This document shows positions 1 through 64,000 of a stretch of DNA of 64,000 nucleotides, piece after piece; the stretch's first letter is position 1; each line of letters starts with the position of its first letter. The stretch comes from Macrostomum lignano (lineage: Eukaryota), in NCBI GenBank assembly GCA_002269645.1, contig NIVC01000684.1:372001-436000 (forward strand), given 5' to 3'. Below the pieces are notes generated by a model, which was not told where the DNA came from, did not search any database, and saw only the letters and a program-made list of their open reading frames with translations. Both the position numbers and the translations under genes were made by a program.

Positions 1-3000
1 CTGTGTCTGATTCTCACTGTGTTTACTTCTCACTGTCTAATTCTCGCTGTGTCTGCTTCTCACTGTCTACTTCTCGCTGTGTCTGCTTCTCACTGTCTAC
101 TTCTCGCTGTATCTGCTTCTCACTGTCTACTTCTCGCTGTGTCTGCTTCTCACTGTCTACTTCTCGCTGTGTCTGCTTCTCACTGTCTACTTCTCGCTGT
201 GTCTGCTTCTCGCTGTGTCTGCTTCTCGCTGTGTCTGCTTTTCACTGTGTCTACTTCTCACTGTGTCTACTTCTCACTGTGTCTGCTTCTCACTGTCTAC
301 TTCTCGTTGTGTCTGCTTCTCACTGTCTACTTCTCGCTGTGTCTACTTCTCACTCTGTCTGCTTCTCACTGTGTCTGATTCTCACTGTGTTTACTTCTCA
401 CTGTCTACTTCTCGCTGTGTCTGCTTCTCACTGTCTACTTCTCGCTGTATCTGCTTCTCACTGTCTACTTCTCGCTGTGTCTGCTTCTCACTGTCAACTT
501 CTCGTTGTGTCTGCTTCTCGCTGTGTCTGCTTCTCGCTGTGTCTGCTTCTCACTGTCTACTTCTCACTGTGTCTACTTCTCACTGTGTCTGCTTCTCACT
601 GTGTCTGCTTCTCATTGTCTACTTCTCACTGTGTCTGCTTCTCACTGTGTCTGCTTCTCACTGTGTCTGCGTCTCATTGTCTACTTCTCACTGTGTCTAC
701 TTCTCACTGTGTCTGCTTCTCACTGTGTCTGCTTCTCACTGTCTACTTCTCATTGTATCTACTTTTCACTGTGTCTGCTTCTCGCTGTGTCTGCTTCTCA
801 CTGTGTCTGCTTCTCGCTGTGTCTGCTTCTCGCTGTGTCTGCTTCTCACTGTGTCTGCTTCTCGCTGTGTCTGCTTCTCACTGTCTGCTTCTCACTGTAT
901 CTGCTTCTCACTGTGTCTGCTTCTCGCTGTGTCTGCTTCTCACTGTCTGCTTCTCACTGTATCTGCTTCTCACTGTGTCTGCTTCTCGCTGTGTCTGCTT
1001 CTCACTGTGTCTGCTTCTCGCTGTGTCTGCTTCTCACTGTCTACTTCTCGCTGTATCTGCTTCTCACTGTGTCTGCTTCTCACTGTGTCTGCTTCTCACT
1101 GTCTACTTCTCGCTGTATCTGCTTCTCACTGTGTCTGCTTCTCGCTGTGTCTGCTTCTCACTGTCTACTTCTCGCTGTGTCTGCTTCTCGCTGTGTCTAC
1201 TTCTCACTCTGTCTGCTTCTCACTGTCTACTTCTCGCTGTATCTGCTTCTCACTGTGTCTGCTTCTCACTGTGTCTGCTTCTCGCTGTGTCTGCTCGCTG
1301 TGTCTACTTCTCACTCTGTCTGCTTCTCACTGTGTCTGATTCTCACTGTGTTTACTTCTCACTGTCTAATTCTCGCTGTGTCTGCTTCTCACTGTCTACT
1401 TCTCGCTGTGTCTGCTTCTCACTGTCTACTTCTCGCTGTATCTGCTTCTCACTGTCTACTTCTCGCTGTGTCTGCTTCTCACTGTCTACTTCTCGCTGTG
1501 TCTGCTTCTCACTGTCTACTTCTCGCTGTGTCTGCTTCTCGCTGTGTCTGCTTCTCGCTGTGTCTGCTTTTCACTGTGTCTACTTCTCACTGTGTCTACT
1601 TCTCACTGTGTCTGCTTCTCACTGTGTCTGCTTCTCATTGTCTACTTCTCACTGTGTCTGCTTCTCACTGTGTCTGCGTCTCATTGTCTACTTCTCACTG
1701 TGTCTTCTTCTCGCTGTGTCTACTTCTCACTGTGTCTGCTTCTCACTGTGTCTGCTTCTCACTGTCTACTTCTCATTGTATCTACTTTTCACTGTGTCTG
1801 CTTCTCGCTGTGTCTGCTTCTCACTGTCTACTTCTCGCTGTATCTGCTTCTCACTGTCTACTTCTCGCTGTGTCTGCTTCTCACTGTCTACTTCTCGCTG
1901 TGTCTGCTTCTCACTGTGTCTGCTTCTCGCTGTGTCTGCTTCTCACTGTCTGCTTCTCACTGTGTCTGCTTCTCACTGTCTGCTTCTCACTGTATCTGCT
2001 TCTCACTGTGACTGCTTCTCACTGTGTCTGCTTCTCGCTGTGTCTGCTTCTCACTGTGTCTGCTTCTCGCTGTGTCTGCTTCTCATTGTCTGCTTCTCAC
2101 TGTATCTGCTTCTCACTGTGTCTGCTTCTCGCTGTGTCTGCTTCTCACTGTGTCTGCTTCTCACTGTATCTGCTTCTCACTGTGTCTGCTTCTCACTGTG
2201 TCTGCTTCTCACTGTCTACTTCTCGCTGTATCTGCTTCTCACTGTCTACTTCTCGCTGTATCTGCTTCTCACTGTCTACTTCTCGCTGTGTCTGCTTCTC
2301 ACTGTCTACTTCTCGTTGTGTCTGCTTCTCACTGTCTACTTCTCGCTGTGTCTACTTCTCACTCTGTCTGCTTCTCACTGTGTCTGATTCTCACTGTGTT
2401 TACTTCTCACTGTCTACTTCTCGCTGTGTCTGCTTCTCACTGTCTGCTTCTCACTGTATCTGCTTCTCACTGTGTCTGCTTCTCGCTGTGTCTGCTTCTC
2501 ACTGTGTCTGCTTCTCGCTGTGTCTGCTTCTCACTGTGTCTGCTTCTCGCTGTGTCTGCTTCTCACTGTCTACTTCTCACTGTGTCTACTTCTCACTGTG
2601 TCTGCTTCTCACTGTGTCTGCTTCTCATTGTCTACTTCTCGCTGTGTCTGCTTCTCACTGTCTACTTCTCGCTGTATCTGCTTCTCACTGTCTACTTCTC
2701 GCTGTATCTGCTTCTCACTGTCTACTTCTCGCTGTGTCTGCTTCTCACTGTCTACTTCTCGTTGTGTCTGCTTCTCACTGTCTACTTCTCGCTGTGTCTA
2801 CTTCTCACTCTGTCTGCTTCTCACTGTGTCTGATTCTCACTGTGTTTACTTCTCACTGTCTACTTCTCGCTGTGTCTGCTTCTCACTGTCTACTTCTCGC
2901 TGTATCTGCTTCTCACTGTCTACTTCTCACTGTGTCTGCTTCTCACTGTCTACTTCTCGCTGTGTCTGCTTCTCGCTGTGTCTGCTTCTCGCTGTGTCTG

Positions 3001-6000
3001 CTTCTCACTGTCTACTTCTCACTGTGTCTACTTCTCACTGTGTCTGCTTCTCACTGTGTCTGCGTCTCATTGTCTACTTCTCACTGTGTCTACTTCTCAC
3101 TGTGTCTACTTCTCACTGTGTCTGCTTCTCACTGTGTCTGCTTCTCACTGTCTACTTCTCATTGTATCTACTTTTCACTGTGTCTGCTTCTCGCTGTGTC
3201 TGCTTCTCGCTGTGTCTGCTTCTCACTGTGTCTGCTTCTCGCTGTGTCTGCTTCTCACTGTCTGCTTCTCACTGTATCTGCTTCTCACTGTGTCTGCTTC
3301 TCGCTGTGTCTGCTTCTCACTGTCTGCTTCTCACTGTATCTGCTTCTCACTGTGTCTGCTTCTCGCTGTGTCTGCTTCTCACTGTGTCTGCTTCTCGCTG
3401 TGTCTGCTTCTCACTGTCTACTTCTCGCTGTATCTGCTTCTCACTGTGTCTGCTTCTCACTGTGTCTGCTTCTCACTGTCTACTTCTCGCTGTATCTGCT
3501 TCTCACTGTGTCTGCTTCTCGCTGTGTCTGCTTCTCACTGTCTACTTCTCGCTGTGTCTGCTTCTCGCTGTGTCTACTTCTCACTCTGTCTGCTTCTCAC
3601 TGTCTACTTCTCGCTGTATCTGCTTCTCACTGTGTCTGCTTCTCACTGTGTCTGCTTCTCGCTGTGTCTGCTTCTCGCTGTGTCTACTTCTCACTCTGTC
3701 TGCTTCTCACTGTGTCTGATTCTCACTGTGTTTACTTCTCACTGTCTAATTCTCGCTGTGTCTGCTTCTCACTGTCTACTTCTCGCTGTGTCTGCTTCTC
3801 ACTGTCTACTTCTCGCTGTATCTGCTTCTCACTGTCTACTTCTCGCTGTGTCTGCTACTCACTGTCTACTTCTCGCTGTGTCTGCTTCTCGCTGTGTCTG
3901 CTTCTCGCTGTGTCTGCTTTTCACTGTGTCTACTTCTCACTGTGTCTACTTCTCACTGTGTCTGCTTCTCACTGTGTCTGCTTCTCATTGTCTACTTCTC
4001 ACTGTGTCTGCTTCTCACTGTGTCTTCGTCTCATTGTCTACTTCTCACTGTGTCTACTTCTCGCTGTGTCTACTTCTCACTATGTCTGCTTCTCACTGTG
4101 TCTGCTTCTCACTGTCTACTTCTCGCTGTATCTGCTTCTCACTGTCTACTTCTCGCTGTATCTGCTTCTCACTGTCTACTTCTCGCTGTGTCTGCTTCTC
4201 ACTGTCTACTTCTCGTTGTGTCTGCTTCTCACTGTCTACTTCTCGCTGTGTCTACTTCTCACTCTGTCTGCTTCTCACTGTGTCTGATTCTCACTGTGTT
4301 TACTTCTCACTGTCTACTTCTCGCTGTGTCTGCTTCTCACTGTCTACTTCTCGCTGTATCTGCTTCTCACTGTCTACTTCTCGCTGTGTCTGCTTCTCAC
4401 TGTCTACTTCTCGCTGTGTCTGCTTCTCGCTGTGTCTGCTTCTCGCTGTGTCTGCTTCTCACTGTCTACTTCTCACTGTGTCTACTTCTCACTGTGTCTG
4501 CTTCTCACTGTGTCTGCTTCTCATTGTCTACTTCTCGCTGTGTCTGCTTCTCACTGTCTACTTCTCGCTGTATCTGCTTCTCACTGTCTACTTCTCGCTG
4601 TATCTGCTTCTCACTGTCTACTTCTCGCTATGTCTGCTTCTCACTGTCTACTTCTCGTTGTGTCTGCTTCTCACTGTCTACTTCTCGCTGTGTCTACTTC
4701 TCACTCTGTCTGCTTCTCACTGTGTCTGATTCTCACTGTGTTTACTTCTCACTGTCTACTTCTCGCTGTGTCTGCTTCTCACTGTCTACTTCTCGCTGTA
4801 TCTGCTTCTCACTGTCTACTTCTCGCTGTGTCTGCTTCTCACTGTCTACTTCTCGCTGTGTCTGCTTCTCGCTGTGTCTGCTTCTCGCTGTGTCTGCTTC
4901 TCACTGTCTACTTCTCACTGTGTCTACTTCTCACTGTGTCTGCTTCTCACTGTGTCTGCGTCTCATTGTCTACTTCTCACTGTGTCTACTTCTCACTGTG
5001 TCTGCTTCTCACTGTGTCTGCTTCTCACTGTCTACTTCTCATTGTATCTACTTTTCACTGTGTCTGCTTCTCGCTGTGTCTGCTTCTCGCTGTGTCTGCT
5101 TCTCACTGTGTCTGCTTCTCGCTGTGTCTGCTTCTCACTGTCTGCTTCTCACTGTATCTGCTTCTCACTGTGTCTGCTTCTCGCTGTGTCTGCTTCTCAC
5201 TGTCTGCTTCTCACTGTATCTGCTTCTCACTGTGTCTGCTTCTCGCTGTGTCTGCTTCTCACTGTGTCTGCTTCTCGCTGTGTCTGCTTCTCACTGTCTA
5301 CTTCTCGCTGTATCTGCTTCTCACTGTGTCTGCTTCTCACTGTGTCTGCTTCTCACTGTCTACTTCTCGCTGTATCTGCTTCTCACTGTGTCTGCTTCTC
5401 GCTGTGTCTGCTTCTCACTGTCTACTTCTCGCTGTGTCTGCTTCTCGCTGTGTCTACTTCTCACTCTGTCTGCTTCTCACTGTCTACTTCTCGCTGTATC
5501 TGCTTCTCACTGTGTCTGCTTCTCACTGTGTCTGCTTCTCGCTGTGTCTGCTTCTCGCTGTGTCTACTTCTCACTCTGTCTGCTTCTCACTGTGTCTGAT
5601 TCTCACTGTGTTTACTTCTCACTGTCTAATTCTCGCTGTGTCTGCTTCTCACTGTCTACTTCTCGCTGTGTCTGCTTCTCACTGTCTACTTCTCGCTGTA
5701 TCTGCTTCTCACTGTCTACTTCTCGCTGTGTCTGCTTCTCACTGTCTACTTCTCGCTGTGTCTGCTACTCACTGTCTACTTCTCGCTGTGTCTGCTTCTC
5801 GCTGTGTCTGCTTCTCGCTGTGTCTGCTTTTCACTGTGTCTACTTCTCACTGTGTCTACTTCTCACTGTGTCTGCTTCTCACTGTGTCTGCTTCTCATTG
5901 TCTACTTCTCACTGTGTCTGCTTCTCACTGTGTCTGCGTCTCATTGTCTACTTCTCACTGTGTCTACTTCTCGCTGTGTCTACTTCTCACTATGTCTGCT

Positions 6001-6220
6001 TCTCACTGTGTCTGCTTCTCACTGTCTACTTCTCATTGTATCTACTTTTCACTGTGTCTGCTTCTCGCTGTGTCTGCTTCTCACTGTCTACTTCTCGCTG
6101 TATCTGCTTCTCACTGTCTACTTCTCATTGTATCTACTTCTCATTGTATCTACTTCTCACTGTGTCTGCTTCTCATTGTATCTACTTTTCACTGTACCTG
6201 CTTCTCGCTGTCTACTTCTC
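1..6220. repeat. Intronic minisatellite array of 14/16-bp units (ttctcactgtctac / ttctcactgtgtctgc) with higher-order structure
   Basis: Direct reading of the tandem units. The rare variant gtctgattc gives ORF stops at 378, 1339, 2387, 2833, 3719, 4287, 4729 and 5599, with ~1.9 kb spacing in the distal part. The array runs off the left edge. Confidence 0.97.
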
Positions 6221-6255
6221 ACAGTTCCAATGCTCAATTGCCACTCACTCTGCAG

Positions 6256-6513
6256 GTGAAACTTTTGACGGCCAAAACTGAGGCTCTGGCTGTTGAAATT
6301 GTCAAAGCCTGGGGCTGCGCAGCCGCCACAGCCGCTGCCACCACCAACGGACGGGGCAAAGAGGATTGCGGCGCCTCCGCTGCCCCCGGGCCCGGCGCTC
6401 TTGCCGTTTCTGCTTCTCAGCAGCAGCAAAAGCAGCCGCAGCAGCAGCAGCAGCAACCACCAATGTTTCACCATCAGCACAGACTTCGTCCAGACTCCGG
6501 CATCGGACTTTAA
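6256..6513 (+). CDS. Terminal coding exon of an unidentified gene starting upstream of the window (VKLLTAKTEALAVEIVKAWG...polyQ...RPDSGIGL*)
   Basis: Acceptor ctcactctgcag at 6255, followed by a GC-rich open frame with Ala/Gln tracts, TAA at 6511-6513 and AATAAA at 6550-6555. An alternative acceptor at 6224 is possible. Confidence 0.65.
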   Translation: MKLLTAKTEALAVEIVKAWGCAAATAAATTNGRGKEDCGASAAPGPGALAVSASQQQQKQPQQQQQQPPMFHHQHRLRPDSGIGL

Positions 6514-8159
6514 AGCTGAACGCAAGACAATTAATTGCAAAACAAAATTAATAAACTGTTTTTTTGGAAGCTTGCCTGCTTTAATTTTTTTAGACAAGCA
6601 ACGCGACTAATTTCTTTTTCGTTTCATACAATTTTTCGTCTGGATTTCGCTTCTTCATTATTAATCCCCGGTATTTTCGGCCATTGTTTTGCGTTTTTTC
6701 AGTGCGTTGAGCCAGTTTTAGAAGTTTATCATTTTTTCCTTTCTTTCCGTCTTTCTATACAACATTTTTATAGTTTTTTTTCCTTCAGCTAGATAAGTTT
6801 GACTTCAACATGACATACAGATATTAATTGTAGTTCGTCCATCCATCATTTACAGTTGTTGAACACGCGAGTCCATATTTTCAAGTTTTGTATTTTCTGT
6901 TATTTTTGTCCATCGATTTTGCATTTTCACGCCCGCCTCACCCAAGCGTCGGTGTTGGTCACCCCCACTCCGCTTAGTCTCTATGAAGCGCTTTTTCGCC
7001 ATCCGTTTAAACAAAAACAATCTTCCGGTGTTGGGTATATTTAGTAACTCTTTACTTTAAAAACTGGTTGCATTTATATGCTTTATGAATGAAAAAACTT
7101 TGATTTATATTGAATTGAGCAGTTGTGCATTTATATGATAGCTTTATGCTCTGACTTCTTAATCGCATTAATTCATTTATTATTTATATATAGTAGGAAT
7201 AAGACCCAAAAACCAGCTGCCAAACCAATTAACTTTTTTCTCTGTTTTGCCATTTATCTATCATATTTCAGTTTTCTTACATTTTTCTTTATCCTGATTG
7301 TTCGAGCGTGTCCATGTTTTTTTCTATATACTTTTTGTCCGTTCCGTCTGTTCAATTAGCAAAATAATTCAACATCTCTTTGATTTTTGATTGATTGAAC
7401 AGTTTGGCCAAGTTTGAAAAAAACCAACTGTTGGCATGAATAAACATTGCTAAAAGAGACTGACAGACAAACGACTCTGTGCGTTTATTGACAGAGGAAT
7501 TTGGTGCATGGAGAATTTAATTTGTTTTTCTTGTTGAGGCATTTTTCAAGAGTTTTCCATTCAGGACAAAATTAAGATTTCTTTTCTTACTTTTTATTTC
7601 ATTTATTTATTCATAAGATGACATCCCCTACTAAAGAGTAGCAAAGTGAGTAATTTGGAGTCAAAATTTAATGAAAAGCTCACGGAAAGAAAAGCTCGTA
7701 TTCTTAGGCTAATAACAATTCGCTAGAAGAAAACCTACACGCGAGAGATTTTTGGCGCGCGTCAAAGGTAGACCTTTTTATTTTTACTGTAACTGTAGCT
7801 CAATTAATAAGTGACTTGCCTATGCTTACCACATTGTACATCAATCTGTTGTGCATTTGTACATCTTAACCTGATACTTGCATACTTAGCCTTGGCCAAT
7901 GAGAGCTCTTCGTATGATTCAGCAAAAAATGGCGCTGGCCCTGTCCGTTTTCCCTCTCTTACCCTATCTCATCGCTGATTGGCTAGAACTAGCGAGACAT
8001 CGTCCACCCCATCGCCTACCCCAAATTGCTGTCTGAATTTAATTAGAATTCTTATAATTACCTTATCACACTGGTTGGAGCGATAATTAGAAAGTCGGCA
8101 GTATTTATTGATTGAGCAGTGCAATTGAGCAACACAATACCGGTACATCAAAACGACAA

Positions 8160-11100
8160 ATGATGAAGATTAGACAGTTAATTCTGCTATTAACTGTCCT
8201 AGCTGCGTGTCTTAATTGTAGCGAAGCTTATCGCCACAAAAGACGCAAAGAGTGCAACAACAAGACGCCGATATGTCGGTCCGACCGTTTCGACGTTGTA
8301 TTTAGTCACTACGACGATTGGGACTGCAAGGTGTTCAAGTGCAAGTGCCGCGATCCCGTTGCTAAGACCTGTCCGCAGGGTCAGGCCCGGCTGCAGGTGA
8401 GGCCCGATTGTTGAGAGAATGCAGATAGAGCGCGGGAATTACGAGCGTTGGGAGAAGATACAGAAGGAGAATTAGGGAAGAATACAGAGTGGGAATCAGG
8501 GAAGATATACACAAGGGGAATTATGGAAGATACACAGAAAAAATACACACACAAAGGGAATTAGGGAACATACACAGGGGAAATTAGGGAAGATACACAG
8601 GGGGAGTAAGGGAAGATACACAGGGGAATTAGGGAACATACACAGGGGAAATTAGGGAACATACACAGGGGGAGTAAGGGAAGATACACAGGGGAATTAG
8701 GGAAAAATATACAGGAGAAATTAAGGAAGATACACCAGGGGGAATTAGGGAAGATACACAAGGGAATTACGGAAGATACACTGGGGGATTAGGGAAGATA
8801 CACAGGGGAATTAGGGAAGATTATACAAGGGGAATTATGGAAGATTATACAGAGGAATTAGGGAAGATAAACAGGGGGAATTAACTAAGATACACAGGGG
8901 AATTAGGGAAGATACACAGGGGGAATTAGGGAACATACACAGATGGAATTATGGAAAATACATGCACAGAAATGTTAAATCAATTCGTCATTCGCTCAGG
9001 TGGACTCTGACGGCTGCCAGTACTACGAGTGCCAGTCCTGCCCGCCAAGGCCGGTCTGCCAAGGCACCCAGCAGGTGACCTTCCGCGGTAACGACGCCAA
9101 CAACTGCCCAGTGTACACCTGCGACTGTCCGCTGAATCCTAATCGGCCCCAATGCGGACCGAATCAACAGCTGCAGCAGACTACTGACAGTAGCGGATGC
9201 CCGAGCTTCTTTTGTCAGCAGACTCGAACCCAGTGCCCGGATGCGCCCAGCTGCAGCTCCAACCAGCAGTTGGTCAGCGTTGGGGTCAATGGAGACTGTC
9301 AGATCTACAAGTGCGAATGCTTGACCCCAGCCAAGATTGCTTGCAACGTGGGATCGCAGGCCCGGCTGCAAGATGACGGACTTGGCTGTCAGGTGAACGA
9401 AGCTTGATCGTGTAGTTTAATATTGGAAAAGTGTGACTTGAGTAGGTTAAAGTTGAGTAGGGTGAGAGAGAAGTTAAGTAGGTTAGAGCAGATTTGACTG
9501 GGTTACAGTAAATTTGAGTGAATTGCAGTGAAGTTGAGTAGGTTTAGAATGAAGTTGAGTAGGTTAGAATGAATTTTAGTAGGTTAGAGCAAAGTTGAGT
9601 AGGTTACAGTGAAGTTGAGTAGGTTAGAGTAAAGTTGAGTACAGTGAAGTTGAGTAGGTTAGAGTGAAGTTGAGTACAGTGAAGTTGAGTAGGTTAGAGT
9701 AAAGTTGAGTACAGTGAAGTTGAGTAGGTTAGAGTGAAGTTGAGTAGGTTACAGTGAAGTTGAGTAGGTTACAGTGAAGTTAATAGGGTCAAAGTAAAAT
9801 TGAGTTGTTAGAGTAAAGTCGAGTATGGTCAGTGAAGTTGAGTAGGTTAGAGTGAAGTTGAGTAGGGTCAGAGTGAAGTTGAGTAGGGTCAGAGTGAAGT
9901 TGAGTAGGGTCAGAGTGAAGTTGAGTAGGGTCAGAGTGAAGTTGAGTAGGGTCAGAGTGAAGTTGAGTAGGGTCAGAGTGAAGCTGAGTAGGGTCAGAGT
10001 GAAGTTGAGTAGGGTCAGAGTGAAGTTGAGTAGGGTCAGAGTGAAGCTGAGTAGGGTCAGAGTGAAGTTGAGTAGGGTCAGAGTGAAGCTGAGTAGGGTC
10101 AGAGTGAAGTTGAGTAGGGTCAGAGTGAAGTTGAGTAGGGTCAGAGTGAAGTTGAGTAGGGTCAGAGTGAAGTTGAGTAGGGTCAGAGTGAAGTTGAGTA
10201 GGGTCAGAGTGAAGTTGAGTAGGGTCAGAGTGAAGTTGAGTAGGGTCAGAGTGAAGTTGAGTAGGGTCAGAGGGAAGTTGAGTAGGGTCAGAGTGAAGTT
10301 GAGTAGGGTCAGAGTGAAGTTGAGTAGGGTCAGAGTGAAGTTGAGTAGGGTCAGAGTGAAGCTGAGTAGGGTCAGAGTGAAGCTGAGTAGGGTCAGAGTG
10401 AAGTTGAGTAGGGTCAGAGTGAAGTTGAGTAGGGTCAGAGTGAAGCTGAGTAGGTTAGAGTGAAGTTGAGTAGGGTCAGAGTGAAGTTGAGTAGGGTCAG
10501 AGTGAAGTTGAGTAGGGTCAGAGTGAAGTTGAGTAGGGTCAGAGTGAAGTTGAGTAGGGTCAGAGTGAAGTTGAGTAGGGTCAGAGTGAAGTTGAGTAGG
10601 GTCAGAGTGAAGTTGAGTAGGGTCAGAGTGAAGTTGAGTAGGGTCAGAGTGAAGTTGAGTAGGGTCAGAGGGAAGTTGAGTAGGGTCAGAGTGAAGTTGA
10701 GTAGGGTCAGAGTGAAGTTGAGTAGGGTCAGAGTGAAGTTGAGTAGGGTCAGAGTGAAGCTGAGTAGGGTCAGAGTGAAGCTGAGTAGGGTCAGAGTGAA
10801 GTTGAGTAGGGTCAGAGTGAAGCTGAGTAGGGAAGGCGTTAAAATGAATTTAAGGGAAGAGCAGGATGAAGAACCGATAGAGTGGACTGAAGTAGCCTGT
10901 TCCCGCTCACCCTCCCCCAGGTGTACAAGTGCGTGGAGAACCGCTCCCCCTGTCCCCCTGAGCCGGCCTGCCCGTCGCCGCACCAGATGGTGTCGCAGAA
11001 CGGCGTCGATGGCAACAACTGCATCAAGTACGTGTGCAAGTGCATCCCGCTGGCTCCCATCACCTGTCCGGCTGGGTTCCGCCAAATCATGGACACTGAC

Positions 11101-14100
11101 GAGACCTGCGCCTGCCAGTACTACAAGTGCGAGCCAAACTGCGAGCAGAAGCCCAACTGCCCCTCTGTGAGTCACTGGCTGCAGCACATCTGACTCACTT
11201 TGACTCACTTTGACTCACTTTGACTCACTTTGACTCACTTGACTCACTTTGATTCACTTTCACTCACTTTCACTCCCTTTGACTCGCTTTGACTCGCTTT
11301 GACTCACTTTCACTCACTTTGACTCACTTGACTCGCTTTGACTCCCTTTGACTCGCTTTGACTCGCTTTGACTCGCTTTGACTCACTGTGACTCGCTTTG
11401 ACTCGCTTTGACTCAATTTGACTCAATTTGACTCACTTTGACTCGCTTTGACTCGCTTTGACTCACTTTGACTCGCTTTGGCTCACTTTGATTCACTTTG
11501 ACTCGCTTTAACTCAATTTGACTCACTTTGACTCGCTTTGACTCGCTTTGACTCACTTTGACTCGCTTTGACTCGCTTTGACTCGCTTTGACTCACTTGA
11601 CTTACTTTGACTCACTTGACTCACTTGACTTACTTTGATTCACTTTCACTCACCTTCACTCACTTTGACTGAATTTGACTCGCTTTGACTCATAGTGACT
11701 CGCTTTGACTCGCTTTGACTCGCTTTGACTCAATTTGACTCACTTTGACTTGCTTTGACTCGCTTTGACTCACTTTGACTCGCTTTGACTCGCTTTGACT
11801 CGCTTTGACTCGCTTTGACTCGCTTTGACTCGCTTTGACTCGCTTTGACTCGCTTTGACTCGCTTTGACTCGCTTTGACTCGCTTTGACTCGCTTTGACT
11901 CACTGTGACTCGCTTTGACTCGCTTTAAGTCGCTTTGACTCACTTTGACTCACTTTGACTCACTTTGACTCGCTTTGACTCACTTTGACTCGCTTTGACT
12001 AGTTTTGACTCAATTTGACCCACTTTGACTCACTTTGACTCGCTTCGACTCACTTTGACTCGCTTTGACTCACTTTGACTCGCTTTGACTAGTTTTGACT
12101 CAATTTGACTCACTTGACTCGCTTTGACTCGCTTTGACTCACTTTCACTCACTTTGACTCACTTGACTCGCTTTGACTCATAGTGACTCGCTTTGACTCG
12201 CTTTGACTCGCTTTGACTCAATTTGACTCACTTTGACTTGCTTTGACTCGCTTTGACTCACTTTGACTCGCTTTGACTCGCTTTGACTCGCTTTGACTCG
12301 CTTTGACTCGCTTTGACTCGCTTTGACTCGCTTTGACTCGCTTTGACTCGCTTTGACTCGCTTTGACTCGCTTTGACTCGCTTTGACTCGCTTTGACTCA
12401 CTGTGACTCGCTTTGACTCGCTTTAAGTCGCTTTGACTCACTTTGACTCACTTTGACTCACTTTGACTCGCTTTGACTCACTTTGACTCGCTTTGACTAG
12501 TTTTGACTCAATTTGACCCACTTTGACTCACTTTGACTCGCTTCGACTCACTTTGACTCGCTTTGACCCACCTTGCCTTACTACAACTCACCAGGTGCAC
12601 CAGGAGCCCGTGATCTCTGGAACCCGCAACAACGGCTGTCCAACCTACTCGTGTCAGTGCAAAAATCCGGAAGTGATCAGCTGCACCCTGGCAGATTCGC
12701 ACCTGGTGCTGAGCAAAGCCACCGACGGCTCCAACTGCGATGTGTACGTCTGCCAGAATGACAACAGCGGCACACGCAGTTGCGGGGCCGTCCCGAACTG
12801 CCCGGCTGGTCAACCGCCAGTGCTGAGTAGTTATGACGCTCAGGTGGGCTGTTTCTTGGGAACTGGAATCTGGGATCTGGGATCTAGGATCTGGGATCTA
12901 GGATCTGGGATCTAGGATCTGGGATCTAGGATCTGGGATCTAGGATCTGGGATCTAGGATCTGGGATCTAGGATCTGGGATCTAGGATCTGGGATCTAGG
13001 ATCTGGGATCTAGGATCTGGGATCTAGGATCTGGGATCTAGGATCTGGGATCTAGGATCTGGGATCTAGGATCTGGGATCTAGGATCTGGGATCTAGGAT
13101 CTGGGATCTAGGATCTGGGATCTAGGATCTGGGATCTAGGATCTGGGATCTAGGATCTGGGATCTAGAATCTGGGATCTAGGATCTGGGATCTAGGATCT
13201 GGGATCTAGGATCTGGGATCTAGGATCTGGGATCTAGGATCTGGGATCTAGGATCTGGGATCTAGGATCTGGGATCTGGGATCTGGGATCTGCTGCATAG
13301 ACCCCTGCAAACTAAGTAAAAGATATGAATATGTACTCTTATTTATTACCTGCTCTGAAATCCGCCGGCAGGGCTGCCCAGTCTACCTGTGCAGCGGCGG
13401 CTCCGGCACGAACTGCCCAGCCGCGCCACCCTGCGGCGCCGGCGAAACCCAGCAGATTGTCGGCCGCGACACGCTGGGCTGCCCGCAATACGTCTGCAAC
13501 CGGATCGGGTGCACCACGCCGCCCAACTGCGGCAACCAGCAGGCCGTGTTCAGTCAGTACCAGAACAACTGCCCAGTGTATGTGTGCCAGGACAGCAGGT
13601 CCTGTCCCACCGTGCCCGCCTGTCCGCAACTACAGGTATCCTTCCAGGTGAGGCAAGACTCTCCATGGCAGTCCATAGACTCTCCATCCATATTCCATTT
13701 GCTATCGTCCATCTCGTATTACCTATTTCTCATTTCATATTTGTCATTTACAATCTCCTATCCCTTATCTCCAATCTCTAATCTCTTAGCTTTCATCACC
13801 TATCTCTCATCTCCTATCTCCTATCTCCCTTCTCCCTTCTTCTATCTCTTATCTCCTATCTGTTATCTTCCATCTCATATATCAAATTTCCTATCTCCTT
13901 TGTTCATTTCCATAGCTATTGAGAGAGTATTTTAGCTAGCCTAGAAGGCAAGTCGCAGTTAAGCAGATTTTTGCGGTAAGAACGCAGCTAAAAAGGTAGG
14001 CAGCCATTGTGAACGGCAAAAACATTGCAGCCCTATGGCACTGTACATGTACAAGCCGTACACAGCAACTACAGCGGTTGCATTGCAGTTTGTTTTAGAA

Positions 14101-16303
14101 AACAAGAATACACCCTCGATACATATCTGCATCCTCCATCCCCAGGTAGGCTACATCAGCGGCCCCGGCAGCTGTCCGCAGTACGTCTGCCAGCCAAACT
14201 TCTGCCCGGCACCGGCCATCTGCCCAGCCAATCAGAGCCCGAATTACGTCACCGTCAGTAACGGTTGCGTCTCGGTGACGTGCGGCAACACGCGCAGCTG
14301 CCGAGGCGTGCCCACCTGCCGTTCAGGCGAAACTCCTCAGGTGACTGGCACAGATTCTCGCGGCTGCACCCGCTACGTCTGCTACCGAATGGGCTGTCCG
14401 AATCCGCCAACTTGTCCAGTTAATCAGCTGGTCACCGTGACTGGATACGATGCGTCTAATTGTGCGGTTAGTGACACTGCCGTCTCTGTCTGAGACATTG
14501 TGTAGCTTTAAAGTCTGGTTTACATGTAGATCATTTGGGTGTGTCTGCAGACATTGTGTAGCTTTAAAGTCTGCTTTACATGTAGGTCATTTGGGTGTGT
14601 CTGCAGACATTGTGTAGCTTAAAGTCTGGTTTACATGTAGGTCATTGGGTGTGTCTGCAGACATTGTGTAGCTTAAAGTCTGGTTTACATGTAGATCATT
14701 TGGGTGTGTCTGCAGACATTGTGTAGCTTTAAAGTCTGCTTTACATGTAGGTCATTTGGGTGTGTCTGCAGACATTGTGTAGCTTAAAGTCTGGTTTACA
14801 TGTAGGTCATTGGGTGTGTCTGCAGACATTGTGTAGCTTAAAGTCTGGTTTACATGTAGATCATTTGGGTGTGTCTGCAGACATTGTGTAGCTTAAAGTC
14901 TGGTTTACATGTAGGTCATTTGGGTGTGTCTGCAGACATTGTGTAGCTTTAAAGTCTGGTTTACATGTAGGTCATTTGGGCGTGTTTGCAGACATTGTGT
15001 AGCTTAAATTCTGCTTGAGGTCAAATCTTGGGGTGCGTTCGGGCGTTGATTATGTTTAGCCTCATATCTCATATCAGACTATAAATAGAGTTGTTATAAA
15101 TGCGAACCATCCAACCAACCAACCAATGCGAACCAACCATCATCCATTCAATAAAACTACTCATCGAACCACTTTCGTGAACCCGCACTCCCGCAGGTGT
15201 ACACCTGTCAAAACGACAACGGCTGCCAGGATCCGATTACCTGTCTGGCCTCGGAGACTCAGCTGTACATCGGCCAGGATTCAAACGGCTGCCCGGAGTA
15301 TCTTTGCCATCCCACCGGATGCACTCCGCCTCCAAGCTGCACCATCGGAGAGCGCCTAGTAACTACCGGAGTCAACGGTAATTGTCCGATTTACCGCTGT
15401 CAATCCAGCACCAGAAGTTGTCCGGTTCGGCCAACCTGTCCGGGCGGACAGACGCCTAACGTCGTTGCCTACGATAGCAGCAGCTGTCCGGTGTACAGCT
15501 GTCCGAACAATGGCGGCGGCACAGTCTGCACCCAACAGGTGCCCAACTGTCCGAACGGCCAGACACCGATTTCGTCTGGAACGGACGCCAACGGCTGTCC
15601 TGTGTACGTCTGTCAGTTCACCAGCCGCTCGTGTCCGTTTCCGCCTGTCTGCTCGGACGGTCGAGCTGTGGCTGTGATCGGTCGGGACACCAACAACTGT
15701 CCAATCTACGACAGCTGCGACAGCGCTCGCAGCGGTGGCATCATCGGTGGAAACGGCATCATTGGTGGTAACGGCATCATCGGTGGTAATGGCATCATTG
15801 GAGCTGGCAACGGCATTATCGGTACTAACGGCATCATTGGTAACAACGGCATCATCGGAGCAAACGGCGTCATTGGTGGCGATAACGGCGGTTTCTACTA
15901 CGGTAACGGCATCATCGGAGGCGCTAGTGGCAACGGTATCATTGGCAGCAATGGCGTCATCGGGGCGCGTAATGCTGGAATAATTGGCGCAAACGGGGGC
16001 TTCATTAACGGAGTAGTCGGAGGATCTACGTCTACTTCGTCCTGCCCCAAGGAGCCGGAGTGCCAGTACCAGCAGCTACGGATCCGGTCTCAAGAGGCTC
16101 AAGCCGACGGTCAGGTGTGCAGTCACTACACCTGCATTAGTCTGGGTGATTACGACGGCCGACCGCCGAAGTGTCACGACAATCCGACTTACTGCGACAT
16201 CAGCCAGACAGTAGAGACCTACGTGCAGCACGGGAGTCGCAAGCCGTGTCAGCGGGTGGTGTGCAAGGCTTCTAGCGCTTACGATGGCATTCTTGGTTTT
16301 TGA
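8160..16303 (+). CDS. Secreted Cys-rich repeat protein with Gly-rich GxNGII block, ~942 aa, 7 exons
   Basis: Exons 8160-8396, 9000-9392, 10921-11166, 12595-12843, 13372-13647 (or 13635), 14146-14466 and 15197-16303. All introns are GT-AG and phase 0, and Cys modules join seamlessly across junctions (e.g. SYDAQ|GCPVYLC, SNCA|VYTC). Signal peptide MMKIRQLILLLTVLAACLNCSEA. AATAAA at 16377-16382. Confidence 0.88.
8462..8962. repeat. Intron 1 minisatellite, ~22-23 bp (agggaagatacacaggggaatt)
   Basis: Tandem degenerate units read directly. Confidence 0.92.
9436..10831. repeat. Intron 2 minisatellite, 21 bp (agagtgaagttgagtagggtc)
   Basis: Homogeneous from ~9850 to 10830 and degenerate at the 5' end. 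It is the source of the spurious (KLSRVRV)n ORFs. Confidence 0.97.
11191..12570. repeat. Intron 3 decamer satellite (gactcgcttt/gactcacttt)
   Basis: Direct tandem units. Confidence 0.97.
12866..13291. repeat. Intron 4 14-bp satellite (gggatctaggatct)
   Basis: Near-perfect tandem units. Confidence 0.97.
14493..15010. repeat. Intron 6 ~59-bp minisatellite (tgcagacattgtgtagcttaaagtctggtttacatgtaggtcatttgggtgtgtc)
   Basis: About 8-9 tandem copies read directly. Confidence 0.93.
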
Positions 16304-18458
16304 TCTGATTCATGGAATTCGTGCTGAAACGTTTAAGTTCATACTTTTTTTGATGGTCTCGGTTATAAAAGTTAATAATAAACCCACTTTGTTTTCTCTT
16401 TAAATTAAGTAATAATTTCATCGAAAATAAGTATTTTTAGTTGTTTTATATATTTATTGAGCTTACTTGAACACTATTGAACAGAGAACAAGTTAATACT
16501 CTGAGATGCAAGTGCCAATGCAGAAAAACTTCAAGCAATAAGGAGCTGTCAGGTTGAGGAAGAACTTCCGAATTTCTTCCAGCAACTGCACTTGGGGATT
16601 ACACTCTCGGTCCCACGTACTGAGTTCTAACTTGTTCACACAGCCATAAATAGGGCCAAATTTTGTGTGATCTCACGCACAGTTGTGACGTAAAATTTCT
16701 TTTATTTGTTTTGTACATAGGTCGTGTGATTTCATGACCATCAATTGTGTAGTTATAAAAATCATGGCTCTATAGTTGCAGCGTGACAGTTCTGCAGCTG
16801 TTTTTCATTTGATAAAGACTGGGGAGAATATAATATAGCTAGATGTGTCCAGAATCAATTTCTGATGCACAGATCGACCCGTAGGCCCGGCCATACGATG
16901 CACTTATTTAAGCATTTAAAAAATCCCTTATGAACTGTTTCTCAGTGGGAGACTGTGTAAACTTTTCGAATTCCTTCTAACGTACATGTAGGGTAGCAGC
17001 GTATACAGAGGACAAATTTTAGCAGGCTACTAAATACATGATCCAAGAGCATCACTCGTGAGCAATTTAAAAATACACTAGAAGTAAAGGAGAATGTACA
17101 AATGATGACCCCAAGCCCCAAGGACTTCTTCTTAAGTAGAAGGACGGATGGAAACCGTTTCTTGAAATAAAACTTTAGGAGCCAGATTTTACCGAAAAAA
17201 AATATTACGAAAATAGGAGGTTTTCATTTTTTCCGCAGAAAAAAATGTTATTGCTTTTAATAGAAAGCAGGTCTAAAGTTCATTTTTGATTTGTTCCTTC
17301 GTCTCCTACATTATACTATCAATGCAAAAGTAATAGCAATTTTTCTGGTTAAAAAACGAAAACCTCCTATCTCTGTAACGTATTTTTCGATCAGCCTCCC
17401 CCAAAACTTTTTCTAAAAACGTAGTTTCCTATTCTAAAGTAGTTTTTGGATGACCGACGCCCTATGCAGTATGAAATGACCAAAACATTTATATTATGGC
17501 GATATCTTATTAAAACAATCGCGCAGTTTTCAATAGGTGCATGGATATTAACTATTAGGTTTTTGATTTTTTCATAATTTATAAAACAATATACTTTAGC
17601 ATGAAACACAAAATAGTTTTATAACCTTACATTTATTTCCGCATCAAATCGAGAAATCAATTCCACATCAATTAATATTTTAGTACTCGACTGGATCAGT
17701 AGGCCTAGACTTATATATTGGCCTAAATCAAGATTCCTCCGAATATCCTGAGTTGTGACTATAACATCGACAGGTATAGCTAGCCTTATAGATAGCTCTA
17801 GCTATATTATAGCAGCTGTGTCTAGCCCAAGGCCAAAGTGTAGTGTGTAGCTAGGCTAGGCCACCTATTACAATTTAAAAAATATATGAAAACAATTAAG
17901 CTAGAATTGTAGGATAGACAAGATAAGATAAGATAGAATCTAGACAGTTAGCACTGAAATTTCATACTAGACAACTTAACTATAAAGTATAATACAAAGT
18001 AGCATAGAGTGCCTACCAGAATAATTTCTGGGAAGACAATTTGTTAATCTCTTGTGCTATGGCTAGGGCCTATGCAGTATTTATAGGCCTATTGTTTCTC
18101 ATAACAACTTTTAAAACTAGAACCTATGATTATATAAGACATCTGTAAAATTTAACATTTGAAGTATAAAATAAGATAAGTTAGTTTAACAAAAAAATTC
18201 ATATTTTATAGCAAATTTGCTAGGGCCTAATATTAACAAAATGTATACATTGTAATTGATAGGCCTATACACTAAGAATCTTAGTTACTCAGTATGTATC
18301 ACATGGACAATAGAAAAATGTTTACAAATTCATTTTATCTTGAGTACTAAATAGACAATTTTGTTAAACATTCACTTAACAATTTCTATTAATCTGAATG
18401 TCTAAGTAAAATATTTAGTATTTAGAAATTCTAAATATTTATCTGAATGTCTGTTGGG

Positions 18459-19313
18459 CAGTGCTGGGCAAGTTAATCAATTTTTTTAACTCCTTAAAAG
18501 TTAAAAAGTTAATTCAATTGCTCCAAAAAAATTAACTGTAACTAGTTAAATATTTAACTTTTGCCAAAAATTTAACTTCTGAAAAGTTAAAAGTTAAAGT
18601 TAATTCCTATTTCTCCCTAATGGAAGTGACATTTTCCCAGACATGTGTCCAGCATGTTTTTTAAATTTCAGGTCGGCGCGGCGCAGCTGTGGCCAGGTTG
18701 CAGCGTGCGGCGGCGCGACGCAGTGCAGGAGGTCATGCAGTGGCGCGGGAAGTTGCACAGCGGTGTAGGAGGTTGCAGGGCGGCGTGGGAAGTCACACAG
18801 TGGCGCAGGAAGTCGCACAGTGGCGCGACATGGCGCAGTATGGTGCAATGTGGCAAGGAAATATCTATGCAGCGCAATGCAGAGCAGCGCAACAGGAAAG
18901 GCAGAATCAGTACATGTATACAACAATAACTTCCAGTAGACCTTGGGTAGAATATCAATAGATAATAGTTGAAGATTCCAGAATCTTCTAGAATATTCTA
19001 TACATTATAACTTGTAACTGAAATAATATACATGTAGTAGTTTGGGATGCATTAAATAATGCTTAGAAAGGCAAAGTTATTTTATGTATGTATTAATTTT
19101 ACTTTTTAATGGCATACAAGCTGTTGAAACCCACGGATTTTGAACCCGGGGAACTCCATTTCCCGGAATTATTAACTTCTGTCATTTAACTTTAACTTAC
19201 AGCAAAACAATAATGATTTTTGTTAACTAGTTAATACAAAAAAAATTTAATAAAGTTTAACGATTTTAAAAAAAAAATTAACTCGTTAATTAACTAGTTA
19301 ATGCCCAGCATTG
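18459..19313. mobile_element. Non-autonomous hAT-type element (855 bp) with 8-bp TSD
   Basis: TIRs cagtgctgggca (18459-18470) and tgcccagcattg (19302-19313), 1 mismatch. Perfect TSD ctgttggg at 18451-18458 and 19314-19321. Subterminal agttaa repeats and an internal GC-rich decamer repeat. Confidence 0.88.
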
Positions 19314-21219
19314 CTGTTGGGAAACCAGTATATGGTCATATGGACAATGGACATATTTGTATATTGAAGTTTTCTATAACAACTATTTTCTTGACTAATT
19401 AACTATTAGACTACTAGGATATGTTAGAAGCTAGAAGTACAATAAATGATTTATTAAAATGCTTGTCCCAGGGCTCTTAATTATTCTTTTTCTAGTCTTA
19501 CTTACTGCCACCAAGTTTTCAAAAGGGCCAAACTTCTGTCTTTGTAAATGTCCTAATTTTGGTAGCTGCCACCAAGATTATTCCATTAATAAATTATGAG
19601 TTTATCAATCTTAGAATAATCTGAGAAAATGTTTCTTAGAATAGGTCTGAGTATTTAGTCTGAGTATTTAGTCTGAGTATTTAGTCTGAGTATTATTCTT
19701 AGAAAACCTGTTAGCCCTGAAAGATTTTACTCCTGTTATTCTGGTAGCGTTTCTGTTATTCTGGTAGCATTCTACTTAATAATTTGGCCTGAGTGGTATT
19801 TTGGCTTACTGGTATATGTATTTCATGTACTTTGCAAGTCCTTGGGCGTTACCAAGATCAGAGGGTCACAGCCTCCGGTTATTCTTGTACGTATTACTCC
19901 AGATCTATTTTGTATTCTCTTACTACTCAATACTGCTGCTTCTCAATAGTATGTACTGTATATGCTTCAGTCTATTTCACTCTTACTTCGTAAAATGAAT
20001 TAACACAGAAAACACTTCTTCAATTTTTATTTTCTTGGAACTCTTACTATTTGCTATCAATTACTTATTGCGGAACCGCGATGTGCGAGGTTGGTCTTTC
20101 CTCTGCTAAAATTGCTTCTATGTATACAAAAATTTGCTACAGTTTTAAACAAAAATTTGTTAGCACAAAATATTATAGAAAATACGAGTATTAAAACAAA
20201 ATATGTTTCTTAGTTTTTGGTGTGAATTCAAATTGACTAAACAGTGACTATTTTATAAAGAAATCGAGAGGGGCCCTGCACATGCTTATTAGTCATTTTC
20301 TATATTGATTCTCCTAATTTATCTAAGCTCTATTGATAAAAAACTATAAATTTTTATATATTATGCTATACAATAAAGCTTAATTCCTTTATTGTTATTC
20401 ATTTTTTGATTTGTTCCTTTATTCTTTATAGTTATCTATGATTTTAACTGCTATCTAAAGTCATTAAAAGCCCTAGCTTTCTATTTTCTTTTGATAAGTC
20501 TTGCTATGCTTATGCCATTTTAATAAACAAATCTAAGATCAAATATAACTAATAGTAGGGATTGCAATCCTGGGATCCTGAGACTAATTATTATTATTAT
20601 TTTTACAAAAAGTGTTGTAATATAAGCATAATTAGGCCTACAGGTAGTTTTTTATACTGCATTAATTTCTATTAAAGTTCTTCACACCTTCACAACTGAA
20701 ATGCTTAGCTATTATGCCAGTTGTCACATGTTTTTGCATTTTTCATTCCTAAATTCAAAATTAAGTGTATAGTATCATATGTATTGCGCTTTAATTAATG
20801 AAGAAATACTTGAAACATGTTTTACTTTGTTAATTTCGGTAAAATATTTTCGCCTTTCATTTTCAAGTTACTAAAAATTTTCAAGTTTGATTCAAACAAA
20901 CAACCAAAGAAATTCATCTGTAGCCTCCACAAGTCCCTCCACTGGCACTGCAGTACACTACACTATTTTATACAGTTCTATTTATTTTACTCTATTGAAT
21001 TATTGATATTCGTTTATTTTATCATTTATAATTTTAATTATTGGTTGCCATTGCCCATTGGTCCTTCTACTTGCCTCACATCGTGTTGCCAATTCCTGTC
21101 TCTGTCTGTTAAATGGTTAATACCAATGCCCAAAGGCAAATTTCGGTAACAACAGTGCGAAAAAATGTGCAATGTGAAAAAAGCAGAAAATTTTGTTAAT
21201 AACATGGGTAACAGAAGTG

Positions 21220-21353
21220 AGTAATGGACAGTAACTTAAAAGTTACTGGGTTTTTGTCTAAAGTTACTAGGCTAACGTAAGTTACTTTTTAAAAATTGGT
21301 AACTTAAGTTACAGTAACGCAAGTTACTTTTTTCTGAGTAACTTGGCCAACAC
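21220..21353 (-). mobile_element. Solitary hAT-like element end
   Basis: agtaacttggccaacactg (reverse complement cagtgttggccaagttact) with multiple aagttac/gtaac subterminal motifs. No partner TIR found. Confidence 0.5.
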
Positions 21354-21686
21354 TGCAATTTTCTCAAAAGTATAGATCTTGAGTCTCAAAAATCTATAAA
21401 ATGTGATATCATCAAACCTTAGAAGTTAAGAGTGATAGCAATGGTTTATTTAATATATAACTTATTTACAGGTCAAAAATGTGTATATGACATCATAATT
21501 CATAATTCTATGTTGCTTGAATCCCTGAGAGCAGGGACTAAAAGAGCTTTCCCAGGCCCCTTGCATTAAAAGTGGAAACATTTCAACTTTAGCTTTGACT
21601 TAAAAGCGTCCATTTAAAATATTGCACTAACTATTCTAAATTATGATTTCAGGTTTTGATAAAAAATATCTAAATCTACTCAAGCA

Positions 21687-23185
21687 ATGTCAAATCAAAG
21701 CCTAGCAGCCATAGTTGTTGGTTACACGGGCGAGACTGGTAAAGAGCTTGTGAACGCGCTTGCCCACACCCAGGCTTTCTCGCGGATTTCCCTTCTTGGC
21801 CGTCGGGATGTCCAACTACCTGACGAGGTTGTGTCTAGCGGAAAATTCGAACAGAAACGTGTTGACTTCGATGCTTTAGATTCGAATCCTGAGTCTCAGT
21901 CTGAACTGTTTGCTGGTCACGATGTGACATTCTGCTGTCTGGGCACTACTCGCGCCAAATCTGGGGCTGATGGTTTTGTGAAAGTTGATCACGACTATGT
22001 TATGGCAACTGCCAAAGCTTCTAAGGCTTCGCATGTCAAGCAGTTCCATCTTGTTAGCTCTGCTGTGAGTTCTGGTGTTAATTTAATTGTTTTTGAGCTT
22101 AGATATTTGAGCATATTAGACATATTTCAGGGCTTAGCTACAGAGAGGCAAACGTATAGACAGGCACAGACAGACAGACATATAGACAGGCACAGACAGA
22201 CATATAGACAGGCACAGACAGACATATAGACAGGCACAGACTGACAGACAATAGACAGGCACAGACAGAGAGACAATAGACAGGCAAAGACAGGCATATA
22301 GACAGACACAGACAGACATATAGACAGGCACAGACAGACATATAGACAGGCACAGACAGACAGACATATAGACAGGCACAGACAGACATATAGACAGGCA
22401 CAGACAGGCACAGACTGACAGACAATAGACAGGCACAGACAGAGAGACAATAGACAGGCAAAGACAGGCATATAGACAGACACAGACAGACATATAGACA
22501 GGCACAGACAGACATATAGACAGGCACAGACAGACAGACATATAGACAGGCACAGACAGACATATAGACAGGCACAGACAGGCACAGACTGACAGACAAT
22601 AGACAGGCACAGACAGAGAGACAATAGACAGGCAAAGACAGGCATATAGACAGACACAGACAGACATATAGACAGGCATATAGACAGGCACAGACAGACA
22701 ATAGACAGGCACAGACAGACATATAGAGAAGCACAGACAGGCAAATACAGACATATGGACAGGCAGACAGACCTCCTGAGACAAGTAGATTAATAGGCAG
22801 GCTTCACTGGCAATAATAATTTAGAAAAATTTAATCTATACTTAACTTTGCAAACGAATTCGTGATGCAGGGCGCCAACAAGAACAGCATGCTGCTGTAT
22901 CCGCGCATCAAAGGTCAAGTAGAGGAGAACCTGGCTAATCTAGGCTTCGATCGTTTAGCAATCTACCGGCCCAAGATGCTGATTTGCAAACGAGAAGAAT
23001 CCCGGCCAGCTGAAGCCGCGGCTATGGTGCTGCTGAAACCGTTTCAAACTCTTTGCCCAACTTGGCTGACTACGCCAGTGTCCACCCTGGCGCAGGCAAT
23101 GATCAATGCGGCACTGGTTGGCGGTTCTCAACGCGATTTGTACTATAATGCTGAGATTTTCCAGTTGGCCGCTAGGAATAATTAA
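21687..23185 (+). CDS. HTATIP2: Oxidoreductase HTATIP2/TIP30 (CC3) homolog, SDR-like NAD(P)-binding fold, 230 aa, 2 exons
   Basis: Exons 21687-22064 and 22871-23185 (gtgagt...gatgcag, phase 0). Motifs GYTGETG, GHDVTFCCLGTTR, GFVKVDHDYV, SSA|GANK, KGQVE, YRP and REESRP match the TIP30 family from memory. Confidence 0.92.
22140..22780. repeat. HTATIP2 intron minisatellite (agacaggcacagacagacatat-type, with a larger duplicated block)
   Basis: Direct tandem units. Confidence 0.93.
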
Positions 23186-23284
23186 CTTGAACAGAAACTT
23201 TCGGCGTAGCTAAGAATGCTGTTAGAATTATCATCATATAATGATCATTATTCTTATTATCACTGATATTATTGTTATTATTAT

Positions 23285-24276
23285 CAGGGGTCGGCAAACT
23301 CCGGGCCTCGGGCCCTTTGAAGCTTTGCAATGGCAATCCGGCCCGCTCAGGGTTTGTGTCTGCTCAGCTCTCTCTCCTCTTCTCTCGCCTCTCCCCTCTT
23401 CTCTTCTCTCTCCTCTCCCCTCTCCCCTCTCTTCTCTTCTTCTCTCTCCTCTTCTTCTTTCCCCCCTCTCCCCTCTCCCCTCTCTTCTCTCCTCTCTACC
23501 CTCTCCCCTCTCTTCTCTCCTCTCTACCCTCTCCCCTCTCTTCTCTCCTCTCTACCCTCTCCCCTCTCTTCTTCTTTCCCCTCTCTCCCCTCTCCCCTCT
23601 TTTCTTCTTTCCCCTCTCTCCCCTCTCCTCTCTCTTCTTCTTTCCCCTCTCCCCTCCTCTCTCTTCTTCTTTCCCCTCTCTCCCCTCTCCTCTCTCTTCT
23701 TCTTTCCCCTCTCTCCCCTCTCCTCTCTCTTCTTCTTTCCCCTCTCTCCCCTCTCCTCTCTCTTCTTCTTTCCCCTCTCTCCCCTCTCCTCTCTTCTTCT
23801 TTTCCCTCTCTTCCCTCTCCCCTCTCTTCTTCTTTCCCCTCTCTCCCCTCTCCTCTCTCTTCTTCTTTCCCCTCTCTCCCCTCTCCTCTCTCTTCTTCTT
23901 TCCCCTCTCTCCCCTCTCCTCTCTCTTCTTCTTTTCCCTCTCTCCCCTCTCCCCTCTCTTCTCTCCCCTCTCCTCTCTCTTCTTCTTTCCCCTCTCTCCC
24001 CTCTCCTCTCTCTTCTTCTTTTCCCTCTCTCCCCTCTCCCCTCTCTTCTCTCCCCTCTCCACTCTTTTCTATCTCCTCTCCTCTCTACCCTCTCCCCTTT
24101 CTCTCCACCCTTCCCTCTCTTCTCTCTCCCTCTTCCGTCTCTTTCCTCTTTTATATTATCTCTCATCCCATTCCCCCCGCCTCTCCTCTCTTCTCTCATC
24201 TTTCGTCTTCTATTCCCTCTCCTTTACACTCTCATCTGGCCGTTGAGATTGAGGTAGAAAAGTTTGCCGACCCCTG
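23285..24276 (+). mobile_element. hAT-type MITE with CT-rich interior (copy 1)
   Basis: Perfect 16-bp TIR caggggtcggcaaact / agtttgccgacccctg. Conserved subterminal blocks (ggcaatccggcccgctcagg; ctcatctggcc) are shared with copies at 36.7, 45.6 and 51-52.8 kb. No TSD is visible here. Confidence 0.85.
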
Positions 24277-24669
24277 TGCTTTAGTAGTATTATAAAACTT
24301 ATTAAACGTACATTATAGTCGTTGTGTGCCTCGTTGTCTTATTATTATTATTAAGTAAAGTTCCTTCTTAAAATTTAATCGGTCACTGAATTATGTTTTA
24401 TAATTGTGTTTATAATGTCTAAATGTTTATATATTGTACGTGCGTACGTATATTAGTCTAGAAAACTTACTCTATAAGACAAATATATACAGTCTCTATT
24501 TTGTAGTATTTACATTCGCTATATAAAATAAATAATAACTTCTGTTCTCTTTAAGATGACACATTGACTAGCTCTATTTGTACATGTGGGAACTGCATGC
24601 TTACAGTAGGGTAAATGGCTATGTGCAATAAGAAAATAATAAATCTGCGAGTCATTTTAGACTGGTATT

Positions 24670-24894
24670 AAAGGCTGCTATTTTACGGCTGCTTAGTCCA
24701 AGGACTGGGGGGGGTCACCACACAGCCTCAATTATTACCACAGCTAATGCTGGCACCCATTTTACAGCTGGGTGAACTGAAGCAATGCAGAGTTGTTAAG
24801 TGCACTATGTTTAAGAACACAAATTGTACCGAGTGGGTCGAGAATCGAACCCCCGACCTTTCAGTCGCGAGTCCGACACTACCCACTAGGCTAC
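24670..24894 (-). mobile_element. tRNA-derived SINE with CORE-like central domain
   Basis: The - strand head has A box tagcctagtgg and B box ggttcgattctc. The body tttacagctgggtgaactgaagcaatgcagag..ttaagtg resembles the MIR/CORE segment. A second copy lies at 35.94-36.10 kb. Confidence 0.75.
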
Positions 24895-26034
24895 AAACTT
24901 AGGCTTATGTATAACTTTTGATATTCAAGTGCCAATGAAGAAAGTGCGCCAGTGGAAAGCCGCGGCTATTCGAGAAGTTCAATAAATCTTGTTTCTGTGA
25001 CACGAGATGCTGGATCACAAAAAATTGGTAACCTGTCTACTAGTACATGGAAAATTTCAAATTAAATAACGGTACTTAAAAGCTGTAAAAACACAATGTT
25101 GGTATTGGCGATTCGCTCTTTAAAAAATCAACCGACACTGCACACTAAATATAACGTGACCTACTTGGATGCCACCAAAGAAGTTGATGTACATTTCCTG
25201 TCCTGTCAGACAGCTCTTATAGTGAGTTGACTGACTTCCAGAACTGCAACTTATTCTTGTGATGTAGCAGAGTCATGCCTGTTGTGGTCAACCAATTTTG
25301 CCGGAAATTTTCTGCAACTGCTTTTTGCTGTAGGAGTTGAGTCAAACGGCCTGTCGTTGTGTCAATGTGAATGCCCAGAGACAACCATAGACTGACTTGA
25401 CAGTGAGACTTTCTCCCTGAATCGATTGGAGAAGCCGAGACCGGTGGGAAAAAGCCGAAGCCCAAGCAACCATCAACGAGGTAACGGGGCGATCGTCCTC
25501 TCCGCTGAAGTGCCACCTGACGTGAACCTATTTGGCTTTCTTTGATGGCGTTGTAAAGGGCTTGTAAAGTCCGGGAGTTGAACAATCATGGAATTCAATT
25601 TGTGTTGAAACTAAAAAATTTAAAAATCGATCTGAAATTAAACGAAATTGGGTCTTTAACTAAATTTCCATCTACCATGCACTTTGTGAATGAGGCCAGC
25701 TTGTTTTATTTGGTGGCACTCATGTGAATTAGAATTTACTGTGCACTCATAGCCAGTGCGTGTTCCTTGATTCTGTTGATCAGAGGTCAAACATGTGATT
25801 GCCAATAAGCTCGTAAATCGAATATGCTTTCTATTGTACTATATAAATTCATTTGAATCCACTGCGCATGGCTTCACAACACTGGGATCCTTACCATAAA
25901 CTATGGGATTTATTTTTTAACCGGAATTCAGGCCAAATAAAGTACGTTTATTAATGATTAGCTATATATGTATATCGTTTTCGCGTCGGTCGGACATGCC
26001 CGCGGAGCTAAGAGTGGAGCGCTACTACTGAAGC

Positions 26035-29000
26035 ATGCTACTAATTGAGGACGCCTACGGCAGCCTCGATGAGGACGGGGGCGACGAGGAAACTTCTTCG
26101 ACCACTGCGTCCACTGCAGCAGCCAATGCGGCGGCTGCGGCGATTGACGGCGCTATGTCGGCTAAACGACAGTTGCAGTTTATGCAATTGTGGGGCGAGC
26201 GTCGACAACAACTCACTAGGACTGCAGACGAGCCGAAGCAACAGCAGAAGCAGCCGCCAATGCCAGTCATCGTTGAAGACGACAAAAAGTTAACTGAGCA
26301 GCTAATAAACTCCCGAATGTTTATTCCTAGCAGCGCGTGGCGCGGTCTCCCCGAGACTCAACAGTTGCCAAGCAATTATTCCATTCAGCCAAGCGGCAGC
26401 CAACTAGCAAACCAGAGCGACGCCAATCAGAAAGATTACGACGACGATGACGAGAACGACGATGCTGACGACAGCGCCTCCGATATGTCCTCCGAGGAAG
26501 ACAGCAGCAAAGATAAACAGGAAGCCGACTGTCTTGCTAGGGCCGATCAGATCACTAGTGACGAATCCGCAGTCAGCGTCCAGTCTTTGTGCGAAGCTGC
26601 TGCGGCCGCTGCTGCTATCGCTTCGACAAGTGGTCACGACGAAGCGTCGAACGGCCAGACGACGAAATCGTCGACAGCGGCGCCTGGGACGACGCTGCGA
26701 GAGCCGGCGGAAATCGCTGCTCTGCTGCAGAACATCCGCTTGGGCAGGCGGGAGCTGTACGCCGAAGATTCCTACGCTGTGCGTCTCGAGCGCGACATTC
26801 GAGCCGAGCTGCGCACCGAACTCGAAAGGCAGCAGCGTTTGGACGCTCGCCTCGATAGCTTGAGCATCGGCGATGAGACCGAAGCGGTCACAACCACGCC
26901 GGCGGAAGGTTGTCCGCAACCAAACGTCTCAACGACTGCTTCCGTTCCGGTTCAGAGCCAACAACCAAATCAGACGACGAGTCAACAGGAGAGCGTTCTC
27001 AACAGTGTTGGCGTCGCTGCTTCAAGTCTGGCAAAGCGAATCAAGCGACGCATCGGAGGTGGTACTGGCGTCGGTGGTGCTCGCGACAGTGGCGAACCAG
27101 CGCCGGCTCAGCAGCAGGAGGAAGCTCGTCTGGATCGCGTCGCCGCCAAAAAGTCGCTGCAAGCGTCCACGGAGGCGGCCGCTAGAAAAAAGAAGAAGAA
27201 AATTGCAGCAGCGCCTCTGTTGAGACGACGCGACATCGGAAGCAGCAGCAGCAGCAACAGCACTAGTGACAGCAGTAGCAGTGACAGCGATCCGCACGTC
27301 AACAACAGGTGTCTATGGCGCAAGTCTCGAGTGAGCAACTCGAACTTGAGCAATTCGAACAGCAGCAATGCCGCCCCTTCTGATAGTGGCTCCTCCAGAA
27401 GTTCGCAGCTGGACACAGGTGAGTTAGACAACAACCAACTAGCTGCCGAAGAGTCCAACAGTAGTTTACCAGCTAGGCGACCAGTTTTCCGAGCTCAAGA
27501 TAAAGTAGCTCCATCGAAAAAGCCGGACAGTACCGCTCTGCCGGCCATCAGCGGCCGGGGTACAAAGCTTAACGTGTCCGAGTTTGAAGCCGATCCCAAT
27601 CAGTCCGTGCACTTGGGCCACGTCTACCAATCGGTGGAGCAGCTTGAGCCGTCAGGAGCTGTTCGGATCCTCGATCCGCGTCAGATGCTTGCGGACCTGG
27701 ACGGCGGCTGGCCGACGGACCAGCTGCAGTCGGCTCCGTCGAACTGCGAAGTGTCCAGCGACTCTGTTGCGTTCAAGCCGGAAGTTTCTTCCGCGACAGC
27801 TTCCTCGCGTTTACATAAATCTATACAATTTAGCACCAGTGCCACTGCTCAACCGAAGTCGTCTTCCACAACCTATTCGCCACAGTCTAATTATCGACAG
27901 CCGCGTCATCAGCTGGCACAATGTGACCAGAAAAATCCGGACCCGAATCAGCCTCGGGAGCGTCGAGAGGAAGCGCTCGCTAAGCCGCGCAACACGTCCG
28001 CCGATCCTGCTAAGCTTCATGACAAGCGCGACGAGCGAGGCCGCACGAGAAGTCAGCTGATGCAGCAGTCTGACAAGAAATGGATTGACATCGAATTGCC
28101 AGGCGTATTTGATAGGCCAAAAGTGTTGAAAAAATCTGAACTGCCCGTCGACGAAGTCGCTAAGCGAATCGTAGCGCATCGGCTGAGTCGGTCTACCTAT
28201 TTAGATAGTAGTCAGAGTGGCAGAACGGATGCCCGATCCCCGGCGCTCAATAAACCAAAACGGGAAAACAAAGACTTTGACGAGTCCAGCACGAACAGTA
28301 GCATGGATAGTGACGATTTGGACTTCCAGCGCAGGCGATTTACCAGCGGTCATCACGGACGCATCAGCGTTACGAACTTTAAGGTAAAAATGGATGTTGT
28401 TAATAAAAAATGGCTTTGACTTTGAACTCCCTACTTATAGAATCTGTTTCCCATAACTTGGCACATTTACAACAGAATGCTAGACCATTTAATGTACACG
28501 GTCTACTTCTAAAGATGGGATTAGGTTTTTTTGTAAAATGTCAACCAATTGTGTCTGCGTCGAGGGATCTACGAGGTCTTCAAAGTAATAAAAATTAATA
28601 CTAAATTATAACTTTTACCAAGTGACATATAAACCTAAAAGTTTTAATGACCAATTGTAACATTGTATTCGTCAAAACATTTTGAAGGCTCCAAATACGT
28701 TGACGAGTTTGTCTCGACCTGGCACTCTGGCAACACCAAGTCAGCCATCATCTCAGGCTCATCAATTGCCACAGCAGAAAGACGCCAAGCGTTCGCCAAC
28801 AGACAGTGACTGGCACAACCGAAACTCTTCAAATCGGGCACGACGTTTGAATCGGCATCGTCAGCTAGAGGTGACGGAGCTCAAGCTGGCCATGCACAGC
28901 ACCGAGCCGCACTTCTATTCCGATAGTCGCGAACCTTGCACCGGCGTATGCGGCGCCAGCTTTGTGCCCGTGTCGCGCCGGTGTCGCCAAGCTGTGCTGG

Positions 29001-30622
29001 TTCAGTCGCAGGCGGTTCACTCGGATCTGCAGCTCCGTCGGGTTCAAGTCAATCCCAGGGCTAGGCGTAAGAAATCTCTGCCGCCAGTCGGCAAACGCCA
29101 GACACAGGCCCCCGGTGACCAGTCGTCGGATTTGAGCAACAACAACAGCAGCAGCGGCGGAGCTAGCGACAGAGGCGACGCCCGATGGAATCATCAGAAG
29201 ATCCTACCGAGGTAAGCGCACATGTGCCAACGTAGCGAGAACTGCTGGTAGTAATAGAAGTAGTTGAACGCTACAGAATTATAAAAAAATCGATTTAAAA
29301 TGGTTTTATAAAAAATTATAGAATATTAAAATTTTATACAGATTTTCTCCTCTCAAGATAATCTGTAGCGAAAGCAATGTATTTTGCAAAACATCCGTAT
29401 AGAGAAAAGACAGTACATTTGTATTTTTCCTGCTTCCAATAGGTTTTAGAAAAACAGAAGCCTAAAAAAGAGAGAAAGAACAGCAGTAGGGTGTCAGCGT
29501 CAGCCAGCAGGCAGGCAGTCAGTCATCAGCAGCACCTCGTGCACCGGCTGTGGGCAGTACAATTCGGCGTGGATGATGTGGTTTTTTAGTGACTCTTTGT
29601 AAACCCTTTAACCAAATATTATTGCTGCAACAATAGAAAATTGTCACCTCGTTGATTTTTTAATAAATCCTTTCCACCCACACAACTTTAGTTGTCCAAC
29701 AGGCTCCGAGTACTACAAAGGGTTGGTGTCAATGCTGCAACAGGACAAGCATCTGCTAATCCGAAAGAAAATGGTCCGACTGATAAAAACGCATCGCAGC
29801 CAGCACCGAGAGGAGCCGGCCACCATCGGGCACTGGCTTCGTCTGGGAAGCCTGCCAGAGCCGCAGAAACCAGCCGTCGCCAAGGTCAAACGGGTTCATC
29901 ACGCAGACTCCAATCCGTGCCGTTGCAGCCGCCGTTGGCAGAATTCCCAGCGTCGTCGGACTACTGAAGAGCGTATTCTCGATTTGAATTGTCTCAACTG
30001 GAATGTGTCGCACTGTACGGAGACTGTCGAAAATCCTTCGCTAATGTCGGCTAGCGACACCGAACAGCAGTTGACTCAGTCTCGACAGACTGCACTGCTG
30101 TCATCCTGGATTGATGCCGATCGAAATGATGTAACAAGCACAGTGACGGCAAACTCAATCAGCTGCGGGCGGTGTGACTGCTCATCCACGGTCGGCTATT
30201 TGTCAACATTCGACGCTGCCACACTGGGCAGTCGGTCGTCTTTCGACTTGAAATTTGAGCCGACATTCAAATCGTTCGAGCAACTATCAACTGAGCAGTT
30301 GGCACTGCCGCCAGTGCACGAGGCTGAGAATATTTCGTATCCGGGCTACTTCTACTGCACCAGTTCTATAGTGGAGAACAGTGTTAACCGACCTGAAACT
30401 TTGAGTCTAACAAAGCGTGCAACTAATTTGAAATTTGGCTACAGTCATCTGGTCTACTACATGCCGAATGTCACAGTTTGCAAGCGAGGAAGCGCCCCTG
30501 CTAGCTCACTAAAGTCGCAGTCGCAAAAGCAGCGCAAACTCAAGTTAGCTGACTCTGGTGACTCCGCCGCACTTTTTGTCGCTTGCGAACTTCTTATTCC
30601 GACAAAAATCCAGCAATTCTGA
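26035..30622 (+). CDS. Unrecognised ~1267-aa protein; long low-complexity S/A/Q/D-rich N-terminal part and a Cys-containing, probably globular C-terminal part; 3 exons
   Basis: Exons 26035-28383 (aag|gtaaaa), 28688-29211 (gag|gtaagc) and 29692-30622 (ctttag|). The total of 3804 nt is divisible by 3 and the phases are compatible (0, 2). No family recognised. Confidence 0.72.
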
Positions 30623-32480
30623 CACAAAGTTTCCTCAATGCTTGTGAATTTAAAAAAATACTTTTTGTTTTTGCTCATGATTTCGTTTTGGCCTTGATCT
30701 CTGCATGTTTTAGTTTCCAAAACTGTTTACTTGAACTCGCCTTTGAGAGCTCTTGGAAGAGGAGGTGCGACAACATTAAAACTGATTGCTGCTTTGAGTT
30801 GCATTTTTCATTCTACTCGAATGTACACGCTCTGCGTCCGGCGAGTGAATTGCTAACGCAACGAATCAAACACGTAACTATCAGTCTGCAGTCTGCAGCC
30901 TCGCAAAAGATACGTCGAAACGTAACCTTATACTCAAAATTGAGGCAGTGCCACGCGGGGAAGGTGCCAGGAGATAAAATTATTGGCAAAATATACTCTT
31001 CCTTAAGGCCTTGACGCGCCAGGAAATCAAGCTGAATTTTATGAAGCATCGAAATTGTTTAATTTTTGTGTTTGGCTAAATATCGATCGGGGAACTTTTA
31101 CCATTTTAAATCACCGGCTTTGTTTAATTAAGAGCATGCACACGCTAAAGACTAATCAAATAGATGGATGGGAACTACGTTTCTTGGAAAATTTAGAGAG
31201 GCAGCAGGTTTAGTATTATTCTAATTATTTTAGTTTAAAAGTATATTTTCTTACACAGTAAATGTGCTAAGAATGATAAAATAGATTCATAAAACGAATG
31301 AGTCCAGATGTACCATTTTATTATTTTTTGGCTCAGGGCATGTACGTAAGGGTATCAAATTAACACAAAATATCAATAAATGAACATATGAGTCTGCCTC
31401 CTATCAAAAGCAGTTACAATAGCTATGCGCTTAAAAAAATGAGCACCTTCACTCTCCGTTGTGTATTTTCGGTAAAAACTGCCTCCTAAGTTTCCAAGAA
31501 CCGTACATTGCCATCATTCTACTTGAGTAACGGTTTGTTGCTTTTCGTCAGAGTGTTGGACTTGCATTATCGAGAAAAGTAACTTTCGTCAGTGGTACTA
31601 CCTAAAAGCGTTAGCGTTGAAATTAAAAACAAGCAAGTTTTTTAACGACACAGTTCTTTAAAAATGAAAATGAACATGTTACTCCCTACATTTTGAAAAT
31701 ACTATACTTGCTCTGGCTCTGTTGTTACTCCGTTAACCCATGTAATTAGATTAACTATGATCCGGAAATCAATTTATAAAAAACTAACCCGTTTACTAAC
31801 AGATCAATGGATCAACCCTTTGTTATTAACGGCTAACTTGCCCGAGACTGTTGCATATTATTTGATTGATCAACTAATTAGCTATCTAAATTGTAAAGCT
31901 TTCTACTAATAGGCTTTCGTGTGAATTACTCCTCCAGATGAAGTGTCCAGTGTCCACTTTCTATACTACTAGAGGCTAACTTGAGCGCCCATTATAGAAT
32001 ACTAGACGGTCGTGCTGTTTTGAGCAAAAAGTCACGAATATGTAGAGCTATACTGTAGTAGTAAGGCGGCAATCTGCCAAAGTATGCATACAGCCAAGAA
32101 GATACGACGAAAAGTAGATAATAAAGTGTCGAACAATGGCTCGTGGGCATTCTTTCCAAAGATGAAGAAACGTTGGGCAGTATGGTAGAAGAATTGTGGG
32201 GTACAGCTAAGAGACGCATGCAGACACTGTCATTTGCCGTGCGCTCCTTAGCTTTTTATTATTTTCAAATAAGAAAAAGATAGAAACAGAGAGGAGTTGA
32301 ACTATGCAACTGCACGATAGAACTTGTGCGTCCACCCAAAAAGAGCTGCCTACTTCAAATGAAGAAGCTTTACAATTTCATTCTGAATAGAAACTATTTA
32401 TTACTCGCCGACTTAAGAGTAAAAGCAGCGGAACAGAATCTTCTATATTTGGCTTTGTGTGAAAATTCCGACAGCGTCGA

Positions 32481-35400
32481 ATGCACGGTCGCGCCGGGGC
32501 TCCGTCGATTTTTGTCGATAGTCGACGCTCAACACTGCTAGGCAGTTTCCTTTGCTGCAGCAGCGATGAGCTCAAGCGAGCTAGTCGGGCTCAGCTGCGG
32601 AAGAGTCGCCTGCTGACCGCGCAGTCCGACGACCCGATCGCGGAAACGTTCGCCCAGAAGAAGCGACGCCAATTAGCCTCTGGCGAGCTGTACGAGGATC
32701 CGGAGTTTCCAGCGGAGGCGCACAGTCTGTTCCCGAATCCGGACGCGGCTGGTGACAAATCTTTGGAAGATTTCGAATGGAAGCGCCCACGGGAGATAAG
32801 CTTGACGCCGAAGTTTATTAATAAATCGATGAGCAGATTCGATATTCGTCAGGGCGAGCTCAAGGACTGCTGGCTGCTAGCCGCCGTTGCCTCACTGTCC
32901 ATGCATCGTCGCCTGCTAGAACGGGTGGTGCCCTCCGATCAGGGCTTCGATCGCGACTACTGCGGCATGTTCCGCTTCCGGTTCTGGCAATTCGGCGAAT
33001 GGCGCGAAGTTGTCATCGACGATCGTTTGCCGACGAAGAACGACCGATTGTGCTTCATGCGCAGCCAGGAGGAGAACGAGTTCTGGAGCGCGCTGCTGGA
33101 GAAGGCCTACGCAAAGCTGAATGGCAGCTACCAGGCGCTGGGCGGCGGCAACCAGGCCGAGTCCATGGAAGACCTGACTGGCGGCCTGTGCGAGTCATTT
33201 GATCTGAGCCAACCGCCTGGGGATCTCCTGCAGATACTGTTTCAGGTAGTTTACTGTTTCAGACAGTTTACTTAATTGTTCCTAGAGGGCTTTGAGCAAC
33301 TGTCTAAAATCGAAGCGACAGTCGATATAAGCGGCCAACGAATTGTCAAGCAGCTACTATTATCATTCCGCTGAACTCTAAGCTCACATGAGGACCGCTC
33401 GACGACCTCTAAAAGTTATGCTTCAGGCCTTTACAATTCATCTGAGGCTTGTGCACGCCCCCAGCTGGGGTCGCCCCAAGGGAAAGATTGTAAATTCCTG
33501 ACGGATTACAAAGTCAAAGAGCCGCTGTACACCCTGTGTGAGCGTGTGCATGAGTGCGTGCCTACGTACAGTATTGGCTTAGCTTGTGTGTGCTCAGGAG
33601 CCAGCGGGATGGGCAGGATTGCCTCTCCACTGGTCGTGGGACGATGTCGCCGAAACCCTCCTGAGCTACGTTAGGGGGTCTTCAACAGACCATATTATTT
33701 TATTAACCCCTATGCAAGTTTAAGCATACTCATATGACCCGACTCTAGCTCGACTCTAGACGTTACCTGCAGCTGTAGATCGTTATGTACTGTATTCCAT
33801 ATAATTTTAGACTTAGACTTCAAACTCTAATTTATTTAGGCCAGTCGCAGCCACTCGATGATGGGCTGCTGCATTGAAGGTGCCAGTCAGCAGCAGTCGG
33901 TGCTGCCTAACAAGCTCATCACCGGCCACGCCTACTCAATCACTGACGTTCAAAATGTCACTATGCTAGACGGAAGTCGCCAATGCCTTGTACGATTGCG
34001 TAATCCTTGGGGCAACGAGTACGAATGGGCTGGAGACTGGGGCGATCACAGTCCCACCTGGGACCGGGTCGGCCCGGCCGAAAAGCAACGCCTCGGCGTC
34101 GAAGTTGGCGACGACGGCGAGTTCTGGATGGCCTACGAAGACTTCGCCCGCGAGTTCACCCGCTTAGAGGTGTGCCGGCTCAGCCCCGAGGCAATGTACG
34201 ACGATTCCGGCGCGTCCGTTGATCCGAGAAAACGGAAACGACACTGGGAGATGAGTCTGGAGACTGGCGAATGGGTTGCCAACATCAGCGCCGGCGGCTG
34301 CAGGAACTTCATCGCCAGCTTCCACACTAATCCGCAGTTCCGGGTGGAGATCCCAGCGCCGGATGATCACCAGGCAGCGGCGCAAGGAGAGACTAAACTG
34401 GGCACCATCATTGTGGGACTCATGCAGAAGGTGAGTCTATGTCGTTTAGTAGTCTTGCATATTGTAAGCTTCTATTTGATAAACACCTGACTTAACCATC
34501 GTACAACTGCGCAACGCATATTCCCCGGATGTCACTTAGCCCGATTGTTTGTGCTGACTCTTTCACGAGCCCATAAAAGGTTTTAAGGGTTGGTGATGTA
34601 TGAGGGTTCAAGAAATGTTAGAGTTGTTGAAGTTTTGGGGTGGTGAGGTTGACGCTCCTGGTGCTGATGCCACTGGTGCTGGCGCCCCTGGTGCTGGCGC
34701 CCCTGGTGCTGGCGCCCCTGGCGCTGGCGCCCCTGGCGCTGGCGCCCTTGGTGCTGGCGCCCCTGGTGCTGGCGCACCTGGTGCTGGCGCACCTGGTGCT
34801 GGCGCACCTGGTGCTGGCGCACCTGGTGCTGGCGCACCTGGTGCTGGCGCCCCTGGTGCTCCTGGTGCTACAGCCCCTCCTGTCGCACGATAGCACTCCT
34901 CGATAGCAACAGGTACTGGCACCCGGCCTGGCACTCCCCAAAGACGCAGCCTTCACCCCAATAAATAAATCCTTTGCTGGGCCTCTGCAGTTGACCAAAA
35001 GATATTTTAATTAAATTTCACAACACTCCAATAGGGGGGCCGTAGCCCAGCGGTGTGCCAGCGACCCAGGCTCGATTCCAAGTGCAGTCACATTAATTTG
35101 GGGCTGAATTGGAATCTCGACTTGGCTCTGCTGGTGCAATTAACGGCCTTGAGAGCCAACCCCCCAAGGCGCAGTGAAGTGTACATGCCTAACGATAATA
35201 TAAAGTTAGGGCTGCTGTACACTCCTGTGTGAGTGTGTGCCTGCGTACGTATCCGCGCGCTTGTGTGCCTGCTCAGGGGAGTCGGCGGAATGGGCAGTAA
35301 TGCTTCTCGCCGGTTGTGTGCCTATGTCGCTTAAAGTGCGCCAGGGTGCACACAACCCCCCTGCCTCTAAAAAAACACTCCCATTCACAATCAAGGGTGT

Positions 35401-37381
35401 ACGAAGAGAAGCTGGCGGCGGTCACTTCAAGTCAATAGGCTACTGCATCTACAGTCTCACAAGTCGCGAGGCCGAGTCAGGAACTCTGGATCAGCTGTTC
35501 TTCCGTACGCACCGATTCGTGGCCAAATCAATATTTGCGGATCTGCGCGAAGTCTGCAGTCGGCACCGGCTACCGCCAGGCTATTACGTCATCATACCGT
35601 CGACATTTGCGCCGAACGAAGAGGCCCAGTTTATATTGCGAATCTTCTCAGAGAAGCCGAACCGAGCTGAAACGATGGACACGTGCAGTTGCATCAGCTG
35701 CGGACACGAGACCGGCTTAGCGCTGGTTGCCGGGCGCCAGTCGGTGCTGCACGCGGTTGTCGAACAGCCAACTGACCAGCTCTATAAGGCCTTCATCAAG
35801 TTTGCTGGTGAGTTTGACTACAAATTTTATTTTGTGTGTATAGATCGGGGACAGATTTGCACAGATACTCACGGCTACGGAATTTGGTGTAACTGACCAA
35901 TTGGGCCAGATGTACAACCGACAGCTCAGCATCTGAAGGCTGCCCACGGCTGTTCATTCCAAGGACTGGGGGGTCGCCACACCTGTTTTACAGCTGGGTG
36001 AACTGAAGCAATGCAGAGTTAAGTGTCTTGCTCAAGGACACAAATTGTTCTGAGTTTGTCGAGAATCGAACCCCCGACTTTTCCGACGCTCTAACCACTA
36101 AACAAAAATCCATTCTAGTTCGTTCTAAACAACTTAAAACTGACTAACTTTAGAGCTCCAAGCAGAGATAAATGCATAAATTGTAAAACTGCAGAAGTCA
36201 GAATTGTCATCAAATGCAGATATGAACTTTACTTGCCGATGTTACCATATATTTTTGGGATCCCACATGTAGATAGACAATTGAATAGGTTTGTATCAAC
36301 CTGTGCATGCAGCATCCAGAATTGAAATGTTTCGCTGATTTAAATGTAAAATCTCTCAAAATTGAGTATATTGACCCTATGGCTGTATGTAATTGCATTG
36401 TTTAGAGTCTTCGCAAAAAGGAGGTTGTAGCCTAGTGGTTAGAGCATCGGGCTCGCGCCTTGAAGGTTAGGTTTTTCTATTCCCCATCCCACTAAGAAGA
36501 ATGTGGTCCTTGAGTAATTGAGGTAATTGATGTAATTGAGGCTGGGGTAATTGAGGGTGTGTGTGTCGACCCCCCAGTCCTTGGACTGATCAGCCGTACG
36601 CAGCCTTCAGATGCGCCGCGCAATAGCTGCGGCTGAGCTGTCGGTTGCACATCTGCCCAATTGGGGCAGGTGTAATCAATAATTATTATTATTATCATTA
36701 TTATTATGATTGTCGGCAAACTCCGGCCCAACCCTCTACCCGGCCCTCGGGTCCTCTGAAACTTCACCTCTGAATCCAGCTCGGTCAAGGTTTGTGTCGC
36801 TGCTCTCCTCTCTCTTCTCTCCCCTTTCCTCTCTCCCTTCTTCTCTCATCTCATAAAAAACCCATCGACCCAAACTCGACCTAAACTTTCGCTCAGGTCC
36901 ACCGCGCAAAATCAACGCCCGTCAACTGCAACAGGTGCTAAACGTAACCTACAGCAAGGAGATTAAAAGTTTTCAAGGCTTCAGTTTAGACACAGCTCGC
37001 AGTCTGCTAGCTCTGGTGGACGTTGACATGTCCGGCAGCATGGCTTACGAAGAGTTCAAACAGCTTTGGGGCCAGGTGAGACAGCTTCGCAAGGTGTTTA
37101 AAGAGTTCGACCCAGGAAGCACCGGCTACTTTGACGCATTCAAGCTGCGCGAAGCGTTAAAACTCGGTGGACTCAGTGTTAGCAACAAGGTTTATCACGC
37201 GGTAGCCGTGAGATTCACCGATCGAGACAAAGGCCTCGTAGGATTCGAAGATTTCGTACTGCTGTGCACTCGACTTCAAATTGCGTTCGAGTCTTTTAAC
37301 GCCATGCCAAAATGCGACGAGCAGGGCTCTGTCGGGATGGTGAATCACGACAACTATTTGGAGCAGGCAATTTATAGCTGA
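32481..37381 (+). CDS. Classical calpain (CysPc protease core, C2-like domain III, penta-EF-hand), ~750 aa, 4 exons
   Basis: Exons 32481-33245, 33840-34430, 35396-35807 and 36897-37381 (2253 nt, in frame). Triad motifs QGELKDCW, GHAYS and RNPWG are present, along with FWSALLEKAYAK, NPQF, PSTF and EF-hand loops. The start codon is uncertain. Confidence 0.92.
33515..33680 (+). mobile_element. Partial SINE (central domain related to the 35.0 and 61.0 kb family)
   Basis: gctgtacaccctgtgtgagcgtgtgc...cttgtgtgtgctcagg...gggatgggcag matches the body of the 35034-35375 element. Confidence 0.6.
34665..34870. repeat. GC-rich 15-bp tandem repeat (ggcgcccctggtgct) in calpain intron 2
   Basis: About 13 units read directly. 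Confidence 0.9.
35034..35375 (+). mobile_element. tRNA-derived SINE, family 2
   Basis: Head gggccgtagcccagcgg..ggctcgattcc, short A tail, and colinear with the - strand copy at 60837-61205. Confidence 0.82.
35935..36102 (-). mobile_element. CORE-like SINE, second copy
   Basis: tttacagctgggtgaactgaagcaatgcagagttaagtgtcttgctcaaggacaca and gtcgagaatcgaacccccgac are shared with 24670-24894. Confidence 0.75.
36712..36860 (+). mobile_element. Truncated copy of the CT-interior hAT MITE
   Basis: gtcggcaaactccggccc...cctcgggtcctctgaaacttcac followed by a short CT tract. No right TIR. Confidence 0.6.
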
Positions 37382-37645
37382 TAGCCAACTTGAGTGTGTC
37401 AAATGTCATTCGCCATTAACCGACTGAAGTAGAAGGATCGTAATTCGTGCAAATTTCACTCATTGGGGAAATATCTACGTAGCTACATGTGATTTTTCTG
37501 ACACCTGATTTGCAAGTTTGTTAACGACAGCCAAAGTTTTCAAAAAAGAGAATCATAATTCCAAAGTGGCAGCGAGAAACTCTGGATGCACAGACTGTTG
37601 TGCTTTCTAAAATGGATTTTAGAAAGATTAAAACTCAAGTTAGAC

Positions 37646-38350
37646 TCTTTCTGCTCTCTCCCCTCTGCTCTCTCCCCTCTGCTCTCTCCCCTCTGCTCTT
37701 TCCCCTCTGCTCTCTCCCTCTGCTCTCTCCCTCTGCTCTCTCCCCTCTGCTCTCTCCCCTCTGCTCTCTCCCCTCTGCTCTCTCCCCTCTGCTCTCTCCC
37801 CTCTGCTCTCTCTCCCCTCTGCTCTCTCCCCTCTGCTCTCTCTCCCTCTGCTCTCTCCCCTCTGCTCTCTCCCCTCTGCTCTCTCCCCTCTGCTCTCTCC
37901 CTCTGCTCTCTCCCTCTGCTCTCTCCCTCTGCTCTCTCCCCTCTGCTCTCTCCCCTCTGCTCTCTCTCCCCTCTGCTCTTTCCCCTCTGCTCTCTCTCCC
38001 TCTGCTCTCTCCCTCTGCTCTCTCCCCTCTGCTCTCTCCCCTCTGCTCTCTCCCCTCTGCTCTCTCCCCTCTGCTCTCTCCCCTCTGCTCTCTCTCCCTC
38101 TGCTCTCTCCCCTCTGCTCTCTCTCCCTCTGCTCTCTCTCCCTCTGCTCTCTCTCCCTCTGCTCTCTCCCCTCTGCTCTCTCTCCCCTCTGCTCTCTCTC
38201 CCCTCTGCTGTTTCCCCTCTGCTCTCTCTCCCTCTGCTCCCCCCCTCTGCTCTCTCTCCCTCTGCTCTCTCCCCTCTGCTCTCTCTCCCTCTGCTCTCCC
38301 CTCCTGCTCTCTCCCCTCTGCTCTCTCTCCATCTCCTCTCTCCCCTCCCA
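37646..38350. repeat. CT-rich tandem repeat (ctctgctctctccc)
   Basis: Direct tandem units 3' of calpain. Confidence 0.93.
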
Positions 38351-38747
38351 CTAGATTAATTCAATAATAATACGACTAATATACGCTCGTATTAACAGCA
38401 ACCGGAGTTCATCTCTAAGGAAAGCGAAGCAACTACGGCGTCCAGGAAAATCGGTTTAAAAGTACACTATGTATTCTATAAAATGAGATAGAAGAACCAA
38501 TTGAAACTTGGCCTGCCTGGCAGTAAAAAAACTAAAAATAAAAAAGCCTCTAGCTCATTTTCCCAATCCAACTAATTTTCTCCAGTGAAATTTGCACGAT
38601 TTGCGACCCTCTACGCTACGAGCGCACGTTCGTAGTTGCACCCATTGTTGATCATCGAACTCACGGCGAATTTCATAAGCTGAGTCAATTTTATAGTCAC
38701 ATATTGACGACAGATACTTAGTATACAGGATATTTCTTCTTGTAATA

Positions 38748-39899
38748 CAAGGGGTGTCCCAAAAGTTCCCGGGATGTCTGACGTGGCTCTTTAACGGAGC
38801 CCTGGGATTTCACGCCTATGGTGTCAATTAAAAGGAAATTTTGTCACGAAGAAAACAAAGTTAAAATCATGTTGATATCTTTTTTTATTCAGGAGCTGCA
38901 GCAAGAAACGTGCGCGAAGGTCAGGGGTAGTGTTACACAACCTTACATATCAATGAAAATAATTTTTCATCTCCATTTTTTGATTTTTCCATTTTTTTAT
39001 TTTGAATTCGTGCTATTGAGAGCTTTTGCGCGAGTGCGGATAATTCGTACCAAGCGCTTGCTTTCAGCTTGAAATTTCTTTGCGAAAATGAGTTCTCTTC
39101 AGAGCCTTGAAAGTCAGCGAAGTCAAGTTTTTGCCCTTTCGTCAGAAGGATGGAGTGGAGCCAAGATTTCTGACCACTTATTCTCCATCCACGGTGAGAA
39201 CAGCCTGAAAAAAAAAACTGCCATTTACGGATGAATCGATCGCTTTAGAGATGCTGTGAATGATCAGCCACGCTCTGGCCGTCCTTGCACGTCGGGTGGA
39301 GAGACATCCCATCAACGGATCGAGGCCCTGCTGGACTCGGGTGCCCGCTTGACTATTCGAGAGATCTCTGATCAATTGGATATTGCCAAGTCGACTGTCC
39401 ATCGAATCATCGTCAACGATATGGGTCTCTCAAAGATCTCAGCACGCTGGGTTCCCCTCCTCCTCACACCGGAGCTCAGGTCGCATCATCCTGCATGAAA
39501 TGCCTCGAACTGTTTTTGCCAGGCCATCGACGGCATGCTTTCAAGGTGGCAGAGGTGTGTCTAGCTGAATGGGGACTACGTGGAGAAGCCGCAGGTTGAG
39601 CTTGACGATTCGCTTCGAATTTTGAATTGGTGCATTGCATGCCCAAGGATTCATCAACTGTATGAACTGTACTGTGTTTTATTGTTTAAAATAATTGCCA
39701 TAGATTTTTGAGGTTGTGTGACCTACCTCTGACCTTCGCGCACGTTTCTTGCTGCAGCTCCTGAATAAAAAAAGATGTCAACATGATTTTAACTTTGTTT
39801 TCTTCGTGACAAAATTTCCTTTCCTTCTATGGTCGTGAAATTTCAGGGCTCCGTTGAAGAGCTGCATTGGACATTCCGGGAACTTTTGGGACACCCCCC
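38748..39899 (+). mobile_element. Internally deleted mariner-type DNA transposon with ~180-bp terminal inverted repeats
   Basis: Left end TA|caaggggtgtcccaaaagttcc; the right end is its reverse complement with a decayed tip. Transposase remnants run from ATG 39088: PRSGRP, HTH (LTIREISDQLDIAKSTVHRII), KISARWVP and C-terminal RWQRCV*LNGDYVEK. The catalytic DD34D region is absent and there are in-frame stops. Confidence 0.9.
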
Positions 39900-39984
39900 A
39901 AATCAAGCAGTATAAGCAATATCTGGTATGGCAGTTTTATAAATTGAATAGACTAGCTAATACAGTTCTAATACAGTTCCAATT

Positions 39985-40090
39985 TCAGACTTCATTCAGA
40001 TTTCAGACTTCTCAGATTTCAGACTTCTCAGATTTCAGACTCTGATTTCAGACTTCAGACTTCAGACTTTCGCAGACTTCATTTTAGACT
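39985..40090. repeat. Short ttcagac-type tandem repeat
   Basis: Direct reading. Confidence 0.8.
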
Positions 40091-40589
40091 TCAATAAACA
40101 ATGACATAGCCATCTTCGAATGGTACAGCGTTGCATTATAAATTAATTTATTTTTAAACCTCTATTGTCGTTCACTTCTCACTATTTCAAAAATCTGTTA
40201 CACTACTTCAAAAAAGAATGAATGTACAATACAAATGGGACAGTCTAATTGAGTTCTTGAATTTTGTTTTAATGGTACTAGCCCGGTAAAATTATCGATT
40301 TTTTTAAACCAGCATAGTCATAGATAATATGAAAATCCTATTAAAAAGTATGTCTTAAGGTATCGCAAGCATGCGATGTTACGGATGAGTTACAAAACAT
40401 AATTTGAAAAATCCTTTCCTATGCGAGGAAAATATGACGACCTAAAATTATCGGCGAAAACTCCTAGTGCTAGTGCTACGAGCCTAAACGCTTCAAACAA
40501 GCACAAAGGCGAGGGAAAACCATCGGTAAACATCAAAGTTGATTTTTTAATAATAGCGAACAACAGTAACTTTACCACAGTGCCAATTC

Positions 40590-41524
40590 CTAGGCAAGCT
40601 GAATCCGTTCTCCTGACACTATTTTCTTGAGATCGTCCAGCCTCCTCCTGGCGAAGTCGTCCAAGTTGTTGAACCTCTCGAACTCGGACACCGCGGCGTC
40701 GACGGCTGCGACGTCGCGAGCGTCGGTAGCCGAAGCCAGCGACCTCACCAGCGAGAGCTCGTCGGTGTCCTTGAACGAGCCGCACAGCACAGCCAGCTGC
40801 TCCGCCTTCTCGCCGACTCCCGCAGCTCCTGAGCACAGCAGGCACAGACAGCTCTTGGCCAGGTGGTCCTTGGCTCCGAAGCTCAACAGACTGTGCTGCT
40901 CAGCCGACACTCCCAGATCCTCAAACACTGCGGCTGCCTCTGCCAGCCTCCCGCAGTCCGCCATCAACTCTGCGGCCTTGGCGCGGCTGCCCGCAGCGCT
41001 GGCCGGACTGTCCTGGCCGCTCCAGAAGTCCGCCGCTCTCACGTAGACATCGATGGCCTCCTCGACTTGCTGAGATGCAGCCAGCAGGTCTCCAGCCTCC
41101 TCCAGCTGTCTGGCAGCGATGCTGAACTGGCCCTGCTCTGCGTACATCTCGGCCGCTTGCTGCAGGCACCGCACGGCCTTCGGTCTCGTGTCTGGCAGCT
41201 TGCGGTAGCAGTTCGCAGCCTCCGAGTAATTGTTGGCCGCATCGAGCTCGCATCGCCTCTGCCTTGAGAACTGCTCGGCCGCGGCTTCGAATTCCTGCCC
41301 AGCTTCGTGCCAGTTTTTATCGAATTTGTGCTTGTTTCCTTTGTCAAGAAAATGTTCAGATCCTTTGAGCTCTCTGGTGATTAAATATGAAATTACGAGC
41401 CCAGTCGCTGCAGCAGCGAGCAAAGTCGTTTTAACGACTTTGCTTATATTTTTTTTGGAAGTGATCTCATTGTGATCTCCGCGAGTTTGGATGACTGCGG
41501 CAGCTTGGACAATTGAACTGAATT
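40590..41524 (-). CDS. alpha-SNAP-like paralog 1 with predicted TM segment (VVKTTLLAAAATGLVISYLIT); start codon not found
   Basis: Open frame from the acceptor tttgtattttag (41525) to TAG. SNAP core present (NWHEAGQEF, DAANNYSEAANCYRK, GQFSIAAR, LLSFGAKD, LDDF). There is no in-frame ATG before the core, so it needs an upstream exon or is defective. Confidence 0.75.
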
Positions 41525-41799
41525 CTAAAATACAAACAAAAATCGAGTTGAATTTTTAGCTCCAACCTTATTGTTTCCATCTCCAACCTACGGGTAGGAG
41601 CTAATATATATTTAGCTAATTTTAGTCCCGGATACTAGAATAACTGGATATGCCCCTCGCAATTGAAGTAGTAAAAAAGTAGAGCGTCTACTCTTTTTTT
41701 CAGTAGTTTGTCTGCGCAATGTCACTTGTATTGATTGTGGCACCTAAAAATTCCTTCCCCTTCTCCGACTCTACGGCCCCAGAAGATAAAGGTTTAAGA

Positions 41800-42065
41800 A
41801 TAAATGAAGACGGACGAAACTCAATCTAGGGGCAGGCCCAATTTGGGTTAACTAATTAGAGAGCTGTAAGGAGAGAGGTCACAGTCAGACGAACGAAACT
41901 CTGCCTAGGGGGACAGGCTTAACCTGGCTCAGCCAATAAAAGAGCAGTAAGGAGAGAGGTTAAAGTTGAGACTGATGAATCTCAGCCTAAGGGGACAGGC
42001 CCAATCTGCTTCAGCCAATAAAAGAGCCTAGGGGGAGGGCCAGGCTCAATCTAGCTCAGCCAATG
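41800..42065. repeat. Degenerate ~80-bp tandem repeats with CCAAT motifs at the 5' side of the DIRS element
   Basis: About 3.5 units containing ctaggggg.caggc, cagccaat(aaaagagc) and gtaaggagagagg. Confidence 0.7.
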
Positions 42066-42256
42066 ATTTGTACTCCGTGCGTACTCTCTCTCCCCCGTCG
42101 CGCCCCTCCCCCTCCGTCTCTCTGCCCCGCGCGCACCCACCCCCACTCTGTTTTTAAAGGCTGCTCGCGTGTGTTTGTCTCGCTTTGTCTGTTTGCGCGA
42201 GTTGATTTTTCAGAGAGCTCACAGAGCTGGCCGAGGCGGGCTTCACGACCACCAAA

Positions 42257-42557
42257 TTGATGAGATTTGATGAGGCTTACCGCATCAACCAGCACCAGTA
42301 CGGATTTCACTGGGGTACCGAGTCGTTCCAGCTGCTCGCTAAGCATATTCTCGCCCCAGGAGAGACGGAATCTCAGGATAAGAAAGCCGCATCTAAGCAG
42401 CCTCTTCACGGTGCGGCTGATCGACACCAGCTCTGCAATAACTTTAACGCTAACAGGTGCTTCCGTCGCCAGTGCTCTTTCCTTCGTCTGCCGTATCTGT
42501 CGAGGGAACCACCCAGCCTCGGCGCACCCGGAGGATGTTGCCAAGTCAAAAAACTGA
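42257..42557 (+). pseudogene. gag-like remnant with frameshifted Cys/His finger
   Basis: RFDEAYR...HWG followed by CNNFNANRCFRRQCSFL. The finger continues as VCRICRGNHPA in another frame, consistent with a 2-nt deletion near 42484. Confidence 0.7.
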
Positions 42558-42559
42558 AG

Positions 42560-44180
42560 CGCCCGGCGGCCGAGCACCCGCGCGAAGCTCCTCCGGCCGC
42601 CAATCATTTGTACAGTCTTTTAAATCCTAGCGAGCTAGCCGATCTTTCCTTGGATCGTTTCCCTATTCACCGCAACCTCAGCACCTGGCGTCTCGAGCTT
42701 GAATCAGATACAGACCGTGATTTTTTGCTTAACGGAATTGCTAATGGATTTGACGTCACTGACACTTTTGTTTTTACTCCTACCGAGATCTCCAACTATC
42801 AGTCGACCACCTGCCTTGAGAACCGCGAATTGATCGAAGCAGCGATCAAGAAAGAGATTTCAAACGGTCGCTATGTGACTACTTCATTTAAGCCAGCTAT
42901 TGTCAGTCCTCTGTCCTCTGGGTGCCGTTCCTAAGTCGTCTGGGGGCCTGCGCATCATCCACGACGCTAGCGTCCCGGAATGTCATTCCATTAACTCCTA
43001 TCGTACAGCTAAGCAGAAGCTGAAGTTCTCGACCGTCTCGGAGCTCACTCGGATGCTGCGTCCTGGCTGGTACATGGCAAAAGTCGATCTGATGGATGCC
43101 TATCGGTCTTGCCCTATCTCGACCCGCGGCTTCGGCGCCACCGGCATCAAGTGGACATTCAGTGGTGACACCAAGCCGACCTACATTATCGACACCGCGC
43201 TTGGCTTTGGACTCTCAGCTAGCGTTGAAGTTTTTCATCGTCTTTCTCAAGCAGTTAAGCGCATGATGGCTAGGTGCGGCTTCACTCGGTTCTGCAACTA
43301 CCTGGATGACTTCTGCTGCGTTGGGTCTTCACTCGAAGAATGCAATGAGGCCTTCGCTGCCCTTTTGGCGCTCCTGCGAGACCTGGGCCTGGCCATTAAC
43401 TGGAAGAAAGTAGTCAAACCGTGCCAATCCCTCATTTTTCTCGGAATCAAAATTGTCACTTCTCTCGGCACACTGAGTCTCCCGCAGGAGAAACTTCAGG
43501 AGCTCCGGGATATTCTGGACACTCACCTGTCTCACTCTCGTGTTTTTAAGAGACAGCTCCAATGGCTTTGTGGCAAACTTGGCTGGTTTTGCGAGGTTGC
43601 CCGCTCCGGTAGATGCTTACTTCGGGACCTCATCGACTTGTGCAACTCCCTTGCCAAGCCGCACCACAAGCTGAAGATCGATGCCACTGTGCGCTTTGAA
43701 CTGATGTTCTGGCGTAGCGCTACTGACGGGCCCGCAGGCCTCGAGCTGTGGCCGCAGCCCGGCTCTCGTATCGTCGTTGAGACTGACGCTTGTCTTCAAG
43801 GTGGAGCGGCCATCTTCAGCGATGGTGTCTAGCATGATTGGCTCTACATCAATTGGGACCTAGACTGCGACGGCGCCTTCAAGGGCCTTCCCATCAACCA
43901 TTTGGAAGCGATTGTTCCCCTCATCTTCATCGTCCGTTTTCGTGACCAGCTGGCAAACTCGGAGGTGACCTTCTACACCGACAACACCGCCGTCGTCGGT
44001 ATGATCCGGCGCGGTACTTCCGGGTGCCCTGCTATGAGGCGGCTCATGCGGTCGGCAGTGCTGACGGCGCTGCGTCTCAACATCCGGTTCAACATCTTCC
44101 ACGTGCCCGGGCGGTACCAGATCCTGAGTGACCCCGCGTCTAGGCTGCACGATCCCGCTCACCTGATTAACTTTGCGTGC
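42560..44180 (+). pseudogene. Reverse transcriptase / RNase H, disrupted
   Basis: AKVDLMDAYR, LGFGLSAS, NYLDDF, FLGI, TDAC, INHLE, YTDN and HVPG motifs. A 7-bp tandem duplication (tcctctg) at ~42906-42920 shifts IVSPL|GAVPK, and there is an in-frame TAG at 43830-43832. Confidence 0.88.
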
Positions 44181-45189
44181 CGTTTCTACAAAACTTTGCT
44201 CATTGATCCAGTTTCATTTTCCGCTCCGCTCCTCACTCGCTCCCAGCTCGCGGCGCGCAATCTCTTCACAGCTCGCCTCCTGGCTCGCGTTTGCTGCCCA
44301 GCTCGGATTCGACCCTGTCCACGCCACCGACGAGCAGGTTGCCACGTACATCGCGCACCTTTGGCAGCAGCGCCGCCTGCGCTCGTCTCAGAGCTTCCGG
44401 CCATATCTGCACGCTGTCGCGTGGCTGCAGCGCCTCCACGGTGTGCCAGTCTCCGCCCAGAGCTCGCTAGTCCAGGCAACACTGCGGGGAGTTCAGCGCG
44501 ATATCGGCTCGGCGCCGAGGCAGAAGGCCGGTCTGAGCCCCGAGGCTTTGCTACGGCTGCGGCCGCGTATGGAGGTAGGCTCTCCGGTTGGAGCCTCGAT
44601 GTGGTGTTGCTTGCTAGTGGGTTTTTACGGCATGCTTCGTTGCGCCAACCTCTTTGCTCCATCTCTGCGCGGGGCGGGCACGCCGAGTGATTCAGCGGTG
44701 CTGACAAGCGACGTCAGTTTGCAGCGCGACGGTTTCTGGGTCCTCATTCGGCAGAGTAAGACTAATCAATTTCGCTCTAGAGTCCATCGCGTTTGGATCC
44801 CGCGCCTGAAGCCTTCGTCTGGGGCTCGCCTCGATCTATGTCCGTTTGAAGCTCTTCTGCGCCATTTGCAGCTCAACAGCCCCCGCGCCTCGAGTTGTCA
44901 TCCGTTCGCATTTCGCAAAGGTCATGAGTTGCTGCCGCTTACTCGCAATGTCTTCTGCCGGCTGCTCAAGCGAGCTGGCGCGGCAGCCGGGCTCGACCCA
45001 CGCTCGCTTTCGGGGCACTCGTTGCGGCGCGGAGGAGCGACTTCCTTCCTTAAAAGCGGCGCCACCCTCCCAGAGGTGATGCAGATCGGGGACTGGCGTA
45101 GCGAAGCGGTCCACCGGTATGTCCAGCTGCCGGTGGCGGACCTCCAGATGACCGTGCAGCGCGTCAGCCAGCGCTTTGCCTCCGTTTAA
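44173..45189 (+). CDS. Tyrosine recombinase of the DIRS element (open frame, 338 codons)
   Basis: Catalytic set present: FYGMLRCAN (R), QSKT (K), GHSLRRGGAT (HxxR), GDWRS (W) and HRYV (Y). No stops. Confidence 0.9.
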   Translation: MRAVSTKLCSLIQFHFPLRSSLAPSSRRAISSQLASWLAFAAQLGFDPVHATDEQVATYIAHLWQQRRLRSSQSFRPYLHAVAWLQRLHGVPVSAQSSLVQATLRGVQRDIGSAPRQKAGLSPEALLRLRPRMEVGSPVGASMWCCLLVGFYGMLRCANLFAPSLRGAGTPSDSAVLTSDVSLQRDGFWVLIRQSKTNQFRSRVHRVWIPRLKPSSGARLDLCPFEALLRHLQLNSPRASSCHPFAFRKGHELLPLTRNVFCRLLKRAGAAAGLDPRSLSGHSLRRGGATSFLKSGATLPEVMQIGDWRSEAVHRYVQLPVADLQMTVQRVSQRFASV

Positions 45190-45551
45190 CGTTTTTTCCC
45201 CACTATCTTCGTGCGCTTGCCCTCTTCTTGCTTCCTTTGGGCCTTGGGCTCTTTTTGCTCGTCTGCGTGCCTCGTTCTCCCAAGTTCGCGTCTCTCTGCC
45301 TTCATGCTCCGACCGTGGAATTAATAGTTATTCTAGTAACTGATGTTTTTATGTGTATAAGCTGGCAATGACGGTTTGTTGCTCGAAACTACTGTTTGGA
45401 CTCACAATTAGCTTTTGAGCTACTCGATCAAAACATTTTAACGGTAAGTGGCTCGTAAACCGAAGCGTTTAAATCTTATTTAGGCTCATTTAGCTAGCAG
45501 AAACAATTGGAACTCTTTAAATAAAATGTTGGCTATCTAAAGGGTGTAAAA

Positions 45552-45973
45552 CAAGGATTAGCAAACTCCGACCCGCGAGCGACTTTCAGTGTACGATGCC
45601 TCTCTATCCGGCTCTCGGGTCCTTTGAAACTTCACAATAGCAATCCGGCCCGCTTAAGGTCTCTTCTCAACACTCTTACCCTCCGATCCTCTCTCCCCTC
45701 TTCTCTCTTCTCTCCCTTTCATCTCTCCCCATTTTTTTTAACTCTCATTTCTCTTCTTCACTTCTCCTCTCTTCTTTCCTCTTTCCTCTCCCCCCTTATC
45801 TTTTCTCTCATCTCTTCTCTGATCCCATATCTCATATTATCTCTCCTCTTATTTTCACTTTTCTATTCTCTCAGCTCTATTTCCTCCCTTCTCCTCTCTC
45901 ATCTGGCCCGCAGTCATTAGCTAGTAGGCTCTTTTTCTAGCCAGCTCCAGGTAAAAATGTTTGCCGACCCTTG
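45552..45973 (+). mobile_element. CT-interior hAT MITE (copy with TSD)
   Basis: Ends caaggattagcaaactc / tgtttgccgacccttg. Flanks gtgtaaaa and gtttaaaa form an 8-bp TSD with one mismatch. Confidence 0.8.
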
Positions 45974-46430
45974 GTTTAAAAGGTTTTTAGCTTAGCAAAA
46001 AGTCAGTTGTCTTACGAGATGCACGCGTGACAATGCTCCACCGGTGCCAGAGCCATTGCGACAGACCACAGGAAGTTATTAGCGAAATTAAAGCCGAACC
46101 GATCGTTTCTGCAGGTGTTTTACTGTGTGACTGGCCCATCTTATTCAGGTTGAGCATGAATGACAGAAATGTATACATCTCTTAATTTACTGAAAACTGT
46201 AACTTTCTTTGACTTCAGGTTACAATTTCTTGACTGTACTAGGCATACGTTAAGTGCTATAATTTAAGTAAGAATTAATAAAATGTAACTTGGTCAAGAT
46301 TAAAATAAATTTAAGACTAACTTAATTGTTCCAAAATACTAATTACTCCCCCCAGTCAAGTATTAGTCATTTAATAAAGATAACACACAAAGTAGTCGTC
46401 AGCTAAACGACATTTTATACTTATTTACTA

Positions 46431-46654
46431 CACCTTTTCACGTTCAATTCCGAACAAAGTCCAGTTCTAAAAAAACCAGCGGAAATTCAATTCAGACAAT
46501 TCCGACTGGGGCAACAAACCTCAGTTCAAAACATTATGCAACCGAAGCAAGTTTTAGCCATAGACAAAATTGTCCCCAGTCTGAATTGTCTGAATTGAAT
46601 TTCTGCTAGTTTTTTTAGAACTGGACTTTGTTCAAAATTGAACGTGAAAAGGTG
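46431..46654. mobile_element. Tc1/mariner-type MITE (224 bp, ~85-bp TIRs, TA flanks)
   Basis: ta|caccttttcacgttcaatt...aattgaacgtgaaaaggtg|ta. Confidence 0.85.
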
Positions 46655-47187
46655 TATTAAAAATACTTAAAAGCAAGAAAACGTGTAAAGAGAGAGAAAC
46701 AACAATTTAAGTAACCAATAGTCTTTGTTAATATAATACCGCAAATAATTTTGGAATGCATCATTAAAAGTTCTAAACGAATATTATTTTGTAAAAAAAA
46801 CTGTAAATCTGTGTCGAAAAGAGATTAGCTATAATCTATAAATAGAAAAAATATTAAATAGTTAAAAGCACAAAACGCAAATTTAATAAAGTATGAACTT
46901 GAACGAAAGATGATTCCTAAATATTGGCAATATAGCGAAAACTAAACCATTCCATCCAAGCACTCAAAGATAACCTATTCGTCAGCCGTCTCTGACTATC
47001 AGGTTTCAGAACAAAATAGAGTCTAAGTTCCACTTGCATTTAACAAAAATAGTCTACTACCTATCTTAGAGCTGGAATATAAGACTCAAGATTTAACTTA
47101 ATAAAGCATGAGCGACCTTGAAGTCAACACTGCACCAGACTGCTCTTGCTTGTCACAAAACAGCCACTACATGAGAAAAGCCGATTC

Positions 47188-47944
47188 CTAGGCAACCTGA
47201 ATCCGTTCTTCTGACACAATTTTCTTGAGATCCTCCAGTCTCCTCCTGGCGAAGTCGTCCAAGTTGTTGAACCTCTCGAACGCGGACACCGCGGCGTCGA
47301 CGGCTGCGACGTCGCGAGCGTCGGTAGCCGAAGCCAGCGACCTCACCAGCGAGAGCTCGTCGGTGTCCTTGAACGAGCCGCACCGCCCAGCCAGCTGCTC
47401 CGCCTTCTCGCCGACTCCCGCAGCTCCTGAGCACAGCAGGCACAGACAGCTCTTGGCCAGGTGGTCCTTGGCTCCGAAGCTCAACAGACTGTGCTGCTCA
47501 GCCGACACTCCCAGATCCTCAAACACCGCGGCTGCTTCTACCAGCCTCCTCCAGCTGTCTGGCAGCGATGCTGAACTGGCCCTGCTCTGCGTACATCTCG
47601 GCCGCTTGCTGCAGGCAGCGCACGGCCTTCGGTCTCGTGTCTGGCAGCTTGCGGTAGCAGTTCGCAGCCTCCGAGTAATTGTTGGCCGCATCGAGCTCGC
47701 GTCTTCTCTGCTTTGAGAACTGCCCGGCCGCGGCTTCGAATTCCTGCCCAGCTTCATGCCAGTTTTGATGAAGCTTCAGCTGGTTGCCCTGCTGCAGAAG
47801 CTTGGCAGTGTCAGAGGTTCGCTAGGGCTGCGTCCGCACGGGCCTTCAGGTCGCGTCTGACTGTCACTTTCTCCTTTTACTATCAAATCTGTCGTCAGAA
47901 CTTTTCGAAGTGGAGTTAATGCAGCAACACCAACAACAAGGCAT
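47188..47944 (-). pseudogene. alpha-SNAP-like paralog 2, pseudogene; N-terminus MPCCWCCC
   Basis: ATG 47944 lies 8 nt after the acceptor tttttaacag. Three in-frame stops precede the core. A 149-bp frameshifting deletion lies between two ccagcctcc repeats (measured against copy 1, 40943-41100). Confidence 0.88.
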
Positions 47945-48419
47945 TGTGACTCCTGTTAAAAAGAAATTCAGGTTGTTGCATTGAGACACATTAGAAGAAG
48001 TTCATGCATGGCAGGTGAAAATCGTACCAATAGTGTTATAATACTAATTCATGGAAGTTATAATAAAATTATGTGATGGCAATAGCTCTTATTTTTGTAA
48101 GGACTATAAAATGTCTTATTAAGTTTGAGCAAATCGCGACTTTAGTCATAACTAATGCTTAGTATATTGGGAATATTTAGTATACGCCAAAAAACCTGAA
48201 AACGCAATGCAACGTCTGCATGCCATTAATATTGACAAGTTTCGTTTATTTAGCTTTAGAAAATTGTTTAAAAATTGGCGTAATTCTAAGAGATTTCAGA
48301 CTTCGGCATCAACATATAGTGTGTAACAGTAATACGCATGTAAACAGAACACGTGAAAATGTGATATTTTAACGATGATCAACATCTTGTAATAGTTGGA
48401 ATCTTCTTCTATTTTTTTT

Positions 48420-48560
48420 CTATCTATATCTAAATCTAAGCTGTCTCTATCTATCTATCTGTCTGTCTGTGCGATAGATAATAGAAAAAACGGCTCAACC
48501 GATTTTCACCAAATTTGCACCATTAGATCAGAAATTTATCCATGACGGTACATGGGTCGT
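48420..48560 (+). mobile_element. Helitron/Helentron-like non-autonomous fragment
   Basis: tctatatc..(tcta)n(tctg)n..aaaacggctcaaccgattttcaccaaattt, the layout known from DINE-1/Lep1-type elements (recalled, not searched). Confidence 0.5.
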
Positions 48561-48777
48561 GGCTAAGATATTGCTCAATGCTAAAGGTATTAAATATTCG
48601 AAAAACTGTTTTCTCCCTATCTAATTAGTGTATTTTTCTTGCAGTGAGAGCTCAATACATCTATGGCCATAGACTAAACTTCAATTCTTGAGCTGATGCT
48701 AAGTTATAAATTTCGAAAAACTAGCAATCCAGCCCGTTCGGGGAGTGCAAAGGTCAAGTAAACTTTTCGAGTTGAAA

Positions 48778-49085
48778 CCATGGAGGAAAGAATAGAATGG
48801 AGTGCTAATCTGAGCCAGTCATTTTTATCTCGCTCGATCTTCACTTTTAACATCCCTTTCCCCCGTTCTTTCCTATTGGCTCGTGACTGCCATAGACAAA
48901 GTATTTTTTGTCTCGTTTTCGTTTTCGTTCCCCTCTGAAAGGTATGTCCCAGCATAGTACGAGCTCGCATCAAAATATGCTTTCAGCCAATAGGAACGGG
49001 GGGGAAGGGATGTTAAAAGCGAAAATCGAGCGAGGTAAAAACAACTGGCTCAGATTAGCACTCGATTCTATTCTTTCCTCCATGG
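48778..49085. mobile_element. MITE with ~100-bp TIRs beginning CCATGG and an apparent 6-bp TSD
   Basis: ttgaaa|ccatggaggaaagaatagaa...ttctattctttcctccatgg|ttgaaa. Confidence 0.78.
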
Positions 49086-49369
49086 TTGAAATGCATTGTA
49101 AGAATGCTAGAGAAAAAACTGACTGATTAAATTCTGATTCTGATAAAGATTGGATCACAACAAACTTTACTTATTGTCGTTTTTTTACATGGCTGAATGT
49201 TCACACTGACTTGAATTGCGCCAGTCTGAAGTACACATTGTGGAAGCATATAGTACAAGACTTGATTGGTATTGCGTAATTGAATTGCTAACTTTAATGG
49301 CGACTGACACTGACTGACTGAGAAATAAATTACGTCATGACTTTTACTCTAACTGACGTGCAATGAGTG

Positions 49370-49980
49370 TTGAATTGCAAAAATGTCAACACTTACTAGG
49401 AGAACTGCTGAGACGTCAAGGCTTATGGTGGGATTGTTGAGATGCCAAGGCTTACTGGGAGCATAGCTAAGATGTCTTTATCAGGACTTTCAGCTGAGGG
49501 AATTGCTGGAATGTCAAGGCTTATGAGGAATTTCTGGCATGTCAAGGCTAAAAACTTAGTGGAATTGCTAAGATGTCAAGGCTAAGACGTCAAGGCTTAT
49601 AGATGGGGGAATTGCTGGGATGCTAAGGCTTATGAGGAATTTCTGGCATGTCAAGGCTAACAACTTGGTGGAATTGCTAAGATGTCAAGGCTAAGACGTC
49701 AAGGCTTATAGATGGGGGTAATTGCTGGGATGTCAAGACTTACAGCTGCAGGGGAATTGCTGGGATGTCAAGACTTACAGCGTGGGGAATTGCTGGGATG
49801 TCAAGGCTTACAACTGGTGGAATCGTTGAGATGTCAAGGCTTATTAGGGAATTGCTGAGACGTCAAGGCTTATTGGGAATTTCTGGGATGTCAAGGCTTA
49901 TGGGAGCATTGCTAAGATGTTATTGTCAAGGCGTACAGCTGGGGGAATCGCTGAGATGCCAGGGCTTACTGGAAGCATTG
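49370..49980. repeat. Degenerate ~30-bp tandem repeat (ggaattgctgggatgtcaaggcttat)
   Basis: Repeated motif read directly. Confidence 0.85.
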
Positions 49981-49981
49981 G

Positions 49982-50140
49982 TCTATCTCTACATATAAAA
50001 ATCAAAACTCTGTGTGTGTGTGTGTCTGTCTGTGTGTGGACAATTTTGATCGCTATGGACTCCCAAACCGCTCAACCAAATGACACCAAATTTTACACCC
50101 ACCCTAAACTCACTACGGAGAATGTCTTAGGCTACCTTTA
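49982..50140 (+). mobile_element. Helitron-like element 5' region
   Basis: tctatctctacatataaaaatcaaaactct(gt)n...aaaccgctcaaccaaatgacaccaaatttt, related to the 48420 fragment. Confidence 0.5.
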
Positions 50141-51148
50141 AATTTCCTAAATTTGAGTCTTCCTACCTAAAAGTGCAAAAAACTGCTCAAAATGCGCGAT
50201 TTTTTTACTAAAGCCTCCTTAGCGCCGCTCCACTTCACCGATCCTCTTCAAATTTGACACAATCAATTTTCAACTATTTTGACACAATCGTGTAAAATTT
50301 CGAGTCTCAAAGTTAATCCTGAACGGCGCTGTGCACTTTTAAAGTTGGGCTGTTTTTTGTCAGCGAGACAGCCACCCCAACCTCCGCCCGCCTGCCTCTC
50401 TTTCCCGATCTGGGCGGCCCAGATGTGTAAAAGGGTTTCAAAATGGACTAACTTTCGGCTGCCATAAGTTTGCTCCACGTAAAGCGATTAACTTCAAACT
50501 TGACACAATTCTTCATTGACCCATTCTCTGTCTAAATGTAAAGTTTCAACTCTGTAACTCAACCGAAAAAGAAACTGTAAGCATGTGAAGTTTGTCTCCT
50601 TTTTCTGTTGTTTGTGCTACTCACTCACTCATTCCCCCAGAGCCAGACGAAGGGTCAGGCGATAGGACTGAATGTACATAGCAAATGTACAGTGTTTTGG
50701 AATAACTTTATTTATAGCCTTCTCTGCACCCCGAGAGTGGAGAGGCTACGTTTAGCCATAACAGTTTAGTGAGAAATTCTAACCACTGCCCTCCCCTCTG
50801 TATTGGCAAACTCTGCAGCAGTTTAACAGTGGATGGCAATTGGCAAATCGAGGCAATCCAGCATGGTTTGTAAAAGCGAAATATTTATGAAAAGGTGATG
50901 CGATGCAATGAAATACAACCCTACTAAATTAGGCACACCATGGAAATTTTAAGTTTCTCTTAAAAGTACTTTGAAATTTAAATGGCCTAAGAAATGCGTA
51001 TTTCCTTGGTTGTTAGACTGATGCAGACTGCAGTGGAGCTGAAGATACACAAATTCCTTTCAGGGCTGCAAATTGGCAAGAAAGATGACGTGATCAAAGC
51101 ATGAGAATAACGATGAGAGTAGTACGTCCCACAAACTGGCTTTCGAAG

Positions 51149-52007
51149 CAGTGATCGGCAGACTTTTACTTCAAAAGCCAGATAAAGAATCCAGCTTATG
51201 TGCGGGCCAGATGAGAGTGGAAAGGAGAAGGAATAGACTATTAGAAGAGAGGAGAGGCGGGACGGGGATAAGAGAAAACATGGAAGATAAGAGAAGAGAC
51301 AAGTGGTGAGGAGAGAGCAGAGAAGAAGGGAGGAAGAAGCGAGAGGAGGGGAGAAAGGAGGGAGAGGAAAGAGTAAAGGTGAGAAGAGGGGAGAGATGAG
51401 ACAGAGGATCGATGAGAGGAGAGTAGAGAAGAGTGAGAAAAGAGTAGAGATGAGAGAGCAGAAAGAAGATGACAGAGGGTCAAGAGGAGAGGAGAGAGTA
51501 GAAAGGATAGAGAAGAGAGAAGATAAGAGGGGGAGAGAAGAGTGAGAAGAGAAGAGATAGAGATAATAGAGATAAGAGAGGGATGTAAGAAGAGGGGAGA
51601 AAGGAGAGATGAGATTGTAGGTAGAGATGAGACAAATGAAAGGAGAGATGAGAGAGTAAAGATAAGAGATGAAAAAGGTGAGAGGAGAGTGCAGAGAGAT
51701 GAGAGAAGATATTAGAGGAGAGAGAGTATAGAAGAGAGGAGTAAGGAAAGAGAGGAGTCAGAAGAGGTGAAAGAGAAGAGTACAGAGGAGATAAGTGAGA
51801 GAACGTATTAGAGAGTAAAGATGACAGATGAGAGAGCAGAGATGAGGGTGAACAGACGAGAGATGGGAGAGTAGAGAGAACAGAGGAGAGATAAGAGAGA
51901 AGAGATTACAGAGACTAGAGGAGAGAGGAGAGACAGGGAGAGAGAAGAGGAAATAGGAGAATGAAGAGGGGAGAGAGTAGAGAGTATAAGAGGGATGGGA
52001 GAGGAGA

Positions 52008-52088
<81 letters not shown>

Positions 52089-52823
52089 GAGAGAGAGCGC
52101 AGAGCAGAGAGAAATGAGAAGAGATAAGAGAGAAAAGATAAAAGAAGAGAAAGGAGAGATAAAAACGCAGACAAGAGAGAAGAGAGGTGAGGGAAGAGAC
52201 GAGTGACGAGGGGAGAGAGAAGAGATAAAACAAGAAAAGAGATGAGAGGAAAGAGAGAGAGGAAAGAGGTGAAAGAAGAGACGAGAGAAGAGGGGAGAGA
52301 GGAGAGAGAGAGGAAAGAGGAGAGAGGAGAGAGGAGAGAGTTAAGAGAAGAGAGAAAAGAATAGAGAGGAGAAGGAAGAGACGAGAGAAGAGGGGGAGAG
52401 AGGAGAGAGAAGAAGAGAGAAAACGAAAAAGTAGAGAGGAGAGAGGAGAGGAGAGAGAAAAGAAAAGGGAAGAGATGAGATAAGATAAGAGATATGAAAG
52501 AGAAGAGAGATGAGGGAAGATACGAAAGAAGATAGGAGAGAGGAGAGGAGAGAGAAAACGAAAGAGTAGAGAGGAAGAGGAGAGGAGAGAGAAAACGAAA
52601 AGTAGAGAGGAGACAGGAGAGAGGAGAGAAGAGAGAAGAGACAAGAGATAAGAGAGATGAAAGAGAAGAGAGATGAGGGAAGATATGAGAGAAGAGAGGA
52701 GAGAAGAGAGAGGAGAGACGAGGGACGAGAGAGAAGAGAGGAAACAGAAGAGACGATAGAAATTTTAAAGGATCCAAGGGACATAGGGAGAGTCAGGGAG
52801 AGGCCAGAGTTTGCCAATACATG
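51149..52823 (-). mobile_element. CT-interior hAT MITE, long reverse copy (~1.5 kb AG-rich interior)
   Basis: Degenerate TIRs cagtgatcggcagact (51149) and gagtttgccaatacatg (52823). Subterminal tgcgggccagatgagag at 51201-51217 and aaattttaaaggatccaaggg are present. Confidence 0.72.
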
Positions 52824-53267
52824 TTTTAGAGTCAGACAGACATTGCCTGACATTCTGTGAAGTAACCCAGCCAACAATATCAATGTTTGCTTCAAATCCT
52901 AATTTTACACGAATGTGTCCATTTTATGTCTACCTCTATTCTACTAACTATTAACAAGTTTTTGTTTGTGTATGACCTTAGATTTCAGAATACATGCAAA
53001 AGTAGTTCCGGGGATTGGAATTCCCCGGGTTCAAAATCCGCGGGTTTCAACAGCTTGTTCTTTAATATATTAGCAATATTTTCTTTTTCCTTTTTGCACT
53101 CCCCGAACGGGCTGGATTGCTAGAATTCTACTCATTTTAGAACAATGAACGTATTTCAGTTCATAAGCACCCGTCTTATTTGGTGAAGGTCAAACGATAT
53201 TAAACTACTTTGATAAATATCAGACAAGCAAAATCAAATTCCAATTTTATCTAAACAGAATCGAAGT

Positions 53268-54206
53268 TTAAGCCAGCTGAATTATCTCTCTGGCTGCGAT
53301 TTTCCTCAGCTGGTGCAGTCTCCTCCTGGCGAAGTCGTCCAAGTTGTTGAACCTCTTGAACGCGGACACCGCGGCGTCGACGGCTGCGACGTCGCGAGCG
53401 TCGGTAGCCGAAGCCAGCGACCTCACCAGCGAGAGCTCGTCGGTGTCCTTGAACGAGCCGCACAGCTCAGCCAGCTGCTCCGCCTTCTCGCCGACTCCCG
53501 CAGCTCCTGAGCACAGCAGGCACAGACAGCTCTTGGCCAGGTGGTCCTTGGCTCCGAAGCTCAACAGACTGTGCTGCTCAGCCGACACTCCCAGATCCTC
53601 AAACACCGCGGCTGCATCTGCCAGCCTCCCGCAGTCCGCCATCAACTCCGCGGCCTTGGCGCGGCTGCCCGCAGCGTTGGCCGGACTGTCCTCGCCGCTC
53701 CAGAAGTCCGCCGCTCTCACGTAGGCACCGATGGCCTTCTCGACTTGCTGAGATGCAGCCAGCAGGTCTCCAGCCTCCTCCAGCTGTCTGGCAGCGATGC
53801 TGAACTGGCCCTGCTCTGCGTACATCTCGGCCGCTTGCTGCAGGCACCGCACGGCCTTCGGTCTCGTGTTTGGCAGCTTGCGGTAGCAGTTCGCAGCCTC
53901 CGAGTAATTGTTGGCCGCATCGAGCTCGCGTCGCCTCTGCTTTGAGAACTGCTCGGCCGCGGCTTCAAATGCCCGCCCAGCTTCGCGCCAGTTTTGATGA
54001 AGCTTCAGCTGGTTGCCCTGCTGCACTAGCTGTTCAGAATTGACTTCAAAATTTGTAGAGAACCAACGCGGTGTCCAATGCGCAGAGTCACTCAGCTGCT
54101 GATACAGTTGTTCCCTCTGTTGTCGACAGCAACAGTAGTAAAGGATAGCGGCGAAAATTGCAATGATTACCAGAATGAATGAGAATAACGTAAAAAAGTC
54201 AGGCAT
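53268..54206 (-). CDS. alpha-SNAP-like paralog 3 (312 aa) with N-terminal signal-anchor and juxtamembrane CCC
   Basis: MPDFFTLFSFILVIIAIFAAILYYCCCRQQR followed by an intact SNAP core. An acceptor cgcgtgcag lies 46 nt upstream of the ATG. Confidence 0.9.
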   Translation of the reverse strand: MPDFFTLFSFILVIIAIFAAILYYCCCRQQREQLYQQLSDSAHWTPRWFSTNFEVNSEQLVQQGNQLKLHQNWREAGRAFEAAAEQFSKQRRRELDAANNYSEAANCYRKLPNTRPKAVRCLQQAAEMYAEQGQFSIAARQLEEAGDLLAASQQVEKAIGAYVRAADFWSGEDSPANAAGSRAKAAELMADCGRLADAAAVFEDLGVSAEQHSLLSFGAKDHLAKSCLCLLCSGAAGVGEKAEQLAELCGSFKDTDELSLVRSLASATDARDVAAVDAAVSAFKRFNNLDDFARRRLHQLRKIAAREIIQLA

Positions 54207-54544
54207 CGCTGCTTTTGAAGTTAAAATTATGCTCTGAATGCTGCTGTATCTCCTGCACGCGAGTAAAATTTGTTAAAGGACGTTAACGCCTCTGAAGTAT
54301 AAGATTATTACACATATTAGCACATTATACTACACTTGTAGCACAAGTTTTATGTACTGTAGCCAGCCACTTGAAGAGCCCCCTGGTACTCTACTGACGT
54401 GGCCTAGGTTTACTATATATAAATGATAATTTGGCAATATTGTGTGCTACGAGTAAAAAGTTGATTATTCTAGATACGTGACATTAATATAATATCTGTG
54501 TGATCTGTGAGTAGATTGACTTGTAATCTACGGAAATCTTTTTT

Positions 54545-54830
54545 GTATTGGATCTGTGATTCACAGGATATGTAGCGTGTGGATCTGTGATTCACTGGAT
54601 ATGCATTGAATGGGATCTGTGATTCACTAGATATGTATTGTATGGGATATGTAAGTTACTGGACATGTAGTGTGTGGTATCTGTAATTCACTGGATATTT
54701 AGTGCATAGAATCTGTGATTCACTGGATATTTAGTGCATATGATCTGCGATTCACTGGATATTTAGTGCATAGGATCTGTGATTCACTGGATATTTAGTG
54801 CATAGAATCTGTGATTCACTGGATGTGTAA
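54545..54830. repeat. ~32-bp tandem repeat (ggatctgtgattcactggatatttagtgcata)
   Basis: Direct reading, about 9 units. Confidence 0.88.
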
Positions 54831-56014
54831 TACATAATGTACATATATGTAAGGTCTGAGTACTGTAATATTTAGAACCTAGGAAATCTAGCAAAATAAT
54901 GCTATTTTGAAAAGAATTTTTCAAACTATAAAAAATTAAATGTTCAAAATTATATTTTGGCGGAGCAGCTAGTATTTAAGCAGACAATGGGCCGTATGCA
55001 GAAAGCCTAGTCCAGACTAGCTAGTCCAGACTTGGGTAGTTCAGTCTATAGTCTATGGTCTAGCTACCTTAGTTCTGCTATAGTAGACTGGTCTAACTTT
55101 GTGTTTCTGCATACCAAATCCAAGTCTAGACTAGCTTTTCAAGACCGGACTACCCTAGACAGAGCTTTCTGCATACGGCCCAATAATCCATACACAGAAT
55201 ATTAATAGCTTGCAGGCCAGCAACAATTACTGGTACAACGAACAAATAAGTTCTGCTTCTAAAATTTTCGACCATTTGAAATGTAAAAACGTTTTGAGAA
55301 AGTGAACCATGAGTAACTGGTAAAACAGCCGAAATGTGTTGGCATAGATACTGACAAAAAGCTGATAATTCAGCCAAAAATAGCGTATAAAAACAATCAT
55401 ATAGCAAGTCGAATGAAAATCTAAGATAAAAATTAAGGCAATGATGTTTCCGTTGGCTTAAAAGCAGAAGTACTTTTATAGAATGTATTTCTGGTCTGAT
55501 CGTCATCTTCCATTCTGTCCTATTAGATGACGGACTGACCAAGTGCATGGTAGCCTGGTAGAAGATGATAATTCTCAACTGTCCTAAGATCGGCAGCACT
55601 GACATGCTAAGTGGATGACGATGTCAGGTCGCTACGAGACTCGCAACAGTAGGAATATCAGTGCCTTTAAAATTTAGGCAGAAAAAAGTTTTAATTTGTT
55701 ACGACCACAAAAAAGATAAATATCGGCAGGAATATATAAATTTCTGATAACACAGTGATTTATCGTAAGTAGTCGTAACAAAAACAGAGGCAGATATACA
55801 AACCCAAAAGGTTGCGGTACTCAAGCCACGGGATTCACCCATAGGCCACGCTGTTAACACTGACGTTGACGCTCAGTTAAACAAAAAAATTTATTTCATC
55901 AGCTGCTTTAGGAGCTATAATAAACTTAGAGGAAACTTTAAGACTCCAAAATCAATACAAACAAGAACATACTAATACTCATAAATATTTCAGGCTCAGT
56001 GACAAGCACCGCAA

Positions 56015-57082
56015 CTACTGCAGCTGCACCCCGCCAGAAGCCACAAACTGCCTCAGCTGGTGCAGTCTCCTCCTGGCGAAGTCGTCCAAGTTGTTGAACT
56101 TCTCGAACTCGGACACCGCGGCGTCGACGGCTGCGACGTCGCGAGCGTCGGTAGCCGAAGCCAGCGACCTCACCAGCGAGAGCTCGTCGGTGTCCTTGAA
56201 CGAGCCGCACCGCCCAGCCAGCTGCTCCGCCTTCTCGCCGACTCCCGCAGCTCCTGAGCACAGCAGGCACAGACAGCTCTTGGCCAGCTGGTCCTTGGCT
56301 CCGAAGCTCAACAGACTGTGCTGCTCAGCCGACACTCCCAGATCCTCAAACTCCCGGGCTGCCTCTGCCAGCCTCCCGCAGTCCGCCATCAACTCCGCGG
56401 CCTTGGCGCGGCTGCCCGCAGCGCTGGCCGGACTGTCCTGGCCGCTCCAGAAGTCCGCCGCTCTCACGTAGACATCGATCGCTTTTCTTTGTTCTTGAGA
56501 TGCAGCCAGCAGGTCTCCAGCCTCCTCCAGCTGTCTGGCAGCGATGCGGAACTGGCCCTGCTCTGCGTACATCTCGGCCGCTTGCTGCAGGCACCGCACG
56601 GCCTTCGGTCTCGTGTCTGGCAGCTTGCGGTAGCAGTTCGCAGCCTCTGAGTAATTGTTGGCCGCATCGAGCTCGCATCGCCTCTGCTTTGAGAACTGCT
56701 CGGCCGCGGCTTCGAATGCCTGTCCAGCTTCGTGCCAGTTTTGATGAAGCTTCAGCTGGTTGCCCTGCTGCAGAAGCTTGGCGGTGTCAGAGGTTCGCTG
56801 TAGGGCCGGCTGGGGCTGCGTCAGCCTGCTTGTTTCTTCATCATCTATAGGAAAGCAACACAGACAAACGCCTATGGGTAACGTTAAATCTTCAGGTGAC
56901 GTCATCCTGCTGGCTTCTTCATCTCTAGGAAAGCAACACGGACAAATGCAGCTCCAGCAGCTGTAGCAGCAGCCTTCAGGTGACGTTGTGCTGGTCTCTT
57001 TATCTCTAGGAAAACAACACGGAAAAATGCAGCTCCAGCAGCTGCAGCAAATTTTGCGAATGCAACTGCAGATGTTTCCCAT
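56015..57082 (-). CDS. alpha-SNAP-like paralog 4 (355 aa) with MG(N) myristoylation-type start and 18-Cys string
   Basis: Acceptor ttttctacttgcag|gtaATG GGA AAC, three tandem Cys-rich units, then an intact SNAP core. Confidence 0.9.
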   Translation of the reverse strand: MGNICSCIRKICCSCWSCIFPCCFPRDKETSTTSPEGCCYSCWSCICPCCFPRDEEASRMTSPEDLTLPIGVCLCCFPIDDEETSRLTQPQPALQRTSDTAKLLQQGNQLKLHQNWHEAGQAFEAAAEQFSKQRRCELDAANNYSEAANCYRKLPDTRPKAVRCLQQAAEMYAEQGQFRIAARQLEEAGDLLAASQEQRKAIDVYVRAADFWSGQDSPASAAGSRAKAAELMADCGRLAEAAREFEDLGVSAEQHSLLSFGAKDQLAKSCLCLLCSGAAGVGEKAEQLAGRCGSFKDTDELSLVRSLASATDARDVAAVDAAVSEFEKFNNLDDFARRRLHQLRQFVASGGVQLQ

Positions 57083-57344
57083 TACCTGCAAGTAGAAAAC
57101 AGTCTTTCATATGTAATTTTTTGTGTGTCTGCTTTTGCCGCTTTAAGTTTTCAGCTAATTCGTGCAAGGTGGGAAATGCATGAAATATTGTTGGGTATCT
57201 ATCAGTACAGCTTCAGCAACTGGCCTACTCAGTTACTACAATAAAAAAACAGTAAAAAGATGGGATCACAAATAAGTAGTTGATAATATAAATAATAATA
57301 TTTTATTTTTTGACTTGGATCTGCATTTTACTATAGAGGAATTT

Positions 57345-57525
57345 ATTGGATTGTGAGGTATGGGTTGGAGATTGTGAGGTATGGGTTGGAGATTTTGAGA
57401 TATGGGATGGAGATTGTAAGGTATGGGATGGAGATTGTGATATATGGGATGGAGATTGTGAGGTATGGGGTGGAGATTGTGAGGTATGGGATGGAGATTT
57501 TGAGATATGGGATGGAGATTGGGAG
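57345..57525. repeat. 21-bp tandem repeat (gagattgtgaggtatgggatg)
   Basis: Direct reading. Confidence 0.88.
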
Positions 57526-58109
57526 ACATGACTATTCTATTTCCTACATTGATTGTGCAATTTTCCAGTGAATTTGTGTTTTTTATAGACTAGCAAAAAA
57601 GTTTTTAAATAGGTCTATATCGCGTGCAGACAGACGGATTTTATTAACGTTGGTTTTGCGCAAAGCAAAGATCTTTTGACGGTGGAAAATTTAACATACA
57701 GGTTAAACCAGTAAAGAATTTAATGAATTTGAAAAAAGCAGATCATAATTGACGAAATAGGCAAATAAATGAAAACTGAAACCAAAATGTTGCTACCTAC
57801 AATAATAGCGGTTAAAAAAGAGAAAACTCAGTCAATGAAATCATACCAGCAGTAAAGGAAAATTGCAGTAAATTTTGGCGCCAGAGCAAACATTTAGTTA
57901 TTACTGAATAAATATGCGCAGAAACTATAACTAATTCGGATATGTTTAACGTAAAATAAAATAAAAGCTATCGTTAAAATTGACCTACTTTAAAAAGCTT
58001 GTACAGGGACTTCTAAAAATATTACCAGGTGGACTGGAAGCTGGAAATAATGCTACGCCTTTAACGAAATCCTCTCACAACCAGCGCTGAGACAATTCTG
58101 CGCACTCCG

Positions 58110-58340
58110 CTGACTCCTCAGCACACACAAGCGCGCCGATACGCTGTGTACGCAGGCACGGCACTCATGCACACGCTCACACAGGGTGTACAGCGGTCCT
58201 GGCTATCTAATCGGTCAGGCATGTGCACTCTGTGCCTTGGGGGTTGGCCCTCATGGCTGTGAATCTCACGACAGCCTCCATTTTCGTGCACACAAGCCCC
58301 AAATGAATGTGTTTGCGTACTCAATCGAACTAGGGGTCGT
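58110..58340 (-). mobile_element. Partial SINE (family 2-related central domain)
   Basis: cacagggtgtacagcgg and gtgccttgggggttggccctca are shared with 60837-61205. Confidence 0.65.
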
Positions 58341-59529
58341 GGGCGTTTATTACCGCTGAGCAGCTCCGCCTCAACACCTTCACTTGGGGATCAAAGGACT
58401 CACTTGGTCTAGCCAAATCCAAAACACTGCTTGGGGCGGTAATTTTCAGATATAAGAAATAACAGTAGCCACCACATTGGCGTCAACATGGAGCCGCGTT
58501 GCCTTCTAGCTTCCAGTTCAACTCTCTGCTGCTACTTCCAGAAGTCCTTGGCTAGTAAATGATTTGAAAAGCAAGCCATACAAATGGATAGAGCGCCATA
58601 TTAGACAGACCATGTAAACAGTAACTAGAGAAGACACTGGGACTAAAAGCAAATTTTAAGACGCAAGAAAAACAAAAGTACCGGCTGTTAAATAGTAAAG
58701 CATTGCTAAATTGACACAGATTGATTATTTTCCTGTTTGATAATAATCTATTTTTGCTAGTTCTCTAATCCAAGTGTCTAGATGTCCATGTTCAAGTCAA
58801 TTTGCACTTTTTTCTGTTCTCACGCCCTATTTTTTTCCTACGCGGGTGTCCGCTGGTGGTAAAAACGATGGTGGTAGGGGCAGAGAGGAGAGAGATAAGC
58901 GTTGAGTTAAGAACCGCGGCAGCCAATCAGAATGGAGCGAGGAGAGAGACTAAAATATATGTCTACACAAGGAGAGAGAGAATTTGAGTGTTCCTGCACT
59001 AAAGCAGTTCAAGCCAAACAGACTGAAATAGAAAGTCAGCAAAAAATAAACAAACAAACTTTATACTCGGGTGTTGTGTTGGTTAATCTAAGATTGGGGC
59101 GACTAACAAATTCCAGATTAGCATAATAAACTTTGCAATAGAAATTGGACTCATAACTTTGCGAAAAATACCGTTTCGAGGAAAATGAAATAAACAATTA
59201 CATGAAAAAATTACATTGCACAAAACATATGTTGGTAAATTCAAACCACCGTATAATTCAAATGATAAAAAGATTTTGTCGACAGCAACATATGGAAGAA
59301 GATTCCTACAATTTCCACGAAGTTGGCATTATTGCTGAGCCTTGTACTTCGCAGATTTATAAACCAGTAGAATACTTATAATAAACTACAACAGCAGAAT
59401 CATACAATAGAAAGCTGGAGATTTCTCGCCTTATCATCATTATGGCTTTGGCATGCAAACTTAAACCTCCAAGACATAGTAGGATTGAGTCGAGTCCAAT
59501 GCCGAATATATTAATACTCAGGCTGCTAC

Positions 59530-60609
59530 TTACAGTAACTGCACACTGTCACCAGTAGCTAAAAACTGTCTCAGCTGGTCCAGCCTCCTCCTGGCGAAGT
59601 CGTCCAAGTTGTTGAACCTCTCGAACTCGGACACCGCGGCGTCGACGGCTGCGACGTCGCGAGCGTCGGTAGCCGAAGCCAGCGACCTCACCAGCGAGAG
59701 CTCGTCGGTGTCCTTGAACGAGCCGCACAGCACAGCCAGCTGCTCCGCCTTCTCGCCGACTCCCGCAGCTCCTGAGCACAGCAGGCACAGACAGCTCTTG
59801 GCCAGGTGGTCCTTGGCTCCGAAGCTCAACAGACTGTGCTGCTCAGCCGACACTCCCAGATCCTCAAACACTGCGGCTGCCTCTGCCAGCCTCCCGCAGT
59901 CCGCCATCAACTCTGCGGCCTTGGCGCGGCTGCCCGCAGCGCTGGCCGGACTGTCCTGGCCGCTCCAGAAGTCCGCCGCTCTCACGTAGACATCGATGGC
60001 CTCCTCGACTTGCTGAGATGCAGCCAGCAGGTCTCCAGCCTCCTCCAGCTGTCTGGCAGCGATGCTGAACTGGCCCTGCTCTGCGTACATCTCGGCCGCT
60101 TGCTGCAGGCACCGCACGGCCTTCAGTCTCGTGTCTGGCAGCTTGCGGTAGCAGTTCGCAGCCTCCGAGTAATTGTTGGCCGCATCGAGCTCGCGATGCT
60201 TCGAGAAGCGATCTGCAACAGTCTCAAACTTTTTGCCAGCTTCAAGCCAGTTTTTATCATGTTTGTTCCTGTTGCCATCGTCGATTAATCGCTGCTGCGA
60301 TCCGTGCGTTTGACGCTTTCTAAACAACAGAAAGTACAGTACCAGCAGTAGCAATACTACCAAGATGCACAGAAACCCGACAAAGATATAGGCTGTATGT
60401 AATTTCGCTGGTGGCACAGTTGGCTGAGCTGTTGGAGCTGATGTAGTCGTGTCGATAGTAGTTGTGTTTAAATAAGACGGATTTGACGTCGTTAGGACAC
60501 TCGTCGTTGGTCCGGTCGTACTGTTGGCATCAGCAGCAGCGGCACTTTCCACTGCTGCCATTGCGGTACTATTTGAACTTTTGATTTCGCTGCTATTCGA
60601 AGTCTCCAT
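59530..60609 (-). CDS. alpha-SNAP-like paralog 5 (359 aa) with S/T-rich N-terminal segment and TM helix
   Basis: Acceptor ccttttttcag at 60669; first ATG at 60609 (METSNSS). Sequons NSS/NST/NST/NTT, TM AYIFVGFLCILVVLLLLVLYFLLF followed by RKR, then an intact core. Confidence 0.9.
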   Translation of the reverse strand: METSNSSEIKSSNSTAMAAVESAAAADANSTTGPTTSVLTTSNPSYLNTTTIDTTTSAPTAQPTVPPAKLHTAYIFVGFLCILVVLLLLVLYFLLFRKRQTHGSQQRLIDDGNRNKHDKNWLEAGKKFETVADRFSKHRELDAANNYSEAANCYRKLPDTRLKAVRCLQQAAEMYAEQGQFSIAARQLEEAGDLLAASQQVEEAIDVYVRAADFWSGQDSPASAAGSRAKAAELMADCGRLAEAAAVFEDLGVSAEQHSLLSFGAKDHLAKSCLCLLCSGAAGVGEKAEQLAVLCGSFKDTDELSLVRSLASATDARDVAAVDAAVSEFERFNNLDDFARRRLDQLRQFLATGDSVQLL

Positions 60610-60836
60610 TCTTGATTCTTGCGAGTTATTAAACAGATGTTCTTTAGTATGCTTTGGGTGAAAATGCACTGAAAAAAGGGGTGAATAGTGATATTGAAAA
60701 TAGCGTTAAAATGAAGTTGGAACATAAAGATATTATCTGTTCCTAAGCTCTTTAAACATGGAACGGGAACATAGTTCTTGGTTTCTTTGATCAACACTGG
60801 CAGCTTGTAGGAAGTGAGGCAGACGTTACGTTAAGG

Positions 60837-61205
60837 TTTTAGAGGCATAGGGCTGTGTGCACCCTGGCGCACTTTAAGCGACATTGTCACACAACCGGCG
60901 AGAGGCATTACTGCCCCCATTCCGCCGACTCCCCTGAGCAGGTGCACAAGCGCGGGGATACGTACGCAGTCATACGCACAGGCACACACTCACAGGAGTG
61001 TACAGCGGCCCTAACTTTGTTTATCGTTAGGCATGTACACTTCACTGTGCCTTGGGGGTTGGCCCTCAAGCTGGGCGTTAATTGCACGAGCAGAGCCAAG
61101 CCGAGGTTCCAATTTAGCTCCAATATTAATGTGACTGCACTTGGAATCGAGCCTGGGCCGCTGGCACACCAGAGCGCCGCGCTGGACCACTGGGCTACGT
61201 CTCCC
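60837..61205 (-). mobile_element. tRNA-derived SINE family 2, full-length copy
   Basis: The - strand 5' end reads gggagacgtagcccagtgg (A box)...ggctcgattcc (B box). Colinear with 35034-35375. Confidence 0.85.
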
Positions 61206-61899
61206 AACCAATTGCGTAAATTTTTCTGGCGAAAATTCAAACCTGCAGATATGTTTTGCAACTTAGATGAAACGAGCACAGTATATCGAGGCATTTAAAC
61301 AACTTTTGGGTCAACTTTTGAATGTAGAAGATTAGAACAACAGTTTCTTTTTTAAACTATTAATTTCTACAACGATTGAGACAATTCTTTGCGTACGGCT
61401 AAAATGAAAAAACCGACAAATTTTTAGCTAGGAAGCAAGCAATCTAAGAAATAGCACAGTAATTAGCTACATGGCAACGATCGATGCTAGTTTTCTTTGT
61501 CGGGCTCAAGACGGAATAGGCATGATGCGGCACTTAAATTTCACAGCAGCATCATAACCAGCTACAGCTTAAAATGATTCAATAATGCAAGCAGACTGAA
61601 AAAATATGCAAGTGAAATTACGTACCTTTTGAATTCTGGAGACAAAACAAGCAAGCTACCGAAATATTACAATGCTATACAACTCGTAAGGATAATGTTT
61701 ACAGCTTTCTACTAATTCGGTCTTATATAAGTAACGCCACTAATTAAATATAGAGTAAAAAATCACTGGCATAAAATTGACGGTCTATAACAAACAAGGA
61801 TATTAGAACCTACGGTACCTTGAAATAACTATTCAACTTTCGTATGCACACTAAAATGTGTTTCTCAATAAAATTTGAATCGCACAAAACCCTTTCCAA

Positions 61900-62922
61900 C
61901 TACTGCAGCTGCACCCCTCCAGTAGCCACAAACTGCCTCAGCTGGTGCAGCCTCCTCCTGGCGAAGTCGTCCAAGTTGTTGAACCTCTCGAACTCGGCCA
62001 CCGCGGCGTCGACGGCTGCGACGTCGCGAGCGTCGGTACCCGAAGCCAGTGACCTCACCAGCGAGAGCTCGTCGGTGTCCTTGAACGAGCCGCACCGCCC
62101 AGCCAGCTGCTCCGCCTTCTCGCCGACTCCCGCAGCTCCTGAGCACAGCAGGCACAGACAGCTCTTGGCCAGGTGGTCCTTGGCTCCGAAGCTCAACAGA
62201 CTGTGCTGCTCAGCCGACACTCCCAGATCCTCAAACACCGCGGCTGCCTCTGCCAGCCTCCCGCAGTCCGCCATCAACTCCGCGGCCTTGGCGCGGCTGC
62301 CCGCAGCGCTGGCCGGACTGTCCTCGCCGCTCCAGAAGTCCGCCGCTCTCAAGTAGGCATCGATGGCCTCCTCGACTTGCTGAGATGCAGCCAGCAGGTC
62401 TCCAGCCTCCTCCAGCTGTCTGGCAGCGATGCTGAACTGGCCCTGCTCTGCGTACATCTTGGCCGCTTGCTGCAGGCACCGCACGGCCTTCGGTCTCGTG
62501 TCTGGCAGCTTGCGGTAGCAGTTCGCAGCCTCCGAGTAATTGTTGGCCGCATCGAGCTCGCATCGTCTCTGCTTTGAGAACTGCTCGGCCGCGGCTTCGA
62601 ATGCCTGTCCAGCTTCGCTCCAAGTTTTATCGGCTTTGTGTTTGATTCCTTTGGCAACCAAGTTCTCCGCTGTTTCTCCTGTTGCAATTTTCTTGACTTG
62701 ATATAGAAGCCAAAGCATCAATGATGATAGCAGCACTGCTAACCACCATGAGCAAACAACCGAAATTTCATCAGTAGTTGTCGTAGCCCGATGATGTTCT
62801 AGTTCAGTATAGTTGCAGCTCTTTGTTAGATTAGAACTGCCTGATGAAGTATAACGGTAGTAGAGCTGTATGTATATGTGAACACAACTTGCGCTGGAGT
62901 TCTGTAGACGTCCAATTTTCAT
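61900..62922 (-). CDS. alpha-SNAP-like paralog 6 (340 aa) with short N-terminal segment and TM helix
   Basis: Acceptor gtctcacag|ctATG. Sequons NSS/NLT/NYT, TM ISVVCSWWLAVLLSSLMLWLLY followed by QVKK, then an intact core. Confidence 0.88.
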   Translation of the reverse strand: MKIGRLQNSSASCVHIYIQLYYRYTSSGSSNLTKSCNYTELEHHRATTTTDEISVVCSWWLAVLLSSLMLWLLYQVKKIATGETAENLVAKGIKHKADKTWSEAGQAFEAAAEQFSKQRRCELDAANNYSEAANCYRKLPDTRPKAVRCLQQAAKMYAEQGQFSIAARQLEEAGDLLAASQQVEEAIDAYLRAADFWSGEDSPASAAGSRAKAAELMADCGRLAEAAAVFEDLGVSAEQHSLLSFGAKDHLAKSCLCLLCSGAAGVGEKAEQLAGRCGSFKDTDELSLVRSLASGTDARDVAAVDAAVAEFERFNNLDDFARRRLHQLRQFVATGGVQLQ

Positions 62923-64000
62923 AGCTGTGAGACGCAGGTGGGAGCCGCGGTTTTAAAACAGAAAAACGGGAATGAAAATGGCAATAAAACGTTTTGAAGT
63001 GTTCTTTGATCTACACCGACTGATTTTGAATGCTAAAAATGACTTGATATACACTGAATATAGCTGTCAGCATAGCATCATCACTTTAACAAATATTCGT
63101 CAGATACAGATTCTGTCAAACTATGTAGCTCTAACCACGTGTTCAACTAATTTGTATTCTATTAAATGAGATCTGATGGAGGCGGCATTCTTATTTATTT
63201 TAAATAGACAAACAAAATACAGCATCCAGACACGAGTATTAGGGAGACGTGAACTAAAAAAGTCTCATTCATTATAATCTACAAAATTTAAATAAACAGC
63301 TGTCAAACAGGTTTAGTTAGAAACTTATTGTTAAAAATGTCATATTTACGTTTTTAAGCTGGAAGGTTAAAGACCGCGGTCTATGTAAATTTGATAACTT
63401 GTTAAAATCAGCTGGAAAGTTTTTAAAAAACATTTTTTCACTAAACTTTGACACACGTTTTGTTCTGATGAAACGAATATTTTGAAGTTAAAAATAGTTT
63501 AACATGTCAGCCGGTTGCCTGCAAGACTGCTGGATGTTTCACAATACAAAGCGATGTTTTTACAACAAAGGTTATTTAATATGAAATCAATGTCACCATG
63601 TAAAACACTTCGAAGTATAACAACACCTGTAGTTTAAAGTCGATACTAATGATAAAAAAAATATCTGAATTCGGCAAAAAATCAATAAAAAAGGATTGGA
63701 AAATGGATAAAAACCAGTTTACGAGTAAAAAGCAGAATTCGGCGCATTGGAAACTGAGAGATTGATCAATAATTAGTCTGATCCTCATGAAACAGGCCGA
63801 TTCCAGTTTTAATGTTTGTTAAACAATGGATTACTAATTGTGCATCAGATAGATGAAAAATTAAAATAACACACAACTAGGATTAGGACTACATACATTT
63901 TTGATTAAAAAAATGAACCAAAGTTATGATCAAAGTTATTTAAAAACACGCTAATGTCTGGAAAACGTTCACAAAACAGCCTTGCCAATGAATAAAAAAC

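What the first reader, a model, noticed from the sequence alone, without database searches (positions are those of the whole stretch)
40590..62922. Tandem array of membrane-anchored alpha-SNAP-like proteins, each with a different anchor
Seen: six co-oriented paralogs share a ~200-aa SNAP core (ELDAANN...ARRRL). Homology to alpha-SNAP starts only near the 'AANMFKMAKNW' helix, and upstream every copy has an unrelated extension: TM helices in copies 1, 3, 5 and 6 (mostly followed by basic residues, with NxS/T-bearing N-terminal segments in 5 and 6) or Cys strings in copies 2 and 4. Known: alpha-SNAP/Sec17 is soluble, binds membranes through an N-terminal hydrophobic loop in exactly the replaced region, and couples SNAREs to NSF. 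Inference: the transient loop was swapped repeatedly for permanent anchors, giving a variable-outside/conserved-inside, receptor-like family. It could target SNARE disassembly, or its inhibition, to particular secretory membranes. I know of no described animal family like this, but cannot rule one out without a search.
Basis: partly seen in the sequence, partly recalled or inferred. Interest (0 to 1): 0.92.

Follow-up and report, generated by a model that had tools for sequence, protein, structure and literature searches.

The report
Membrane-anchored alpha-SNAP paralog array in a flatworm
The flatworm Macrostomum lignano carries a tandem family of genes copied from the vesicle-fusion cofactor alpha-SNAP, in which the part that normally dips into membranes is replaced by a different permanent membrane anchor in each copy and the residues that couple to the NSF ATPase are lost; this looks like an undescribed, locally tethered regulator of membrane fusion, but its function is untested.

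Summary
The window (Macrostomum lignano, GenBank contig NIVC01000684.1) has six co-oriented alpha-SNAP-derived genes at 40.6-62.9 kb. Five are intact. Copy 2 is a pseudogene. Copy 1 is a two-exon gene with a DIRS-like retroelement in its intron. The array extends past the window (at least 9 members) and recurs on two other contigs.

Each intact copy has a SNAP core (Pfam E 1e-46 to 1e-52; AlphaFold/Foldseek best match alpha-SNAP/Sec17) that lacks helix 1 and the membrane loop. In their place sit unrelated N-termini:
- a TM helix plus CCC;
- glycosylation-site-rich segments plus a TM helix;
- MG-start plus Cys strings.

Central cores are 94-98% identical while flanks cannot be aligned, so gene conversion homogenises the cores. 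The N-termini are older, and copy 3's is under purifying selection.

The family replaces four residues invariant in 49 canonical animal SNAPs (R116Q, K163G, R239D, D217G) and has lost the acidic NSF-binding tail. It keeps L197, L198, Y200F, K203 and the penultimate Leu. I therefore favour a membrane-resident SNARE binder uncoupled from NSF over a tethered disassembly adaptor.

No close relative was found among 1.84 billion representative proteins, and no paper mentions these genes. Expression evidence is indirect and function is untested.

Verdict: new variant of a known kind; interest 0.6.

The parts
40590..41524 (-). c1 exon 2: weakly hydrophobic segment, helix alpha2, SNAP core and stop
   Evidence: Pfam SNAP E 5.9e-50. 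The acceptor ttttag lies at 41525-41530. The spliced product reproduces the junction TRAS|QFSS of GenBank PAA91313.1.
41525..46015 (-). c1 intron, carrying a DIRS-like retroelement (ORFs 42257-45189, + strand)
   Evidence: Donor GTAAGA at 46015. RT PF00078 E 5e-9 and tyrosine recombinase PF00589 E 7e-7. The same intron is about 1.3 kb in the paralogous locus L002.
46016..46139 (-). c1 exon 1: MGQSHSKTPAETIGSALISLITSCGLSQWLWHRWSIVTRAS (N-myristoylation-type start)
   Evidence: tblastn of the P0002 N-terminus, 72% identity, E 2e-15; sequence. The spliced ORF is 352 aa.
47188..47944 (-). c2: pseudogene of the Cys-rich type (MPCCWCCC...)
   Evidence: Stop after 26 codons, further in-frame stops, two reading frames and loss of core residues ~146-180. 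Pfam matches only profile positions 161-279. Its 5' homology is longest with c4.
53268..54206 (-). c3: 312 aa, N-terminal TM helix followed by CCC, linker, SNAP core
   Evidence: Pfam E 7.2e-52; KD 2.95. AF2 pLDDT 92.5, helix 2-40, disordered 42-56, then the SNAP fold. Foldseek best matches are alpha-SNAP and Sec17.
56015..57082 (-). c4: 355 aa, MGNICSC start, three Cys-string repeats (18 Cys), SNAP core
   Evidence: Pfam E 4.2e-48; sequence and Cys count. An acceptor TTGCAG lies 3 nt upstream of the ATG and matches the SL trans-splice motif YTNCAG.
59530..60609 (-). c5: 359 aa, S/T-rich N-terminus with 4 NxS/T sites, strong TM, RKR, SNAP core
   Evidence: Pfam E 1.3e-46; KD 3.26; NxS/T sites at 5, 13, 29 and 48, all before the TM. 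An acceptor TTTCAG lies 59 nt upstream. In the paralogous locus the annotated partial CDS starts 2 nt after it.
61900..62922 (-). c6: 340 aa, N-terminus with 3 NxS/T sites, TM, KK, SNAP core
   Evidence: Pfam E 5.4e-49; KD 2.12; N-terminal features. Its counterpart PAA91315.1 (P0003) is a transcript-derived, unspliced CDS.
40621..41320 (-). Homogenised (gene-converted) core tract of c1. Equivalent tracts: 53299-53998, 56060-56745, 59578-60282, 61945-62657
   Evidence: Self-blastn gives 94-97.8% identity over ~700 bp, with homology ending abruptly on both sides. Core GC3 is 0.76-0.79 against 0.37-0.54 in the N-termini.

Best explanation
This is a lineage-specific tandem family (so far seen only in Macrostomum lignano) of alpha-SNAP-derived genes.

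Shown:
- Each intact member is a 240-residue SNAP-fold module beginning at helix alpha2. It is joined by a short linker to a copy-specific N-terminal membrane-anchoring segment.
- The anchors are of three kinds: a signal-anchor TM followed by a CCC cluster; a glycosylation-site-rich stretch plus TM plus basic residues; or an MG-start with Cys strings.
- The cores evolve in concert by gene conversion. The N-termini and the last ~15 residues diverge.
- The family lacks helix alpha1 and the hydrophobic loop, and has replaced invariant SNARE- and NSF-contact residues.

Inferred:
- Topology is N-out/C-in, so the SNAP module sits in the cytosol. It would be held against one particular membrane in the same orientation that the loop gives soluble alpha-SNAP.
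- The module keeps the hydrophobic SNARE-groove contacts (L197, L198, Y200F), K122R, K167, K203 and the penultimate Leu. It has lost R116, K163, R239, D217 and the acidic tail.
- It therefore most likely still docks on SNARE bundles or a related helical bundle, but recruits or activates NSF poorly.
- On this reading the family acts as compartment-addressed SNARE-complex binders that compete with soluble alpha-SNAP. They would be local brakes or protectors rather than disassembly adaptors, with the different anchors sending the same module to different membranes.
- Origin: probably one 5'-truncated, intronless copy of NAPA that acquired an anchor. Tandem duplication and N-terminal turnover followed, partly by recruiting AT-rich flanking DNA.
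For: Identity and fold:
- Pfam SNAP E 1e-46 to 1e-52.
- PDB alpha-SNAP 1e-29, Sec17 1e-15, gamma-SNAP 7e-5.
- AF2 pLDDT 92.5 with an N-terminal helix, a disordered linker and 13 SNAP helices. Foldseek best matches are alpha-SNAP and Sec17 in 20S complexes, TM-score 0.7-0.8.

Anchors:
- Hydropathy, NxS/T placement and charge.
- N-termini mutually unrelated.

Real coding sequence:
- The c3 N-terminus compared with its counterpart in the second locus has dS 0.80 and dN/dS 0.40 (Fisher p 0.006). Indels are in-frame, and the TM and CCC are kept.
- The last 20 codons have pS 0.475 and pN 0.25.
- The divergent paralog (~40% identity) has the same TM plus truncated-SNAP build. Its core has dN/dS 0.55.
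- The c7 and divergent-paralog N-termini are homologous (E 8e-6).

Concerted evolution:
- Cores are 94-98% identical and flanks cannot be aligned.
- Core dS between loci is 0.06 against 0.80 for the c3 N-terminus.
- C-terminal tail types are shuffled among copies.

Transcription (indirect):
- GenBank models of this assembly derive from RNA-seq transcripts. They include the N-termini and the c1-type intron.

Loss of coupling residues:
- R116Q, K163G, R239D, D217G and D293Q, against 49/49, 49/49, 49/49, 49/49 and 46/49 in canonical SNAPs.
- R116A leaves 2% of disassembly activity.

Precedents:
- An N-terminal TM on Sec17 is functional and bypasses the loop.
- Tandemly repeated soybean Rhg1 alpha-SNAPs with atypical C-termini impair NSF function.
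Against: - No direct expression, localisation or binding data exist for any copy. Exact-sequence look-ups of c3 and c6 found no transcript contigs.
- Recent variation in the homogenised central core is close to neutral. The pN/pS ratio is 0.90, and among 13 cores there are 40 aa-variable codons against 11 that vary only synonymously.
- N-terminal GC3 (0.37-0.54) is like intergenic DNA.
- Two of about nine members in this haplotype are pseudogenes, and copy number differs between contigs.
- The penultimate Leu is kept even in the divergent paralog. It is needed for NSF stimulation in canonical SNAPs, which argues that some NSF link may persist.
- Contact-residue reasoning comes from mammalian and yeast complexes. 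M. lignano SNAREs and NSF were not examined.
- Hydropathy is a crude TM predictor. Myristoylation of c1 and c4 depends on which AUG is used. c1 has an in-frame upstream ATG, and the spliced-leader AUG would be in frame at c4.
Confidence: 0.45

Rival explanations
1. Tethered canonical adaptors. The proteins are fully working alpha-SNAPs fixed to particular membranes. They recruit NSF and speed SNARE disassembly there.
For: - TM-Sec17 works and replaces the need for the apolar loop.
- L197, L198, Y200F, K122R, K203 and the penultimate Leu are retained. The C-terminal length matches alpha-SNAP exactly.
- The TM sits at about the loop's distance from the NW motif.
Against: - R116 (R116A gives 2% disassembly), K163, R239 and D217 are invariant in 49 canonical SNAPs. 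D293 is present in 46 of 49. All are replaced, and the acidic tail is gone.
- Identity to any canonical SNAP is only 26-33%, whereas canonical SNAPs share about 50% across phyla.
Confidence: 0.15
2. Neofunctionalised scaffold. The SNAP fold has been reused for a partner other than SNAREs and NSF, as in HAP40. The anchors simply place a TPR-like binding module on membranes.
For: - Several invariant SNARE and NSF contacts are lost.
- HAP40, a SNAP-fold protein that binds huntingtin, is the next structural neighbour after the SNAPs.
- Divergence from canonical SNAPs is high.
Against: - The residues that insert into the SNARE groove (L197, L198, Y200F) and K203 are kept in all members.
- L197, L198 and F200 are kept even in the 40%-identity paralog.
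- The penultimate Leu is conserved across the family.
Confidence: 0.2
3. Decaying or non-functional array. Truncated NAPA copies are amplified in a repeat-rich, partly polyploid genome. Their reading frames stay open by gene conversion, and the N-terminal ORFs are fortuitous T-rich flank sequence that merely looks hydrophobic.
For: - The central core pN/pS ratio is 0.90, with 40 aa-variable against 11 syn-only codons.
- Core dN/dS between loci averages about 0.9 (summed).
- N-terminal GC3 is near the intergenic GC.
- Pseudogenes c2 and P0004, fragmented copies in L004 and copy-number differences.
- Invariant residues are lost.
Against: - 13 or more intact cores on three contigs.
- ORF extensions of 71-119 codons beginning at ATG are improbable by chance, at 1e-2 to 4e-4 each.
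- The c3 N-terminus has dN/dS 0.40 (p 0.006) with the TM and CCC preserved across 44% amino-acid change.
- The tails have ratio 0.53. The old divergent paralog keeps the architecture, with core dN/dS 0.55.
- Transcript-derived annotation exists.
- All NxS/T sites in c5, c6 and c9 fall on the predicted outside.
Confidence: 0.15

Closest known systems
Canonical alpha/beta-SNAP (NAPA/NAPB, yeast Sec17)
   Same: Same Pfam family and fold, and alpha-type rather than gamma-type. The family retains L197, L198, Y200(F), K122(R), K167, K203, the penultimate Leu and the same C-terminal length.
   Different: - No helix alpha1 and no F27/F28 membrane loop; permanent anchors instead.
- R116Q, K163G, R239D, D217G, D293Q and no acidic tail.
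- 26-33% identity, against about 50% among canonical animal SNAPs.
- Intronless core, arranged in a tandem array and evolving in concert.
Engineered TM-Sec17 (Vti1 TM fused to the Sec17 N-terminus; Song et al. 2017, PMC5540461)
   Same: An N-terminal TM anchor on a SNAP module. The construct is active, and the anchor substitutes for the apolar loop's membrane-binding role.
   Different: It is artificial and keeps the full Sec17, including the loop, K159/K163 and the Sec18-activating C-terminus. The flatworm proteins are natural, truncated and altered at those sites.
Soybean Rhg1 resistance-type alpha-SNAPs
   Same: A tandemly repeated locus encoding alpha-SNAP variants with atypical C-termini. 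These are impaired in promoting NSF function and act by interference. One haplotype even has a retrotransposon in an intron.
   Different: - The Rhg1 proteins are soluble and full-length, and differ from wild type at only a few C-terminal residues.
- The whole 31-kb block is repeated.
- They have no new N-termini and no TM anchors.
Multiple alpha-SNAP paralogs of protists (e.g. Leishmania, PMC12019078)
   Same: Lineage-specific duplication of alpha-SNAP, with some charge changes on the SNARE face such as K163 to E in one paralog.
   Different: Those paralogs keep the membrane-interacting loop and the functional C-terminal Leu, and they are soluble.
HAP40 (F8A), a SNAP-fold protein bound to huntingtin
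   Same: It shows that the SNAP fold can be redeployed away from SNARE and NSF work. It is the structural neighbour ranked just below the SNAPs.
   Different: There is no sequence-level relationship here, no membrane anchor and a different partner. That HAP40 derives from SNAP is my own recollection of the literature and was not checked here.
Type III membrane proteins and Cys-string or palmitoylated vesicle proteins (synaptotagmin-like topology, CSP, SNAP-25)
   Same: - A short glycosylated N-terminus without a signal peptide, a TM and a juxtamembrane Cys cluster (c3, c5, c6).
- Cys strings as lipid anchors (c4). These resemblances come from my own knowledge.
   Different: There is no homology; only the anchoring logic is shared. 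Lipidation was not tested.

Membership tests
SNAP family (Pfam PF14938; alpha/beta/gamma-SNAP, Sec17) | Sequence match to the SNAP profile above the curated threshold | tested here: met
   160-177 bits against a cut-off of 25 for c1 and c3-c6; 58.5 bits for pseudogene c2.
SNAP family (Pfam PF14938; alpha/beta/gamma-SNAP, Sec17) | All-helical twisted TPR-like sheet plus a C-terminal helical bundle | tested here: met
   AF2 model of c3 has pLDDT 92.5. Foldseek best matches are alpha-SNAP and Sec17 chains of 20S complexes, TM-score 0.7-0.8. This is a prediction, not a solved structure.
Canonical alpha-SNAP/Sec17 (functional NSF adaptor) | N-terminal helix alpha1 and hydrophobic membrane loop (F27/F28) | tested here: not met
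   Homology starts at helix alpha2. The loop columns are gaps or unrelated residues in the family, against F or L in 48/49 (position 27) and 46/49 (position 28) canonical SNAPs.
Canonical alpha-SNAP/Sec17 (functional NSF adaptor) | Conserved SNARE-contact residues R116, K122, K163, L197, L198, Y200, K203, R239 | tested here: inconclusive
   Kept: K122R, L197, L198, Y200F, K203. Replaced: R116Q, K163G, R239D, each invariant in 49/49 canonical sequences.
Canonical alpha-SNAP/Sec17 (functional NSF adaptor) | Acidic NSF-N-domain contact patches (D217, E249, E252, E253; D290-D293) | tested here: not met
   The family has G, S, D and A at the first set, and at most one acidic residue in the tail with Q at D293.
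Canonical alpha-SNAP/Sec17 (functional NSF adaptor) | Penultimate C-terminal Leu (L294) that stimulates NSF | tested here: met
   Leu in all members, including the divergent paralog. Its role is cited.
Canonical alpha-SNAP/Sec17 (functional NSF adaptor) | Soluble protein that binds SNARE complexes and recruits NSF (biochemical definition) | not testable with these tools
   The sequence predicts membrane anchoring. Binding and ATPase stimulation need experiments.
Type III (N-out, signal-anchor) membrane proteins | No cleavable signal peptide, one TM, positive-inside flank, glycosylation sites only on the N-terminal side | tested here: met
   For c5 and c6 (and c9), KD is 2.1-3.3, RKR, KK or +2 follows the TM, and all NxS/T sites precede it. 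Only hydropathy was used; no dedicated topology predictor was available.
N-myristoylated / S-palmitoylated peripheral proteins | MG-x-x-x-S/T/C start; clustered Cys | tested here: inconclusive
   c1 starts MGQSHSK and c4 starts MGNICSC with 18 Cys. The motif is recalled from PROSITE PS00008. Start-codon choice is uncertain, and the modification itself cannot be tested here.
Processed retrogene of NAPA | Intronless relative of an intron-containing parent, 5' truncation, poly(A) remnant or target-site duplications | not tested
   The core is intronless in all copies and truncated at the same point. The parental M. lignano NAPA was not retrieved, and no poly(A) or target-site duplication search was made.

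The most novel reading that the evidence does not exclude
Macrostomum has evolved a set of natural, compartment-addressed, interfering alpha-SNAPs. One gene-converted cytosolic SNAP module docks on SNARE bundles but cannot drive NSF. It is delivered to different secretory or plasma membranes by interchangeable anchors, some recruited de novo from T-rich flanking DNA. There it locally shields SNARE complexes from disassembly or blocks fusion. This would be a genetically encoded, spatial layer of control over SNARE recycling with no described counterpart in animals.
Probability: 0.25. Interest if true: 0.8.

Novelty: new variant of a known kind. Interest (0 to 1): 0.6.

Why it matters
Alpha-SNAP is a single-copy, soluble, highly conserved housekeeping factor in most animals. 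Its transient membrane loop and its NSF-activating C-terminus are central to current models of SNARE recycling and of Sec17-assisted fusion.

A natural family that hard-wires the membrane contact while removing the NSF and part of the SNARE contacts amounts to an evolutionary separation-of-function experiment. It could show what a membrane-fixed, NSF-uncoupled SNAP does in vivo, and M. lignano has working transgenesis to test this.

The locus is also a clean example of domain-restricted gene conversion: a homogenised core next to fast-turnover, partly flank-derived N-terminal anchors.

If the genes prove to be drifting copies, the lesson is smaller: truncated paralogs in this redundant genome readily gain hydrophobic N-terminal ORFs.

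Tried and rejected
1. Spliced-leader AUG as the start of c1 exon 2. The frame does not match. The real start is an upstream exon.
2. Mobile-element-borne SNAP cassette. Rejected, because copies occur only in this array and its duplicate contigs.
3. Assembly artefact. Rejected, because three contigs show the same gene order, with colinear intergenic DNA at 93-99.6% identity.
4. Direct transcript evidence. Exact-sequence look-ups of c3 and c6 found nothing, and c3-c6 are not in the protein collection. The annotated PAA78524.1 is a chimera of c6, c4 and c1.
5. The host's canonical NAPA, wanted for a tree. A search seeded with a tapeworm alpha-SNAP did not list a M. lignano protein among the 120 shown, so no tree with the host NAPA/NAPG was made.
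6. Literature. Nothing on Macrostomum plus SNAP, on the gene identifiers, or in two supplement files. A general search for membrane-anchored SNAP paralogs gave nothing relevant. The Zhao 2015 paper was not held, so its residue lists are quoted through a review.
7. Other N-terminally extended SNAP hits (P0005, P0016, P0022, P0036, P0073, P0098, P0106, P0149 and others). These proved to be full-length SNAPs with extra sequence or fused gene models, not TM plus truncated SNAP.
8. The third homolog search and the second structure job were not used. The exhaustive HMMER search already showed a gap from 1e-139 to 5e-30.

Full report
**What is there**

The window is Macrostomum lignano DNA. The only close protein matches are BOX15_Mlig proteins. 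Locus L003 from GenBank contig NIVC01000684.1 overlaps the right end of the window, and the c4, c5 and c6 translations are identical.

A tblastn search with one copy finds six SNAP cores. All are on the minus strand, between 40.6 and 62.9 kb, and none lies elsewhere in the window.

Pfam places the five intact copies in the SNAP family at E 1e-46 to 1e-52, covering profile positions ~15-42 to 272-278 of 282. Solved-structure sequences rank as follows:
- alpha-SNAP: E 1e-29
- Sec17: E 1e-15
- gamma-SNAP: E 7e-5

An AlphaFold model of c3 has mean pLDDT 92.5. It shows an N-terminal helix (residues 2-40), a disordered linker (42-56) and 13 helices. Foldseek matches these best to alpha-SNAP and Sec17 chains of 20S complexes, with TM-scores of 0.7-0.8.

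**Gene models**

Under eukaryotic ATG rules the copies are:

| Copy | Coordinates (minus strand) | Product | N-terminal features |
|---|---|---|---|
| c3 | 53268-54206 | 312 aa | MPDFFTLFSFILVIIAIFAAILYYCCCR... |
| c4 | 56015-57082 | 355 aa | MGNICSC..., three Cys-string repeats, 18 Cys |
| c5 | 59530-60609 | 359 aa | four NxS/T sites, strong TM, RKR |
| c6 | 61900-62922 | 340 aa | three NxS/T sites, TM, KK |

c2 (47188-47944) is a pseudogene. It reads MPCCWCCC... and stops after 26 codons. More stops follow, there is a frameshift, and about 35 core residues are missing.

c1 has no ATG in its long ORF. Its first exon lies 4.5 kb upstream (46139-46016, MGQSHSK...). It joins a ttttag acceptor at 41524 through a GTAAGA donor. 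The resulting junction is the same as in the transcript-derived GenBank protein PAA91313.1. A DIRS-like retroelement (RT plus tyrosine recombinase) sits in that intron. The same intron is only about 1.3 kb in the duplicate locus.

**The family is larger than the window shows**

Past the window end, L003 holds three more members:
- a further pseudogene (P0004, with an in-frame stop);
- a divergent paralog (~40% identity), with a long N-terminus carrying two or three hydrophobic segments and ADDQTTK-type repeats;
- another TM-bearing copy, c9.

A second contig (NIVC01000090.1; L001/L002) has the same gene order and ends at a calpain gene, as the window does. It is colinear with the window at 93-98% identity, intergenic DNA included.

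A third contig (L004) is 99.6% identical over 6.9 kb. It carries extra c9-type and divergent-type copies, some of them fragmented.

The published description of this assembly reports large duplicated blocks, which it attributes to extra large chromosomes in the sequenced line.

**How the array evolves**

Between paralogs, DNA identity is 94-97.8% over about 700 bp of core. It stops abruptly near the NW-EAG motif at the 5' end, and about 10-15 codons before the stop at the 3' end. Introns, UTRs and intergenic DNA cannot be aligned.

Between the two loci, the c3 core has dS 0.06 while its N-terminus has dS 0.80. For c1 the values are 0.012 and 0.34. C-terminal tail types are shuffled among copies. 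For example, the third-contig c9-type protein annotated as P0285 carries a c4-type tail.

Core GC3 is 0.76-0.79. N-terminal GC3 is 0.37-0.54, close to the intergenic GC of 0.37-0.41.

Together these results indicate gene conversion confined to the core. I infer that it is GC-biased. The N-termini are older than the homogenised cores. Their intergenic-like composition suggests that some were recruited from flanking DNA.

The N-termini of c7 and of the divergent paralog are homologous (E 8e-6). A TM-anchored state therefore predates the current homogenisation.

**Are the anchors real coding sequence?**

In favour:
- Open extensions of 71-119 codons starting at ATG are improbable in 40% GC DNA, at p about 1e-2 to 4e-4 each (my arithmetic).
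- The c3 N-terminus has dN/dS 0.40 (Fisher p 0.006). Indels are in-frame, and the TM and CCC cluster are preserved despite 44% amino-acid change.
- All NxS/T sites of c5, c6 and c9 lie on the predicted outside, and basic residues follow the TMs.
- Acceptor-like sites lie 2-59 nt upstream of the ATGs. Those of c4, c5 and c7 fit the published SL trans-splice motif YTNCAG.
- The GenBank annotation of this assembly was built from RNA-seq transcripts. Its models include the N-termini of the c6-type, c7-type and c9-type genes and the spliced c1-type gene.

Against:
- Exact look-ups found no independent transcript contigs.
- One annotated protein is a chimera across near-identical cores.
- Recent variation in the homogenised central core is near neutral. 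The pN/pS ratio is 0.90, with 40 aa-variable codons against 11 that vary only synonymously among 13 cores.

Regions that escape homogenisation do show constraint. The last 20 codons have ratio 0.53, the first 14 have 0.50, and the divergent-paralog core has 0.55.

**What the core can and cannot do**

I aligned seven family members with 49 canonical animal alpha/beta-SNAPs.

| Position in alpha-SNAP | Canonical SNAPs | Family |
|---|---|---|
| R116 | R in 49/49 | Q |
| K163 | K in 49/49 | G |
| R239 | R in 49/49 | D |
| D217 | D in 49/49 | G |
| D293 | D in 46/49 | Q |
| E249 / E253 | mostly acidic | S / A |
| K122 | K in 47/49 | R (kept as basic) |
| K167, L197, L198, K203 | conserved | unchanged |
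| Y200 | Y in 48/49 | F |
| L294 (penultimate) | L or I | L |

The divergent paralog shares the R116Q change and the penultimate Leu.

Published work gives the roles of these residues:
- R116A leaves 2% of SNARE disassembly activity, and L197A leaves 5%.
- K122, K163, K203 and R239 contact the SNARE bundle.
- D217, E249, E252, E253 and D290-D293 contact the NSF N-domain.
- The penultimate Leu is needed to stimulate NSF.

The hydrophobic groove contacts therefore survive. The electrostatic SNARE clamp is about half lost, and the NSF docking patches are largely lost.

In c1, c5 and c6 the hydrophobic segment ends 18-23 residues before the NW motif. In alpha-SNAP the membrane loop lies about 25 residues before it. 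An engineered N-terminal TM on Sec17 is active and bypasses the loop's membrane-binding role.

**Mechanism**

The shown and inferred steps are set out in the Best explanation section. In short, I favour a cytosolic SNAP-fold module fixed to a particular membrane in the normal SNAP orientation, still able to dock on SNARE-like bundles but poorly coupled to NSF. It would act as a local competitor of soluble alpha-SNAP.

The soybean Rhg1 locus is the nearest natural precedent. There, tandemly repeated alpha-SNAP variants with atypical C-termini impair NSF function.

Three rivals remain open:
- a fully active tethered adaptor;
- a scaffold redeployed to another partner, as in HAP40, the next structural neighbour;
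- a drifting, non-functional array.

**Novelty**

An exhaustive HMMER search of 1.84 billion representative proteins found only the M. lignano clusters at about 1e-139. The next hits, at 5e-30 and 31-33% identity, are ordinary alpha-SNAPs of tapeworms, acanthocephalans, nematodes and protists.

Among 286 SNAP proteins collected, only the M. lignano ones combine an N-terminal hydrophobic segment with a truncated SNAP domain. A Rhododendron gene model has a TM-like stretch but keeps helix alpha1.

No paper in the library mentions these genes. Other Macrostomum species may not be represented in the protein library, so the family's age is unknown.

I rate this a new variant of a known kind, with interest 0.6. 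The architecture is solid and unusual. The function is unproven.

Noticed in passing
window 42027-45189 (+ strand ORFs 42257-42934, 42900-43832, 43902-44690, 44173-45189): A DIRS-like retroelement (reverse transcriptase PF00078, tyrosine recombinase PF00589) is inserted antisense in the intron of c1. It is absent from the same intron in the duplicate locus L002, where the intron is about 1.3 kb.
   Followed up: partly
window 1-6222: A 6.2-kb satellite of a 16-bp unit (CTGTGTCTGCTTCTCA, about 400 copies) with extreme strand asymmetry (AT skew -0.7). It produces long spurious ORFs in several frames.
   Followed up: no
window 9450-10832, 11191-12567, 12859-13291, 14487-15013, 22156-22747, 23370-24135: A run of further tandem-repeat arrays (units of 21, 10, 14, 55, 174 and 33 bp) fills much of 9-24 kb.
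   Followed up: no
window 32481-35896 (+): Calpain gene exons (Peptidase_C2 and Calpain_III domains) flank the c1 end of the array. A calpain sits at the same place in the duplicate locus L002, so the two arrays are syntenic.
   Followed up: partly
window 26035-28419 (+): A 794-aa ATG-initiated ORF in a GC-rich (57%) stretch has no Pfam match. It could be an unknown gene or a mobile-element protein.
   Followed up: no
window 37650-38347 and 51214-52800: Pyrimidine/purine-rich low-complexity arrays (14-bp unit TCTGCTCTCTCCCC; a GA-rich 7-mer) are similar to each other at about 70%. They produce long Ser/Leu-rich pseudo-ORFs between array members.
   Followed up: no
L003 11680-20558 (GenBank PAA78524.1, P0286): The annotated 340-aa protein is a chimera: c6 N-terminus, a c4-specific middle (EQRKAIDVYV) and the c1 tail (DDLKKIVSGERIQLA). 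Most likely a transcript mis-join across near-identical cores. Other long multi-copy gene models in L001 and L004 look similar.
   Followed up: partly
L001 18912-19979: The c3 counterpart in the duplicate locus carries an in-frame tandem duplication of about 38 residues inside the SNAP core (ARQ..DSPASA repeated).
   Followed up: no
L003 6615-8282; L001 5342-7117; L004 7378-8255, 14899-15704, 20682-21497: A divergent family member (~40% identity to the cores) has a multi-hydrophobic N-terminus, an acidic/Thr repeat region that differs between loci, and a 26-residue insertion in the core. It is not separately annotated. Several copies in L004 are fragmented.
   Followed up: partly
window 57083-57091 and 46140-46160: Start-codon ambiguities. 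If c4 is SL trans-spliced at the TTGCAG acceptor, the AUG that ends the spliced leader would be in frame (MVMGN...). c1 has an in-frame ATG 18 nt upstream of MGQ. Either would remove the Gly-2 needed for myristoylation.
   Followed up: partly
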